This document shows positions 1 to 64,000 of a DNA stretch of 64,000 bases, one piece after another. The translations under genes and the position numbers were made by a program. The stretch is from NCBI RefSeq assembly GCF_052425735.1, contig NC_135761.1, positions 14,694,001 to 14,758,000 of the forward strand. Reading direction: 5' to 3'. Position 1 is the first letter of the stretch. Every line of letters begins with the position of its first letter. The notes beneath the pieces were generated by a model. It did not search any database. It was given only the letters and a program-made list of their open reading frames with translations, and was not told where the DNA came from. Source of the DNA: Oculina patagonica. Its lineage: Eukaryota.

Positions 1-721
1 CGACTCACATGGTCTATACTTCCAGAATTTGACAGTGGGCTTCCGAGGCTATTAACAAAAGAAAATCTCCATACTTTTAAAGATCCGTAAACTTGTTTCT
101 CAATCATTTTCAACTGCAAGAACGTTAATTCCAAGAAAATGAATTTAAACTGTTTTTTATTCAGCCTATTCCATTTTGTCAATATCTTGAACATTTTTGT
201 TACATCTATTATTCCAGCTGCTTACAAAATCAGTGTTTAATATAAACCTTTTACAAATTAGTTTTTTCACTCATTAGCATCAAAATTTCGTATTTGAATA
301 AACGTTAATTAACAATTTTTTCTTAATGTATAAAATAACTAAAGCTACAAAGCGAAATAAACCGTAACCAAGGAGGAGGGCAAGATAAACTTTTATTCAA
401 TGAAAATGTCGCTTTTTGCAAATTTTCAGCAAAAATCTTGATACCGATAACTGAAAGGGAATTTGTAACGCGCCTTTGAGAGGAATGAGTGACAGAATGC
501 TTAACATGTAATTGTGTTTTCATGTCAAAACGTTTGACAAACCCCGATTTTCATTCTTTTATTTATTTGTTTCCATGCACCATGAATGAAATTATGTTTT
601 TATAAGCTGTTAAGCTGTTTAAACTGTCAGTCATGAAAAGTAAGGAACATTTCCCAGCTAGGGCACACTTTGCAAAACCGTTGCAGAAACTATTCTGTAC
701 GTAGGAGCAGAAAAGTGCAAG

Positions 722-3700
722 ATGTTTCTTGTGGCTGGTGTTGTTGCACTGCTTTGTAGCACAGGTACGCCGATTCTGAAAAACTTTAGATTCATTGCAT
801 TTATGCATGCGTTCACAGTATTTAGATTTTTTTATACCAATACTAGCTGTTAATGTAATAATTTAAACTCTTTCTTTGTTTCCGTTTTCCGTTTTTCAGG
901 ACTTCTGGCCGGTGTTGAAGGTGCGAAATTACATTTTTTGTTGTTGTTCTTGTTATCACTTTTATGACAATATTACTCTTTGTGTGTTGGAGGTCCCCTG
1001 TTTCATGAGTCAAATAAGTCTATGAGTCATGAGTCATGAGTCAATGAGTCAAGGTGATTTTTGCACAAAGTAGGATATGTATTTATCAAACCACAGTTTG
1101 CCTGTATACAAATTAGTTTAAAAGAATTCACTCAAGCTTTGGTTCGGTTAGTTCCACTCAGGTTTGCTTGCGGTTAGTTCAACTCCGATTTGCTTAGTTA
1201 CCGTTAATGGTTCTCCTCCTGTTTGCTTCCATTTGGGTTCACTCTGGTTTGCTTGAGGTTAACGTAAAGTTTTTAGAAAGAGCAGCACTATTTCAAATTA
1301 ATAACTGACTAAGTTTCATGGCTCATGACTCATTGATTTATTGACTCATAAAAAAACTTTAATCTATGTGTGGTGATGTTCTGTGAGCTGTTGGCGTCGT
1401 ACTGACCAAGAAGGCTGATAAGAAGACAATGTTTTCCCTAGCCACTTGTGGGATCCGCCCAAAGACCAGGATCATCAGTGGTCAACATGCACTCCCAAAT
1501 TCATGGCCCTGGATGGTCCAGATAAATTACCTCGGAGGGCACCACTGTGGAGGCGCCCTGGTGAGCCCACAGTGGATCGTGACCGCGGCACACTGCGTGA
1601 ACCATGCGAAGAGACCGCAAGATTACGGTGATTTTCAGATAACTCTCGGCGAGCACCGAAGGAGCACACGAGAAGGTTACGAGCAGGTGTTTGCCGTGGC
1701 AAATATCGTTGTCCACCCACACTATGACAAACCTTCTATCGTGAATAATGATGTTGGTGAGTTATTTGTTGCCAACGAAATTCTAGTTGCCAATGTGACT
1801 TATGTGTTCTGATTTACCTTACCGTAATGATTTGATTTAGCGCCTGGGGCGCTTATTTACTTTTGACACCTCAAGGGAGGGCGCTTATTCAAGACAGAGC
1901 GCTTATTTAAGGAGCGCTTAATATTGACAAAAACACATTCGAAGAGGGCCGTTTATTCGGAAGGGTGAGCTTTTTGGAAGGAGGGCGCTAAATCGAATCA
2001 TTACGGTATTATAGGAAATTAACGCTCATGTTAATTTAAGTATTTGAAATTAACGCGACTGGTGGGAAACTTACTCCTGAATAAAGGAAATTAACGCGAA
2101 AGAGGAGGGAAATTTTGAAAATGAAGGGAATTAACGCAATGGCGACAACAAGAACAAATTTTATTTCAACATTGAATTTTGTTGGCTAAATTCATAAGAA
2201 GTTGATGTTTCAGATGTCGAACTGCCCTTCTGAAAGCAGGCATGAACTGGAAATATCGTCAACAATATACCCGTTAGACTACATTGGATTTCACATTGCA
2301 AGAGAGCGACATGCAAGCTAATACAATTTGCAGAAAAGAGAAAGGCAGCTATGCCTGGAGAGAATTCGCGGAAATTAACGCTGACAAACATTAACGCAAC
2401 TTAAACTTCGCGTTAATTTCATGGAGCGTTAATTCCCTATTATAAGGTATAAACTATTTTTCAGATAACTTAATTTCTTAGCTCTGGTCATGGGCAACGT
2501 TGAAATTACACTAACCCGAAGATACGTACTAAAAAGGAATCAAGAAAAAATGTAAAATTTTTAATTTAAATAAATTTCTCTTGATTTTTCGCGTACTCTG
2601 CTTCCTTCTCGCACCAAACATAAAAAAAATGATCAAAAGAAAAACAAGTATAAGGAATAGACTGCCCTAGTTCAACAAACCCATCACTCTGGCAATACGT
2701 TTTATTCAATTTATTCACATATATTTTTTCCTCATTAGCATTGATCAAGCTCAACCGTCCCGCTATTCTGAACCATCAAGTGAGCTTAGTTTGCCTTCCT
2801 TATCAAGGCTACAACATTCCGGCTGGAAAGGAGTGCTATGCTACAGGTAAATATCTCTATTGATCAACGAAGCATTTCGGACTTGCAATTTTGGGAACAA
2901 GTTCAACTTTATAGCGAATTTTGTTCTCCGGCAGTGGTCCGAGCCCGCAGCTTAGCCCCGAAGTCGCTTAAAATTAAGAAGTTATCTTGTTATGTGGGCG
3001 TAACGTATTCAGTGCTCTGCTAATACTTTACAAAGTGCTTCGACCGAATTTGCCTCTTGCTCTTTTGGTTGATTTGTAGCGTGTGTAATTTGATTGCTAA
3101 CACTGCTCCTCAAATGCAAATGATGCGTTTGAGCACTGGCCGAGTCAGATCATTGCTCTGACGTTTTTGTCATACTCCCGTTTGGGCCAGGCAGAGAGAG
3201 ACAAAGATCTTGATCGCGTAACGTCCTTTTAGATGTTCTTCGGTATGCCGCGTTAACGACTCCCTTGTGGATCCCATCAAAGAGCCTTCTAGCTGCTCAC
3301 AGTATTCAGTGGTGAAAGGAAAACGGAACTGTATGGCTTCTTTAAAGTTTATCGCACACTGAAAAGATAGATTAAGCTTCATATTTGTTTTTCCCGCGAA
3401 CGAAAAATAAAACTTTTGCCGTTTGCCGCTTATACGTCAAAGCGATTAGTTTCGTGTTTGGTGCGAATAAGGAAATTATTTTCTTTTTTTGGACGGCGTT
3501 ATTTAATAATTAGAAAAAAAGGAAACAGAATCATCAGCATTTGACGTTTGCCGTTTGCTGTTAGAACGTGAAGCTTATTCTTTCTGATGTTTTTCTTTCA
3601 CAGGGTGGGGCTTGACAGTCCCTGAGGACTGGAGCAGTCAGGCGGACACCCTTAAACAAGCCATGCTTCCTGCAGTCAGCCAACCAGAGTGCGAGGAAGA

Positions 3701-3944
3701 CAACAAAAATGCTGGTATTCCTGTGACTGACGCCATGTTCTGCACAGGCCATGGTGGTTCAAGCGCCATAAGCACGTGCAACACTGATAGCGGTGGACCA
3801 ATAGTATGCAAAGATTGGCGAGGAAAATGGTTTCTACAGGGTGTGGTCAGTTGGGGCGAAGGTGGCTGCCATCCGGGTCATTATTCTGTTAACGCCAGAG
3901 TAAGCAAGTATACCAACTGGATTTACAGCTACATCAGGACCTAG
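722..3944 (+). CDS. Secreted chymotrypsin-family (S1A) serine protease zymogen, ~275 aa, 5 coding exons
   Basis: Exons 722-764, 900-920, 1442-1756, 2739-2846, 3604-3944 (GT-AG, phase 1, total 828 nt, open). Signal peptide MFLVAGVVALLCSTGLLAGVEA, propeptide TCGIRPKTR|IISG activation site, triad motifs TAAHC, NNDVALIKL, CNTDSGGP; also GWG and VSWG. Confidence 0.93.
1003..1352. repeat. Degenerate inverted-repeat element (MITE-like) in protease intron 2
   Basis: Reiterated ATGAGTC motifs at ~1003-1051 mirrored by GACTCAT motifs at ~1316-1350. Confidence 0.45.
1820..2008. mobile_element. MITE with TACCGTA termini (Tc1/mariner-pogo-like)
   Basis: TACCGTAATGATTTGATTTAGCGCC ... GGCGCTAAATCGAATCATTACGGTA terminal inverted repeats, TA ends, internal GCGCTTATT repeats. 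Confidence 0.8.
2010..2441. mobile_element. Second MITE abutting the first
   Basis: ATAGGAAATTAACGCTCATG ... CATGGAGCGTTAATTCCCTAT inverted termini; internal AATTAACGC repeats. Confidence 0.6.
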
Positions 3945-4284
3945 GTAGGTTATTTTAAACGATATTTAAAATATTCGATTTATATTAAAAGGATTTACGT
4001 TTTTTTTCTTTGTAATACAAGTACCTAATGTTTACTGAGTTGCACTTTGATTTGCTATTTCAATGCATGCATCTTTTTGGCCCGTTTATTTTCAGATTTT
4101 TTTTTATTTATAATTGCACGACTTACATCACTTACAATACTTACAACAGTTACAATACTAACGTTACTTACAATACTGGCGTTATTTATAACATTAACGT
4201 TATTTTCAATAGCAACCTTACTATCAACACTAACTTGTCTCATAACTTTCTCACCAACGTTTTTTTTTTTTTTTTTTTTTTTTT

Positions 4285-4580
4285 GTGGGAGGCGCGGTGG
4301 CCTAATGGTTAGCGTGCTCGCCTCCGAGTCGAACGGCCCGGGTTCAAGGCCTGGCCGGGGCGCTGCGTTGTGTTCTTGGGCAAGATACTTTACTCTCACA
4401 GTGCCTCTCTCCACTCAGGTGTATAAATGGGTACCGGCGAATTTACTGCTGGGGGGTAACCCTGCGATGGACTAGCATCCCATCCAGGGGGGAGTAGCAA
4501 TACTCCTAGTCGCTTAATGCTACGGAAACCGGGATAAGCTCCGGCCTGTATGGGCCACTAGACTCGAAGCAGACTTACTT
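4285..4580 (+). mobile_element. tRNA-derived SINE, near full length
   Basis: A-box-like TGGCCTAATGG and B-box-like GGTTCAAGGCC; central GTGTTCTTGGGCAAGATACTTTACTCTCACAGTGCC...GGTGTATAAATGGGTAC; ACTT tail; six more copies in this window. Confidence 0.88.
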
Positions 4581-4755
4581 AACTTGTCTCACCAAACTAA
4601 CATTTCTTACAATACTAACATTACTTACAAAAATTATAGAACTACTTAGCAGCACTTTATATAAGTTAATTCTATTGTTTGATTTGTTTGGGGTTTAGTT
4701 TTTTTGGGGGGGCCCCGCTTTTAATGACCAATACAGCACGTTACTTTATTTTCAG

Positions 4756-4880
4756 ATTGGAATCCGTCCGTGAAGAAAGTTTGCAAAACCTCAAGATTTG
4801 ATACGTCAGATTGAGCCGCGAAATGTTTATTTACTTCATACTTCAGATAATGTAATAGAGAATAAAATAAAATGCATGGT
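4756..4880 (+). other. Probable non-coding 3' UTR exon of the protease with AATAAA at 4861
   Basis: Donor GTAGGT directly follows the TAG stop (3945); pyrimidine tract + CAG acceptor at 4753-4755; AATAAAATAAA at 4861. Confidence 0.45.
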
Positions 4881-6141
4881 CGTTAGTGTTTGTGTGGTTA
4901 CTCAAATGTTCTAAATCATACCTATAGATCCTTTGAAGTATTTTGTAAAAAATGTGTTGAACCCAGTAGACCACGTCTTTACAAGGCTACTGCCAGAGTG
5001 ATATAAAATTAAATGGCCTTTTCAGACATTTTAAGGTGTAAATATCCCCCTTTATATTTCCGTGTTAGTGGGTTAACTTTCTTAATTGAGTTCATAGCTT
5101 TTCTACAAAGAATTGATTTAGTATTGAAGAAAGGGCTTGGTTTGAATTCAGCAAGACCTCTGGGATTTCCTTTATGTAGATCGCATCTTCACTCTGACAT
5201 CACATCTGATTTATATTTTTGTCAAAATCTCTTTTTAATTCGTCCATTTAAGCATGTGTCACAAGCGATGTTGTTTTGTGTAATATAGATCTAAACCATG
5301 ATTTTAACTTACTAATGAAAATGTTGAAATTGGCTAGTGCAAACACCAATTCGCTGCTTGACTAGTGTAAACACCAATTCGCTGCTTGAATAAACCATAT
5401 GTTTATGTGTATGTTAAGAAAGAGATTTTGATGTAAATCCCGATCATTTCTCGATTTCCTTAAATTACTAAGCGTGATTCAACAAATTTAACAATGGCAC
5501 ATATACCACGCACGAGTATTGAAGAGTTGATGCAAATCTGGAGCATTTTGGGATTTACAAGCTAAACTGCAGCAAAAGTTACTTTTATGCTTATATTATT
5601 AGTCTCGATTTATGATGGTAGTGGTAGTTTGAGTGAAATCACACAACTTTTGCTAGTTCTGCCACATTGTGCTAAAAATGGTGATGGCGCAATCGAAAAC
5701 CCCAGAACAAGAGAAATTAAGGAGAGAAGAATCGTACAGCTGTCAAGGTTAAAAGCACTTGAGTTTTGTGACCTTACCTGTTTTGCAATCAAACAACACA
5801 TGAAGTAATAATCTTAGAGGAAACTGCCGTGAAAATGATTCACTGATAGCCTTTGTTTCGTCTTCGGTTTTCTGTTTAATGAAACCAAACGAAAGAAATT
5901 AGGAAAATAGTTCTCATCACAACGTTTACCGCCTGAGGCACTCCAGGTGATCGACAAAACTGAATAAGGGGGCCCCTGATGTGAACTTGCCAATCTACAG
6001 TTATTTCCCATTTACGTCGAATAGTAAGTCCGGAAGTATTGTTTTTGAAAAGAAGAACTCGCTAATCTAATTCTGATTCTTTTTGTATTTGACGGAAACA
6101 TTAACAGCGCCTTAATTTGTTTGCCTCCAGTCAGAAATACC

Positions 6142-9100
6142 ATGATGTTTAGGGTGAAGTTTGTGCTGGCGCTTGTAGTTCTCGTTCTTGGTAAGTTTAT
6201 TATTCAGTAAAGACATTTTGAAAATACTGTCTAACTGAACGAATCATATAAAGTAACCAGGGAAACAAAATTCTATCTTTCTTGCAATCAGCGGAAATCT
6301 GCCTTCACTTGTAACATAAGCAAATGGTTTGAGGTCCGATAAGTGACGTAAAAAAAAATCCAGCGTCATCTTTTAAATTGACTGTCTATTGATCTGACTT
6401 GTGTCCAAATGTTAACATTTAAAAATATCATTTGCAAAACTTACAGAAAAGCAAAAACGATTTTTCTTCTTCTAGTTAGAAAAACAATAATTTACTATTT
6501 GTAATATTTTCTCAGTGATAAAACATCGTCACCACCGCCACAATGTAGCAAAATATTTTATTTGCATTTTGTGAGCTTATTTTACACTTGACAGCTCAAG
6601 ATGCATTCTCCAAGTCTGTCAAGAAGAAGCACAGTAAAAAGCAGTCCATACCGAGTCAAAAGTCTCTAAAGTCCCACTATTTACTACTTATGGGAAGCCC
6701 TATTGAAGATCAGCACCATCGCAAGGGTCTGGGAATGATTCTTTCCTCCAAAGTCAGAATGGACTCAGACCAGCTCAAAGACAGGCCTTCCAAAGGAACT
6801 GATCATCATAGCAATAAACCAGATAATGATCTTGCAGCAACACTGCAAACATCTTCAAAAGGATACCCATCAGATCGTGGTTACAGCTACACCGAAGCAC
6901 TTTTTACAGGGGCTCCGCTGTTAAATGGTAGACCATTCACAAAGTCGGATAGGACCCAAGGAAAACAGGGTGCTCATGATAATGGTCATCCTGTTCAAGA
7001 GCTTAACAAATCTGTAGATAGCTACAAGAGCTCAGAGGCCGATAAGAGCAATGAACATACCAAGGAGGAAGACAGTGTTCAAATTCAAAAGGAAGTTCAC
7101 ACACAAGATGGTGTATCAGGGTTTGCTATGGGCAAGAGACCAGCAGAGCCTCAGCCCTTTCAACAATTTCCATCAAGTCAAACAGGAAAAGAAGAACCAA
7201 AGAACTCACAGAATTACGATGAACATCATTATCTACTACCTCGACCTTCTTTGAATGCATCACCTTACAAATCAATGAGCGGAAACTTGGGAAACAAGCA
7301 ATACACACAAACCCACGAAGTGGCAGAGGGCTTGCCGCAAAACCACAATAACATTCCTGCTTACGGAGCGGTGGATAACCATTACCAACATGAGAAGAAA
7401 GCTATTGAAAATCCAACCAGTGATCATCCCGTAGAACAAGTTCACCAAATATTAGTAACGGGTAAGACTCAGGAGAATTTTGCTAGCAACAACGATGGCA
7501 GAGGTGCACTTTTTGAAAAAAAGATAGTAAATGACAAACTGCTTCACAAAACTTATATCAAATCCTACGATGAGGAGTCAAACCTGTTAGGTTCACGTTT
7601 TTATAACCACGGACAATTCGTAGATAAACATGGAGAGCGCGTTGGTAAACAACAATACCACGAATTTAATCCAAACGTCATAACTGGTCCTACTGACTAC
7701 GGGAAGACAGGTGCTTTGCAAACAGGAGAGTCATTTCAAAAGCCTGGTATGGATGTGTCACCTAGTGAGGTGGAAACATCTGAAAAAGAGTCAGGGACCG
7801 TTCCTGTAGGGGGATCGAGTAACACACTATCAAATGGTTTCAAGGCCAACGGAGACATTTCTGAAGTCGGAAATCGAAACATACAGTTACAGAGTAAATA
7901 TATCCCATCTTCAACCGACACAGAGTCTGAAAGCAGCAAAACAGACGCATCGTATAAACAACTTGGTGATCATTCTCTGTATCAAAATCAAAACTTAGAA
8001 GCAAACGTGAAAAGTGCAAATGAACCGACAAGTGTGAATAAGCTTGTGGCCTCAGGAGATCAAAATACTCCTGCCACTTATGTGGCAACGAAAATACCGA
8101 TTGAAAAAACAAATGATTCCATGACAGTACCCTTAGAAAGTGAAACGCCAAACAAAGGTGATTTAGGAGCAGGTAACTACATAGATCAACTTCGACCGCA
8201 TAAGATAATAGAAAGCTCATTTGATGAAGATCTGGTGCAGAGAATACCAACAGGACCATCGTATCAACAAAATAGCCATGCCGTTCCTATAAAAGAATCT
8301 ACAGAGAGGCAAGGTGAGGACGTATCACACACAAGTTCTGACAACACATTTTCTGCTGCAAAATCGGAAGAAAATGTTTCATCACCACCTTCACTTCCAT
8401 TTCGCGAAGGAAGTAACCCAACAGAGTTTAGTCGTCAAAATGAGCAGTCAATGGAAGCATCGTCACTCAGCTCGGAGGTAGGTAGAGTTGGGTCTTTTAA
8501 CAGTAGCCAGAATGAAGAAGCTACGCAGCAAGAGACACAACAGCAAATGTCCCCAGGGAGTGCAGTAGAGGCAAGACCAGAACACGAAAATACATTTCCC
8601 AATGATTCTATCTCACAAAAAGGAAGGGAAGAGGCATCACAAAGTTATGTTGAACATGGGTCTTATACAAATGACAGGTCGAGTGCTGATTCACACGAAG
8701 CACAAAACATAGAGACATTACAAAACAGTGTTGAACATGGGCCTGATACAAACGATGCAAGTGACAACTCAATCAAATCACCAGGGGAAATACCAAACCA
8801 AAGGGAAGCTTATAAAGAAATGAACTCTTTGCCATCCTATCGGGAGGAAAGTAACCCGGAGACGTTTGGTCATCAAAATGAGAAATTAGTACCAAACGCA
8901 GAGCAACAGCCAGTCGCGACATCTTCATCAACTGCTGAGGCAGCTGGAGTGGTTCCTTTGAGTAGTAATCAAATTGAGGTAACGAGGCAACAAGATACAT
9001 CTAATAAGATATCCTCAACGGATACAGTCAACGGTGCAAACTCCAACCAAGATCAGCATCGAGTGGAGTCGTTGCAAAGTAGCACGGAACAGGACACTGA

Positions 9101-12100
9101 AACTAATTCTGGTGCGAGTGACAAGTCAAATCAGAGTGAAGCTAGTCAGGAGACATCTTCCTCATTTTCATATCGGGAGGGCAGCGACCCGAAAATGTTG
9201 AGTCATCAAAATGGTGAATTAGCAGCAGAACAGCGAAAACAGCCAGCAGAATCATGGTCACCCGACAACTCTGAATCAGCTACGGTTGGTCCTTCAAGTA
9301 GCAACTTGGACAGAACGACGCAGAGGGAGAAGTCGGATCAGATGTTTGAATCGAATGCAGTTGAAACGAGACCTGATCATGAAGACACTTTTATTCAAGG
9401 GGCAGGTTCACATCAAGAAGGAACAGACCGTGGAAACATTGCAAAGCAATGCCGAAAATGGACCTCAAAGAAATGATACACCAAGCGACGGCTCAAGTAA
9501 CTCACCAGAACCTACCGTATCAGATTACAAGCAACACGAAGTTAACGTTGGAACCCCAGAGGTGGCTAACGAGATGTCCGTAGCGGATCATCCTAATGGA
9601 GTTAACAAAGGGCAACAACTGATGCCTTTTTATGGAATGAAAAACAACACTGGAAGAACATCTGAGGCAATGCAGAACAACCAGGAAAAAGAAAATGATC
9701 ACGACAACAAGAATCAAAAGATAGTTTATTTTTTGAAGATGGCAAAGGGCATTCCACTTTTAAACAGAAGAAAAACAGCTCATCACTCGGACGGAGGGTA
9801 TGGAGCAGGAGAGCATGCCACAAATATCATAACGAATAACGTACAAAATATAGATAGCACCCCTGAAACGGGCCCTGAAGTGAAAGCTTGGCAATGGCAA
9901 TACAGGCCCAGACGTCCTAGCCCAGCTTGGAACCCAAGGCCAAGGCCAAGGCCAAGGCCAAGACCACGACCACGACCACGACCACAACCGAGCTATAGAC
10001 CAAGGCCCCGACCTAGCCCAATGCCTAGCCCATCGACTGGGGGAGGAGGCGGTGCCCTTGGTGGTAGTAGTGTCGATACTAACATACCACAGGGTAAGCA
10101 TATGCATTTCCTTTCGTTTGTCTAAAATGTAGTTTGCCGTGTAGACCTGTAAAAAATCCCATTGAGAAATTATACAGTTTTAGTTAAAAAAAAAATACAC
10201 TTGTAACACAGCACGAGCCGTTGGTACCAATCTGGCACTTTGCATAACTGTTTTAAAGAACATTAAAATGTTATAGTTTTGTATAATAAAAAAATCTCAT
10301 ACTCTCTAGAGTATGTACTCGTAAGGATAATTATGTTAATGACTATTTTAAACCAAATGACCCCTAATTAATATTATGTTGTTTGAACTATTTTATAGAA
10401 AGACTTAATTAAAGGTTTAATGTGACCCACAACTATTCATAGAATGTAAAGAAATATAAAATGCCTTTTTGTGCATTTATTTATGACATTAAAAGGTGTT
10501 AGTAGAATTGCAATTATCTATTTAACATCGGCGTTCATGTCTATCTACACAGGTGATTCGGATTTTGAGCAAGAAGCTTTGAACACGCACAACAAATATC
10601 GAAAGACACATGGAGTTCCAGACATGACTTTAAGCCGAGATCTCTCTAACCAAGCTAAGGCATATGCACAGAAGATTGCAAATATGGGACAGCTAATGCA
10701 TTCCTCTCAGGCAGAAAGGGGAGATAGTGTTGGCGAGAATTTAGCGTACTCCTGCTCATCTAACGGTACTCCGCTGACAGGAAAGTCTGCAACGAAGATG
10801 TGGTATGTTATTAGAAAAAAAGTGTAAAGCATTTTCCAAGTATTTCATTTCAAGTTAAAACGGGCAAGCGATTAAATTACTTAAATTCTTGGTTTTTTTA
10901 CGTGACGTCATCAAAATTCTAAAACCCAGAATCGCAAGAACCCTGAGTTTTTTATCTTTTACTGGCCATTAGTCGTCCTTCATATATATCTTTTTGAAGG
11001 TTTTTGGCTTGATAGCATTCGCCGTCTGTAAGATAGAGCATTTTGAATTTCAGAGTTTCGCGCCACACGAGATCAAATATGGCCGCCAGAAGGCTGTCAC
11101 GTTTTCTTAAAAAAACGCCTCATCCTGCGATTTTTAACAATCTGAACAGTTGAGGTTTTGCAAGAAGTGTTTATGTGAATGTTTACTTGTTAATGAGGGT
11201 GATCTGACCGAATTTCTGGCAGAATTTAATTTAAGATGTTTTCATTGATTTCCGGCCGCCATGTTGGAGTCCACGCAGTTGGACTCTAACATAGCTTTTC
11301 CATACTGGGCTCTCTAAATTTGCGTAAAACATTTTGACGGATACCTCGAGTACAAAATAACGTACTGACCTGACACTTTGACAAGTAGTTTATATGGTAG
11401 TTTTCTTGATATTTTTGACTCAATAGTTTTGGATTAACTTTTTTGCGGCTTGAAAGTGGCGTGACAGTGAAAACTACCAATTGATTAGTATCAGAAGAAA
11501 AGATTGGGTGGCTTGGGGTAGGACTGGGTGTTAGTCCTGTTTGGATGGTTTATTTCATGGGTTGTGCTATTTGTGCATGGTGCATCACTGACTACAAAGC
11601 CCCTTACTACGACTGAGAGGCATTTTTGAAAAAAAAAAACAAGAACTAATTTAATTTTCAAAATGTCACGAAGTGGCACATTTTTATTCTGTTAGTGTTT
11701 ATTTTGCTGCAAGTGTTTTTACAACCGTAACGTGTTACTTTTGTTTGTCACAGGATAGTTTTGTGTTTTTGTCAAACACTGTAAAACGATACCTTTGTTA
11801 TTTTAAACGCATGTAACATGAAACTTAAGTTAACATGTTACGCAAGTTGAAAGAAAACTGCTGCTTTTTTTTAATAATATGACGCTGTTCGGCATAACGA
11901 GGTACATGTAATTAACACACATACACATACATCTCCATAGTAGATCAAGGATTTTATTATATTATCTCGGCTGTATCAATTACGGTATGCTTTTCGTATA
12001 ATCGTAATCAACAATGTTTTGACAAAATTATTTGGGCCCAGAGAGTGTCAGTAACATCTCTTTGACGTTCTGTAACTATTGCTTCTCCCCATTATCGGAA

Positions 12101-12330
12101 TGCTTGTCCAGACTGGGCTACGGAATGAAGGACTATGCTATGCAACTCAGGCCAACCTAATCAGTTTGCAAACCCGAGTGGATATAAAGATGCACTGTGT
12201 CTTACCCAAAGAAGTACAACACAAAGTCAAGATACCGGCAGTACTCCAATCTGTTAGAATTCTCGCTTCTAAAGCTTATGTTATAATAATGATGTTGTTG
12301 TTGTTGTTGATGATGGTGATGATGATGATA

Positions 12331-12361
<31 letters not shown>

Positions 12362-12911
12362 CGATTATGATAACTTTTTGAAAGGGGGACCAACACTTAA
12401 CAGTCCACTAGTGGCCTTCTGCCTTAAAAGCGAGATAAAAATACACATGACAAAGATTCACAATTGAAAAAACATCTGACAATGGTCCGTAAGGATTAAG
12501 AAATCCAAAATTAAAGCTGATAGTACTACCTAAGGAATTCCTAAAATGCTTACTGAACCGGATTAACCCTGTTGCACAGCGGCCTTAGCACTCTATTTTT
12601 TAAGTGTTCCTTCAATTAGGCATTTTCTCACGATAAATTGTTTTTCCCACATCAGGTATGATGAAGTATGTAAGCCTGGTTATAACTTTGCTACTGGAGG
12701 ATTCAGTGGTGGCACTGGTCACTTTACCCAGGTGGTATGGAAAGACAGCATCAAGCTCGGGATTGGACAGGGAAAGGCAACACAGAATGGCATGCAGTGT
12801 ATCTACGTGGTTGGGCGTTATGACATTGCGGGGAATATGATGGGCGAATTTCAGGATCAAGTACTAAGAGGAAACTTCAATCAAGCTTATTGTAATAATG
12901 TTAAGAAGTAA
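6142..12911 (+). CDS. CAP-A: secreted CAP/SCP (GAPR-1/PR-1-like) protein with ~1160-aa disordered N-terminal region; +1 frameshift at ~9420 as assembled
   Basis: Exons 6142-6190 (MMFRVKFVLALVVLVL), 6595-10093, 10553-10802 (HNKYR, LMHSS, GENL), 12656-12911 (WYDEVC, GHFTQVVW). Total 4054 nt = 3n+1; removing one base at ~9420 gives a 1350-aa ORF. Confidence 0.85.
12283..12372. repeat. Compound (TTG)n/(ATG)n microsatellite in CAP-A intron 3
   Basis: Directly visible trinucleotide runs. Confidence 0.9.
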
Positions 12912-14454
12912 TGTTAAGAAGAAGTTATTGCAGTATGGTAAAGGAGTCTGTGTTCGTACAAAAGTTACCATAGCTACCGAATATACATTTCCCGTGAATC
13001 TAAATTGCTATTTAGTCTTCAGAACTTAAGAACATTTTTAACTGATAAAAACGTTTTAACGAACTTCCTTAAGAGCTTTACACGGCAGCAACATATTTCA
13101 CGTTTTTTCTCCTGCTGTCTAAAGAAACTTGTAAGAATTACTTGAATATAAATATAACTTTCATCAAGCAAATTTTGCCAGTAATTAAACTCATAATTAA
13201 CTACAGATGAATCGTGCCTGATGTTACAAGCCTAGATTTCACAATATATGCCTCTTTCTTGGCTTCGTTTCATAATAAGAAGTGATTTGGAATTACCAGG
13301 AAGTGGTCCTTATGATACAACTGTTAAGTTTTTTAATAATGTAAAAGAAATGAAATGAATAAATTCAGTTTATAATAAAAATTGACGATGAAGCTTTTTA
13401 TTATAGTTAAACAAAAGACACTGGTGTTCAGTCCTTTTATTTTGAGCTACAGAAATTTAAAAATCATGCAAAACGAAAGAATTTGCTAACTATTTCTAGC
13501 CCAGTATTCGTGGGTAAAAACCCACTAAGGTTAATTACTTTTCTCAGTGTCAACTTTAATTAATTCGCCACTTTAGGAAAATGAATGGGAGATTGAGCAC
13601 CAACGTTTGCACCAGGATTCTGCAAAAATTTTCAAAAAAGCCTAATTGGCGGAAGATTGCATTTGGAGACCACCCACCGGTTTAAAGGGTGCTATATCTT
13701 GCCACAGTTTTACCTGATTTCGAGAAGATGACATCTTCTACATTCCCAAGATGTCAACTTGATCTCGAATCGTGCCATTATCCAGCGATCAAGGAGGAGA
13801 TATTAAATCTCTCCCTGACGACCCGATATTTCTGCCTTTGCGCAGTCAGGACAACAGCTTGAGTAACTTGAACATTTACGGTCATTTTCTTTCGGTCACT
13901 TCTTATGAAGTGAAAATGTAAACATACAGTCAGTGGAAGCCAATAGGGTTACTCATGTGCTTTGTGACCACTAAAGCTATTTCCGCTACTAGATAATTAC
14001 TGAGGCTAACAGCATTATAAGGTATATTGCAGGCAGCTGGGGCCGTACCCAATAATTCTGTCAGCCGAAGTAATTATCTATTATCATTTTTGACCTTCCT
14101 AAAACACTATTTTCCCCTTTTTTGCAATAAATAAACGATTTCAGTCGCTTCTACACTGATGTTTTGGTGCATGACTGCAATCGTCGATATATTACACAGA
14201 GAGAGAAGTTGAGAGTGCTACGTGACTATCACTCCCGAGTGCTTTGGAAAAATTAACATCAATTAACAAATTCCAATGTAAATATGGAACGTAATATAAA
14301 CATTTAAACTTATTTTTATTCCCTTGATATGGATATTTGTCTACTTTTTTGTCTCATATTCTAAACTTATTTCAGGTCAACCACTTTGGAAACATACTAT
14401 AGGTTAAAGGGTTTGTCACTGACTCTTTTTTCGTTTTTTTTTTTTTTTTTTTTG

Positions 14455-14493
14455 TTAGATGTTTCGGCTAATACTTAAGCCTTCATCAGTAAT
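14455..14493 (-). ncRNA. Degenerate minimal type I hammerhead ribozyme of the Penelope-like element
   Basis: Minus strand reads TTA-CTGATGA-A-GGCT-TAAGTATT-AGCC-GAAAC-ATC-TAA: core boxes, stem II GGCT/AGCC, 3-bp stem I TTA/TAA. ACAT replaces the usual palindromic ACGT. Confidence 0.55.
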
Positions 14494-14961
14494 GAAAGCG
14501 AATTCGTTGTTACACGCTATTTAACAAGAAACGTAACTATCAACAGCCCTGTTTCCACGTCCTAGAGAGCAAGATGATTCTGACCGTCAAAGATCAGGCA
14601 TAGTGTACAAAATCAGTTGCACGCAGTGCAGTTTTGTATACTATGGTCAAACAGAGAGACCACTCAAGACTCGAATTGCGGAGCACAAAAAGGCTGTGTC
14701 AAATTTTGACCACAGCCCTAAAGTTGCTGCCCATGTCCATCAATCAAACCACAACATGGATTTTAATAACGTTATGGTTGTTGGACTTGAGGCCAATTAT
14801 CACGAGCGACTTTTTCTAGAAGCATGGCACTCGACTGAAGATCCAAATGAACGATCACATTAAAATCCCGGAAGCATACAAATGGATTGCACGAGCGTAA
14901 GAGTTTCAAAAGTTACGTTTCTGGTCACGCGCGCAAGCCTCGCGCTACGTTTCTTTTTAAA
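14456..14961 (+). mobile_element. Penelope-like retroelement remnant (GIY-YIG endonuclease C-terminus plus inverted 3' segment)
   Basis: Frame reads SGIVYKISCTQCSFVYYGQTERPLKTRIAEH...ERLFLEAWH, typical of the Penelope-like GIY-YIG domain; no reverse transcriptase; 14456-14540 is an inverted piece carrying CTGATGA..GAAA. Confidence 0.8.
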
Positions 14962-15933
14962 TCAACTCCTGACTACCTGTATTCGATATTTAAAGACACT
15001 TTGGAAACGTAACGTTCTTTTGCTAGGAAATTCTTTCGATAACACCTCAACCCCCAACCCCTTTCCATCTGCAAATAACCACACAAATAAAATTACGCCC
15101 ATGGTTTATTTTCGAATTGTACAGCTCTTACCATGGTAGAAAATAACGCCTTAGCAATAAACAGGATAAATTGGCAGATTAAAAAGATAAACATAGGAGA
15201 ACCCATCAAGCGTTAAAAAGTCCTTGACATACCTGTATTTGTTAGCTCAGACATGAGATAATTGTTTCAAATTTCAAATCTTTAGGGGCTTTTACTTCTA
15301 GCTCAATGCATATTTTATGTTTAACAATAAGTGCAAACTTCGGAAATATACGAGGCAAAATACAAAGGACACAACGACAAGGGATCTCTTCACCTTGAGT
15401 TATAAACAACGCCTTGTTCACTTGGTGACCCTCACAGGTTTGTATTGGTAAAGTATCTCTAATAATACCTAATACCAATACGAAACTGTATTTCTCTAGT
15501 TGTCTACTTCATGTGCTTTTATTGTCAGAAATCGATAGTGTCATGTTTTATAAGTAAATTATTTTGTGTCTTAATCCAAAGTGTTACAATCAAAGCTAAG
15601 CCATGTTATATATCTCCAGCATTACTCAGAAGTGGCGGTAATTAAAGTGATCCATTGAATAATACGTTCATGATCGTTGAGTTTTTGTTCAGCAATCTCC
15701 ACCGATTGCCATTGGATAATATCAGCACCGACCATAAGTGAACTCCGTCTGTCCATGTCATGACGATCGTTAGTGACCACATAAATAGCAGTCTTTTGCA
15801 CTGTTTAACTGGAATGGGATCGCGCTGAAACACTTAAATTAGTTTATGGTTACTTTAATTTTATAGCAATTCTTGAAAATATTCTGAAAACGCCTTTAAT
15901 CAATACTGATATTTTTACTGTAGGGCAAACAAA

Positions 15934-18900
15934 ATGAGCTGCCTATGGTCCATAGCGGCGATTTTACTTTTGCAATGTGGTAAGTTTTCCATTATAACAT
16001 ACCTAAGTGTGCTGTATTACAGATAACATACTGTGAAAGATATCATTCCTTATATTTCCATAGATTTATCCAGACCTGTCTAGATGCTTAAGAAACAACA
16101 TACTCAAGTGCTTCAGAAATGGGCCGCCATGGGCGAGTGTTCCCAGTGCGCTAAGCACATCGTCTTTTCTTCCACACTTTCAAAGTCTTCGCTTAAAACT
16201 TCCCTTTAATTTTTTGAAAATTAATAAAAAATATCTCAGTTTTATGTTTTAAAGCTTTGAAGCCATAAATCTTTCCGTCAGCAAATCTGACAAACTGCCC
16301 GGGTAAATGAATGTTCGCTCGCAAGCTACGTAGCAGCTATATCGTTTTCGTCTTTTCCTTTTTTGTTACACTCCCTTCAAGTTCTCTTATCGTCTTACAT
16401 GAATAGTTTGATTCTCTCCTTACAATGATAGTGATAGAGGGCTTAACTATACCTCACAAAGGACACCACAAGAAAGAAGGCTTACACAGTGACAAGCCGC
16501 ATGCAAGACATCACTCAAAACGTCCTGTAGCAACTGGTGCACAGCGGCAAACAGTCCCCAGTCCACTTCAAGACTTTGTTCTGTTAAGTGGAAGTCCTTT
16601 GTTTCATGAACGTCCCAAAGCCAGTGATAGTAAAACGAATGCTACAAAGGTTACAACGCCTGCCACAAAAGATCAGAAAGAATTCCAAGAAACGCAAGGA
16701 AACGAGGCTTCTGTCAACCAAACAACCTCTAAGTTGCAGGGACCTCAGACATTGTCCAGTCAGCCAGAGCAAGCCAAAGAACAACATCAGGAATCGGGTG
16801 GTCCTACTGAAAAAGCTGGAACTGGACAGGTCCAAGGAAACGGTACGGCGCAACAACCACTACCGGAATCAAAACAACCTGTTAAAGCTCCATCGTCGTT
16901 TGTCCAGGAAATGGCACAAAAGATAAAAGAAGGTCTCAGCCAAGGGAAAGACCAAGAAAAGTTGAAGAACAGCACCAATTCTACTGCACCAAGCGTAGCT
17001 ATAGCGTTGGAAACTCCTGCTAATGCCAACTCATCTAGCGGGGTAATGATAAGCCTGGGAAATAACACTTTAAACAACGTTGGCCAAGAGAAACCTACTG
17101 GACAAAATGCTTCATCCAAAATCGCCACGGTTTTAGTCAATGGGCAGAATGCGGGTACAAATGTTAAAACTAACAGTTCAAGTATTGTCGAGACTGGTCC
17201 AAAAGGAAATCAGACTAGCACTTCTACTGCTGCAGACGTCAAACCTGATCAATCAGAAAATAAAAAAACAGGTGATCAGAAATTTCCATTCAATATACCC
17301 GGTGTGCGACATTACGGAAATGAGAAAAACGACAGCAAAGGGGTCGAGGCCACAAAACAGATAACAGACAAAGAAACGAAACTGGGAACCCCTGAAAATC
17401 TTGGGCCAAACTGTCATTGGAAAACCACTAAAGGAGCGAATGGTGCTTTAGTAACATCTGTAGCTTGCTCAGGGGAGTTCCATAAGCCCGAGAAGGATAA
17501 AGGGGGCTTAGACGAGGTAGGCAAGCAACCTCCACCGAAAAACACTTCTGAGACAGGGGCTGGAGAAACGCTCGGAGGTAAACAGATGACTGCCAAAAAT
17601 ACCTCTTTATCGGAGACTGGAGGAGGTGAAAAGGCAACACATATGCAAAGTAAGAGTGAATGACGAAAACACGTGATATACACCGATTAGCTAGTCACTC
17701 TCATAACACCTAAACCAAAGTATTCAATTAGAACTCAAGGTCAAACAAGGCAAGGCTCTTAAAAACGCATAAGCCTAGGTACTAGCGATTTTTTTGCTCG
17801 CATCAGACGGATTCAGATTGGGCAAAACTAGTTATAAAGCTCAGCAACGGCGGAACTAAAGCAAACTCTTCCTGCAGTGAAATGGAAGCTTTTCAAAAAA
17901 GGTTCTCATTTTCTTTAATTGTGACTACTCTATTACCATCAACACTGTTTGTGATCATCATTTTATGTTTTTCTTTTAGGTGATAAAGAGTTTGAAGACG
18001 ATGCAGTTGCAACGACCAACGCTTTTCGTAAGATACATCGCGCTCTTCCAATGAAGCTAAACCCGAAACTTAGTCTTCAAGCTAAGAAGTACGCAGAAAA
18101 GATCGCCAGCATGGGGTCACTTCAACATGACTATGATGCTGTGAGGCACCTGGACGAGGGAGAGAACCTTGCGATGGGCTGTAGGCAATATGGAGCACCT
18201 CTTACTGCTAAGGAGGCCATAACGAACTGGTAGGACCAAACTCGTCCTGTCTCTTTAAACTTAAAGAGGCTATGTCATGCATTTTTAGGCAATTTCGGCA
18301 CTGACCAACTGGTCATAGAATTAACTGAAATATCACAATAATGGCTTAAAACTGTAGAAGAGCTCAAAAGAAACACAGAAAGGTTAAACAGGGGCATTGA
18401 TTGGCAAAATTCGAGGAGATTAAAATGGATTGCGTTTAGGCAAACTTGAAAAACGTCGGCCCGACTGTTTTCAAGTTCAAGTTTGACTTAATTTGTATGA
18501 AAATGTTATTTGCCATGCTCGAAAATCATTCTTGTTTGTTATGTGGCCATAATTTTGCCAATAAAAGACTTTTGCCCTCCCAATTTTAAGTGTAGAACAC
18601 TTAATAATACCTAGCCCCTTTAATATAGAAAATACTTAAAACTGCTTAGCAGATAAGCTGTCTTTTATGAGCTTTAAGATGCCTAGTCACCATCTTTTCT
18701 TTTTAACTCCATTTAGGTATAACGAGGTATGCGCTTATGATTTCAATCGAGGAGAGTTTAGCATGTCTACAGGGCATTTCACTCAACTTGTGTGGTCTGA
18801 AAGCACCGAGTTCGGGATAGGAATGGCACCTGGGCAGCAAAACGGGATGCCGTGCATTTTTGTGGTGGGACGCTTCAAGCCGTCTGGAAACTACAAGGGA

Positions 18901-18978
18901 GAGTACAAGAAAAATGTGTTTAAAGGAACATTTGACCCGAGCTACTGTGATAAACTAAGGGACAAAAAGCTTTTGTAG
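15934..18978 (+). CDS. CAP-B: secreted CAP/SCP protein, ~591 aa, K/T/S/Q-rich disordered spacer
   Basis: Exons 15934-15979 (MSCLWSIAAILLLQC), 16432-17649, 17980-18229 (LQHD, GENL), 18717-18978 (WYNEVC, GHFTQLVW); 1776 nt, open. Confidence 0.9.
18261..18623. mobile_element. TTAA-flanked non-autonomous DNA transposon (Kolobok-like) in CAP-B intron 3
   Basis: TTAA-AGAGGCTA ... TAGCCCCT-TTAA imperfect termini with TTAA on both sides. Confidence 0.5.
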
Positions 18979-19793
18979 GACAAAATAGTTCCTCGTCGGT
19001 ACAAAGGAAAAAAATTAAAGTGTATTGAAAATACATGCTAACATTTTGTTCTCTATAAACGTCTAGCCAAAAAAAAAGTCAGACGCGAGCTCTGAGTTTT
19101 TTTTGGCCTGTTTCGTTACCTCATTTTAATGCATATGCATAAAAAAATGGAGAATTCAGCTCTTGCAGTTTTAATGCGCCAAATATGTTTAGATTTTAAT
19201 ATAATTTTTCTCTGCTTATGTGTAAGACTGATTATGAATATGAAAATAAAATAATTTGTACGTGATAAGGGAGTTTATTTTACAATTTAAATTTCACAAC
19301 AAGTATCTTCTTGCACGTCTCTTATAATAAAGAACATTAATTTCCCACAAACAGCCCTGTCATATGAAAAACATTCGTGACTTAAGCGTGACGCGTTACT
19401 CGACCTTACTCGGAATAATTTTCTTTTGTCCAGTGATTTATCGACAAAAATTTAATATCGATAAACTTTGGCTTATTCACCATTGAAACATGGCAAACTT
19501 GTAAACATATGATTGGTAATATCAAAAACGTAAAAAAATCATCATAATTTCGCACATATTGAGATACTGTTATTCTCGGTGGACAGACTCCCAATAAACA
19601 ACCGCAGTTTATAAAATAAATCTCAATTACCACAGTTATGCCGACTTCTGGAAAACTTCCCAAACTAACAAAAAACACTTCCCTCCCAGTACCTTCTCTT
19701 AACTGCATCGAGGCCCGCACTTTCTGACCTGTGGTTACCACTAGTAATAAAGAACATTAATTTCCCACAAACAGCCCTGTCATATGATGGCCT

Positions 19794-20042
19794 GTGGGAG
19801 GCGCGGTGACCTATACCTAATGGACTCTGGACCGAATGGTCCGGGCCCAAGCTGTAGCGAGGGACATTGTGTTGTTCTTGGGCATGCTAATTTTCTCTCA
19901 CAATGTTTCTTTCCACCCAGTTGTATAAATGCGTACCTGTGATGGACTAGTATCCCGTCCGGGGAAAGGACCAGTAGAAATACTACCAGTCTTTGAAGAT
20001 AAGCGCCGGTCTGATAAGCTGTTTGGCTTGAACGCAGACTTA
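19794..20042 (+). mobile_element. Degenerate tRNA-derived SINE
   Basis: GTGGGAGGCGCGGTG head, GTTCTTGGGCA and TGTATAAATG core, GCAGACTT tail; matches the 4285 copy. Confidence 0.75.
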
Positions 20043-22555
20043 GTGACCCTGCTATCACGATCACCTTTTAATTCAAATAAATTCACTACGGATTTAATGA
20101 AAAGAAAGCTCTAGGAGTAAAAATCAATAGCATATGAAAGATTTTGCGAAGCAATGGAATTCAACTAACGATACGAAACGTATACGTAGTAAAATGATTG
20201 TTTAGATTCTTGAGCTTCATAACCTTTGTTCGTCTCCCGCGCCAATTATGGACCTTTGATCTTCAAGTTAGTTCTTCCAAAAAGTGCATGATATAGCACC
20301 TTCGATTGCAATGAGAAGACTTATAAATTAAACTTACTACAGAGCTCATGAACTTCGAGAGATTTTGTAGTAATCCATGATGTAGCTGCTGTCTCGTAGA
20401 TGACGACCTGTTACTGCTAGACCGAGCTGGTCTAGCTCGTAATTTCTTGGAAGTTCTTTGGAATTATTTTCACTTTTTCAGGTCACGCAATTTAGTTTCA
20501 TTTTGCGTCATGCTTGATTCTAATTTTGTTCGTTCATTTCCTGAACTTTAGCGGTACAAAATGCAGGAGATCTTTAAAACTTTTTGAGATGTTGCTCTAC
20601 AGTTAAGTATCCGAATAATAGAACACTAGTTCAATACGCTTTCACGAGCCTACTTACCCTCAAATGTTGACTGCTCAACTTCTGTGACCTTAGGGTATTG
20701 TCATTATGCGATAAAATTATTTGAATAGACGAATTGCTTAGCCCTTTTGTAATTAGTCTTCCGCCACAAATTCGCCAGTACCCATCTATATACTCTTGTA
20801 TACGAAAGAAGCACCGCGAAATCACATGTATTGCATAGTTAGAGACAGTAAGGTAGCGATCAGGGCTCGACGGTCAGACACGTCCGATCCACTACTACCC
20901 TTGACCACAACGCTTTAATTGTCATAGTCTATAAGATTCGAACTTTGGTCGGACACCGTACCTCACCGATTTCGCTGAAATTTGGCATGCAGTCTTGTTT
21001 TAGGGTCCTAACTACCAAATGGATATTAAAAAGTTTCAATTCTTTTTATTTTGGAAAATATCGAGAAGGCCGATTTGAAGCGTCCGTGACGGCCCGCCAA
21101 CATGGCGGATCAAAGGTGTTCTTGTTACTTCGACACTGAACCTGCCGTCACAGTTTCTCGATCATACTTGGTATAGTTATAAAGAACTATCTTCCTTCTT
21201 TCTATATATCAAAATAGATTTGGCAAATGTTGAGTTTGGATGATCAACGGCCAAGAAGTTCGAAGGTATGTTAACGATGTTTTGAACAGTCTCAAATTTA
21301 CTACAAAATGAAAGGCTAATAACTCCACTGTTATCTCGATTTAGAACTAGCCATTTACCATGAACAAAGCTTGTTCATTGGTGAATTGATTCCATTAATA
21401 AAAAAATTGGGGAAATGTAACCGTTAAGAATAAAAAATTATGGAACCTCTAGTAAATTGGCCATTTCAGCGCCATTTCAGCGGTTTAGCTCATTTAACAG
21501 CAAATAATCGGGAGAAACATGAAAGGGTTACAGTCGTTTATAATAAGCAGTTTCCATGTATTCTTTGCTTATCTTAAACAAATACATGATCTTTGCCAAA
21601 GATATGGCGATTTTTGAGCGTACGATCGTTTCTCCAAATTTTTATGTCGGCAACTTTATTTTATTTGTTGTCGAGATTATACGCTGTTGTTATTCAATAT
21701 TCGTTTCACAAGAACTTCTGTTGCTCGCATTTCCCAAATCACTGTTTAAGAAATTGCCCATTCCGTAACAGGGTCATTCTTGCTTTTTCTTTAAAAATTA
21801 CTAGGAAAGCAAGAATGTCATAGAACGGTTTTATACTAGTGAAAATACCTGTCAGACATAACTTAAACTGTTTGTGTTATCTGGCTGTTTTCACAAATAT
21901 GCAAATTAAGGAATTCTTAAAGTGCCTATCTTTAACTATTTCACGCTTAAAGATTCCTCTGAATCTTTTCGCCTACCTTTTTGCCAAACGAAGTTTTGTG
22001 TCTCCAGGCAGAATGCTCGTTATCAGCAATGAAAGTCGAAGAGATACAGAAGCTCGAGTAAAATTCTAACTGCTGTGAAATGAACATCGTTTGAGCTTGA
22101 CGTGTATTTATAGATTGCGCTCGAGCGCCGTTAATTAAGTTTATTCATTTGGCGATCAGATAAAAATCAATGAATGATCAGAGTTATTTCTAAGTCCATT
22201 TCTAAGCACGAGAAACACGGAAGTTTGTTTCAGAAGCATTTATGCATAGAAATACCGGTTTATTTTTGAGCGGTAAATCTGCATTTATAATAGCTGGGAG
22301 TTTGGGGTGTTTTTTGGTGTTTTTTTTTTTTAGGGGGGTTCGGGGGGGGGGGGGGGTGTGGAAGTGGTGCCTTCGTATCCTCTTTTGTTCTTTTACACAG
22401 TGGCCTGAATTTGGAACAGTTCGGGGACTGGATTATCAATTACTCTTCGTTATGCCATGTCACCCCTTAATGTGGGAGCGCCGCGCCTCAATTCACGATA
22501 AAAAATTTATGGCCGCCCAGTCCATTTATGTAGTTCTCCGCCAGGTCTCTCAATA

Positions 22556-22855
22556 GGCAGGTTACGAGCCTAGTGGCCCATCAGGCCGGAGCTCATACCG
22601 GTTTCCGCAACGTGAAGCGACAACGAGTATTTTTACTCCACCCGGATGGGATGCTATTCCATCGCAGGGTTACCTCCCTTCCCGAAAAGCTAAAGATTGA
22701 CTGGTAATCATTTTTACACCTGGGTAAGGAAAGGGACTCTGGGAGTTGAGAGGCTTTCCAAAGAACTTAACGCATTGCCCCCCAAAAGCTCTATCCAGGA
22801 CTGTTTGGTCCAGAGTCCAGCGCAGTGACCATTATTAGGCCATCACGCTCCCCAA
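22556..22855 (-). mobile_element. tRNA-derived SINE inside the foldback left part
   Basis: Reverse complement of the SINE consensus (GGTAACCCTGCGATGGA, GGAAACCGG, AGCTCCGGCCTGATGG). Confidence 0.8.
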
Positions 22856-23393
22856 CCGTGTAAGAAAGTGCAAAAATCTGCTTGGGGTAAGCCCTGGGGT
22901 TGTACAGTTTAGTACGAAATGTGGGCTTTTAAATGTGGTAGGTCTTATATCCGTGGTTGGGGTGCGGTGGCTTAAAGCGACATTAAAAAACGTTTTCATA
23001 AACTGATTTGAATTACATTCATGAATTAAAGGGACAGTGTCACCAAGATTTAATAAAATTTAAAACTCTCAAGACGGTAACCTGGTAGGAAAAAAGTGGC
23101 CTTAAACTTTGACAGTTGACTTGGAAGAAATATATGGGCCTTGAATTGGGAGGGCTTATGAGAGAAAAGGATAAAAAGGGGAATTTCACAGAATCTGCTC
23201 AACAGCGTACTCTCGAGCAGCTTTCATTTATCTGCCCACTGTCTTTTTCTCTCTCCAGGTGTTGGTAAGGCCAGACCACTATGAGTGGATTTACAATTCA
23301 TATTAACACTTTTTTGAGATTTTTAAATCCCGGTTCGGGCTTTGAATTGTGGGGATATTGCGTTGAGTTCTTCGGAAAGCCTCTGTAATATCA

Positions 23394-23881
23394 TACCGTA
23401 TTTACTCGAATAAGCGCCGCCCCCGAATATGCGCCGCCCTCGAATAAGCGCCGCATTTCGGACAAAAAAAGTTAATAAGCGCCGCCCCCGGCGCCGCAGT
23501 CCCGATGCGGCGCTTATTCAAGGAAATCTGTTTAACTAGAAACAGAACTACAAAGCAACTCCAAACTTGGATATTTCTTTCCATCAAAAGCGACGTTCTG
23601 CAGTTCAAAGTGCTTGTTTTACCGCTCAGTTTTTCTATTGAACATTCTTCAGTACAATCTTCAGCAAGAGACGACTTTTGGCAATCAGGGGACCCTATTT
23701 TAATAAATGTAAAGGATTAGATTCTTTGTGGCGTCAAACTTTTTAATAAGCGCCGCCCTAAAATAAGCGCCGCCCTCTAATAAGCGCCGCCCTCTAATAA
23801 GCGCCGCCCTCTAGTAAGCGCCGCACTGGAGGCGTAAAAAATTTAATAAGCGCCGCGGCGCTTATTGGAGTAATTACGGTA
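23394..23881. mobile_element. TACCGTA-type MITE nested in the foldback spacer
   Basis: TACCGTATTTACTCGAATAAGCGCCGC ... GCGGCGCTTATTGGAGTAATTACGGTA; many internal AATAAGCGCCGC repeats. Confidence 0.85.
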
Positions 23882-24638
23882 GTCCCTTTCTACACCTAGG
23901 TCGGCGATAAGGACATACGTGATGTAAGTCATGACGCATCACGAGAGATGTCCTTATGGAGAGGTTCGACTTTAATAAAAAAAAAAGTCCGAGATAACAA
24001 AAACAGCTAAGTTCTCACCTGCTTTTTTTTTTGTAAAAATCTGGACGAAAAACATTTGTATCTTTTAACTTGCCCTAAAAATAATTGATTCGAAATTCAT
24101 TTCAAATCAATGAGGAAAATGTGTTAGCTTTACTGTTATTATGTTGTTCTTGCCGCGAGTAAGCCACGCCTTCTTCGAACACGATAATTACTGATGACAC
24201 AAACGTAAAGTCATGTTCATTTCAAAATCAGCTCGCATTATGCTTATTAACAGTTCAACATTCAGACCACTGTGTCAGAGATCTAAAGAGGATTCGGAGG
24301 CACCACTTCCGCCCCCCTCCCCCCGCCTTCCTACAACAACACAAAAAAAAAACCAAACTCCCAGCTATTATAAATGCAGATTTACCGCTAGAAGCCGAGT
24401 ATTTTTTAACCGCGTCAGTCAATAATAAACCGGTATTTCTATGCATAAATGCTTCTGAAACAAACTTCCGTGTCCCTCGTGCTTAGAAATGGACTTTAAT
24501 AACTCTGATCATTCATTGATTTTTATCTGATCGCCAAATGAATAAACTTAATTAACACATTTAAAAGCCCACATTTCGTACCAAACTGTACAACCCCAGG
24601 GCTTACCCCAAGCAGATTTTTGCACTTTCTTACACGGT

Positions 24639-24942
24639 TGGGGAGCGTGATGGCCTAATAATGGTCACTGCGCTGGACTCTGGACCAAACAGTCCTGGAT
24701 AGAGCTTTTGGGGGACAATGCGTTTAAAAGTTCTTTGGAAAGCCTCTCAACTCCCAGAGTCCCTTTCCTTACCCAGGTGTAAAAATGATTACCAGTCAAT
24801 CTTTAGCTTTTCGGGAAGGGAGGTAACCCTGCGATGGAATAGCATCCCATCCGGGTGGAGTAAAAAATACTCGTTGTCGCTTCACGTTGCGGAAACCGGT
24901 ATGAGCTCCGGCCTGATGGCCACTAGGCTCGTAACCTGCCTA
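24639..24942 (+). mobile_element. tRNA-derived SINE, mirror copy of 22556-22855
   Basis: Near-identical reverse complement of the 22556 copy, including both flanks. Confidence 0.8.
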
Positions 24943-25381
24943 TTGAGAGACCTGGCGGAGAACTACATAAATGGACTGGGCGGCCATAAATTTTTTATCG
25001 TGAATTGAGGCGCGGCGCTCCCACATTAAGGGGTGACATGGCATAACGAAGAGTAATTGATAATCCAGTCCCCGAACTGTTCCAAATTCAGGCCACTGTG
25101 TAAAAGAACAAAAGAGGATACGAAGGCACCACTTCCACACCCCCCTCCCCCCTCGAGCCCCCTCAAAAAAAAAAAACAACACAAAAAAAACACCCCAAAC
25201 TCCCAGCTATTATAAATGCAGATTTACCGCTCAAAAATAAACAGGTATTTCTATGCATAAATGCTTCTGAAACAAACTTCCGTGTCTCCCGTGCTTAGAA
25301 ATGGACTTAGAAATAATTCTGATCATTCATTGATTTTTATCTGATCGTCAAATGAATAAACTTAATTAACGGAGCTCGAGC

Positions 25382-26626
25382 GCAATCTATAAATACACAT
25401 CAAGCTCAAACGATGTTCATTTCACAGCAGTTAGAATTTTACTCGAGCTTCTGTATCTCTTCGACTTTCATTGCTGATAACGAGCATCTGCCTGGAGACA
25501 CAAAACTCGTTTCGCCAAAAGGTAGGCGAAAAGATTTAGAGGAATCTTTAAGCGTGAAATAGTTAAAGATAGGCACTTTAAGAATTCCTTAATTTGCATA
25601 TTTGTGAAAACAGCCAGATAACACAAACAGTTTAAGTTATGTCTGACAGGTATTTTCACTAGTATAAAACCGTTCTATGACATTCTTGCCTTCCTAGTAA
25701 TTTTTAAAGAAAAAGCAAGAATGACCCTGTTACGGAATGGGCAATTTCTTAAACAATGATTTGGGAAATGCGAGCAACAGAAGTTCTTTGAAACGAATAC
25801 TTGAATAACAACAACGTATAATCTCGACAACAAATAAAATAAAGTTGCCGACCTAAAAATTTGGAGAAACGATCGTACGCTCAAAAATCGCCATATCTTT
25901 GGCAAAGATATGTATTTTTTAAGATAAGCAAAGAATACCTGAAAACTGCTTATTATAAACGACTGTAACCCTTTCATGTTTCTCCCGATTATTTGCTGTT
26001 AAATGAGCAATCTATATAAATACACGTCAAGCTCAAACGATGTTCATTTCACAGCAGTTAGAATTTTACTCGAGCTTCTGTATCTCTTCGACTTTCATTG
26101 CTGATAACCAGCATTCTGCCTGGAGACACAAAACTTCGTTTGGCCAAAAGGTAGGCGAAAAGATTTAGAGGAATCTTTAAGCGTGAAATAGTTAAAGATA
26201 GGCACTTTAAGAATTCCTTAATTTGCATATTTGTGAAAACAGCCAGATAACACAAACAGTTTAAGTTATGTCTGACAGGTATTTTCATAAGTATAAAACC
26301 GTTCTATGACATTCTCGCTTTCCTAGTAATTTTTAAAGAAAAAGTAAGAATGACCCTGTTACGGAATGGGCAATTTCTTAAACAGTGATTTGGGAAATGC
26401 GAGCAACAGAAGTTCTTGTGAAACGAATATTGAATATCTCGACAACAAATAAAATAAAGTTGCTGACATAAAAATTTGGAGAAACGATCGTACGCTCAAA
26501 AATCGCCATATATTTGGCAAAGATTATGTATTTGTTTAAGATAAGCAAAGAATACCTGAAAACTGCTTATTATAAACGACTGTAACCCTTTCACGTTTCT
26601 CCCGATTATTTGCTGTTAAATGAGCT
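25382..26626. repeat. ~625-bp tandem duplication in the foldback right arm
   Basis: Unit starting GCAATCTAT(AT)AAATACAC at 25382 repeats at 26007; both units end TGTTAAATGAGC. Confidence 0.85.
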
Positions 26627-28631
26627 GATCCGCTGAAATGGCGCTAAAATGGCCAATTTACTAGAGGCTCCATAATTTTTTATTCTTAACGGTTACATTT
26701 CCCCATTTTTTTTATTAATGGAATCAATTCACCAATGAACAAGCTTTGTTCATGGTAAATGGCTTTTCTAAATCGAGATAACAGTGGAGTTATAAGCCTT
26801 TCATTTTGTAGTAAATTTGAGACTGTTCAAAACATCGTTAACATACCTTCGAACTTCTTGCCGTTGATCATCCAAACTCAACATTTGCCGAATCTATTTT
26901 GATATATAGAAAGAAGGAAGATAGTTCTTTATAACTATACCAAGTATGATCGAGAAACTGTGACGGCAGGTTCAGTGTCGAAGTAACAAGAACACCTTGA
27001 TCCGCCATGTTGGCGGGCCGTCACGGACGCTTCAATCGGCCTTCTCGATATTTTCCAAAATAAAAAGAATTGAAACTTTTTAATATCCATTTGGTAGTTA
27101 GGACCCTAAAACAAGACTGCATGCCAATTTTCAGCGAAATCGGTGAGGTACGGTGTCCGCGAACTTTTAAAAAAGCTCGAAAATTATGGAGTATTACACT
27201 TAAATAGAGATCGACTATATTCAGCTTTTTCCAGACAGTTAATCCAACTACAATATAAAACCTTTACCGAAAAATAAATCTGAAATAAATTTGAGCGACA
27301 CATCAAGCAATAATCGAAAGTAGCAGTTTCATCACAAATAACGGTTCATAGCAAATAACGGTGAAAACAATGAAGATACTAAAAGAATTAGATGAGTTAC
27401 AGAGGATTACGTTTCTGTGCCTTGCTGAATTCTTTAATTTTTACCAAAAGGATGACGTCGGTCATGTTGGATAAAAACATATCCATCGCGCAAGCGTAAT
27501 GATCTACAAACAATTATGACCGAACGTCAAACGCTTGGTTACGGCTGTACAAATTGTAGCTTTTACCTGCTAGTGTCTCAGTAAAAACGCAAATGAGAAT
27601 AGCCATAATTTATACTATGAAGTGTTACTGACAAGAACAAAACAACAGTCCTTACACTTGGTAATTGGTAATAAATCAATTGGTAATAATCTTACAAGAT
27701 TAAAAGTGATCGTGGATATGCATCCTTTACTTTGTAAGATAAACAATTATGCTAGGTGATAACTAGTACTCAAATGCATGAGATGCCAAGAAAATCTGCT
27801 GTGAACATTTCAAGGCTTGTTGACTTGATGATATGTGTCGAGATGATTTTACTTCTTGAATGACCTTTAAAGAAAAGAAACGAAAATTAGCAGGACATTT
27901 AAACAAAACAAACTAGCCATGGAAATTTGACTTGCGAGTGTGATACTACGAAGGTCTTCCCGCCATTATTATGTGAACACTTGTTACATGAAAATTGACA
28001 TTTTCACGCGTAAATGGGCTCGCTGATCGGTTTCCATCTGATAGTCCTCTAGAACGCACTCAAATTGTTATCAATTTAACAGAGCACTTGCAACAGTTTT
28101 CTCTAACGCAAAATTCCTTGATAAGTTTAGTTGACAGCTGCCAGAATGAATGTTATTAACATGAATGATTGTAAATCTCTTACCGAATGTGATAACTGAT
28201 CATTCATTTCACGGTGTTGTGTCAGTTTTAGCTCCAGTTCCCTTGATCGCAACAAGATTAATTCGATAATGCTATAATTTCCATTTATGGCTTTTTTCGG
28301 CTCTTAGAGCAGCTCACTTCTTACAATAAAAACCCGTGGTCAAGTATCGAAATCAGGAGTCGCTTCCTTAAGAGTACCTGTCGTTAACTAGTACTTAATT
28401 GTTTAAGATACCTAGGGCACCTGCAGAGCATATTTCAAGGATTGTTGATTTCAGGAGATGTGTCGCGATGCCTGCTAACAGATACGGTTTTGTAAATTCG
28501 CTGTCGACCAAAGGAATACAAAAATAGAACAATTGTGAAATATAATTGCTAAGGGCGATTGGAAAAAGAAAAACAGCGATGAAACTTGGATATGTACGTG
28601 GAATCACATGGGCTTGTTCTAGCAATTGAAT

Positions 28632-31600
28632 ATGAAGGCACTGTGGACGTATAGAGTGGGTCCAGTCTTGTTTTGTCTCGCTATCATATTTCGCATTTCG
28701 TTCACAGGTAAGTTCATAAGACATACAAAGAAAGAAGAAAATAGTAAGTAATGAATGCCAAACGTGATGAAAAACAGGTTAAGATTTGTTTCCGCGAACA
28801 AAGAATAGAGCCAATTTGCGTTATGTGTAGGATGGAACAAGTTATAGTAGGATGGCCCCCGGATTGAACAAATTATTGCAAACCAACGCCTACTTTCGCG
28901 CTCTAACTAAGCCTCTTAGAAGAGCAATTTATACCTTTATGATTTAATTTAACGCCAATATGACACCATGAAACGAATGTAATTAAAACAACGCTCGTTC
29001 TTTGCAGCTTTATTGTCTCTACGTTTCACACTAGTACAATCGTAAATAATAGGGCTAATACCGCCATTATTGCCAAAATGCATGCGAGTAAGAAAAACGA
29101 ACAAACAAGAAAACATTATTTTATCTTTAGGACTTGCTCGCCAATTTCCTGGAGCTAATGGATTTCGCCAAACGAACGAAGAAAGCGTGTCAAAGATTCC
29201 TTCAGTATACCGTCTCCTGAAAGGCCTGAATGCAGCAAAGCAGGTACTTACAAGTGGCAATGCTGCGACCTTCCAACAGGATGACGAAAATGCTAAAAAC
29301 GGTCTTTGGAGACACCCAATTTTTTATAATATTTTCTCAAATCGCAAGAAATCTATCCACAAGATGCTTCATAGGATATTGAATACAAGTGCCCACCTCA
29401 AGCAAGACAGTCATCTATCAACAAAATTCAAATCCAGGGATAGTAGCGAGAAAAAAGGAACTTTCAAGATTTCCGATGAGGCAGTAACTGGGAAAGGTGA
29501 ATACACTATATCACCTGACCAGACAGACGTTGGAATAAAAATGAAACTTAGAATAAATAAACAGCAACCAAAGCAACCACAACAACCGCAGCAGCCGCCA
29601 CATGAACCACAGCAACCGCAGCAACCACAGCAACCGAAGCGACCGCAGCAACCACAGCAACCGCAGCAGCCGCAGCAACCGCAGCAACCGCAGCAGCCGC
29701 ATCAACCACAGCAGCCGCAGCGACCGCTGCAACCACAACAACCACAGCAGCCACAGCAACCGCAGCGACCACAGCAACCACAGCAACCACAGCAACCACA
29801 GCAACCACAGCAACCGCAGCGACCACAGCAACCGCAGCAGCCGCAGCAACCGCAGCAGCCACAGCAGCCACAGAAGCCACAGCAACCGCAGCGACCGCAG
29901 CGACCACAGCAACCACAGCAGCCACAGCAACCACAGCAACCACAGCAACCGCAGCAGCCGCAGCAACCGCAGCAACCGCAGCAGCCGCAGCAGCCACAGC
30001 AGCCGCAGCGACCACCACATGAACCACAGCAACCACAGCAGCCACAGCAACCACAACAACCACAGCAACCACAGCAGCCGCAGCAGCCACAGCAGCCGCA
30101 GCGNNNNNNNNNNNNNNNNNNNNNNNNNNNNNNNNNNNNNNNNNNNNNNNNNNNNNNNNNNNNNNNNNNNNNNNNNNNNNNNNNNNNNNNNNNNNNNNNN
30201 NNNNNNNNNNNNNNNNNNNNNNNNNNNNNNNNNNNNNNNNNNNNNCAGAACCCGCAGCAGCCACAGCAACCGCAGCAACCACAGCAGCCACAACGTCCAG
30301 AGCAACTGCAGCAACCACGGCAACCACAGCAACCGCAGCAGCCACAGCAACCACAGCGACCGCAGCAACCACAGCAGCCACAACGTCCGCAGCAACCACA
30401 GCAACCACAACAACCGAAACCAACAATGGTTACAACTACAAAGTCATCTCCCTCTACAACAACGCCTAAAATGTGCCTGGTTCCTTGTAACACGACATTG
30501 AAACCTTCCACTGCAGATTGCATTCGTACGTAAATTTTGCACTCAATTTTGAACATTATTATGGGTATACCGGTTGAATAGCTAACTACATAACTTTGCG
30601 TTACTATATACCACACGTTGCCTTTAACATAAAATGCCAAGTTGGGATAGCAGTGTAGCAATGCTTGCTGTAAGCTATCACTTATGATGTTTTGGTCCTT
30701 GAGTTAGGTTACCGTATACCTTTGCGGGGATTTAGAAATTTTTTGGGTTTTTTTTCCCGTATTTTTATTATTAAATTTAATATTTTTTAAAAAATTTTTT
30801 TTTTTTGAGCGGGGCCATATTTCAAATTAATGCAAAATCAAGGAAAATCGTGTTGATAACAGTACATTTTTGTTGTCATCCCAGAACAAACGTAAGTTGA
30901 TTATTTTACAGTATGTGTACAGCGCATTTGAACATTATAGTATGAAAAATGCGCTATATGCTTATTCGAGAAAATTGATTATCATTATTATCATATATCA
31001 TTAATGTTAAATTAAGTGTTTTACTTGGCTTTTCTGCCTAGATGGTCCTACGGACGCCTTCGTGTGAATTTTAGAATAAAACGAATGAAACGTCTTAAGA
31101 GTATTAATTCAAACAGTAAACCTGTTACTTTAGTAAACAGAAGGCAAAATAGATGACGTCCCATTCCAGTTTATTATTGAGCAAAGTTCCTCTCTTTGTA
31201 ATCCACTTTGCTTCTTTCTCAGCTTCGCAGTTTGAACAAGATGCCCTCAGCATACACAATAGATATCGAGCCGTCCACAATGCGCCTGCTTTGACTCTGA
31301 ACTGTGAAATGAGCAAGAAAGCTGCTGCCCATGCGCAGAAGCTAGCAGACCTGGACACTCTTGTACAATCTGGTTATACGGAAAGACCAGAGCAAGGAGA
31401 AAATCTTTCTCTTGGTTGCTACGAAAATAGAGAGGAGACGGCAGAGGAAGCAATAAAAGGGTGGTATGTAGAAATGGAAAGTGTATGTAATGGAAAGGAA
31501 TTTTAAGACATCCAATAATCACATTGGGCTTTATACATGATGTCCTCCTCGTTTTTAACTCAATTCGATTTGTAACACCAAAATTCTTTGCTTCCAGTAA

Positions 31601-32500
31601 GTTTGACGGCTTTTGGTTCCACTAAGAGGAAATCTAAGTACTAAAGGATCTTAGTCTGGAAATGCTCATCTCAATAAGCCACCAAAGTTTGAATACATGC
31701 TCATTGATTCAATTTGATTATTAGGGTTAGTAGGTTCCAATAGGGTATATCGGTTAAAGACATTTTGGACCAGTTTAAGTCTACAGAACAATTAACTTCA
31801 TATAAAGGTGGTAAGCTTGAAACAGTTCAAGATCAATCATGAAACAGTGTTAAATGGTGTCATGGACATGGAGTTGCCATTCCTTTCGTATCAAAACTTC
31901 TTGTTTGTTTTTCTTATACTCTTACAGAGTTCCCTGACAATAAGCACTACCCAGTGAATAAGTAAGAAAGCGGATAGTTCAGGAATAAAGTAAAACCTTT
32001 GTACTTTCACATTTCAAGATCACTCATGACTTGGTGTGTAATGTTGTCATGGAGTTGCCATCCCTATCGTTCTGAAACGTCTTGGCTGCCTTCTTTATAC
32101 TCTTACAGCGTTCCCTGACTCTTTCACTACCCAATGAGTTAGAAAGAAGGCGAGTAACTCCGGAATGAAATAAATCCCTTTGTACTTTCACAGGTTCGAT
32201 GAAGTGTGTCAGTACACGTTTGGTAAACAAGGCCCTCAACCAGGTACCAGTCATTTTTCACAGCTGGTTTGGAAGAATAGTACGGAGCTGGGTATAGGAA
32301 AAGCTTTCAATAAGCAATCTAATGGAGCAACCTGCACCTTCATTGTGGCACTTTATAAGCCTCAAGGAAACTTTGTGAGGAGCGACAATGCGTACTTGAA
32401 AAATATCGAGAAGGGTTCATTTGATGAGAGTTACTGCAAGAATATAATGAAAGCGGGCTTGGAAGGAGGATATGGCTTCAAGAGATTTCAAAACAATTAG
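28632..32500 (+). CDS. CAP-C: secreted CAP/SCP protein with shared beta module and long (PQQ)n repeat, ~670 aa (spans an assembly gap)
   Basis: Exons 28632-28707 (MKALWTYRVGPVLFCLAIIFRISFT), 29131-30525, 31223-31463 (HNRYR, GENL), 32194-32500 (WFDEVC, SHFSQLVW). Confidence 0.88.
29562..30420 (+). repeat. Coding 9-bp minisatellite (CCRCAGCAR)n encoding PQQ/PQR
   Basis: Directly visible; interrupted by the N gap. Confidence 0.95.
30104..30244. other. Assembly gap (141 N)
   Basis: Run of n characters inside the PQQ repeat. Confidence 1.
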
Positions 32501-32744
32501 CTTGTGAAAGCAGTATATCAAGTTGTAGCTAGGTTTATCTGATCATTTTATCCTCACTGTTTGATTTGTAACAGACCTGACGGTTGGTTCAGGGTAGTTG
32601 TGAAATAAGATGTTGATATTTATCAAATACATCACCAGAAAAAAATGGTCCTGACTTTGTCTTGTAGCTTTAGCCTGCAATCTCTTACAAGAAGAAGTTC
32701 ACCTGGCCATGACCAACAGAGTTATGACCTATGTGACAATTGAC

Positions 32745-33068
32745 ACACAGTCGCACTCTGGCTATAGTGGCACATCGTCTGCCCCGGAACTTATCCCGGT
32801 TTTTCGTATCATAAAACAACTAGGAATACTGCTTCCCTCCCTGAAGGGGATGGTAGTCCAGTCAAAGTAACCACTTCCTGAGCATTCTGAAAGGCAGCCT
32901 TAATTGTTAATCGCTACTCATTTATGCTTCTGGGTTGAGTGAGGCACTGTGAGAGCTAAAGTGTCTTGCCCAAGAACTCAACAATCCGATTACCCTTGTC
33001 AGGGTTCAACGTCTGACTGCTGAAACTAGAGCTCCGCGCGTTAACCCATAATAAGGGCACCTCGCCTG
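32745..33068 (-). mobile_element. Degenerate tRNA-derived SINE downstream of CAP-C
   Basis: GAGGCACTGTGAGAG..AAAGTGTCTTGCCCAAGAAC and CTTATCCCGGTTT are reverse complements of the SINE core and tail. Confidence 0.7.
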
Positions 33069-33789
33069 CCACTTGTTAGCCCAGTAATAATCTCATTAGT
33101 ATCAAACAAAGACATAGTCTTTTTATCGTCAGGAGGGTAAATTAAGGTGCATTAACTGGTCACATTTAAATACGTTGATAGTAATACTCAAGGTTTTGAC
33201 AAGAATAAAAAGTTTTGTTTTTGACAAAATTTGTAGCTCTATGAGAGCGGAGCTCGAATGTCTTTCAGATTAGATCAGGCTAATGCGATGGAAGATTGCA
33301 ATAATGATGGGCCAAAAATGATCGGCCTACTTTGCCAATACATTATTTTCTATCGAAGTGGGTTGTGAATGCATTTCTATGAATTCTATTGTTTGGCGAT
33401 CTGTTTTCAACATCCTCTTCATCTTCATCTTTTTTAATCTTTTTGCTGCTTTTAAAGTGCAAATGGGGAATGCTAGACCTTTGCTGAGTGGGCGTCCTGA
33501 AAGTCATTGGGGCTACTGCAGCAATTGTGGGCTACCAAATCACATTGTTTTAGTTTTTCATTTACCGTTTTATTTGTTGGACGAAAAAGGCAACATCCTA
33601 TTATGAAGTTTTTGTTTGGACACTGTTGCGAACCTTAATATTCTTTACACAGGACCGTTTACTTAGTCTTTTCGCCCAAGCCTATAATACCTCAAGAAAA
33701 CCATCACAGGCTGCGGTGGACACGAGGAGCGATCCAGGGACTGGTGTGAAAAAAGTGCTCCTGGTATCTCCTCATTTCAAACGTCGCCT

Positions 33790-33986
33790 CTTTAACGAGG
33801 TACTCCCTCTATAACGGACACTTTCGAGAGCACCATTTGGTGTCCGTAAAAGAGAACGTCCGTAGTAGCGAGAGTCAGTATTTTCAGTAATTCTTATTCG
33901 CCGACTCCTGTCGACCCCTGTCTGTAATTCTGTAATAACGGGATGTCCGTTATAGCGAGGTGTCCGCAAGGCGAGAGTTGACTCTA
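33790..33986. mobile_element. Degenerate CAGTC-type MITE fragment
   Basis: CTATAACGGACAC ... GTCCGTTATAGCGAGGTGTCCG..GAGAGTTGACTCTA resembles the termini of the 54637 element. Confidence 0.45.
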
Positions 33987-34814
33987 TTCGATTCTCGGGA
34001 AAGGACTTTCTTATATTGTTCATTATCAAAAATGGAATCACGATGAGAAAATATCAAGTACTGAGAAACAATTCGAACTAAAAACTTGAATAAACAGCTT
34101 GTAGGTCCAGTAGAAGAAAACTGCCCGATGAAACATAAACATTTCAAAGTGGAGATGTAATCTGAGGACGGATAATCTTTTCATATTGCCTTAACAATGA
34201 AGCACCCGGTGTCAGCTTACGTATGAAAGAGTATCAAACACTGCGATCAATGGTGTTCAACAAAGCGTCCTATCTTCAGTTGCTTCATTAACACCATTAG
34301 AGGCCCTTGAGATTTTCCCGCTTGATGTAATTCCGTTTTTCACTCAAAAAGGAACAGGCATATCATTTGTCACTGCAGAAAAACGGTTATCAGTACAGCA
34401 AATCGTTAAGAGGTATGTTTGCCAGGTTATTATCACTGTTTCATATAAAGGTAGCTCGGTAATAAGCTTTTACAAACAAAAGTAGCCCTTATTTGCTACT
34501 TCATTTAACATTTCAGGATAGCTGACAAAATCGAAATAACTTGTAGGTCATGAACTGAAATTTTATAAATTGTAGAAAGTTATATATACCAGTAATATTC
34601 CTGCCTAGAGATAAGTGGCTTGAACTTTAGACCTTCTTGGGGGAAAATTGTTCAAAAATACATTGGCTAAATATTTGCTATCCTTCGCGTAATCAGTTAT
34701 GGGTGCTGGCTGGCAAGAACGTTTAATTAGCACTTGCTTTTCTTCCATATTGCGACAACTAGGTATCCAAGTATCAAATCAGCTGAAGAGAAAAGAGGGC
34801 TTTGACAGCCGAAG

Positions 34815-35154
34815 ATGAAAACTACAATTGGGATGGCATGTGTCATCATCTACATATTGCCGTTTCTAATTGGTATGTTGACAAACATTAGTATATCATA
34901 TTAAAGACCACTTAAAAAGTAAGTACTGGTTATTACAGACTAACAAACACACGATGTTTTTATTTCACTGCTTGTAAGGTACAGTATACTGTCAGATATC
35001 TTATTCATTAAAATTTATCCTTAAGCAGTATTTAGTAAATAAACCCCTTCAGGCGGCTGGTATATTGGAGGATAATGCCCGAGGCTGAAAGATTGTACAA
35101 AAAATGAACAGTTGGCCGAGAAGCGTAGCTTCGAGGGCAACTGTGAAATTTTGA

Positions 35155-35185
<31 letters not shown>

Positions 35186-38100
35186 CAATACACCAGCAAG
35201 CCAGAAAGGGGTTTATTTATTTTATAACCCTCCGATTAATTTCTTCATCGCGCTTTATCGCCAGTAAATTTATAGGAAAAAACCTACGTAATAAACTCGG
35301 CGTAACTGTGGTTGAAACAAATGTAAGTTGATTGGTTTACGTAGTTTTATAACTGTAAATTCATTAAAAGTTAGAATTGAATAAGGTGACTTCATTCGTT
35401 TGTTTTGTGTTTGCCTACAAAATCGAGCGACGGATATCAAATCGGACGGGGTATATTCGCTGATACCCGTCGTCCGATTTTGTGCCACGTGATGCGGTTT
35501 TTTCCAATGAGCGCGCGCGAAAATTAATCGGTGGGTTATAATGTCAGATTATCTCATTCATTGAAATTCATCCTTAAGCAGTATTTAGAAATATTTTTTG
35601 TGGTGTTGGTTTGCTCATCTAGTTATATCGAAGTTATACCTTACGTCAAAGTTTAATATTAAGTTTCAGGGCCATAATTTTCTTCCTTCTTGAATGATAA
35701 ATAACTAAACTATAAAATTCAAAAATACAATCCCTCCTAGACTTTAAAACGCCAAAAAACAGTACCTCCTAATTGTTAAATGTTCTTAAAACAGCAGGTG
35801 AAAAACATGTTTGCGTGAATAAATATTCCAGTGAAGCCGAGTTTGTTTTTCCAGATACATTATTTGGCGTGTTCTTAATTAATTGTTGACTACAATTTCC
35901 CATGACTATGCCTTTGTCTAGTTATTTTTTTTCACTGTTTCATTCTTGTGAAAAACGCGAAACATGGAATCTCCAATATATTATATTACCTGGTTGTTAA
36001 TCGATGTATCCACGAGACTCTATTAAAATAAGAAAGTCCCATGTAGCTTTACGTGTTTTTAACAGTATTTGCAGCTCAGATATGTTTTATTCTATGTATA
36101 GAAACCCTTCTATGAAATGCATAATCTGTCGTGAATTCACATTGTTCTCTTTGTGCTCTTTCTATTCGAAGTTGCGGTGCATGCTAGTGAACCCTCGAAG
36201 GGAGAAAAGAGACAGAAGCTTGGTTTTAAACCTGTGCATTTCGCTGCCGTTGGCCTTCCATTGGGAGACACACCATCAAATGGAGGAGATCAAAAAACAG
36301 GAGCTTTTAAAATCGACGATGGTAACGTTGTTGGTATGTGTTGATCTTGTTGTAGAAAATTGCTTTAGCAATGGTTGTGGTTTGGCGCCAGTGTCTTGAA
36401 ACCTTTAATATATAAATATCAGCCTTGGCTATATCCTTAGCAAATAGCGTTGGTGTTGCGTTGCTAGACATTATGATACTGATTTTCGTTCCCGCGCTGG
36501 AAACAAGTTTTCGATCCACCTTTATCGTCGATAGACAGAAAAGATATCAGTAATAGTATAAAAATAGTATTACGTAAAATTGATTCTCTATGCTGTACTA
36601 GGCACCGTGCAGGCTTAAATAGCGAGACAAGGGCCCGGGCATATTTCAAATGCTGATGTTAGCTCGAAATTTGAGGGATAAAGTCTGACTGATTTACGGT
36701 AATAGGCTTTTTGGAGAGGTCCCATTTCCCCCTGAGGGGAAATATAGTCTTCATTTGTTCATTTTTCGAGATAAGGCCAGAAATTTATTGATAAATTATT
36801 TTTATTGAAAGCTAAAGGTTTGTCTTTAATGATATAATTGGAAAAGTCACAATCGTTTTCCTGCCAAGAGATTAAATAATAAGTAATATTTCCGAGTCCG
36901 TATTATATATAAATAATATTACATTATCAAAAGGTAATGAGCTCACTTCTGTTAAATTTGTATCAATTATGCAGGTGCAGGCACTTATGAGATCCAACCC
37001 GATGGCGTTGACGTTGATATAAGCTTGAAAATTTCCACTAACGAGCAAGGGAAACCTGGTGGAGGACCGGCAGCAGGGGGAGCACCCGGAGCAGGCGGGG
37101 GACCAGGTGCGGGCGGTGGACCGGGTGCAGGTGGAGGACCGGAGGCAGGCGGGGGACCAGGTGCGGGGGGAGGACCCGGAGCGGGGGGGGGACCAGGCGC
37201 AGGAGGTGGTCCAAAGCCCGCACTGTGTCCTGTACCTTGTTCACAAACAAGACCAACTGGCGCAGTTACGGCACCTATTTCCCCTACAACGGGTGTTGGC
37301 GGAGGAGGAACGGCTGGGCCTAGTGGCCCCACACCCACACCGGGAGTCACTTTAGGACCTACAACCGGAGCAGGGGCTGCAACCACTCCACCTGCTGGAA
37401 CAGCAGGACCTACAACCGGAGCGGGGGCTGCCACCACTCCACCTGCTGGAACGCCTGGACCTACAACTGGAGCGGGGGCTGCCACCCCACCACCAAGTGG
37501 CGGCGGTGGAGGTAACAGGATGTTTCTGTTTTACTGGTTATGTTAATACGTGTTTTGCATCCAATTAAAATTACACCTAGACCGGACACCTATTTTGAGA
37601 AGATGGTCTCCCACAATGTGGGTCGTCAGTTAGGAAGGCATGAACCACATAAAAAAATAATCACGATGTAATCCTCGGAAATATATAGTCTTGCTTTTAG
37701 TTTTCGGAAAACTAAAGAAATTAACTGTCCACTTGCATTCTTACTCTGCATTCAAACATGGACTAAGTTTTGATCACGTGCTTCAGCTTTACCTCTGTGT
37801 TCTTCTCTAGAGCAAGATCACTCAGAGAGCAAAGCTTTCTTGTTCCCCTCACCGATACTTTATTAACGGCGTTTAATACGATCCAACACAAGGTAAATTT
37901 TAGTTCCTTTAAAGGTTTTAAGTGGAGACAGCTTGGCAGTCTCCACTCAAGATAATTGTCATCTTCTAGTCGGTAATTTATAATCAATGAACCTAAACCT
38001 TTATTCAACATCCAGGAAAGACAAAAAATCTTTACGCAGGCTTGTAAAAAGGCAAACACATTATGGGTGCAAAGATGTTTACTCTGAGGGTCATTAGAGA

Positions 38101-39740
38101 AAGTTCTAATCGATAAACTTAAGGAAGTATAATGTTTACCCTCTCAGGATCACAGGATGAAATACTAGCACTGAATAAACACAACGAGTATCGTAAAACG
38201 CATGGTGTTCCTCTAATGAAGCTGAATGCTGAGATGAGCAGACAAGCAGCTGAATATGCGCAGAAAATTGCCCAGCGGGGTGTACTATCTCACGCAAGCC
38301 CAAGTGAAAGAAACGATGATGGAGAAAATCTTTCTATGGGCTGTGACAGTGATGGCCAAACAACAGCTGAGGCAACCACAAATTGGTTAGTAACTAAACA
38401 TCAGTCAGTCATTCATTCTTCAGTCAGTCAGTCAGTCAGTCAGTCAGTCAGTCAGTTAGTCAGTCATTCAGTCATCATCTCTCTCATTCGTTTGCGCGTA
38501 GTCCCGGAGAACAGGACCTCGCCCCCGAAACTCCCTGACTATCGCGCTTGAGAGCCCTCCATTCTCGCCCGCCTGTCTCCCTTCACTCCCTCCTTTCCTA
38601 CCGTCTGCCTTCCCCCTCCCTGTGCTCTGTGTTAAGTCAGTCAGTCAGTCAGTCAGTCAGTCAGTCAGTCAGTCAGTCAGTCAGTCAGTATAGGTGGGGA
38701 GGCGGAGGCCAGGGAGGGGCGGGAGAGCCCCCCTTTTTTTTTTTTTTTTTATTCATTTATTCAGTCAGTCAGTCAGAAAATCAATTGATTTAACATACAT
38801 TTCGAAGCAATCAATTCAAATTAATCTATCTTCTGTTTAATTAAGACCTTATCCAATTTGTTGTGCAGCTCACGTTTAACCATTGAATGCCTGCTTTTTT
38901 TTTTCTTCAAAATTGGGCTTATTTGGAACGCTCGACCTCGGATCGAGAGGGTCAGGTTTTAATCATTCAACACCGGGTCGGCGTTGTGTCTTGTTCTCGG
39001 GATAGACAATGAACTCTTACTGAAGTGCTTCTGTCGACCCTGGATTAAAAAAAATTATATAGGCGAACTGTTAAGGCAGCCTGACAAATTGTAGGAACGG
39101 AATAACTTGAGATGGATTAGTTCATGTATAGAGAGGAGTAGAAACACTTCTAGTCACTGCATGCTGCAGAAATACGGGATTAGCTACAGGGTGTAAGCCA
39201 CTAATGACCCGTGAAAAGACTTTTTAAGTAACTTTTATTGAGGCTTGTCGTTAAATTTGAACTTGTATTCACAAAGAATAACAACCAAATGTAACCGGCT
39301 TCAGGCTATAGGCTTCCTTTCAGATAAGACATTAAACGTGCTGAGTATTTCTTATTACATCATTGATATCTTATTCATAGCACATATCTACACACAGGTA
39401 CAATGAAGTGTGCAAACCAGGATACACGTTTGGCCAGGCTAGTGGTAGCGGCGGCACTGGCCACTTTACTCAAGTTGTGTGGAAGGGGAGTGTTGAGCTT
39501 GGTATCGGAAAGGCAGATATTGAGAAGGATGGCATGAAATGTACCTACATTGTGGGCCGATACAAACCCGCTGGGAACATGATGGGAGATTACGCGGAAA
39601 ACGTACCCCAGGGGTCTTTTAACAAGGCCCAGGCATGTGCAGGCGTAAAAAGAACAATTACGCAATACTGGGCGCCACGATCAAGGATACATCACAAGAA
39701 GGGATCAGGAATATCACACCATCATAGCCATAGAGAATAA
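34815..39740 (+). CDS. CAP-D: secreted CAP/SCP protein with shared beta module, (GGGPGA)n and Thr/Pro/Gly repeats, His-rich tail, ~445 aa
   Basis: Exons 34815-34872 (MKTTIGMACVIIYILPFLI), 36172-36333, 36975-37511, 38148-38385 (HNEYR, LSHAS, GENL), 39398-39740 (WYNEVC, GHFTQVVW); 1338 nt, open. Confidence 0.9.
35035..35541. mobile_element. Double-hairpin repeat insertion in CAP-D intron 1
   Basis: Inverted pair 1 AAATAAACCCC..GGAGGATAATGCCC / GGGCATTATCCTCC..GGGGTTTATTT; inverted pair 2 TTATAACCC..CCGATTAATTT / AAATTAATCGG..GGGTTATAA; flanked by ~45-bp imperfect direct repeats. Confidence 0.6.
38401..38776. repeat. (TCAG)n microsatellite tracts in CAP-D intron 4
   Basis: Tracts at ~38401-38473, 38636-38688, 38761-38776. 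Confidence 0.9.
38925..39225 (+). mobile_element. Old, degenerate tRNA-derived SINE
   Basis: Remnants GGAGTAGAAACACTTCTAGTCACTGCATGCTGCAGAAATACGGGATTAGCT of the SINE 3' half. Confidence 0.55.
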
Positions 39741-41758
39741 GACTTTTATTGACATCTGGGTTTCTTAGGTTGAAAGAGACGTTAACTAATATCGTGTAGA
39801 ATAATCTGTTTCAGATATATTGACTTTCTTTCTTACCGGAGAAAAGAAATGAGACACGCTAAGTAAATATAATAATAAAACTTGGTTAGAAAATGATATA
39901 ATGTATAAATGATTCCGAAAGGGCTAGTTATAAAATGTACGGAAATAACTGTATGTAATAATCGTACCTTAGTAATTAAGGGTGCATTTCAAGTCGCCAG
40001 CCGAGAAAATTAATCAGAAGAAGAGGTTCATCTAATAAAGGAAAGTAGAAGAGTATTTAATTAAAGGAAAACTCTTTGCTGACCTTTGCTGTTGGTATGA
40101 TTATATCGGGAAGGGGAGGAAGTACTTCCCTGTATATGCTATTATTTAATGTGCCATCAGGGAGGGTATGGGTTTTGAGCAGCATGGTTTGATAAAGGGC
40201 CATAAAGTCTAGGTTTAGGATGGGCTTTCCTTTGGTTTGCTAGATCTGGCTTTTAAAGTAAACAATGAGCACATATTTGCGTTAACGTATTTATTTCTTT
40301 GTGAGTCTTTTATCCTTCCGTCTAAACTTCAAACGAAAATAGTGTCTGGATTTGGAGAGCCGAGCGGCCCACCCCCACCGAAAAACCTTCGAGGAGTTCC
40401 TCCAAGAATAAAGGGACTAAATACACTTTATTACTGACAGTCTGGTTTATATTTTATAGTTAAATGAACAAAAAACGTGAATGAAAAGGCCTTCATAAGA
40501 GAGGATGCCAATTATACATGCCCTCATGCCCAGTTTCCCTATTCGGCAAAAAGTGGTATTCCGAATTCCTCTATTGTAGGCTTAATCACAGTTGTAAGAA
40601 TGGAGAGATAGAGAAATCAAGGTATTGTGTTTTCCGATCTTTGTCAACTTGCTGTCAAAACAAATCAGCAGTGACCAGTCAAATATTGCTGCTTGAATCA
40701 CTAGTTTGCTTTGCTTAGAAAACCAGTAAACTAAACAATGAGAAACAAAAATTAGATTTTATATATGATATGGCTTATCGTGTGAGCGTAACCCCACGGA
40801 AAAAAGTGATTTTCTTCCTTTCACGTGATTGATTCCATCGGTTAGATGAGAGAAAAAGAGAGGTAGGATTTGAAGAATTTAACATTTTGACGACAGGGAG
40901 GTCTTTAAGCTGGGATTGCAGGTAAGATAAATTCTTTTGTATCGAGAATTGGTGTCGTAAAATTTTCTAAAAGTCCAAGTGATCACAACGGAAGCTTAAT
41001 GCATTGGATTTGAAGAAATGACTGAGAAGATCATAACTAACTTTGTGAATGCAATGACACGATGTTTTATTTTTTTTAATAGAAAAGCAGGAAGGCTTGT
41101 CACTTGGGGGCCTTTCTGATTATAAAGTGTTTGGTCAAACAAATTCTCTTTAATTTGGCACTAATAAGTCAATATTGAATATCTCGACGTTTTCTTAGTA
41201 TCTAGGTCATTTTTGTTCATTCATCGCTTTAATAATATTCATTGTTCTCTTTCTTATTTTCCTCCTTGTATTAATCCCCACCTTAATAAAAAAATGTCAA
41301 TAGGATGTAAGATAGAGGGATTCTCCGCAAAAAGGGCCTGTTAACCATTTTATTTATTGAACGACCGTTATAAATGGCGTTTAACTTATCCAGAATCTGC
41401 TTTGAGTCAACTGAAAGATTTTAGAGAAAGTAGTATAAAACTACTTTCACTTAACGAAAACCATTTAAGTGAAACATTATGATACCCGTAACAGCAAGCA
41501 GGGTGGCAATTTTTCCCGCCAACAGGTGGCGCGGGGTTACAGGTGTACTTTGTGAAAACAGCGAGATGTGTATAACCTTGAAATGGCCTTCGATTTTCTA
41601 CGATTTTCGACATTATAATTGCCACGGAAAGAGTAACTTTGAGCAGGAAATTCCGACAATTTTTAGTTAAGACGTTGCTCTTTCTGGGGAAAAAACAAAT
41701 TCCATAACTTTTGTCATTGAAGTTTTAGAGATTATAACTTGAAGATATCTCCCTGACG

Positions 41759-44700
41759 ATGAAAGAAATTCTGTGGCTCTTCGCCGTGTTTACGGTCTTG
41801 AAGGTCGCAAATGGGCAAGTATATGGAGGTATAATAATGCAATTTTAAATTTTTTTTATTTGACCAGAAAGCCTTGCACTTTGTTTAAGTCAGCGAAGCA
41901 GACTTCTTTTATAAACAAGTTCAAGGTCAGTTGACTCTTACACGAAGAATACGTAAACTTTCTTGCATGAATGCTATAAAATGCATTCATGGTGGAGGAT
42001 ACATGTGATAAATGCTTAGGCTATGTGTTTATTAAGGCCTTGTGTTTTTTAAAGGCGAATATACTGAGACTGACGTTTAATTTAAACGACTGTCAAGATG
42101 GCACGCGACAGAGCTCCGACATGTCAAACAGCCGAAAGGTATTTTGTCTTAGAAGAGTCAAACCAATGTCACTGCTACCAGTTAACGTGGTGAAAAGTAA
42201 CTGAAAATCTGCGGAAGTATGGTAGAGGTTGCAGTTGTTTCGTAGTTTATATCAATATGTCCTTGCTAGTCAAAATTGCAAGCTTCGTCTACCACAGGCA
42301 TAAACTAATGTCTTGTTTTATTTTATAAATAGAGCATGGCATTATTTTTAACAGACGTAAACCGGAAGTCTTTATCTATCTAGCACTTAGTGTTCGTATG
42401 CACTTAACTACTTTACACGAGTTAAAGATAATAGAGGACATAAGGATAAGTATTAAACAGCCCTATTTTGAACTTTTTTGTGTACTCTAGGTTATCAGTA
42501 CAGACCGCAGTATCCGTATTTATACAAAATGGCGCCTGTCTACAGCTGGTACCAACGGGATGAAAAACCTGCGCCTGATATTACAATGGAACCGAACTCT
42601 CAAGGTCAGAAACTTTCCAGAGGAAATTTCTTTATTTTATTTTATCTTATTAGATTATTTGTTGGAATAGTTGTCAAAGAGAAACCAAATTCTAGGGAAC
42701 ACTTGTATTCATCTATGAATCCCTTTAGTGATTGGTAAGTGAAAGGGGGAGGGGAGGGGGGAGGGGGGGACAAACTGGAAACAAACTGAAATTGTAGTCT
42801 GTAAGTGAGGACCGACGGGGGAGAAGGGAGGAGAAGGGATTGGAGGGGGAAATGGAGGTCCCTTGGGAGGCGGTATTTCTCACCCCTTCTCACCCCCTTT
42901 CCCCCCTCACTCTTATCGCTCTCCTGACTTTATCTGTAATTTATCTCTAACCGGAGAGCCTGTTTACAGCCGACCAAACCGAAAGCCAGTTTACAGGGTA
43001 CCTTCATCATACGACTATGTTCAAATGTCAAATGTATTAAAAACTTTTGTTATAAGTTATACGATATTTTTGGAATCATTCACAGATGGACAAAAGTCAA
43101 TAAATTAGTACAAGAACAAATATGTTATTTCAAAGTTTTTGGAATAAGCTTGTCTGGAATTGGCCATGGCCAAGACATCAACCCGATGCTTCGTTACCAG
43201 TAAGAAAGTAAGATGCAAACTACTATGGTGAGTATTTACGTGTTGAGTGTTGGCTTGAAAGTCTTTTTCTAAAATTTGTTGTAAACTATTCTACCGAATT
43301 AGGAGTGTGGCTTCACTGCTTAACGATAAATATCTTTGAACACCAAAAGCAAGCCACATGATTTCATTCTCCAAGATGTTTTACTAAACCGTAATCAGTG
43401 GTTTCTAAGAATTTTTGTTCCAAAGTAAAACTGTCAACTTGAAAAGGTCAGCCCGTCTACTTTTCATGGTTTAGGCTACTTGTGTCCTACGAGGTCCGTA
43501 GCCACACCATTTTCTAACGATTTGTACGACAATTACAGTACGTTTTAGCAAGGCCAGGCCACTATTCGTGGATTTCCAATTAAGTACCAACACCTTCATT
43601 TGATATTCCAAGTAGCACTAAATGTTGGCGAAACTGCCCCTTTTAGTATCAACTAAACCATAATTGACTACAAGGACTGCTTGTCCTGATAAATTGAGGA
43701 GAACATGAGGCATTATCATCGCCCTTACGCTGTACAATATATCTTACAGATGTCACAGCATTTGAAGCTCAGGGGTTATTGTATCACAACCTCCATCGAA
43801 GCGTCCACAACACCCCAAAAGTTCAACTAGACCATGAGTTAAGCCTTCAGGCTGCACGTTATGCGAAACAAATCGCTCAAAGTTTGGTAATAAAGCACGC
43901 CCCCATTGAAACTCGACCGGGCCAGGCAGAAAACATTTTTTTACGCTGTAAAGCATTTAGCCAAGGAGCATCTGCTTTTGAAGCAGAGAAAGAATGGTGA
44001 GTATGGAATAATAGAAATATTATATCCTATTTGTTATCTTTCGAATAATTCACTTGGGGTGAAAGCTAGAACATGTAGAACGTTAAAAGCTAGTTTTAAG
44101 AACTGGGGAACATCACTTCGGGGACGTCATCTGATAATCCTTACCTCGGCTCTAGAACTGCTTTTGCCACTTAGTCAGCGGAAGCTGTGAACAAGACACA
44201 AGTGGCTTTGGGGACACATGAATTGATTGGCTAGATTTTAACAAAGGGAGTTTCAATCCTATAGCTAGCTTGCCAATCAAATCAACCTTTTCAAACTCTC
44301 GTATAACAAAGGGATTTTAAACGGCTCATTTGATTAGCTGTTCCTTTAGTTAAAATCCAGCCAATCAAATTATTTTTTTCCAGAGCCACTTGTTTCTCGT
44401 GCACAGACTCCGCCGGCTACGAGGGACAAGCCGCACTGGGCACGAGATCAAGAATGGATATTCCCCGGTTAAGACAGCGTCACGTGATGTGTTAGACCAA
44501 TCGGGCGGGAGAAAAAGAAAAATATTTGTACTATAAATAGAAACTCTAATTTTGTGCGACGAATATTTATCACTGCAATTATTTGTTTTAGGTACTCGAC
44601 TGTTTGTCACTGGGATTTTGATAAGCCGATTCCTATAAACGACAAAGGGAAACCTTTCAGCAGAATAATTTGGCGATCAGCTCAACAAATGGGAATCGGA

Positions 44701-45015
44701 AGAGCAACATTTACCGCGAACGACAATTTTAACTGTACAGCAGTAGTGGCAAGATACAGGCCCTATGTAAACGCGCAGAATTACGCGGAAAATGTTCTAA
44801 AAGGAAAATTCGTAGCTACGGGCTGCCAATATATAAATAATGTTGAAAACGAAGATTTTATTTTGCCTCCGCAACCTGGAAAGGGATGTCAGAAAATTTC
44901 TGGATTTAAAGGACAAATGCTACAAGAAAGTACTACTTGCACAATTAAACAGTTATTTGCAATCTTTGGAGCTTCAGTTAGAAGAGGGAAGCAAGGATTT
45001 AGTGTTGTTTTATAA
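41759..45015 (+). CDS. CAP-E: divergent secreted CAP/SCP protein, short Tyr-rich N-terminus, Cys-containing C-terminal extension, ~284 aa
   Basis: Exons 41759-41828 (MKEILWLFAVFTVLKVANG), 42491-42604, 43750-43996 (HNLHR, AENI), 44592-45015 (WYSTVC, PFSRIIW, CTAVVARY); 855 nt, open; same CAP intron phases as the paralogues. Confidence 0.85.
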
Positions 45016-45183
45016 CCGCAAGGGAATGACGTTCCGTTATATTGTATCGTATATGAACACCGTTTTTGAAATACTTGGGTAATAATTAATTAAGTAAGAG
45101 ACAAATGACAACACAACAACAAGAATCACCGAACATTATTAATATAAGTTTTTAAATTTACAATTAATTTAATAATCTAAAAT

Positions 45184-45817
45184 ATTGGCTGCGGTCACAT
45201 CTAGACTGCTAACTATAGTTAGGACGGCGTTAACTATAGTTAGCTATTTCGGTAATGTGACCGCTTCTCTGTTCGCCCTAACTAAAATTTACGCCTCGCT
45301 GATCTAAAACAATGCACACTATAACTATATGAATGTGTGTCCAGCAGTAGCAATGAAATATATATATGATAATGCAAATGCTTTATCATAACTTAACTAT
45401 AGTTATACCCAAGCAGGGTTCATGGGTTAGTCTTAAGTTTGCAAACGAAAAGCCAATCAGAATGCGACAATTCTTTTCGCACGTGCGAGATGAACATATT
45501 GCAACAAAGGCAAGGGAAGGACAGACACATGCGAAATCACATGGGCAAGCTCGAATCCGCAGCCTACTCTACCCAACGCCGAAAGCCGGCAAAATGAAAA
45601 ATAGAGGAACAACGGACACAAATAAACAAAAGGGCTGTCATGAACTAATTTAAATACCAAATTATTCACAACCTTATCAGAACTAACTATAGTTAACTGC
45701 ATTGGTGTGACCGCAAAGACGACCGAAAGCACTAACTATAGTTAGGTATGACGTCACGTAACGTGAGACTAACTACAGTTAAACTTTAGTTACGTCGTAG
45801 ATGTGACCGCAGCCAAT
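45184..45817. mobile_element. MITE (PIF/Harbinger-like termini)
   Basis: ATTGGCTGCGGTCACATCTA ... TAGATGTGACCGCAGCCAAT perfect 20-bp inverted termini; internal palindromic TAACTATAGTTA repeats. Confidence 0.8.
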
Positions 45818-47423
45818 GCATATCAGGTACTTGAAAATAATTGAGCTAATCGAGCCAAAAAAGCCTTGGTTAAGTGAACAGTGCAATTTAAACACGATCA
45901 TATGAAAAGAAGTTAAATAGAAAAAAATATGAAACAAGATAAATTAGATTAGATAAATCCTGCATTTCAGGATAATTATGTAATTTTCTTACCGTACCGT
46001 TCGTATAGAGAATAACTTTACCTGAGGGAACAGTTCTTCTTCTTCCTTATATGAAAAAAACTGAGCAACAATGTTTGGTTTTGCCAAAAAGTGGCAGAAA
46101 AACAAGGCGTTTTTAGTCGCAAGTCAAGTGGAGTCCTAAGTCCTGCAGGTAAATTCTTCTACTTTTTATCTTTAACGGGTAGGTAATTTATCAATTAAAG
46201 AAGCCCCATCTAATGAACACACCAGGATCATAGCCCCAAAAGGGGTGAAAATGATCCCCTTTTTAAAAGCCAGGGAACCTCAAAGTAACAATTTGCATCC
46301 CAAAGTACATACCCAAATAGCCCATTTATGGGCGTAATCCCCCATCCCCCCCCCCCCCCCACACCGAAATGCATGCTGTCCCGAGCTACAAAGATATACT
46401 GTTTGGTATTTCCAAGAAGGATGTAATTATGTTTAATTGGATTATTGCTACTTGTTTTACTGTACTGGTTTAAAATCTTAAATATCGTTTTGACCAACAG
46501 TCAGGTGACACGACAACAGTGTAGTTTCTAAACTAAAATACACGTAGTTGAAAAAAAAAAGAACTCAAACTGTCGTTGACTGACTCTACAGATATGGTGG
46601 GAGTCGTGTAAAATTGAAATAATAGAAGAGCACAGACTGTTGGTCACGACGTCATAATTACTTGTGCTTTTGCACTGTAATCTGTTCATATAATCGATGA
46701 TAACCTTGCTTACAGAAAGAATGTATGACTGTCAGAGTTAAATCTGAGAATAACTTTTATAAAATCTATGCACTTTTTGTCGTTACTGTTGCTGTTTATT
46801 CATGTTTAGTAAGCTCAATCATGTTTACAGGTCTTATTTCTTGACCACTCCCATTATTTAAATTCGGTCGGGAGTCTTTTCTATCTTCTAGTCTATTCTA
46901 TCAATTCTATATCATCCAATATTCGATATTTTATTAAGGTGGCAAATTAAGGTGCAAATTTTTAAAACAATATATCGGTAGTGTCAGTGCTTTGTTATTT
47001 TAACAACGTCAGACGAATTTTTTTCAAATTCGTAAAAATGTTTTGTTTGCCGTTCAAACAAAAATATATCAAAAAGCAAAATCATTCACCGAATAGTTTT
47101 TAAGTTACTTTTTCTCAGGTAGCAGTTAAACTTTCAGCTCATTTCTCATTTTACTGTTCTAAGATCTCAGCTAATTTTATTTTTTGAAGTTAGATTTTGA
47201 CCAATTCTCAGCTTTCACCTAATCAAGAACTCCACCTGAGAAAGGAAAGGGTTGAGGCTTTCAGCATACGGAGAGACTCATGCTAAATAAGATAATGAAT
47301 TAGTCCAAATGTGACGTCTAATAATATAAACCCTACATCAAAACAACAATCAAACAGAACATATAGAATTTCAAGCGAATCCGGAATATTTCTCTTTTGT
47401 ACAACTCAGTCCCTTGACCTCTG

Positions 47424-49015
47424 TTACAGTCGAGTGCATATTGTATCATTAGTTTTGAACGAAAAACCTACTACTGTAGAAGTAGATTTATCAAATGAGC
47501 GACTCAGTGTTACCATACCAATGCTTCTCCTCCTAAAGGAATGAAATTTTCCAAGGCGGCAGCAAAACCTGCAGCAAGAAAAGAAACGCCCGAAACTTCT
47601 TCGCAAACGCTTGCGGTAACTCGGACTTATCAGCACATACAAACACGGGTTTATAGCACTGTTTGCATGGCAGAGCCAAAAGAAAAACACTTCAACTTCC
47701 AATGGGATTTTACGAAGTAAATCTATGCGATAATACACTAAATAGTGCATAACATGTGCTGGAAACCAGCATATAGCAAAAACCACAACAATAAGAATTA
47801 AAGCCTTAATAATCCTGCGCTTTTCCTTTTCCGTTGATCTGAACCTCGCTTTGCTCACGTTTCCAGGTATTTTCCTTTGCCAGAGTTTTCTTGTGATTAG
47901 GGTGTACAGAACTGTCAGAACCACCAGAGGGACACAGTAGAGTACAATAAAAGTCGTCAAATAGTAAACCTGTCGAGATTTTTGATTGTCAAACGGAGAA
48001 AAGGCGCGTAGGCAGTAATGGGTTCCTTTGTGCTCGTGAATGTCGTTTGCCATCTTAAATGGAATGGCGTACCCTATAGAACTTATCCAGATGGCAAATG
48101 TCATCACTTTGACGTTTCGAAACATGTTTCCTCTCATCGGGTGACAGATAGCATAAAAGCGATCGAATGAAACCAACAAAACCGTAAAAATTGATGCTGG
48201 TATTGACACCTGATAGGAGAAGTGGACAAATTTACACGTGATTTGTCCAATTACCCCTCCAAGCCATTTCAGTCCCACATGAATGTATACTAGCGTATAT
48301 GGCATGGCAAAGATTGTAACCAGTAGGTCTGCAATCGCCATATTGGCGATCAGCATGTTTGCGGTGCGGTTTCCCGCCTTTTTTCTCAACGCCAGGTACA
48401 GGCCAAGACCGTTTCCCGCCAATGCACACAAGATAGTCGTGACATACACGGTTGTTATAACAAGCTTGCTTGTATTGGTGAAAATCTCAGTTGGCTCGCT
48501 TTCTATTAGAGATCAAAGAAATAATAAAAATAGTATTTTGTTTTTTAAACTTAAAAACGTAACAAAGACATGATTTATTGCCAAAAATTACAATTAGTTT
48601 CCTTCAGATGTGCTGTCGAAAACTTTAGAACACAAAATATATTTCCTGTAGTTAATGATTCAGAGGGCAAAATCTCATGGCAGAGGCTGCCGAACGGTTG
48701 AAATTGTCTACAACATAGTAATAATAGCTTGCAATGTTCCGGTGTATTTGTATACTGATATAAAAGCTAGCTAAACATGCAATTGTAAAGATTTCTGATG
48801 AAATTACAATTATAAATTTAAGCATTTGAAGCAATTTCAAAGCTACTTAGATTTCGAGAATCGCCCAATACTTCACATGGATAATTTTTCAAAAAAAAAT
48901 TGACTAGTACCTTAAATGTTCTAGTTCGTCGGAATCTGAATACTGCATTGCAGGACAGACCAAATAAATCTCTAAATAACAAACCTTTTCCACTGCTTGA
49001 ATTTGAGCCATTCAT
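47424..49015 (-). CDS. Class A (rhodopsin-like) 7TM GPCR, peptide-receptor type, ~369 aa
   Basis: Exons 49015-48985 (MNGSNSSSGK) and 48502-47424; 1110 nt, open. N-terminal sequons NGS/NSS/NTS; GN (TM1), NMAIAD (TM2), C..DRF (TM3), W (TM4), CWFP (TM6), NSAINPCLY (TM7), C-terminal CC pairs. Confidence 0.93.
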
Positions 49016-52000
49016 GATAACCACTGACCTGGGCAAAGTGCTAAACTGCAAGTAAAAATTGAAGAAAGTTTTCATCAAACAGAAATAATAGCTGCTTATT
49101 CAGTAGATTAGACGTATACTTATTAAAAAAAAATAAAAGACTGCGGAAGACCGTTCAAAGAATGGAAACAATTTTTTTTTGCGGGCATGGACGAAAATTA
49201 AACTCGGCGTCTTAATTTAGGTTGTGTCTATGTCGGTTGTGCAGGTAACATTTGTCAATGAGTTAGAAAGCTGATCAAAATCAATACTAGCATCGGGATA
49301 AACTTACATGTAAGGTAAGTTTAGACGAAAAATTATATTTTCACTAATCAGTAACGAACGACGGAATGAATGGCTTACAGCTACAATTGTCTCGATGAAA
49401 CTGGCATAATTACGCCTGTCTATTGGATTAAAGCAACTTTGGAGAGAAATAATCCTCCTTGTGAACTTGTAAATTTAGTGCCAGTTGTACTTTTAGCAAA
49501 ACACAGTCGCATACCTTGCAAACCTCAGAGACGAAATCCGACTACGGTGAAAAGATCAAGGATTATGTTGTTTATCCAGGGTTAGACACAACTGGAACAA
49601 TAAAATTCTTTTTTTTTTTAATAAAGGAAGTAGTAATTAAATAGAAAGAAACTATTACCGACATGTTTACTTTAGTTGGCTTTTCCAAAAAGCATTTCTA
49701 CTTGAGACATTTCCTTATGATATTTTGGTCATTCTTATGAGCGAAAATTAAGGGAAAATGACACTCTCTAATCAATCGAATTAAAAGCCAAAAGTGACAA
49801 ATTACGTCTATGAAGTAAAAGGCTGTAATACAATTTGCTCTAATAAGAAAAAAATTAAAAGTAAAATGTACACACATGTAAGCAAATATATCGAATACTT
49901 TTTTCCCAGATAAAGGCGTATTACCATACATATTAAAAATTTTATAAGCCTCCGTCTGCAGAATTTCGTTAAGGGTTTAAAAGCATTCTTATTTCCATTT
50001 TTATTAAATAGAAAAATTCTTTCTGTTAGTTGTATTTAAGTAACCAAAACAAAATGACAGTCAAACTCCTAATATTTTGTATTGCAGTGAGACATTGTTA
50101 CCGGAAGACTTATTATTTTCATGACAGATATTGTTCGCGGCTTTTCGGTATGTTTGGAAAAATCCTAACCTAATTTACCTTTACATTGTTTAATGGACAA
50201 AGGAAGTCATCTGAAATGCAATGTGCAATTTTGATATTGATCTATGTAAAATGGTGTAAAACATTTTATTTTTTTTTATTGCATGCATTGCTTCACAAAT
50301 ACACCTTCAATATACACCACTTTGTTATCTACCCATTTTATTATTTCTGCTAGTATCTTTTTTAATTTCGTGTTCGAACGGATGCGCAACCAAGCTTTCA
50401 TCTGAGTCCACTAAGTGGTCAACAGTCAACATTATTGCTGAAGCTATAAACACCTCATTCTTAATAAATATTATGTTTATGCCGAACAACTTCTTTCGAA
50501 ATAGGTCAAGCGCAAGTACAATACAAATCCTTAGGGATGAAAAACAGAACAATGCGACAGTCATGCTTTCTATTTTGAGATACCTATATGCAAACGTTGT
50601 TTTTCTTTGGTAGGCAAACACGGCCGAGTGCAAAGGTTGCGTGGAACGATAATTTAGCACAAGCAACAAGGTCTTAAGTATTTTAATTCTGGCCAATATC
50701 AAGGCGAACATGATGCACATGGCAGGAAGTGTTGAAATGCAAGACACCTGTGTAGAAAGGAATCGAGATTACACTAGTCCGCGAAATTCGTAGCCTCCCA
50801 CGCAGTCGTTTTAGGGGTGATCACGATCGCCCCTAAGAAATAATTTGCTTAATAGATATCACGTACGATTTAAGTATAACGTGCACGCGATTCGGTCTGG
50901 AATCACGATTTCTTACAAGTAAACTCAGTTTTTGGGTTCAACGTAAAACCCCTTTTGCAGCTTTGATATTAGAATTGGTAGAGTTAAAAGAATAGTTATA
51001 ACGCTTCGTTGTTGAACAATTAAATACTGAACAGGCCCACCCACAGAAAAGTTAATCCCCTCACAGCTACTTTCCCTTTTATCGGGAACAGAATACGATA
51101 GAGCGTTCTCCAAAAACTCTTCGCAAAGTAAATTTGAAGGCTTTGCTTATGGCACTAGTTTCGACTCCTTCACTAAAACTCTTTTTGAAGATAGTGAAGT
51201 TGTATACTATTGCAAAGCTCACGAAAATTGACTAAGCTTTTATATAAGGATGCAATTTTGGCGCATCAAACTTAATCATGCAAAAGCAGGAGGCAAAAGT
51301 ACTTTCTGTATAAACTACATTGTCGAGCAAGACGCCCATGAAACTGAAAGGAAATTACAGTCTTCAGGAAGCAGCAAAGGATGTAAGCACCAAAATTCTC
51401 AACATTGAACACAATGATATTTTTGCTGCAATAATTAATAGCGTTTAATATTTATTCCAAAATAACTAATGTATGGCAGTATAGGTAAATGACTATTTCA
51501 GTTCACTGTGACTAGCAGGCAATATTAAAAAGGAAAAGGAAAAACTCACCGTCTCTAGCAACACTTAGTAGTGACGTAAGACTTTTATAAAATAACAAGA
51601 TATTTTAGGAAAATATCTCTCCGCTGACGGACGCAAAAACCCTGAAGGGGTAATTTTCTATTATCGCAAAAACCTTTCAACGCCATAACAGATCACTTAA
51701 TTAACGCAAATCAAAACTGAGGCCGGGGTGGGAAATGTAGCAACAGATTTCGCGCCATTATGTACATAGCTAGCTCTTATTTTTTACTGAAAAGAAAGGA
51801 ATTAGTTCAAGTTGCAATTTTACAGTTTTTTCCCTTCGGACGAATTATGCACTTCGTTTATCTCGGTTATTTATGAACTATAAATGCAGCTACGTTTTGA
51901 ATTAAAATTTCACTAGGCCCGTATCATATGATTTGACGAGCAATGTTAAGACAGAGGACCTTGACTCCACCGCGGTCAAACGACAGAAATATGCAAAAAA

Positions 52001-54636
52001 TAAGAAAAGTACTGCAAAGATAAGGTTTTAATTTTCACAGTTCAAAGTTTGATACATAACCGGTATCCTAATGGTTTACTAAGTTTTTTGCAGCTTTACT
52101 AAAAAGTTCTACGTGTTTGAAAATAGCGATATGCGGACTTGTCGGCGCCATTTGTCAAAGCACCTTTGGTTCGGATGCGAAACATTTAAAAAGTAAAAAC
52201 ACTGGTTTACCTGAGGGAAGGGAATGCTCACTCGGCAACTATTTTAATGTATCCTTGCTCGTAATCACTTCAATTTGAACAAAAAACGGCGAAATGGAAA
52301 GAAAACCTGCCTGGGACGTTTGACCGCGGTGAAGACCTTGACAAAGTCATCGGATATTCTTTTATACTTACCTTTGTTTCTTACAATGTCCATCCTCTCT
52401 GAGCTTCTGTGATCTACTCTATGAAAAGGCTGCGACTTATAATTAAATGCCTGGTCTTGAAAAATATTTTGACTTCCATTTGTTTGATTGGTCCGACTGC
52501 AGCCTATTGGAATATTCGGATGACGTTAATGATATGCGGTAACAAGTAGGTACCGCTCATATGATTTATAAAGGGTGAAATTGTTGCATAATAAGTTACC
52601 ATGGCAACCTTCGTACTGCGCCAATTAAAAGGTACAGCTGTTTCAAGAAAGACGAACGTTCGAAACGATAGCGGAGCACATGAGGAGCATGGAATTGACT
52701 CTAGCAAATAGAACTTATCAAACAAACTGTGCATTGAATATATATAATATGTAATTAAATGCGGTCGTCCTCGGTAACTCAAGGATGATAGAAGCGTTGT
52801 GGGAAATGATACCGACTTACTCATTAAAAAGATTAGATTTTACAAGTCCTGAATTAAAATTTTAATTTAAAATTGAAAATGACTTAGTTTAAAACATACA
52901 AAAAGCTTGCATTACATAATTACAGCCTCGCAAGTTCCAGACCAGAAGACTCGGATTGTTTTCAATTTTAGCCGTATTAAAACAAACTTGTGGGTGTGTG
53001 TGAAGCAAAGGGCACAAAAGAACAATAAAACAATCCCAGAAAATTAAAGCTGTCAAAATCCTTTAAAGCAGTGTGGTGTCAACCTTGTTGACACGCAGTA
53101 TATAAAAGGCGAAATGTAGCGGTGTAAAAAGTATACCGCATCCTTGTACATGGCTCCGCAAAAGCTTACGGAAAAAAGGGCCCGGCCCTGTAACTTGAAA
53201 ATTAATATGTACTGATTTTGTTGGTCTAATTTATTCTTTTTTTTTTTAAGGGTGTGGGGAAATGAGAAAAAAGGCATAGCGGTTGTGTATTCCCTCAACT
53301 GAAATTAAATAAATCATCTATTTAATTAAAGACCATATTCAACTTTGATTTATTTAAACGCATACGGAAAACTTCACGAGGGAATAAACATAAAGCATAG
53401 ATGAGAGATTAGGAAGGCAAGCAGGAAAAGAAATAGAAAATATATAATAAAAAGGAAAAAAAAAAAGATAAGTAAAAGCAATAGCAATAACCCATAACCC
53501 GCCGGCTCAGTGCTAGGGCCAGATGTGTTCAGACGTCCCATCTTGAAGTAGGCGACCACAGAGGGATGTATGAAATTCAGGCTAGCTCAGTGCATTGTTG
53601 TGGGCGAAAAGTATTTTTTTTTTTAGTAAAGCTTAACAACTCTTTTCCAGCTATTATTGCAAAATTTTAACTTATCTGATTTAGATCCTTTCACATTACA
53701 GGAAAACCGAAGCAAGTTCCGCCCTCCTTTTCCTTGCTGGCGCATTTAACTCTAATATTTTTACTATTTCGTTGCTTTGCAGTGCTGGTTTCCTTTCGGT
53801 TCATTCATTACTTGGTTTATCATCGTTGTTGTCCACCAAATAAAAACTTTGCATCGCGCATGCGCATATATCTACGCTAGACTGGTTACTCCGTGACACC
53901 GTAAAGTATGGCCAAGGGCTATGTGAGCTATCACAGGTGACATCATCGGGACTTGCCGTCGGCCATACTCGCGGGGAAAAATGCTCTTGAGAAGCAACGG
54001 CAAATTACTGAAAACTGACTGGAATTGACAGCTCAGTGGTGCGGTTATATATCTTTCCCTCGTATACGAGAGAAATTACCCTTAAAGTTTGTACGCTAAT
54101 TGATATTTTGAAAAGTACCAGAAGGCACTTAAAATAAACACTCTAAACAGGAATGGATTTGCTGGTACCAAATGGACCATAATCGAATTAATTTGCATAA
54201 TATTTTTTGCGCCTTGAAAATCTTGTTCTTGAAGATATTATTGTCACCTGTACGGGTGAAAATAAAAAGAAAAGTAAGGAAGAGTCTAAAGCAAAATGAT
54301 TAGAAGTGATATGTGCAGTGTTATACCTGAACTTTTAACCAGATATGATTAATTAGTGACTTTTAGCAGTAATTCTTTCAGTACCTGTTTTGCGGTTATC
54401 GTTTTAAGTGCGATTTTTCTGACCCTTAACGATACATGTGGACGGGAATAACGACATCGGGCAATTTTTTTTTAAAAATCAAGTTGTCGTTTGTGGTCCC
54501 GATCTTCCGTAACTATTCCTGTTAACCTGTGTATTGGATTTATCATTATACTTTATTGGTGGTCTTCAACCTTAGAAATGTATTCTTTTAAGACTTTTTT
54601 TCTTCAATTTGGACTAATTTTATTACATCACAAAAA

Positions 54637-55143
54637 TACAGTCGAAGCTCTCGTAAGCGGACACCCTCGGGACGCGAAAAAAAGTGTCCATAACTGGAGC
54701 TGGCCGCTTACGGGAATGGTATTCGTAAGCGGCCAATAGAGGTGTAGGGGATAGATGGCCGCTTACGGGAGCTTGCCCACCTAACAATAAGCGGACGAAC
54801 GTGGATGACTACAAAACAAACACTGAAAAATGGTACTGGACCGTACTGTAATTACTGTAAAATCATTGTGACGAACGGCGGTGTAAAGTTGATTGCTAAA
54901 AACAAGATACAAAGGTTGTTAAAAGGATTTTCTTTGGGATGTCCGCTTACGGGAGCTTAAAAACAAAGAAAAAGTCTAAGTCGTAATCTTCGAAAGTGTC
55001 AGCGGCCGCTTACGGGAATGTCCGCTTACGAGAATGTAAAAATACAGAGTTTGTATGGGAGCGTAAAACGGGGTTTCAAACAAGGCGGCCGTAAGTAGAG
55101 CTGTCCGCTTACGAGAGTGTCCGTTAAAAGAGGTTCGACTGTA
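54637..55143. mobile_element. MITE with TA-CAGTCGAA termini (Tc1/mariner-pogo-like)
   Basis: TACAGTCGAAGCTCT ... AGAGGTTCGACTGTA; internal CCGCTTACG repeats. Confidence 0.85.
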
Positions 55144-56455
55144 ACTTAAAAATCAAAATACTGACCCCTGAAGTCAATTCAACGAGGAACTTTAAAAGTT
55201 TTTGTCTCTCAATAACGATCAGGTAAACACTGACAAGGAAGCTTATATAATTAAGAGCCGTACGATTTATGGTCGTGGTTTTGTTGGTCTCAGACAAATC
55301 GACCGTAAAGCAGGGTACGGTCGGCCTCATGACCTTGAAGGTCACAAAAAATCACGATTATCGCTAAAGATTGTTTGGCGAAATTTAAAAGAAAACACGG
55401 GTTTAAGTTTAACGAAGTTGCTACAAAAGAATCGCTCCATATAACGAGAAGATCGAAAGATTGTTCCCTAGAAGGTAGGATATGTCCTCGTTTGTACAGG
55501 TATTCAATAGATAGCCGCAATTACCGTCTGTAATTGGAGTTAATTAAATTTCACCCTTTTCACTAATTCACCTGAGTAACACCTCGACATACATTCCTTT
55601 TAAACAAGTTGCACATTTCTAAAGGATCCTAAGCTATCGGTCAAACGTTTCAATAGTGTTTTATTGTTAAAACCAACTGTTTTAGGGCAGTTTTACCACC
55701 GTTTTATGGGGGAAATTTTATTCCGGTGAACTCATCACTTATTAAACATGTTGTGGGTTTCTTTACTGAATAGAGCAGCCATAAATATCAAAGCCATCTA
55801 CACTATTTACAAGCACAAGTAAAATACTACTAACAACACAACAGTTTATTATCAGCGATAAAGTATAGAAAGTGATTTACTGTACTGCTAACAAATGAGG
55901 AAGAGGATAAACAATGACAGAATGTCAAAGTTTTATGATGACCACATTCTGCGCCACTGATAATCAGATTTGACTTATATATAGGACTAAATCCTCTGCC
56001 TTAAATCTTAAATATTAAAATTTATCGCTGTGATCGACTAAAACTGTGCTGATGTGAAGATATAATGAATAACGTTAATTCTTTTATTGAGTTAATCAGT
56101 GTTAAGGCAACCTCTTCGCCAATTCAAGGGTAGATACTAACAGGTATAAAAATCAAAAACAGGGAAATCTTCAAAAATATATCCACCGGTGAAATATATG
56201 TTTTAGGACTTATCGTCAAAAAAAAATCAACGGTAATCGCTTCCCTTGGGGCTAAAATAGTGCTTTTAACTTGCAAGCGTTGATTTTACGCCAGTTGTTT
56301 ATTTAAAATAAAGTAACGAGTGTATAATTATTATTCCAATTTTGCTGGATGTCTACTTATAAGGTTTGAAATCTGGCCTTTAGCCCGTTAAAATATTTGA
56401 TCAATTGTTTTTGGCCTTTTTTGTATTAAGTTATATGATTTCTTGTCCTGTTAGA

Positions 56456-58883
56456 ATGGTGAATATCCATATCTGTCTCAAGAATTTAATTTTGCTGTCA
56501 GCCTGGCTGGTCATAGCACGCGGAGGTGAGAAAATCAATAGAAATTGCATGTGAAGTGGAGACGAAACATTTCATTCTTGGATGACTTTTCGTTTAAATT
56601 AAGCCCATGTTAGGTGTACATTTAACTCCATACGACAGCCAGCATTAATTCATCCATGCATGTTTAATTATAAGTTGAAAGATATAGTAGTCTTGTGGGG
56701 GAAGCCGTGGCCCAGCGAATATGGTCAGGGCGTTTGTTCCGGACCGAGAGACCAGGACTCGAGCACTGCACTGGCCGGGTCATTATATTTTAACTCCCAC
56801 AGTGCCTCTCCCCGCCCAGGTGTATGAATAGGTACCGACCATCTGTAAGGAAAACCTGACAGAATGCTGGGGACTAAAACCTGTTATGGACTAACATCCC
56901 ATCCAGGGGGAAATGGCAATACCTTTGCCGCTTCATGCTACCAAAACAGGGATAAGTTCCGGCAGTGTGGACCAGTTGGCCAAAATGGTTTTCGCCCTTT
57001 TTTTTCTTTTTTTTTTTTTACCGCCTCCTAAAAGAACGAGGGTTCGAACGTGCCAAAAATGTCCTCTTGGCAAAACCTCTATGTGTTACACTAACCCCCT
57101 TCGTTCTTCGATGTAGCATAGAGCATCTACAGTTCTCCTTTATTCGTCTCGATTCTGAGCTTGGAGTTCCATTTCGTTATATCGCGTTTTATCTGTCACT
57201 CTGGTCGAGTTCTTGTCCAGCTGACCTCCTTCAGCTGTTTTTTATGCCTCCCTCGCCTTCTTTACCTTTGCGGGTTCTAGAAAAGAACCTACCTGGTTAC
57301 ACTATCACACACAGCAAAGCCTCTGTGTGTGTTACATAAAATATGAAATGAACGAGAATGGAAAATATTGGGGGACTTAAAGATGCATTATAAACTTTTT
57401 AGTCACCAAATGTACCATTAAGTGCCGTTTTCTTTCGAAAATGTTTCAGCTTCTATCAACTTGGGGGATGGAACTTTTAACATCACTGGCAATGGTGTAG
57501 ATGGTCAGGGAACCTACACGATCGCCAATGGTACGGCAGAGATTGGTCTTCACGTGGTTATAGGACAAATGGCTCAGGCACAACAGGTCATCACTGCCGG
57601 AGATAAGGGTGCTGCAGTCAACTCATTAAAAACAACTCAAAGCGATCATACGGAGACAGAACTTACCTTTACAAAAGAAGGTAAAATGTGCCAAAAATCA
57701 CAATCCTTACTTACTGCAGTGCAATCTTGATTTCTTGGAATCTACCGCAATCATAAGATCAAATTGACAATCATTGTTTAATAACCACAAGTTTCTGCCT
57801 CGTCCTCTGCCTTTGCTCAACGGTTTTGGGTTGTACGCGCGGGGTAAATGGGAATGTGTCAAAAAGTTAGCTCCTAGAGAGAAACTGTTGTGCAACGTTG
57901 ACGGGCCAAGTAGAATACTAAGTTGATTATATCAATTACAACTGGAAATGAAGAGGATAAATAAACCGCCGTAGCATTCATTGGAAAACCGGACGTTTTG
58001 AGTGTTAGATTCAGTTGCAATGTCCACTCATCGACACTTATGGTAACTAATGGAAATGTCAACATGTCTTTTATTTATCTTAGATGAAGACTTCATAGAC
58101 CAGATGGTGGAGGAACATAACAAGCTTCGCTCAATTCATCTTTCTCCGCCCTTGGTGAAGAACCGGAACATGTCGCTTCAAGCCAAAGCATTGGCCATCC
58201 AACTGGCATCTGAAGCTAATCTAAGGCATTCCGACAAAGCCAGTCGTCCTGACCAAGGAGAGAACCTGGCGATGGGATGCACGTCCTCTGGCCCGGGAAT
58301 TACAGCCAAAGATGCAGCGAAGGAATGGTAAGAACGTAAACGACATTTGCGCTGGTAAGAAACGACTGTAAAAATTGACAGCGTTTACTCAATTGAAACT
58401 GAAGACGAAAATTGAAAACAAAACAAAAAAGGTTACAACTATGTTTTTCTATTTGAGCGCTAAGCGGTCGAGCGAGAGCCATTCCCTACATATAACATAA
58501 ATACATTGATTTTTGTCCTTTACTTATATTCCAGGTATGACGAGGTATGCAGTCACAATTTCTACGATCAAGCCTACCAGGACAAGTCTGGTCACTTCTC
58601 GCAGTTGGTGTGGAATGCCACCCGGGAACTGGGCGTTGGCAAAGCAATGGGCACCAAATTTGGCATGAATTGTACCTTCATAGTTGCTCGCTACAGACCC
58701 CTGGGTAACATTGGCTCCGAGTTCGCTAACGACGTAAGCAAAGGACACTTCGACTCGTCCTACTGCAGTAATGTGCAGCGAGACGTGTTGCCTCATCATG
58801 GGGTTGAGAAGTCAAATATTGGTTCTAGGAAGTACAGATATAGAACCAAGATCCCTCGTTTTCCAAAAATTGTAATCCTGTGA
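56456..58883 (+). CDS. CAP-F: secreted CAP/SCP protein with shared beta module directly after the signal peptide, ~297 aa
   Basis: Exons 56456-56525 (MVNIHICLKNLILLSAWLVIARG), 57450-57680, 58084-58327 (HNKLR, LRHSD, GENL), 58535-58883 (WYDEVC, GHFSQLVW); 894 nt, open. Confidence 0.9.
56695..56985 (+). mobile_element. tRNA-derived SINE in CAP-F intron 1
   Basis: ACTCCCACAGTGCCTCTC..CCCAGGTGTATGAATAGGTACC, CATCCCATCCAGGGGG and GGGATAAG motifs. Confidence 0.75.
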
Positions 58884-60201
58884 ATGTCATAAAAATAGTT
58901 TTTGTTGCACAAAACCAGTGTGTAATTTTTTGCCTAAATTTCTATAAAAAATAGTAGCATTTTTGATCAAAAGTTAAAGCAGGCTTAGTTTAATAGTTGT
59001 TACAAAACATAGCATATTAGACGCTTTTTGAATGTCTTGAGACACGACATCTTATATGATTCTCTTAAGCTTTGACGGTTGTTTGCAATGAAATTTGAAT
59101 CGATTCCGACTATAGATTGTAGCTTTGCAACATTTGTTATAAAAGAAGTATGTTAATGAAATAAAGTTGTGTTTTAACCCGAAAGTGACTCACTTGCAAG
59201 AATTTATTAAAGATCGTCTTTCGATTTAAACTGCCTTTTGAGTTACGTGACTGCTTAGATCGATGGGAAAAAAGTAACGTTGCAATTGTGAAATTTCTAC
59301 CAGTGTCTCTTCATTCATATCCTTCCATAACATTTGTAAAAGGGTGCAACTCATGTTATTTACCGACATTATTAAGATGTCATCAATTATTCGATTAAGA
59401 GGCTACAGGAAATTGATTGGGTGAAATAAAAATGGAAATGAATTTTTCTTTTATGACTGGGGACGACATTAAAACTCGATGGGGTTCCAAGCTCTGGCCT
59501 GATTCTACAGAGAAAACGGAATTTACGACTTTCTCATTTCATTCTACTGAGCTTAAAATATACTGTCCTTCCACCTTCTATTTCCACACAGGACGCTTTG
59601 AAATTGCTGATCCTGGCAGTATACAGGACACGCATCACACACTAACCTAGCAAATGGCTTAGCTCGCCACGAGTATTCCCGTACCGCATGAATTACGCCT
59701 TTTACATATCTCTCAAGACTCCGATAGCACCTCTCTGTATCCGCCCAGTGAAAAAAAATTGACATCAGCAACTTATAGGGCAACCTGTCATAGCAGTATT
59801 AAGTATACGACATTTTGAATAATAGTAATGATACCCAAAAGGCCTGATGTTGATTATGAGTATTATTTGTCCCTCGTGATCATTTTCCTTTGGGTCACTC
59901 GGTGAGTGTGTTGTGTTACTTTAATTCGAAACTAGCCTATTTGCCAAAGGAGGTTATTTACGGTTACTGCAGTATGAAGTGACTTAAGAAGTGTTACTGT
60001 TCAATTTGGATATGCTAGTTTATCGTAAAATTAGTATCCATCCACTCACGATGTAGCAGAAGTTTTACAGTCTTCCCATGCACATTTGCACTTTTAAAAA
60101 GCGCTCCGAAAACGTTTGGTTGATTGATTAACGCCAGTCCATTTAGAGTTAATTTCACAATTAATTAATTTATTTTTTCAATGCCTGATATATCAGCGGA
60201 T

Positions 60202-61895
60202 GGCCTCACACGGGTAGCATCCTCAGCAACTGAGGCCAACACATTTTATAAAGGTATTTTGATTAACCGCGTTATATTTTTTGTATGCTTAACAGAGAAC
60301 ATTTAAACGCGAGTGACCACCAGAATAATAAACCTCAATTAGACCGGTCAGGTCCGATTTAAGATTTTCTCCTTGTTTCAAACTGGTCATGTATAAGCCC
60401 TTGGATTGAACTATATTTTGAGTTTGACTGTACTTTCAAATATTGCGAGCCGGGAAGGTGTGTGAAAACACCTGAAAAAGACGTGTTGTTTCTGTCATGA
60501 ATTTATGGACTCAGTAAACAACGTTTACCTAGCCCCGTTAAAACGAAAATTCGATATTTTTATCGATATTTATTCGATCTTTAACACTGAATTATGTCTA
60601 CTTTTTACATATCCTGTTGATGTTTTCATTTCATAACAGTTCACAAAGAGAATTTACGTCTCTTGAATTGAAGTAATAGTGATAATTATTTCTTGAAGAC
60701 TAAAGGCTGGTTCTCATATGATCGCCCCGATCGTCTCTGTCGCTTCTGTCGTTTGCAAAGTCTGATTTGATTGGAGCAGGCAAACGTTTTGAAGCGACAG
60801 AGACGATCGGGACGATCATATGAGAACCAGGCTTTAGTCTTCAAGAAATAATTATCACTATTACTTCAATTCAAGAGACGTAAATTCTTTGTGAACTGTT
60901 ATGAAATGAAAACATCAACAGGATATGTAAAAAGTAACATAATCTAAAGAAGATCGACAAATATCGATAAAAATATCGAATTTTCGCTTAATGGGGCTAG
61001 GTAAACGTTGTTTACTGAGTCCATAAATTCATGACAGAAACGTCAATTTTCAGGTGTTTCACGACCACATTTGAAGTGTAGTCAAACTCGTCATAAAGTT
61101 CAGTGGCCGACATGACCAGTTTGAAACAAGGAGAAAATCTTAAATCGGACTTGACCGGGTCTAATTGGGATTTATTACTTGGTGGTCACTGCGGCTTAAA
61201 TGTTCTTTCGTTACATACAACGGGTGGCTCAATCAAAATATCTTTATAAAAATGTATGTTGGCCTCACACGGGTAGCATCCTCAGCAACTGAGGCCAACA
61301 CATTTTATAAAGGTATTTTGATTAACCGCGTTATATTTTTTGTATGCTTAACAGAGAACATTTAAACGCGAGTGACCACCAGAATAATAAACCTCAATTA
61401 GACCGGTCAGGTCCGATTTAAGATTTTCTCCTTGTTTCAAACTGGTCATGTATAAGCCCTTGGATTGAACTATATTTTGAGTTTGACTGTACTTTCAAAT
61501 ATTGCGAGCCGGGAAGGTGTGTGAAAACACCTGAAAAAGACGTGTTGTTTCTGTCATGAATTTATGGACTCAGTAAACAACGTTTACCTAGCCCCGTTAA
61601 AACGAAAATTCGATATTTTTATCGATATTTATTCGATCTTTAACACTGAATTATGTCTACTTTTTACATATCCTGTTGATGTTTTCATTTCATAACAGTT
61701 CACAAAGAGAATTTACGTCTCTTGAATTGAAGTAATAGTGATAATTATTTCTTGAAGACTAAAGGCTGGTTCTCATATGATCGCCCCGATCGTCTCTGTC
61801 GCTTCTGTCGTTTGCAAAGTCTGATTTGATTGGAGCAGGCAAACGTTTTGAAGCGACAGAGACGATCGGGACGATCATATGAGAACCAGGCTTTA
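60202..61895. repeat. Inverted triplication (direct - inverted - direct)
   Basis: 60202-60836 and 61261-61895 read as identical by eye; 60837-61260 is a degraded reverse complement of ~60238-60700. Confidence 0.9.
60701..60836. mobile_element. Small hairpin MITE (Harbinger-like); second copy at 61760-61895
   Basis: TAAAGGCTGGTTCTCATATGATCGCCCCGATCGTCTCTGTCGCTT ... AAGCGACAGAGACGATCGGGACGATCATATGAGAACCAGGCTTTA. Confidence 0.8.
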
Positions 61896-62946
61896 TGATC
61901 GTTCAAGCGATTTGAAACAAACGTGGTATTCATCTTTAATATGTGAAGAAACTCTAAGCTATTGTTACAAGATAACAAAGGTCTCGTCTACCTGCAAATG
62001 TCACATGCATCCAATAAAAGGTATTGCTCCTTTGCTGAAAGATGAACACAACATTCAGACTTGTTCACGTCTTGCAAACCACAGTAATCTATATCTGGAA
62101 GCAGACCGAGCAAAATGCCAATGGACTGTTATGACTAAACTTAAATAAAGGATAAGTTTGACCTAAATTAGCTACTTTTATTACCAACCAAAACTGACCT
62201 TAAAACGGGGAATGGTCGACCTGATAACCTTTTGGGGTTAAACTCGGCCAACAGAACAACGGGACGACAGGATTAAAAGAAGCAAGCATCATCGAAAAAC
62301 AAGGTAAGATAGAATAGAAACTCCCAATGGAACTCCAAGATGCATATGGCTATTTGTGATCAATGAAATATTATACAAGCACTGTTAAGTTAAATTGTGT
62401 GCGGTAAACAATAATTCTGTCAAGTAGTTAACAAGCTAAAATGGGCTTCACTTTAAATATTATGATTGTTCATTTAAAATGCCAAAGCACCTTAAAATAC
62501 GTTTAAATATAAACGACACAATTAAATCTGCGAGTGCAACTTACAATAAACACAACCTTAGTCTTTGACGCCTTGAAAGTCGCACTGATTGTAGGCATCC
62601 TTAAATGACTACATATAACATGATGTAGTTTCTGGCAAATAGCCTTTTGATTAACTGAATTTGGAGTTGTCCCTCTTAAGACCCTCATAGCAATAGATCA
62701 GTCAGATAGGCGGGAGCACAAGCAGGAAATATTTTTTTTATTGTCGGCTTCTTGATCGCTCAATTTTCGAGTTTATGTAACTGCAAGAACAGCTCATTGT
62801 AAAGTATTTTCTTTTATCAGTCATTCCTTGATCGTAATCAGATTTGATTGCCAAATGCAACCAAGATTACTCATGTTGTCCATTAACGTACTGATTTTGT
62901 TTTTATTTATTTTATTTTTTGTTTGTTTGTTGTTGTTTTTTACAGT

Positions 62947-63627
62947 ATGAGGCATATACATCATGCTCTGTTACATACTCTTATCATTGTCTGTTGGGCT
63001 TCATACAAAGCATTTGGAGGTAGGATAAAGAAACTGACAGCGATGTATAGATGTTGCCAATAAATATAGCAATATCGCCTGGTAACAAAAACTTGGTATA
63101 AAAATTATGGTATATAACCTGGTAATAAAATTTACCGTCTTTATTATTTACTATAACCTGTATCATTTATAAAGCAATAAACTTTGTGTATTTTATAAAT
63201 CACAAACATTTGAATTCGTATATATACTTTATCTTAGCCTCTTTAGGCACCACATCGGGAACATTCAAGATTTCTGACAATGGCGTACAGGGCCAAGGTG
63301 CATACACCATCTCCAACGGCACTGTGGAAATAGGACTTAAACTGCTGATAAGAACGATATCAAGCACTTTAAAGGACAAGGCCACTGCTACTATTACATC
63401 ACTTCCTCCTAACAGACTTGGTCCGTCTAGTCCGTCCGGTGCGTCCAACCCGTTAGGTACATCCGGTTCATCGGGTGCGTCCGGTGCAACTGGTGCGTCC
63501 GCTACGTCTGCTCCATCCGCCCCTTTAGCTCCCTCCGCTCCTTCCGCTCCTTCAAGTCCGTCAGGTGCGTTCGGTCCATCCAGTCCCCAGGTAACAACTG
63601 GGCCTGGAGCCATTCTAACTCCAGAAG
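62947..63627 (+). CDS. CAP-G (5' part only): signal peptide, shared beta module, Ser/Ala/Pro/Gly repeat spacer; CAP exons expected beyond the window
   Basis: Exons 62947-63019 (MRHIHHALLHTLIIVCWASYKAFG) and 63238-63627 (ASLGTTSGTFKISDNGVQGQGAYTISNGTVEIGLKLLI...SAPSAP...PE), ending in a phase-1 donor like CAP-F exon 2. The CAP domain itself is not visible. Confidence 0.75.
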
Positions 63628-63687
63628 GTTAGTAGCTAGAATGCTCGTTACATCCTAAAGTCATTTACATTTACAATAGTCGGGTCC

Positions 63688-63880
63688 ATGTTTCCTTGTT
63701 CCCATCAAAATTTCCCTTGTGTTCCCATGTTCCCTAAAAGTATTTCTTCGATTGTGATGATCCCTGTTCCCTAAAAGATGCTCTTGTTCCCATGTTCCCA
63801 GTTTTATTTTCCTTTTGTTCCCATCAAGTCAAGCCATGTTCCCAAAAGGTTACTGGACCTGTTCCCCCTTTCCTTTGAAC
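63688..63880. repeat. TGTTCCC-motif repeat (probable MITE fragment)
   Basis: Clustered TGTTCCC/TGTTCCCA motifs. Confidence 0.5.
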
Positions 63881-64000
63881 CCCAGCTGGGAGATCCTCAG
63901 TAACCTGTCAACAGTGTGGACCGGAGCAAGTTTTATTAAGAATTTATTGACCCTTTAATTACCAATTGCAAGTGTCTGAGAGAAACTTTATCGTTCGTAG

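What the first reader, a model, noticed from the sequence alone, without database searches (positions are those of the whole stretch)
6142..63627. Tandem array of at least 7 secreted CAP genes with interchangeable low-complexity spacer exons
Seen: all six complete genes follow signal-peptide exon | phase-1 intron | spacer exon(s) | phase-1 intron | CAP exon | phase-2 intron inside the Trp codon of W[YF]xxVC | CAP exon. Spacers range from ~40 to ~1160 aa with unrelated chemistry: S/E/Q-rich plus RP (A), K/T/S/Q (B), PQQ (C), GGGPGA plus TTPP (D), Tyr-rich (E), short (F), SAP (G). Established: vertebrate GAPR-1/GLIPR2 lacks a signal peptide, and symmetric phase 1-1 exons can be swapped or expanded without breaking frame. 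Inference: a diversified extracellular toolkit (mucus, adhesive, skeletal matrix or cnidocyte secretion) with a constant head and a tunable stalk.
Basis: partly seen in the sequence, partly recalled or inferred. Interest (0 to 1): 0.75.

Follow-up and report, generated by a model that had tools for sequence, protein, structure and literature searches.

The report
Coral array of secreted stalked CAP genes
This stretch of the coral Oculina patagonica genome holds seven of about 25 tandem genes for secreted proteins, each joining a conserved CAP head to a long, mostly disordered, repeat-rich front part; the family is old and shared with other corals and a sea anemone, so it is real but not a new kind of system.

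Summary
Six complete genes (A-F) and the 5' part of a seventh (G) lie on the + strand. Each has a signal exon, phase 1-1 spacer exon(s), and a CAP domain split by a phase-2 intron in a Trp codon.

- **Transcripts:** RNA-derived contigs from three data sets join signal exon, the 3498-nt spacer and CAP exon 1 of gene A. They also lack one base present in the window (9420-9422), so the assembly's frameshift is an error or a private allele.
- **Assembly gap:** it lies inside a 9-nt (PQQ) tandem array. Both flanks read PQQ in the frames fixed by the neighbouring splice sites, but continuity is not proven.
- **Extent:** the array is larger than reported, with 25 two-exon CAP domains over about 258 kb. 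They form one clade against 29 other CAP loci.
- **Conservation:** the order trypsin-A-B-C-D is kept in Stylophora pistillata. Each gene keeps its own spacer type there (35-71% identity, against 73-89% for the CAP heads).
- **Spacers:** they are inherited and change in length through repeats. I found no evidence that they are swapped.
- **New detail:** a conserved N-terminal hairpin motif, also present in a Nematostella protein.

The cell type and function remain untested. The scan earlier reported a chimeric CAP gene in the same array, 28.5 kb beyond this window.

The parts
6142..6190 (+). Gene A, signal-peptide exon (ends in phase 1)
   Evidence: ATG plus hydrophobic core, donor G|GTAAGT. 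An RNA contig of run X1 joins 6190 to 6595.
6595..10093 (+). Gene A, single spacer exon: 1166 codons in transcripts, S/E/N/Q-rich with internal ~100-aa repeats and an RP run
   Evidence: Covered by RNA contigs of X1 and X2 while both flanking introns have zero depth. Joint 10093|10553 seen in X1, X2 and X8. Composition.
9420..9422 (+). One extra base in the window that shifts gene A's frame
   Evidence: One letter is left out here in RNA contigs of X1 and X2 and in DNA run X15. Internal repeat homology predicted the break at this spot.
10553..10802 (+). Gene A, CAP exon 1 (ends in phase 2 inside the Trp codon)
   Evidence: PF00188 at 35.3 bits. Contigs of X1, X2 and X8 run on from 10807 into a sequence encoding W-YDEVCKPGYNF.
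12656..12911 (+). Gene A, CAP exon 2 and stop codon
   Evidence: Exon-2 profile at 142 bits. Translation.
15934..15979 (+). Gene B, signal-peptide exon
   Evidence: Model. Ortholog proteins P0006 and P0020 read the same junction...LLQC|VIEGL.
16432..17649 (+). Gene B, spacer exon (406 codons) with three conserved motifs and 13 N-x-S/T sites
   Evidence: Nearly invariant blocks. Sequon count.
17980..18229 (+). Gene B, CAP exon 1
18717..18978 (+). Gene B, CAP exon 2 and stop codon
28632..28707 (+). Gene C, signal-peptide exon
   Evidence: The same junction is used in RefSeq protein P0199.
29131..30525 (+). Gene C, spacer exon: pre-repeat region, hairpin motif (29451-29561), PQQ array holding the N gap, and a Cys motif
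30104..30245 (.). Assembly gap inside the 9-nt PQQ tandem array
   Evidence: TRF arrays at 29561-30102 and 30255-30415 have the same unit and orientation.
31223..31463 (+). Gene C, CAP exon 1
32194..32500 (+). Gene C, CAP exon 2 and stop codon
34815..34872 (+). Gene D, signal-peptide exon (predicted)
   Evidence: Phase-1 donor G|GTATGT. The homologous exon and junction are present in the Stylophora D ortholog.
36172..36333 (+). Gene D, first spacer exon: end of the signal peptide, short region, first strand of the hairpin motif
   Evidence: 71% identical to the Stylophora exon.
36975..37511 (+). Gene D, second spacer exon: rest of the motif, GGGPGA repeats, TTPP-type 51-nt repeats
38148..38385 (+). 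Gene D, CAP exon 1
39398..39740 (+). Gene D, CAP exon 2 and stop codon
41759..41828 (+). Gene E, signal-peptide exon
42491..42604 (+). Gene E, short Tyr/Pro-rich spacer exon
43750..43996 (+). Gene E, CAP exon 1 (divergent, long branch)
44592..45015 (+). Gene E, CAP exon 2 (second Glu and second His of the tetrad replaced); the C-terminal end is uncertain
56456..56525 (+). Gene F, signal-peptide exon (predicted; resembles G's)
57450..57680 (+). Gene F, spacer exon with the hairpin motif (57464-57568)
58084..58327 (+). Gene F, CAP exon 1
58535..58883 (+). Gene F, CAP exon 2, tail and stop codon
   Evidence: The tail resembles that of Nematostella P0109.
62947..63019 (+). Gene G, signal-peptide exon (predicted)
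63238..63627 (+). Gene G, spacer exon: hairpin motif (63252-63356) plus an S/A/P/G-rich run. Its CAP exons lie beyond the window.
   Evidence: CAP exons at 64324 and 65153 in window numbering.

Best explanation
The window holds the proximal part of an old tandem array of about 25 genes in the stony coral Oculina patagonica.

Each gene encodes, in order:
- a signal peptide;
- in most genes, a short conserved two- or three-strand motif of the type F-K-I-x-D...G-x-G-x-Y-x-I...I-x-L-K-I;
- a largely disordered region that grows and shrinks through tandem repeats. Types seen are PQQ, GGGPGA, TP- and TS-rich mucin-like runs and, further along the array, poly-GA;
- a C-terminal minimal CAP domain of the GAPR-1 type, which differs from cytosolic GAPR-1 in carrying four conserved cysteines.

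**Shown**
- The gene structures.
- The transcript joints of gene A.
- The joining of spacer and CAP in orthologs of B and in the RefSeq model of C.
- The extent of the array and its coherence on a tree.
- One-to-one orthology and conserved order in other corals.
- Faster change in the stalks than in the heads.

**Inferred**
- The proteins are secreted by a secretory cell type (gland cell or nematocyte).
- The head, which keeps the His-Glu-Glu-His site in 19 of 25 copies, acts like other secreted CAP domains, by binding a small hydrophobic ligand, a metal or a membrane.
- The stalk sets reach, glycosylation or material properties, and the N-terminal motif serves assembly or sorting.

Diversity arose by ancient duplication followed by repeat expansion inside phase 1-1 exons, not by recent exchange of spacers.
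For: - CAP domains and exon phases.
- RNA-type contigs cover A's exons only and join 6190|6595 and 10093|10553.
- B orthologs of 531-587 aa carry spacer plus CAP on intron-less contigs. RefSeq's gene-C protein uses the same junctions.
- 25 paired CAP domains over 258 kb, on one side of a branch against 29 other CAP loci (UFBoot 96, SH-aLRT 98).
- Synteny: trypsin-A-B-C-D in Stylophora and A-B-C in a further coral. A B-type CAP head that is 80% identical occurs in a Montipora protein.
- Identity Oculina against Stylophora: heads 73-89%, front parts 35-71%.
- The motif is present in C, D, F, G, in Stylophora C and D, and in Nematostella XP_048577144. Shorter variants occur in most distal genes.
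- B's front part is predicted disordered apart from a Cys-bridged hairpin.
- The closest solved structures are human GAPR-1 and yeast Pry1.
Against: - No signal-peptide predictor was available, so secretion rests on inspection.
- The signal exons of D, F and G are predictions. D's is backed only by the Stylophora homolog, F's and G's only by their likeness to each other.
- Transcripts were laid for gene A alone.
- No cell-type, proteome or binding data could be reached.
- Seven genes outside the array share the intron site and score within the array's range. They could not be put on the tree.
- Gene E has lost two tetrad residues and sits on a long branch, so it may be decaying.
Confidence: 0.65

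Rival explanations
1. The proteins are cnidocyst (stinging-capsule) cargo or wall and tubule components. The CAP head would act as in the nematocyst-released NEP proteins, and the repeat regions would supply elastic or cross-linkable material.
For: - Nematostella NEP-16, -17 and -20 are CAP proteins released from discharged nematocysts, and NEP-16 is expressed only in nematocytes (PMC3627010).
- The same paper reports CAP domains in many Hydra nematocyst proteins and in the capsule-wall protein NOWA.
- The PQQ, GGGPGA and poly-GA repeats resemble elastomer-like sequences; that comparison is my own inference.
Against: - Orthology to NEP-16, -17 or -20 was not tested.
- That paper describes the NEPs as short proteins with a CAP domain and nothing else.
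- Several array members carry T/S/P-rich mucin-like stalks, and B carries 13 N-glycosylation sequons. Both fit gland or mucus products as well.
Confidence: 0.3
2. The proteins are products of gland or mucous cells (surface mucus, adhesive or antimicrobial layer). The stalks are glycosylated tethers and the heads bind lipids or sterols.
For: - Thirteen GAPR-1-like genes, eight of them predicted secreted, are up-regulated in the adhesive pedal disc of Exaiptasia (PMC6626399).
- A secreted CAP protein ('Ectin-like') marks secretory cells in coral larvae (bioRxiv 10.64898/2026.03.31.715602).
- The array holds mucin-like T/S/P stalks and many N-x-S/T sites.
- The layout matches yeast Pry1, whose CAP domain is among the closest solved structures. 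NCBI names the Nematostella and Stylophora relatives 'PRY1/PRY2-like'.
Against: - The Exaiptasia and Ectin-like genes were not shown to be orthologs of this array.
- Ectin-type proteins carry thrombospondin repeats, and Pfam found no second domain in three B orthologs.
- No expression data by cell type were reachable.
Confidence: 0.35
3. The proteins are skeletal organic-matrix proteins secreted by calicoblasts.
For: A protein with a GAPR-1-type domain plus thrombospondin repeats is in the Corallium rubrum skeletome (PMC7853314), and ectin is in the Acropora millepora skeletal proteome (PMC3748352). Gene A's front part is acidic, with 159 D+E against 118 K+R.
Against: - The main text and the held supplements of the O. 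patagonica skeleton proteome paper mention no CAP, SCP or pathogenesis-related protein.
- The motif-bearing relative in Nematostella, which has no skeleton, shows that the family predates calcification.
Confidence: 0.05
4. Spacer exons are exchanged between paralogs through their symmetric phase 1-1 boundaries, so that heads and stalks have different histories.
For: - All front exons are phase 1-1 with lengths divisible by 3.
- An earlier scan report describes a lipoxygenase-leader/CAP chimera in the same array.
- Gene D carries the long form of the motif, like C, F and G, yet its CAP head groups with the distal genes that carry the short form.
Against: - A-D keep their spacer types and order in Stylophora.
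- D's G/P-rich repeats match those of the distal clade its head belongs to.
- The long motif is also in Nematostella, so it can be ancestral, and D's case needs no exchange.
Confidence: 0.1

Closest known systems
Human GAPR-1 / GLIPR2 (PDB 1SMB)
   Same: It is the closest solved structure by sequence (E 1e-19). Both are a minimal CAP domain of about 150 aa with no C-terminal extra domain, and the His/Glu site residues align.
   Different: GAPR-1 is cytosolic, without a signal peptide or disulfides (established knowledge). The coral proteins open with hydrophobic signal exons, carry four conserved Cys that GAPR-1 lacks at the aligned positions, and have 40-1165 aa in front of the domain.
Yeast Pry1/Pry2 (PDB 5ETE, 5JYS), secreted sterol- and lipid-binding CAP proteins
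   Same: The layout is the same: signal peptide, low-complexity front region, C-terminal CAP domain. Pry1 is the second-best solved match (E 4e-18). NCBI names the Nematostella and Stylophora relatives 'PRY1/PRY2-like'.
   Different: No orthology is shown. The coral stalks are much longer and more varied, are built from tandem repeats, and carry a conserved hairpin motif. Lipid binding was not tested.
Nematostella NEP-16, -17, -20 (CAP proteins released from nematocysts)
   Same: They are anthozoan secreted CAP proteins from a large lineage-specific expansion. The paper counts 60 CAP gene models in Nematostella and notes similar proteins in corals.
   Different: They are described as short proteins with only a CAP domain. 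Orthology to this array was not tested here.
Nematostella XP_048577144 ('PRY2-like', P0109)
   Same: It has a signal peptide, the same long hairpin motif, a Q/K/E-rich low-complexity region, a CAP head with the same four Cys, and a tail like that of gene F.
   Different: It is a RefSeq model from a sea anemone. I found no published function for it and did not check whether it lies in an array.
Ectin (Acropora skeletal proteome) and Corallium CR_3-4
   Same: They are secreted cnidarian proteins with a GAPR-1-type CAP domain.
   Different: CR_3-4 has the CAP domain followed by thrombospondin type-1 repeats. Here the CAP domain is C-terminal, and Pfam found no second domain in three B orthologs.

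Membership tests
CAP superfamily (PF00188) | Match to the Pfam CAP model over its gathering score | tested here: met
   Single exons of A-D score 21-38 bits against a cut-off of 21.1. Full-length B orthologs score 48-53 bits. The single-exon matches of E (18.5 bits) and F (17.3 bits) are under the cut-off. Across the genome there are 113 exon-level matches.
CAP superfamily (PF00188) | Conserved His-Glu-Glu-His site | tested here: met
   All four residues are present in 19 of 25 array genes. C, E and four distal genes lack one or more.
CAP superfamily (PF00188) | Alpha-beta-alpha sandwich fold | tested here: inconclusive
GAPR-1 / GLIPR2 proper | Closest CAP subfamily by sequence | tested here: met
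   1SMB is the best PDB match, E 1e-19.
GAPR-1 / GLIPR2 proper | No signal peptide; cytosolic and Golgi-associated | tested here: not met
   All seven genes begin with a 15-25 aa hydrophobic exon. A's is joined to the spacer in RNA. No predictor was run.
GAPR-1 / GLIPR2 proper | No disulfide-forming cysteines in the domain | tested here: not met
   Four Cys are conserved in 23-24 of 25 genes. Human GAPR-1 has other residues at the three of these positions covered by the alignment. One gene has lost the first and third Cys together, which suggests they pair.
Pry1/Pry2-type secreted CAP proteins | Signal peptide, low-complexity front region, C-terminal CAP domain | tested here: met
   Gene models. 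This is a likeness of layout, not shown orthology.
Pry1/Pry2-type secreted CAP proteins | Binding of sterols or fatty acids by the CAP domain | not testable with these tools
   Needs a binding assay with the recombinant head.
Nematocyst CAP proteins (NEP-16/17/20) | Expression in nematocytes and release on discharge | not testable with these tools
   No cell-type or proteome data for these genes were reachable.
CRISP | Cysteine-rich ion-channel-regulator domain after the CAP domain | tested here: not met
   The proteins end 10-40 aa after the CAP domain (E about 60 aa, its end uncertain), and Pfam finds nothing further.
Ectin / CR_3-4 type | Thrombospondin type-1 repeats next to the CAP domain | tested here: not met
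   Pfam finds only CAP in three full-length B orthologs and no thrombospondin match in the window exons scanned.

The most novel reading that the evidence does not exclude
The genes form a hexacorallian class of 'stalked CAP' proteins. A conserved N-terminal hairpin would drive assembly. Rapidly evolving tandem-repeat stalks (PQQ, GGGPGA, poly-GA, TP-mucin) would give each paralog a different material property. Together they would make a modular kit of extracellular or capsule materials that diversifies by repeat expansion inside phase 1-1 exons.
Probability: 0.2. Interest if true: 0.6.

Novelty: new member of a known kind. Interest (0 to 1): 0.38.

Why it matters
Cnidarians are known to have many CAP genes, and some of them end up in stinging capsules or adhesive tissue, but their roles are unknown.

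This locus is a well-defined set to work on:
- About 25 genes in one array, with clear one-to-one orthologs in other corals and a recognisable relative in Nematostella.
- A conserved head, a conserved short N-terminal motif and fast-changing repeat stalks.

That makes it a practical entry point for asking what secreted CAP domains do in corals, and how tandem repeats within a single exon change a secreted protein over time. It also flags two assembly problems for annotators: an extra base in gene A and a collapsed or gapped PQQ array in gene C.

Tried and rejected
1. **Dispersed genes.** Later own-genome searches gave tables only. I did not try another route, so these genes are missing from the tree.
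2. **Fold of B.** AF2 on a B ortholog with 35 aligned rows gave a poor model (mean pLDDT 39.8). I used it only for the disorder pattern and ran no fold search.
3. **Skeleton role.** The O. patagonica skeleton paper and its held supplements hold no relevant term.
4. **Cell type.** The Stylophora cell atlas text and its held supplements hold no relevant term. A search for LOC111330941 found no paper.
5. **Sea-anemone matrisome.** The paper does not mention CAP proteins.
6. **NCBI neighbourhood.** No gene with the product of LOC144649672 is on record in the collection.
7. **B's CAP domain against long proteins.** The word-based search returned almost only B orthologs. The exhaustive search gave many multi-CAP proteins without taxon labels, and only ten were looked up.
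8. **Alternative start for gene D.** I considered a frameshifted or stop-interrupted signal peptide in D's exon 2. I rejected it in favour of an upstream signal exon, because Stylophora has the same split.
9. **Small intron in gene A.** I considered an intron to explain the frame change in A's spacer. I rejected it because repeat homology runs across the break and reads lack one base there.
10. **Long motif elsewhere.** In this genome it was found only in C, F and G, plus the split copy in D.
Full report
**What is in the window**

The window is G000:C4:14694001-14758000 of a 529-Mb genome. A RefSeq protein that is 100% identical to part of gene C names the organism as Oculina patagonica. An earlier scan note said the same.

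Six-frame reading and Pfam show paired CAP (PF00188) exons on the + strand for six genes. The matches for A-D pass Pfam's cut-off. Those for E and F fall under it, and both were confirmed with my own exon profiles. A seventh gene starts at 62947 and has its CAP exons just past the window's end. A trypsin-like gene (1387-3941, +) and a rhodopsin-type receptor gene (47427-48512, -) are interspersed.

**Gene models**

I searched donor and acceptor sites within a few bases of hand-read boundaries. The search kept only combinations that stay open until a stop codon in the last exon.

- That search gave intron phases 1,1,2 for B, C, E and F.
- For D it first picked a weaker junction. The Stylophora ortholog shows the same split of the signal peptide over two exons. 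That fixes D as 34815-34872 | 36172-36333 | 36975-37511 | 38148-38385 | 39398-39740, with phases 1,1,1,2.
Across the array 22 of 25 genes keep that Trp.
- All front exons are symmetric phase 1-1.

**Transcript evidence**

One stretch of reads could be laid, and I used 6100-12099 (gene A).

- Three runs (X1, X2, X8) cover only the exons. They have zero depth in 6300-6499 and 10100-10499, so they behave as RNA. Run X15 covers everything evenly, as DNA does.
- Contigs join 6190|6595 (X1) and 10093|10553 (X1, X2, X8), both with GT..AG ends.
- Contigs in all three RNA runs read on from the end of CAP exon 1 into a sequence encoding W-YDEVCKPGYNF. That is CAP exon 2, with three synonymous differences from the window.
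- The signal exon, the 3498-nt spacer and the CAP domain of the longest gene are therefore one message.

**The frame break in gene A**

The window's gene A changes frame near 9420. Homology between its internal repeats runs straight across the break. The RNA contigs of X1 and X2 and the DNA run X15 each lack one base at 9420-9422. Leaving out one base gives a continuous frame. The window therefore carries an assembly error or a private allele. I read the gene with X at the break, which gives 1350 aa.

**The assembly gap**

The gap (30104-30245) lies in a tandem array with a 9-nt unit, 59.6 copies before it and 17.9 after, in the same orientation.

- The upstream flank reads PQQ in the frame fixed by the signal exon and the acceptor at 29131.
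- The downstream flank reads PQQ in the frame fixed by the phase-1 donor at 30525 and CAP exon 1.
- Because the unit is a multiple of three, any whole number of missing units keeps the frame.
- This fits one exon but does not prove continuity, and the other frames are open there as well.
- RefSeq's LOC144649672 (390 aa) uses the same three junctions and skips the repeat and the gap.

**Support for the other genes from relatives**

A search with B's spacer found 35 coral proteins at 33-87% identity. Seven of them carry the CAP domain on contigs of 1.9-3 kb with one uninterrupted frame. They read the same junctions as my model.

**Size and coherence of the array**

Pfam hits on C4 run from 14,688,054 to 14,931,497. 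I fetched that region and scanned it with exon profiles built from the window's genes.

- It holds 25 paired exon-1/exon-2 units plus one lone exon 1 over 258 kb. Twenty-three units are on the + strand and the last two on the - strand.
- On a maximum-likelihood tree with 29 other CAP domains of the genome, the 25 form one side of a branch (UFBoot 96, SH-aLRT 98).
- Supported subgroups are A with the upstream gene Z (100/99), F with G (100/99), and D with seven distal genes (99/94).

One limit applies. Seven genes elsewhere have the same exon-2 boundary and score 91-110 bits against the window's exon-2 profile, within the array's range. They lie at C13 3.22-3.24 Mb (three), C4 17.55 Mb (two), C1 26.79 Mb and C86. 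They could not be fetched. The family is therefore probably wider than the locus.

**Age and orthology**

- In Stylophora pistillata the B ortholog is flanked by a trypsin gene and the A ortholog upstream, and by the C and D orthologs downstream.
- Each Stylophora gene has the same kind of front part as in Oculina:
  - A has a 1251-codon open frame.
  - C has the motif followed by a short Q/P-rich run.
  - D has the motif split by an intron at the same place, followed by GGGPGA and TTPP-type repeats.
- Each Oculina head scores best against its positional counterpart.
- Identity Oculina against Stylophora is as follows:

| Gene | CAP head | Front part |
|---|---|---|
| A | 89% | 35-44% |
| B | 82% | 50% |
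| C | 73% | 45% |
| D | 82% | 53-71% |

- A more distant coral contig keeps A-B-C, with C's motif followed by a PPTNPP-type repeat.
- A Montipora protein has a B-type head at 80% identity.
- Nematostella XP_048577144 has a signal peptide, the same motif, a low-complexity region and a four-Cys CAP head.
- The architecture therefore predates the split between corals and sea anemones.

**What the spacers are**

They are not interchangeable cassettes.

- B's spacer has three nearly invariant blocks across 35 sequences. It is predicted disordered apart from a Cys-bridged hairpin at 345-363 of the ortholog.
- C, D, F and G share a 35-aa motif. In this genome the long form was found only in this array. 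Shorter versions precede the repeats of most distal genes.
- A and B share a Φ-Φ-L-L-x-G-S-P motif near their start (reading).
- Length does change. C's Q-rich run is about 15-40 aa in other corals and at least 250 aa in Oculina. One distal gene has about 150 aa of poly-GA where its sister gene has a short G/Y run.

**Heads**

- The closest solved structures are human GAPR-1 (E 1e-19) and yeast Pry1.
- The His-Glu-Glu-His site is intact in 19 of 25 genes.
- Four Cys are conserved in 23-24 of 25. Human GAPR-1 has other residues at the three of these positions covered by the alignment. One gene has lost the first and third Cys together.
- Together with the signal exons this argues for an extracellular, disulfide-bonded domain.

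**Function**

Nothing I could reach gives a cell type. Published context is:

- CAP proteins released from Nematostella nematocysts (PMC3627010);
- thirteen GAPR-1-like genes up-regulated in the Exaiptasia pedal disc (PMC6626399);
- a secreted CAP protein marking coral secretory cells;
- CAP-plus-thrombospondin proteins in skeletons.

The O. patagonica skeleton paper mentions none. I commit to secreted products of a secretory cell type, with gland or mucus (0.35) and cnidocyst (0.30) about equally likely and skeleton unlikely (0.05).

**Verdict**

The 'constant head, variable stalk' reading is supported, the 'interchangeable' part is not, and the destination is open. The genes are already in RefSeq as uncharacterised proteins, and the general kind (expanded, secreted cnidarian CAP proteins with a Pry-like layout) is known. 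I therefore rate this a new member of a known kind, of moderate interest.

Noticed in passing
window 1387-3941 (+): Trypsin-like serine protease gene (two Pfam Trypsin halves) lying between the upstream CAP gene Z and gene A. Stylophora has a trypsin gene in the same place, where its annotation merges it with the A ortholog into one 1587-aa model.
   Followed up: partly
window 47427-48512 (-): Open frame of 362 aa on the opposite strand, between genes E and F, matching rhodopsin-family 7TM receptors (PF00001, E 1e-49).
   Followed up: no
window 21349-22578 and 24918-26764: Large inverted repeat, 96-98% complementary, with arms about 2.3 kb apart, in the 10-kb space between genes B and C. One arm seems to hold an internal duplication.
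   Followed up: partly
window 10900-11500: High-copy repeat inside gene A's CAP intron. Summed contig depth reaches about 12,000 in the DNA run, against about 30 beside it, and it is also high in the RNA-type runs.
   Followed up: no
window 8657: RNA-type contigs of two runs (X2, X8) leave the window's sequence here and continue with letters found nowhere in the 258-kb array. Read in gene A's frame, they reach a stop after nine codons. There is no GT at the site. This may be a structural variant of the repeat region or another copy.
   Followed up: partly
window 12656-12690: The first 30 bases of gene A's CAP exon 2 differ at three synonymous sites between the window and the contigs of all three RNA-type runs. 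That is a higher density than in the rest of the gene.
   Followed up: no
G000:C4 about 14,687,270-14,689,200 (window -6735 to -4798): Gene Z, upstream of the trypsin gene, has a CAP head 82% identical to A's. It has only a short remnant of A's spacer end (RP run, G run, SSVD), so it looks like a partial duplicate of A.
   Followed up: partly
G000:C4 about 14,932,070-14,932,780 (window 238070-238779, - strand): A distal array gene has about 150 aa of poly-GA where its sister gene has a short G/Y-rich run. The frame appears to change between its N-terminal motif and the repeat.
   Followed up: no
window 14537-14860 (+): Open frame between genes A and B with a motif that looks like a GIY-YIG nuclease, as carried by Penelope-like elements. 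This is from inspection only.
   Followed up: no
window 12289-12371 and 38401-38474: Microsatellites inside CAP introns: (ATG)x28 in gene A, and (TCAG)x19 just after the donor site of gene D's CAP exon 1.
   Followed up: no
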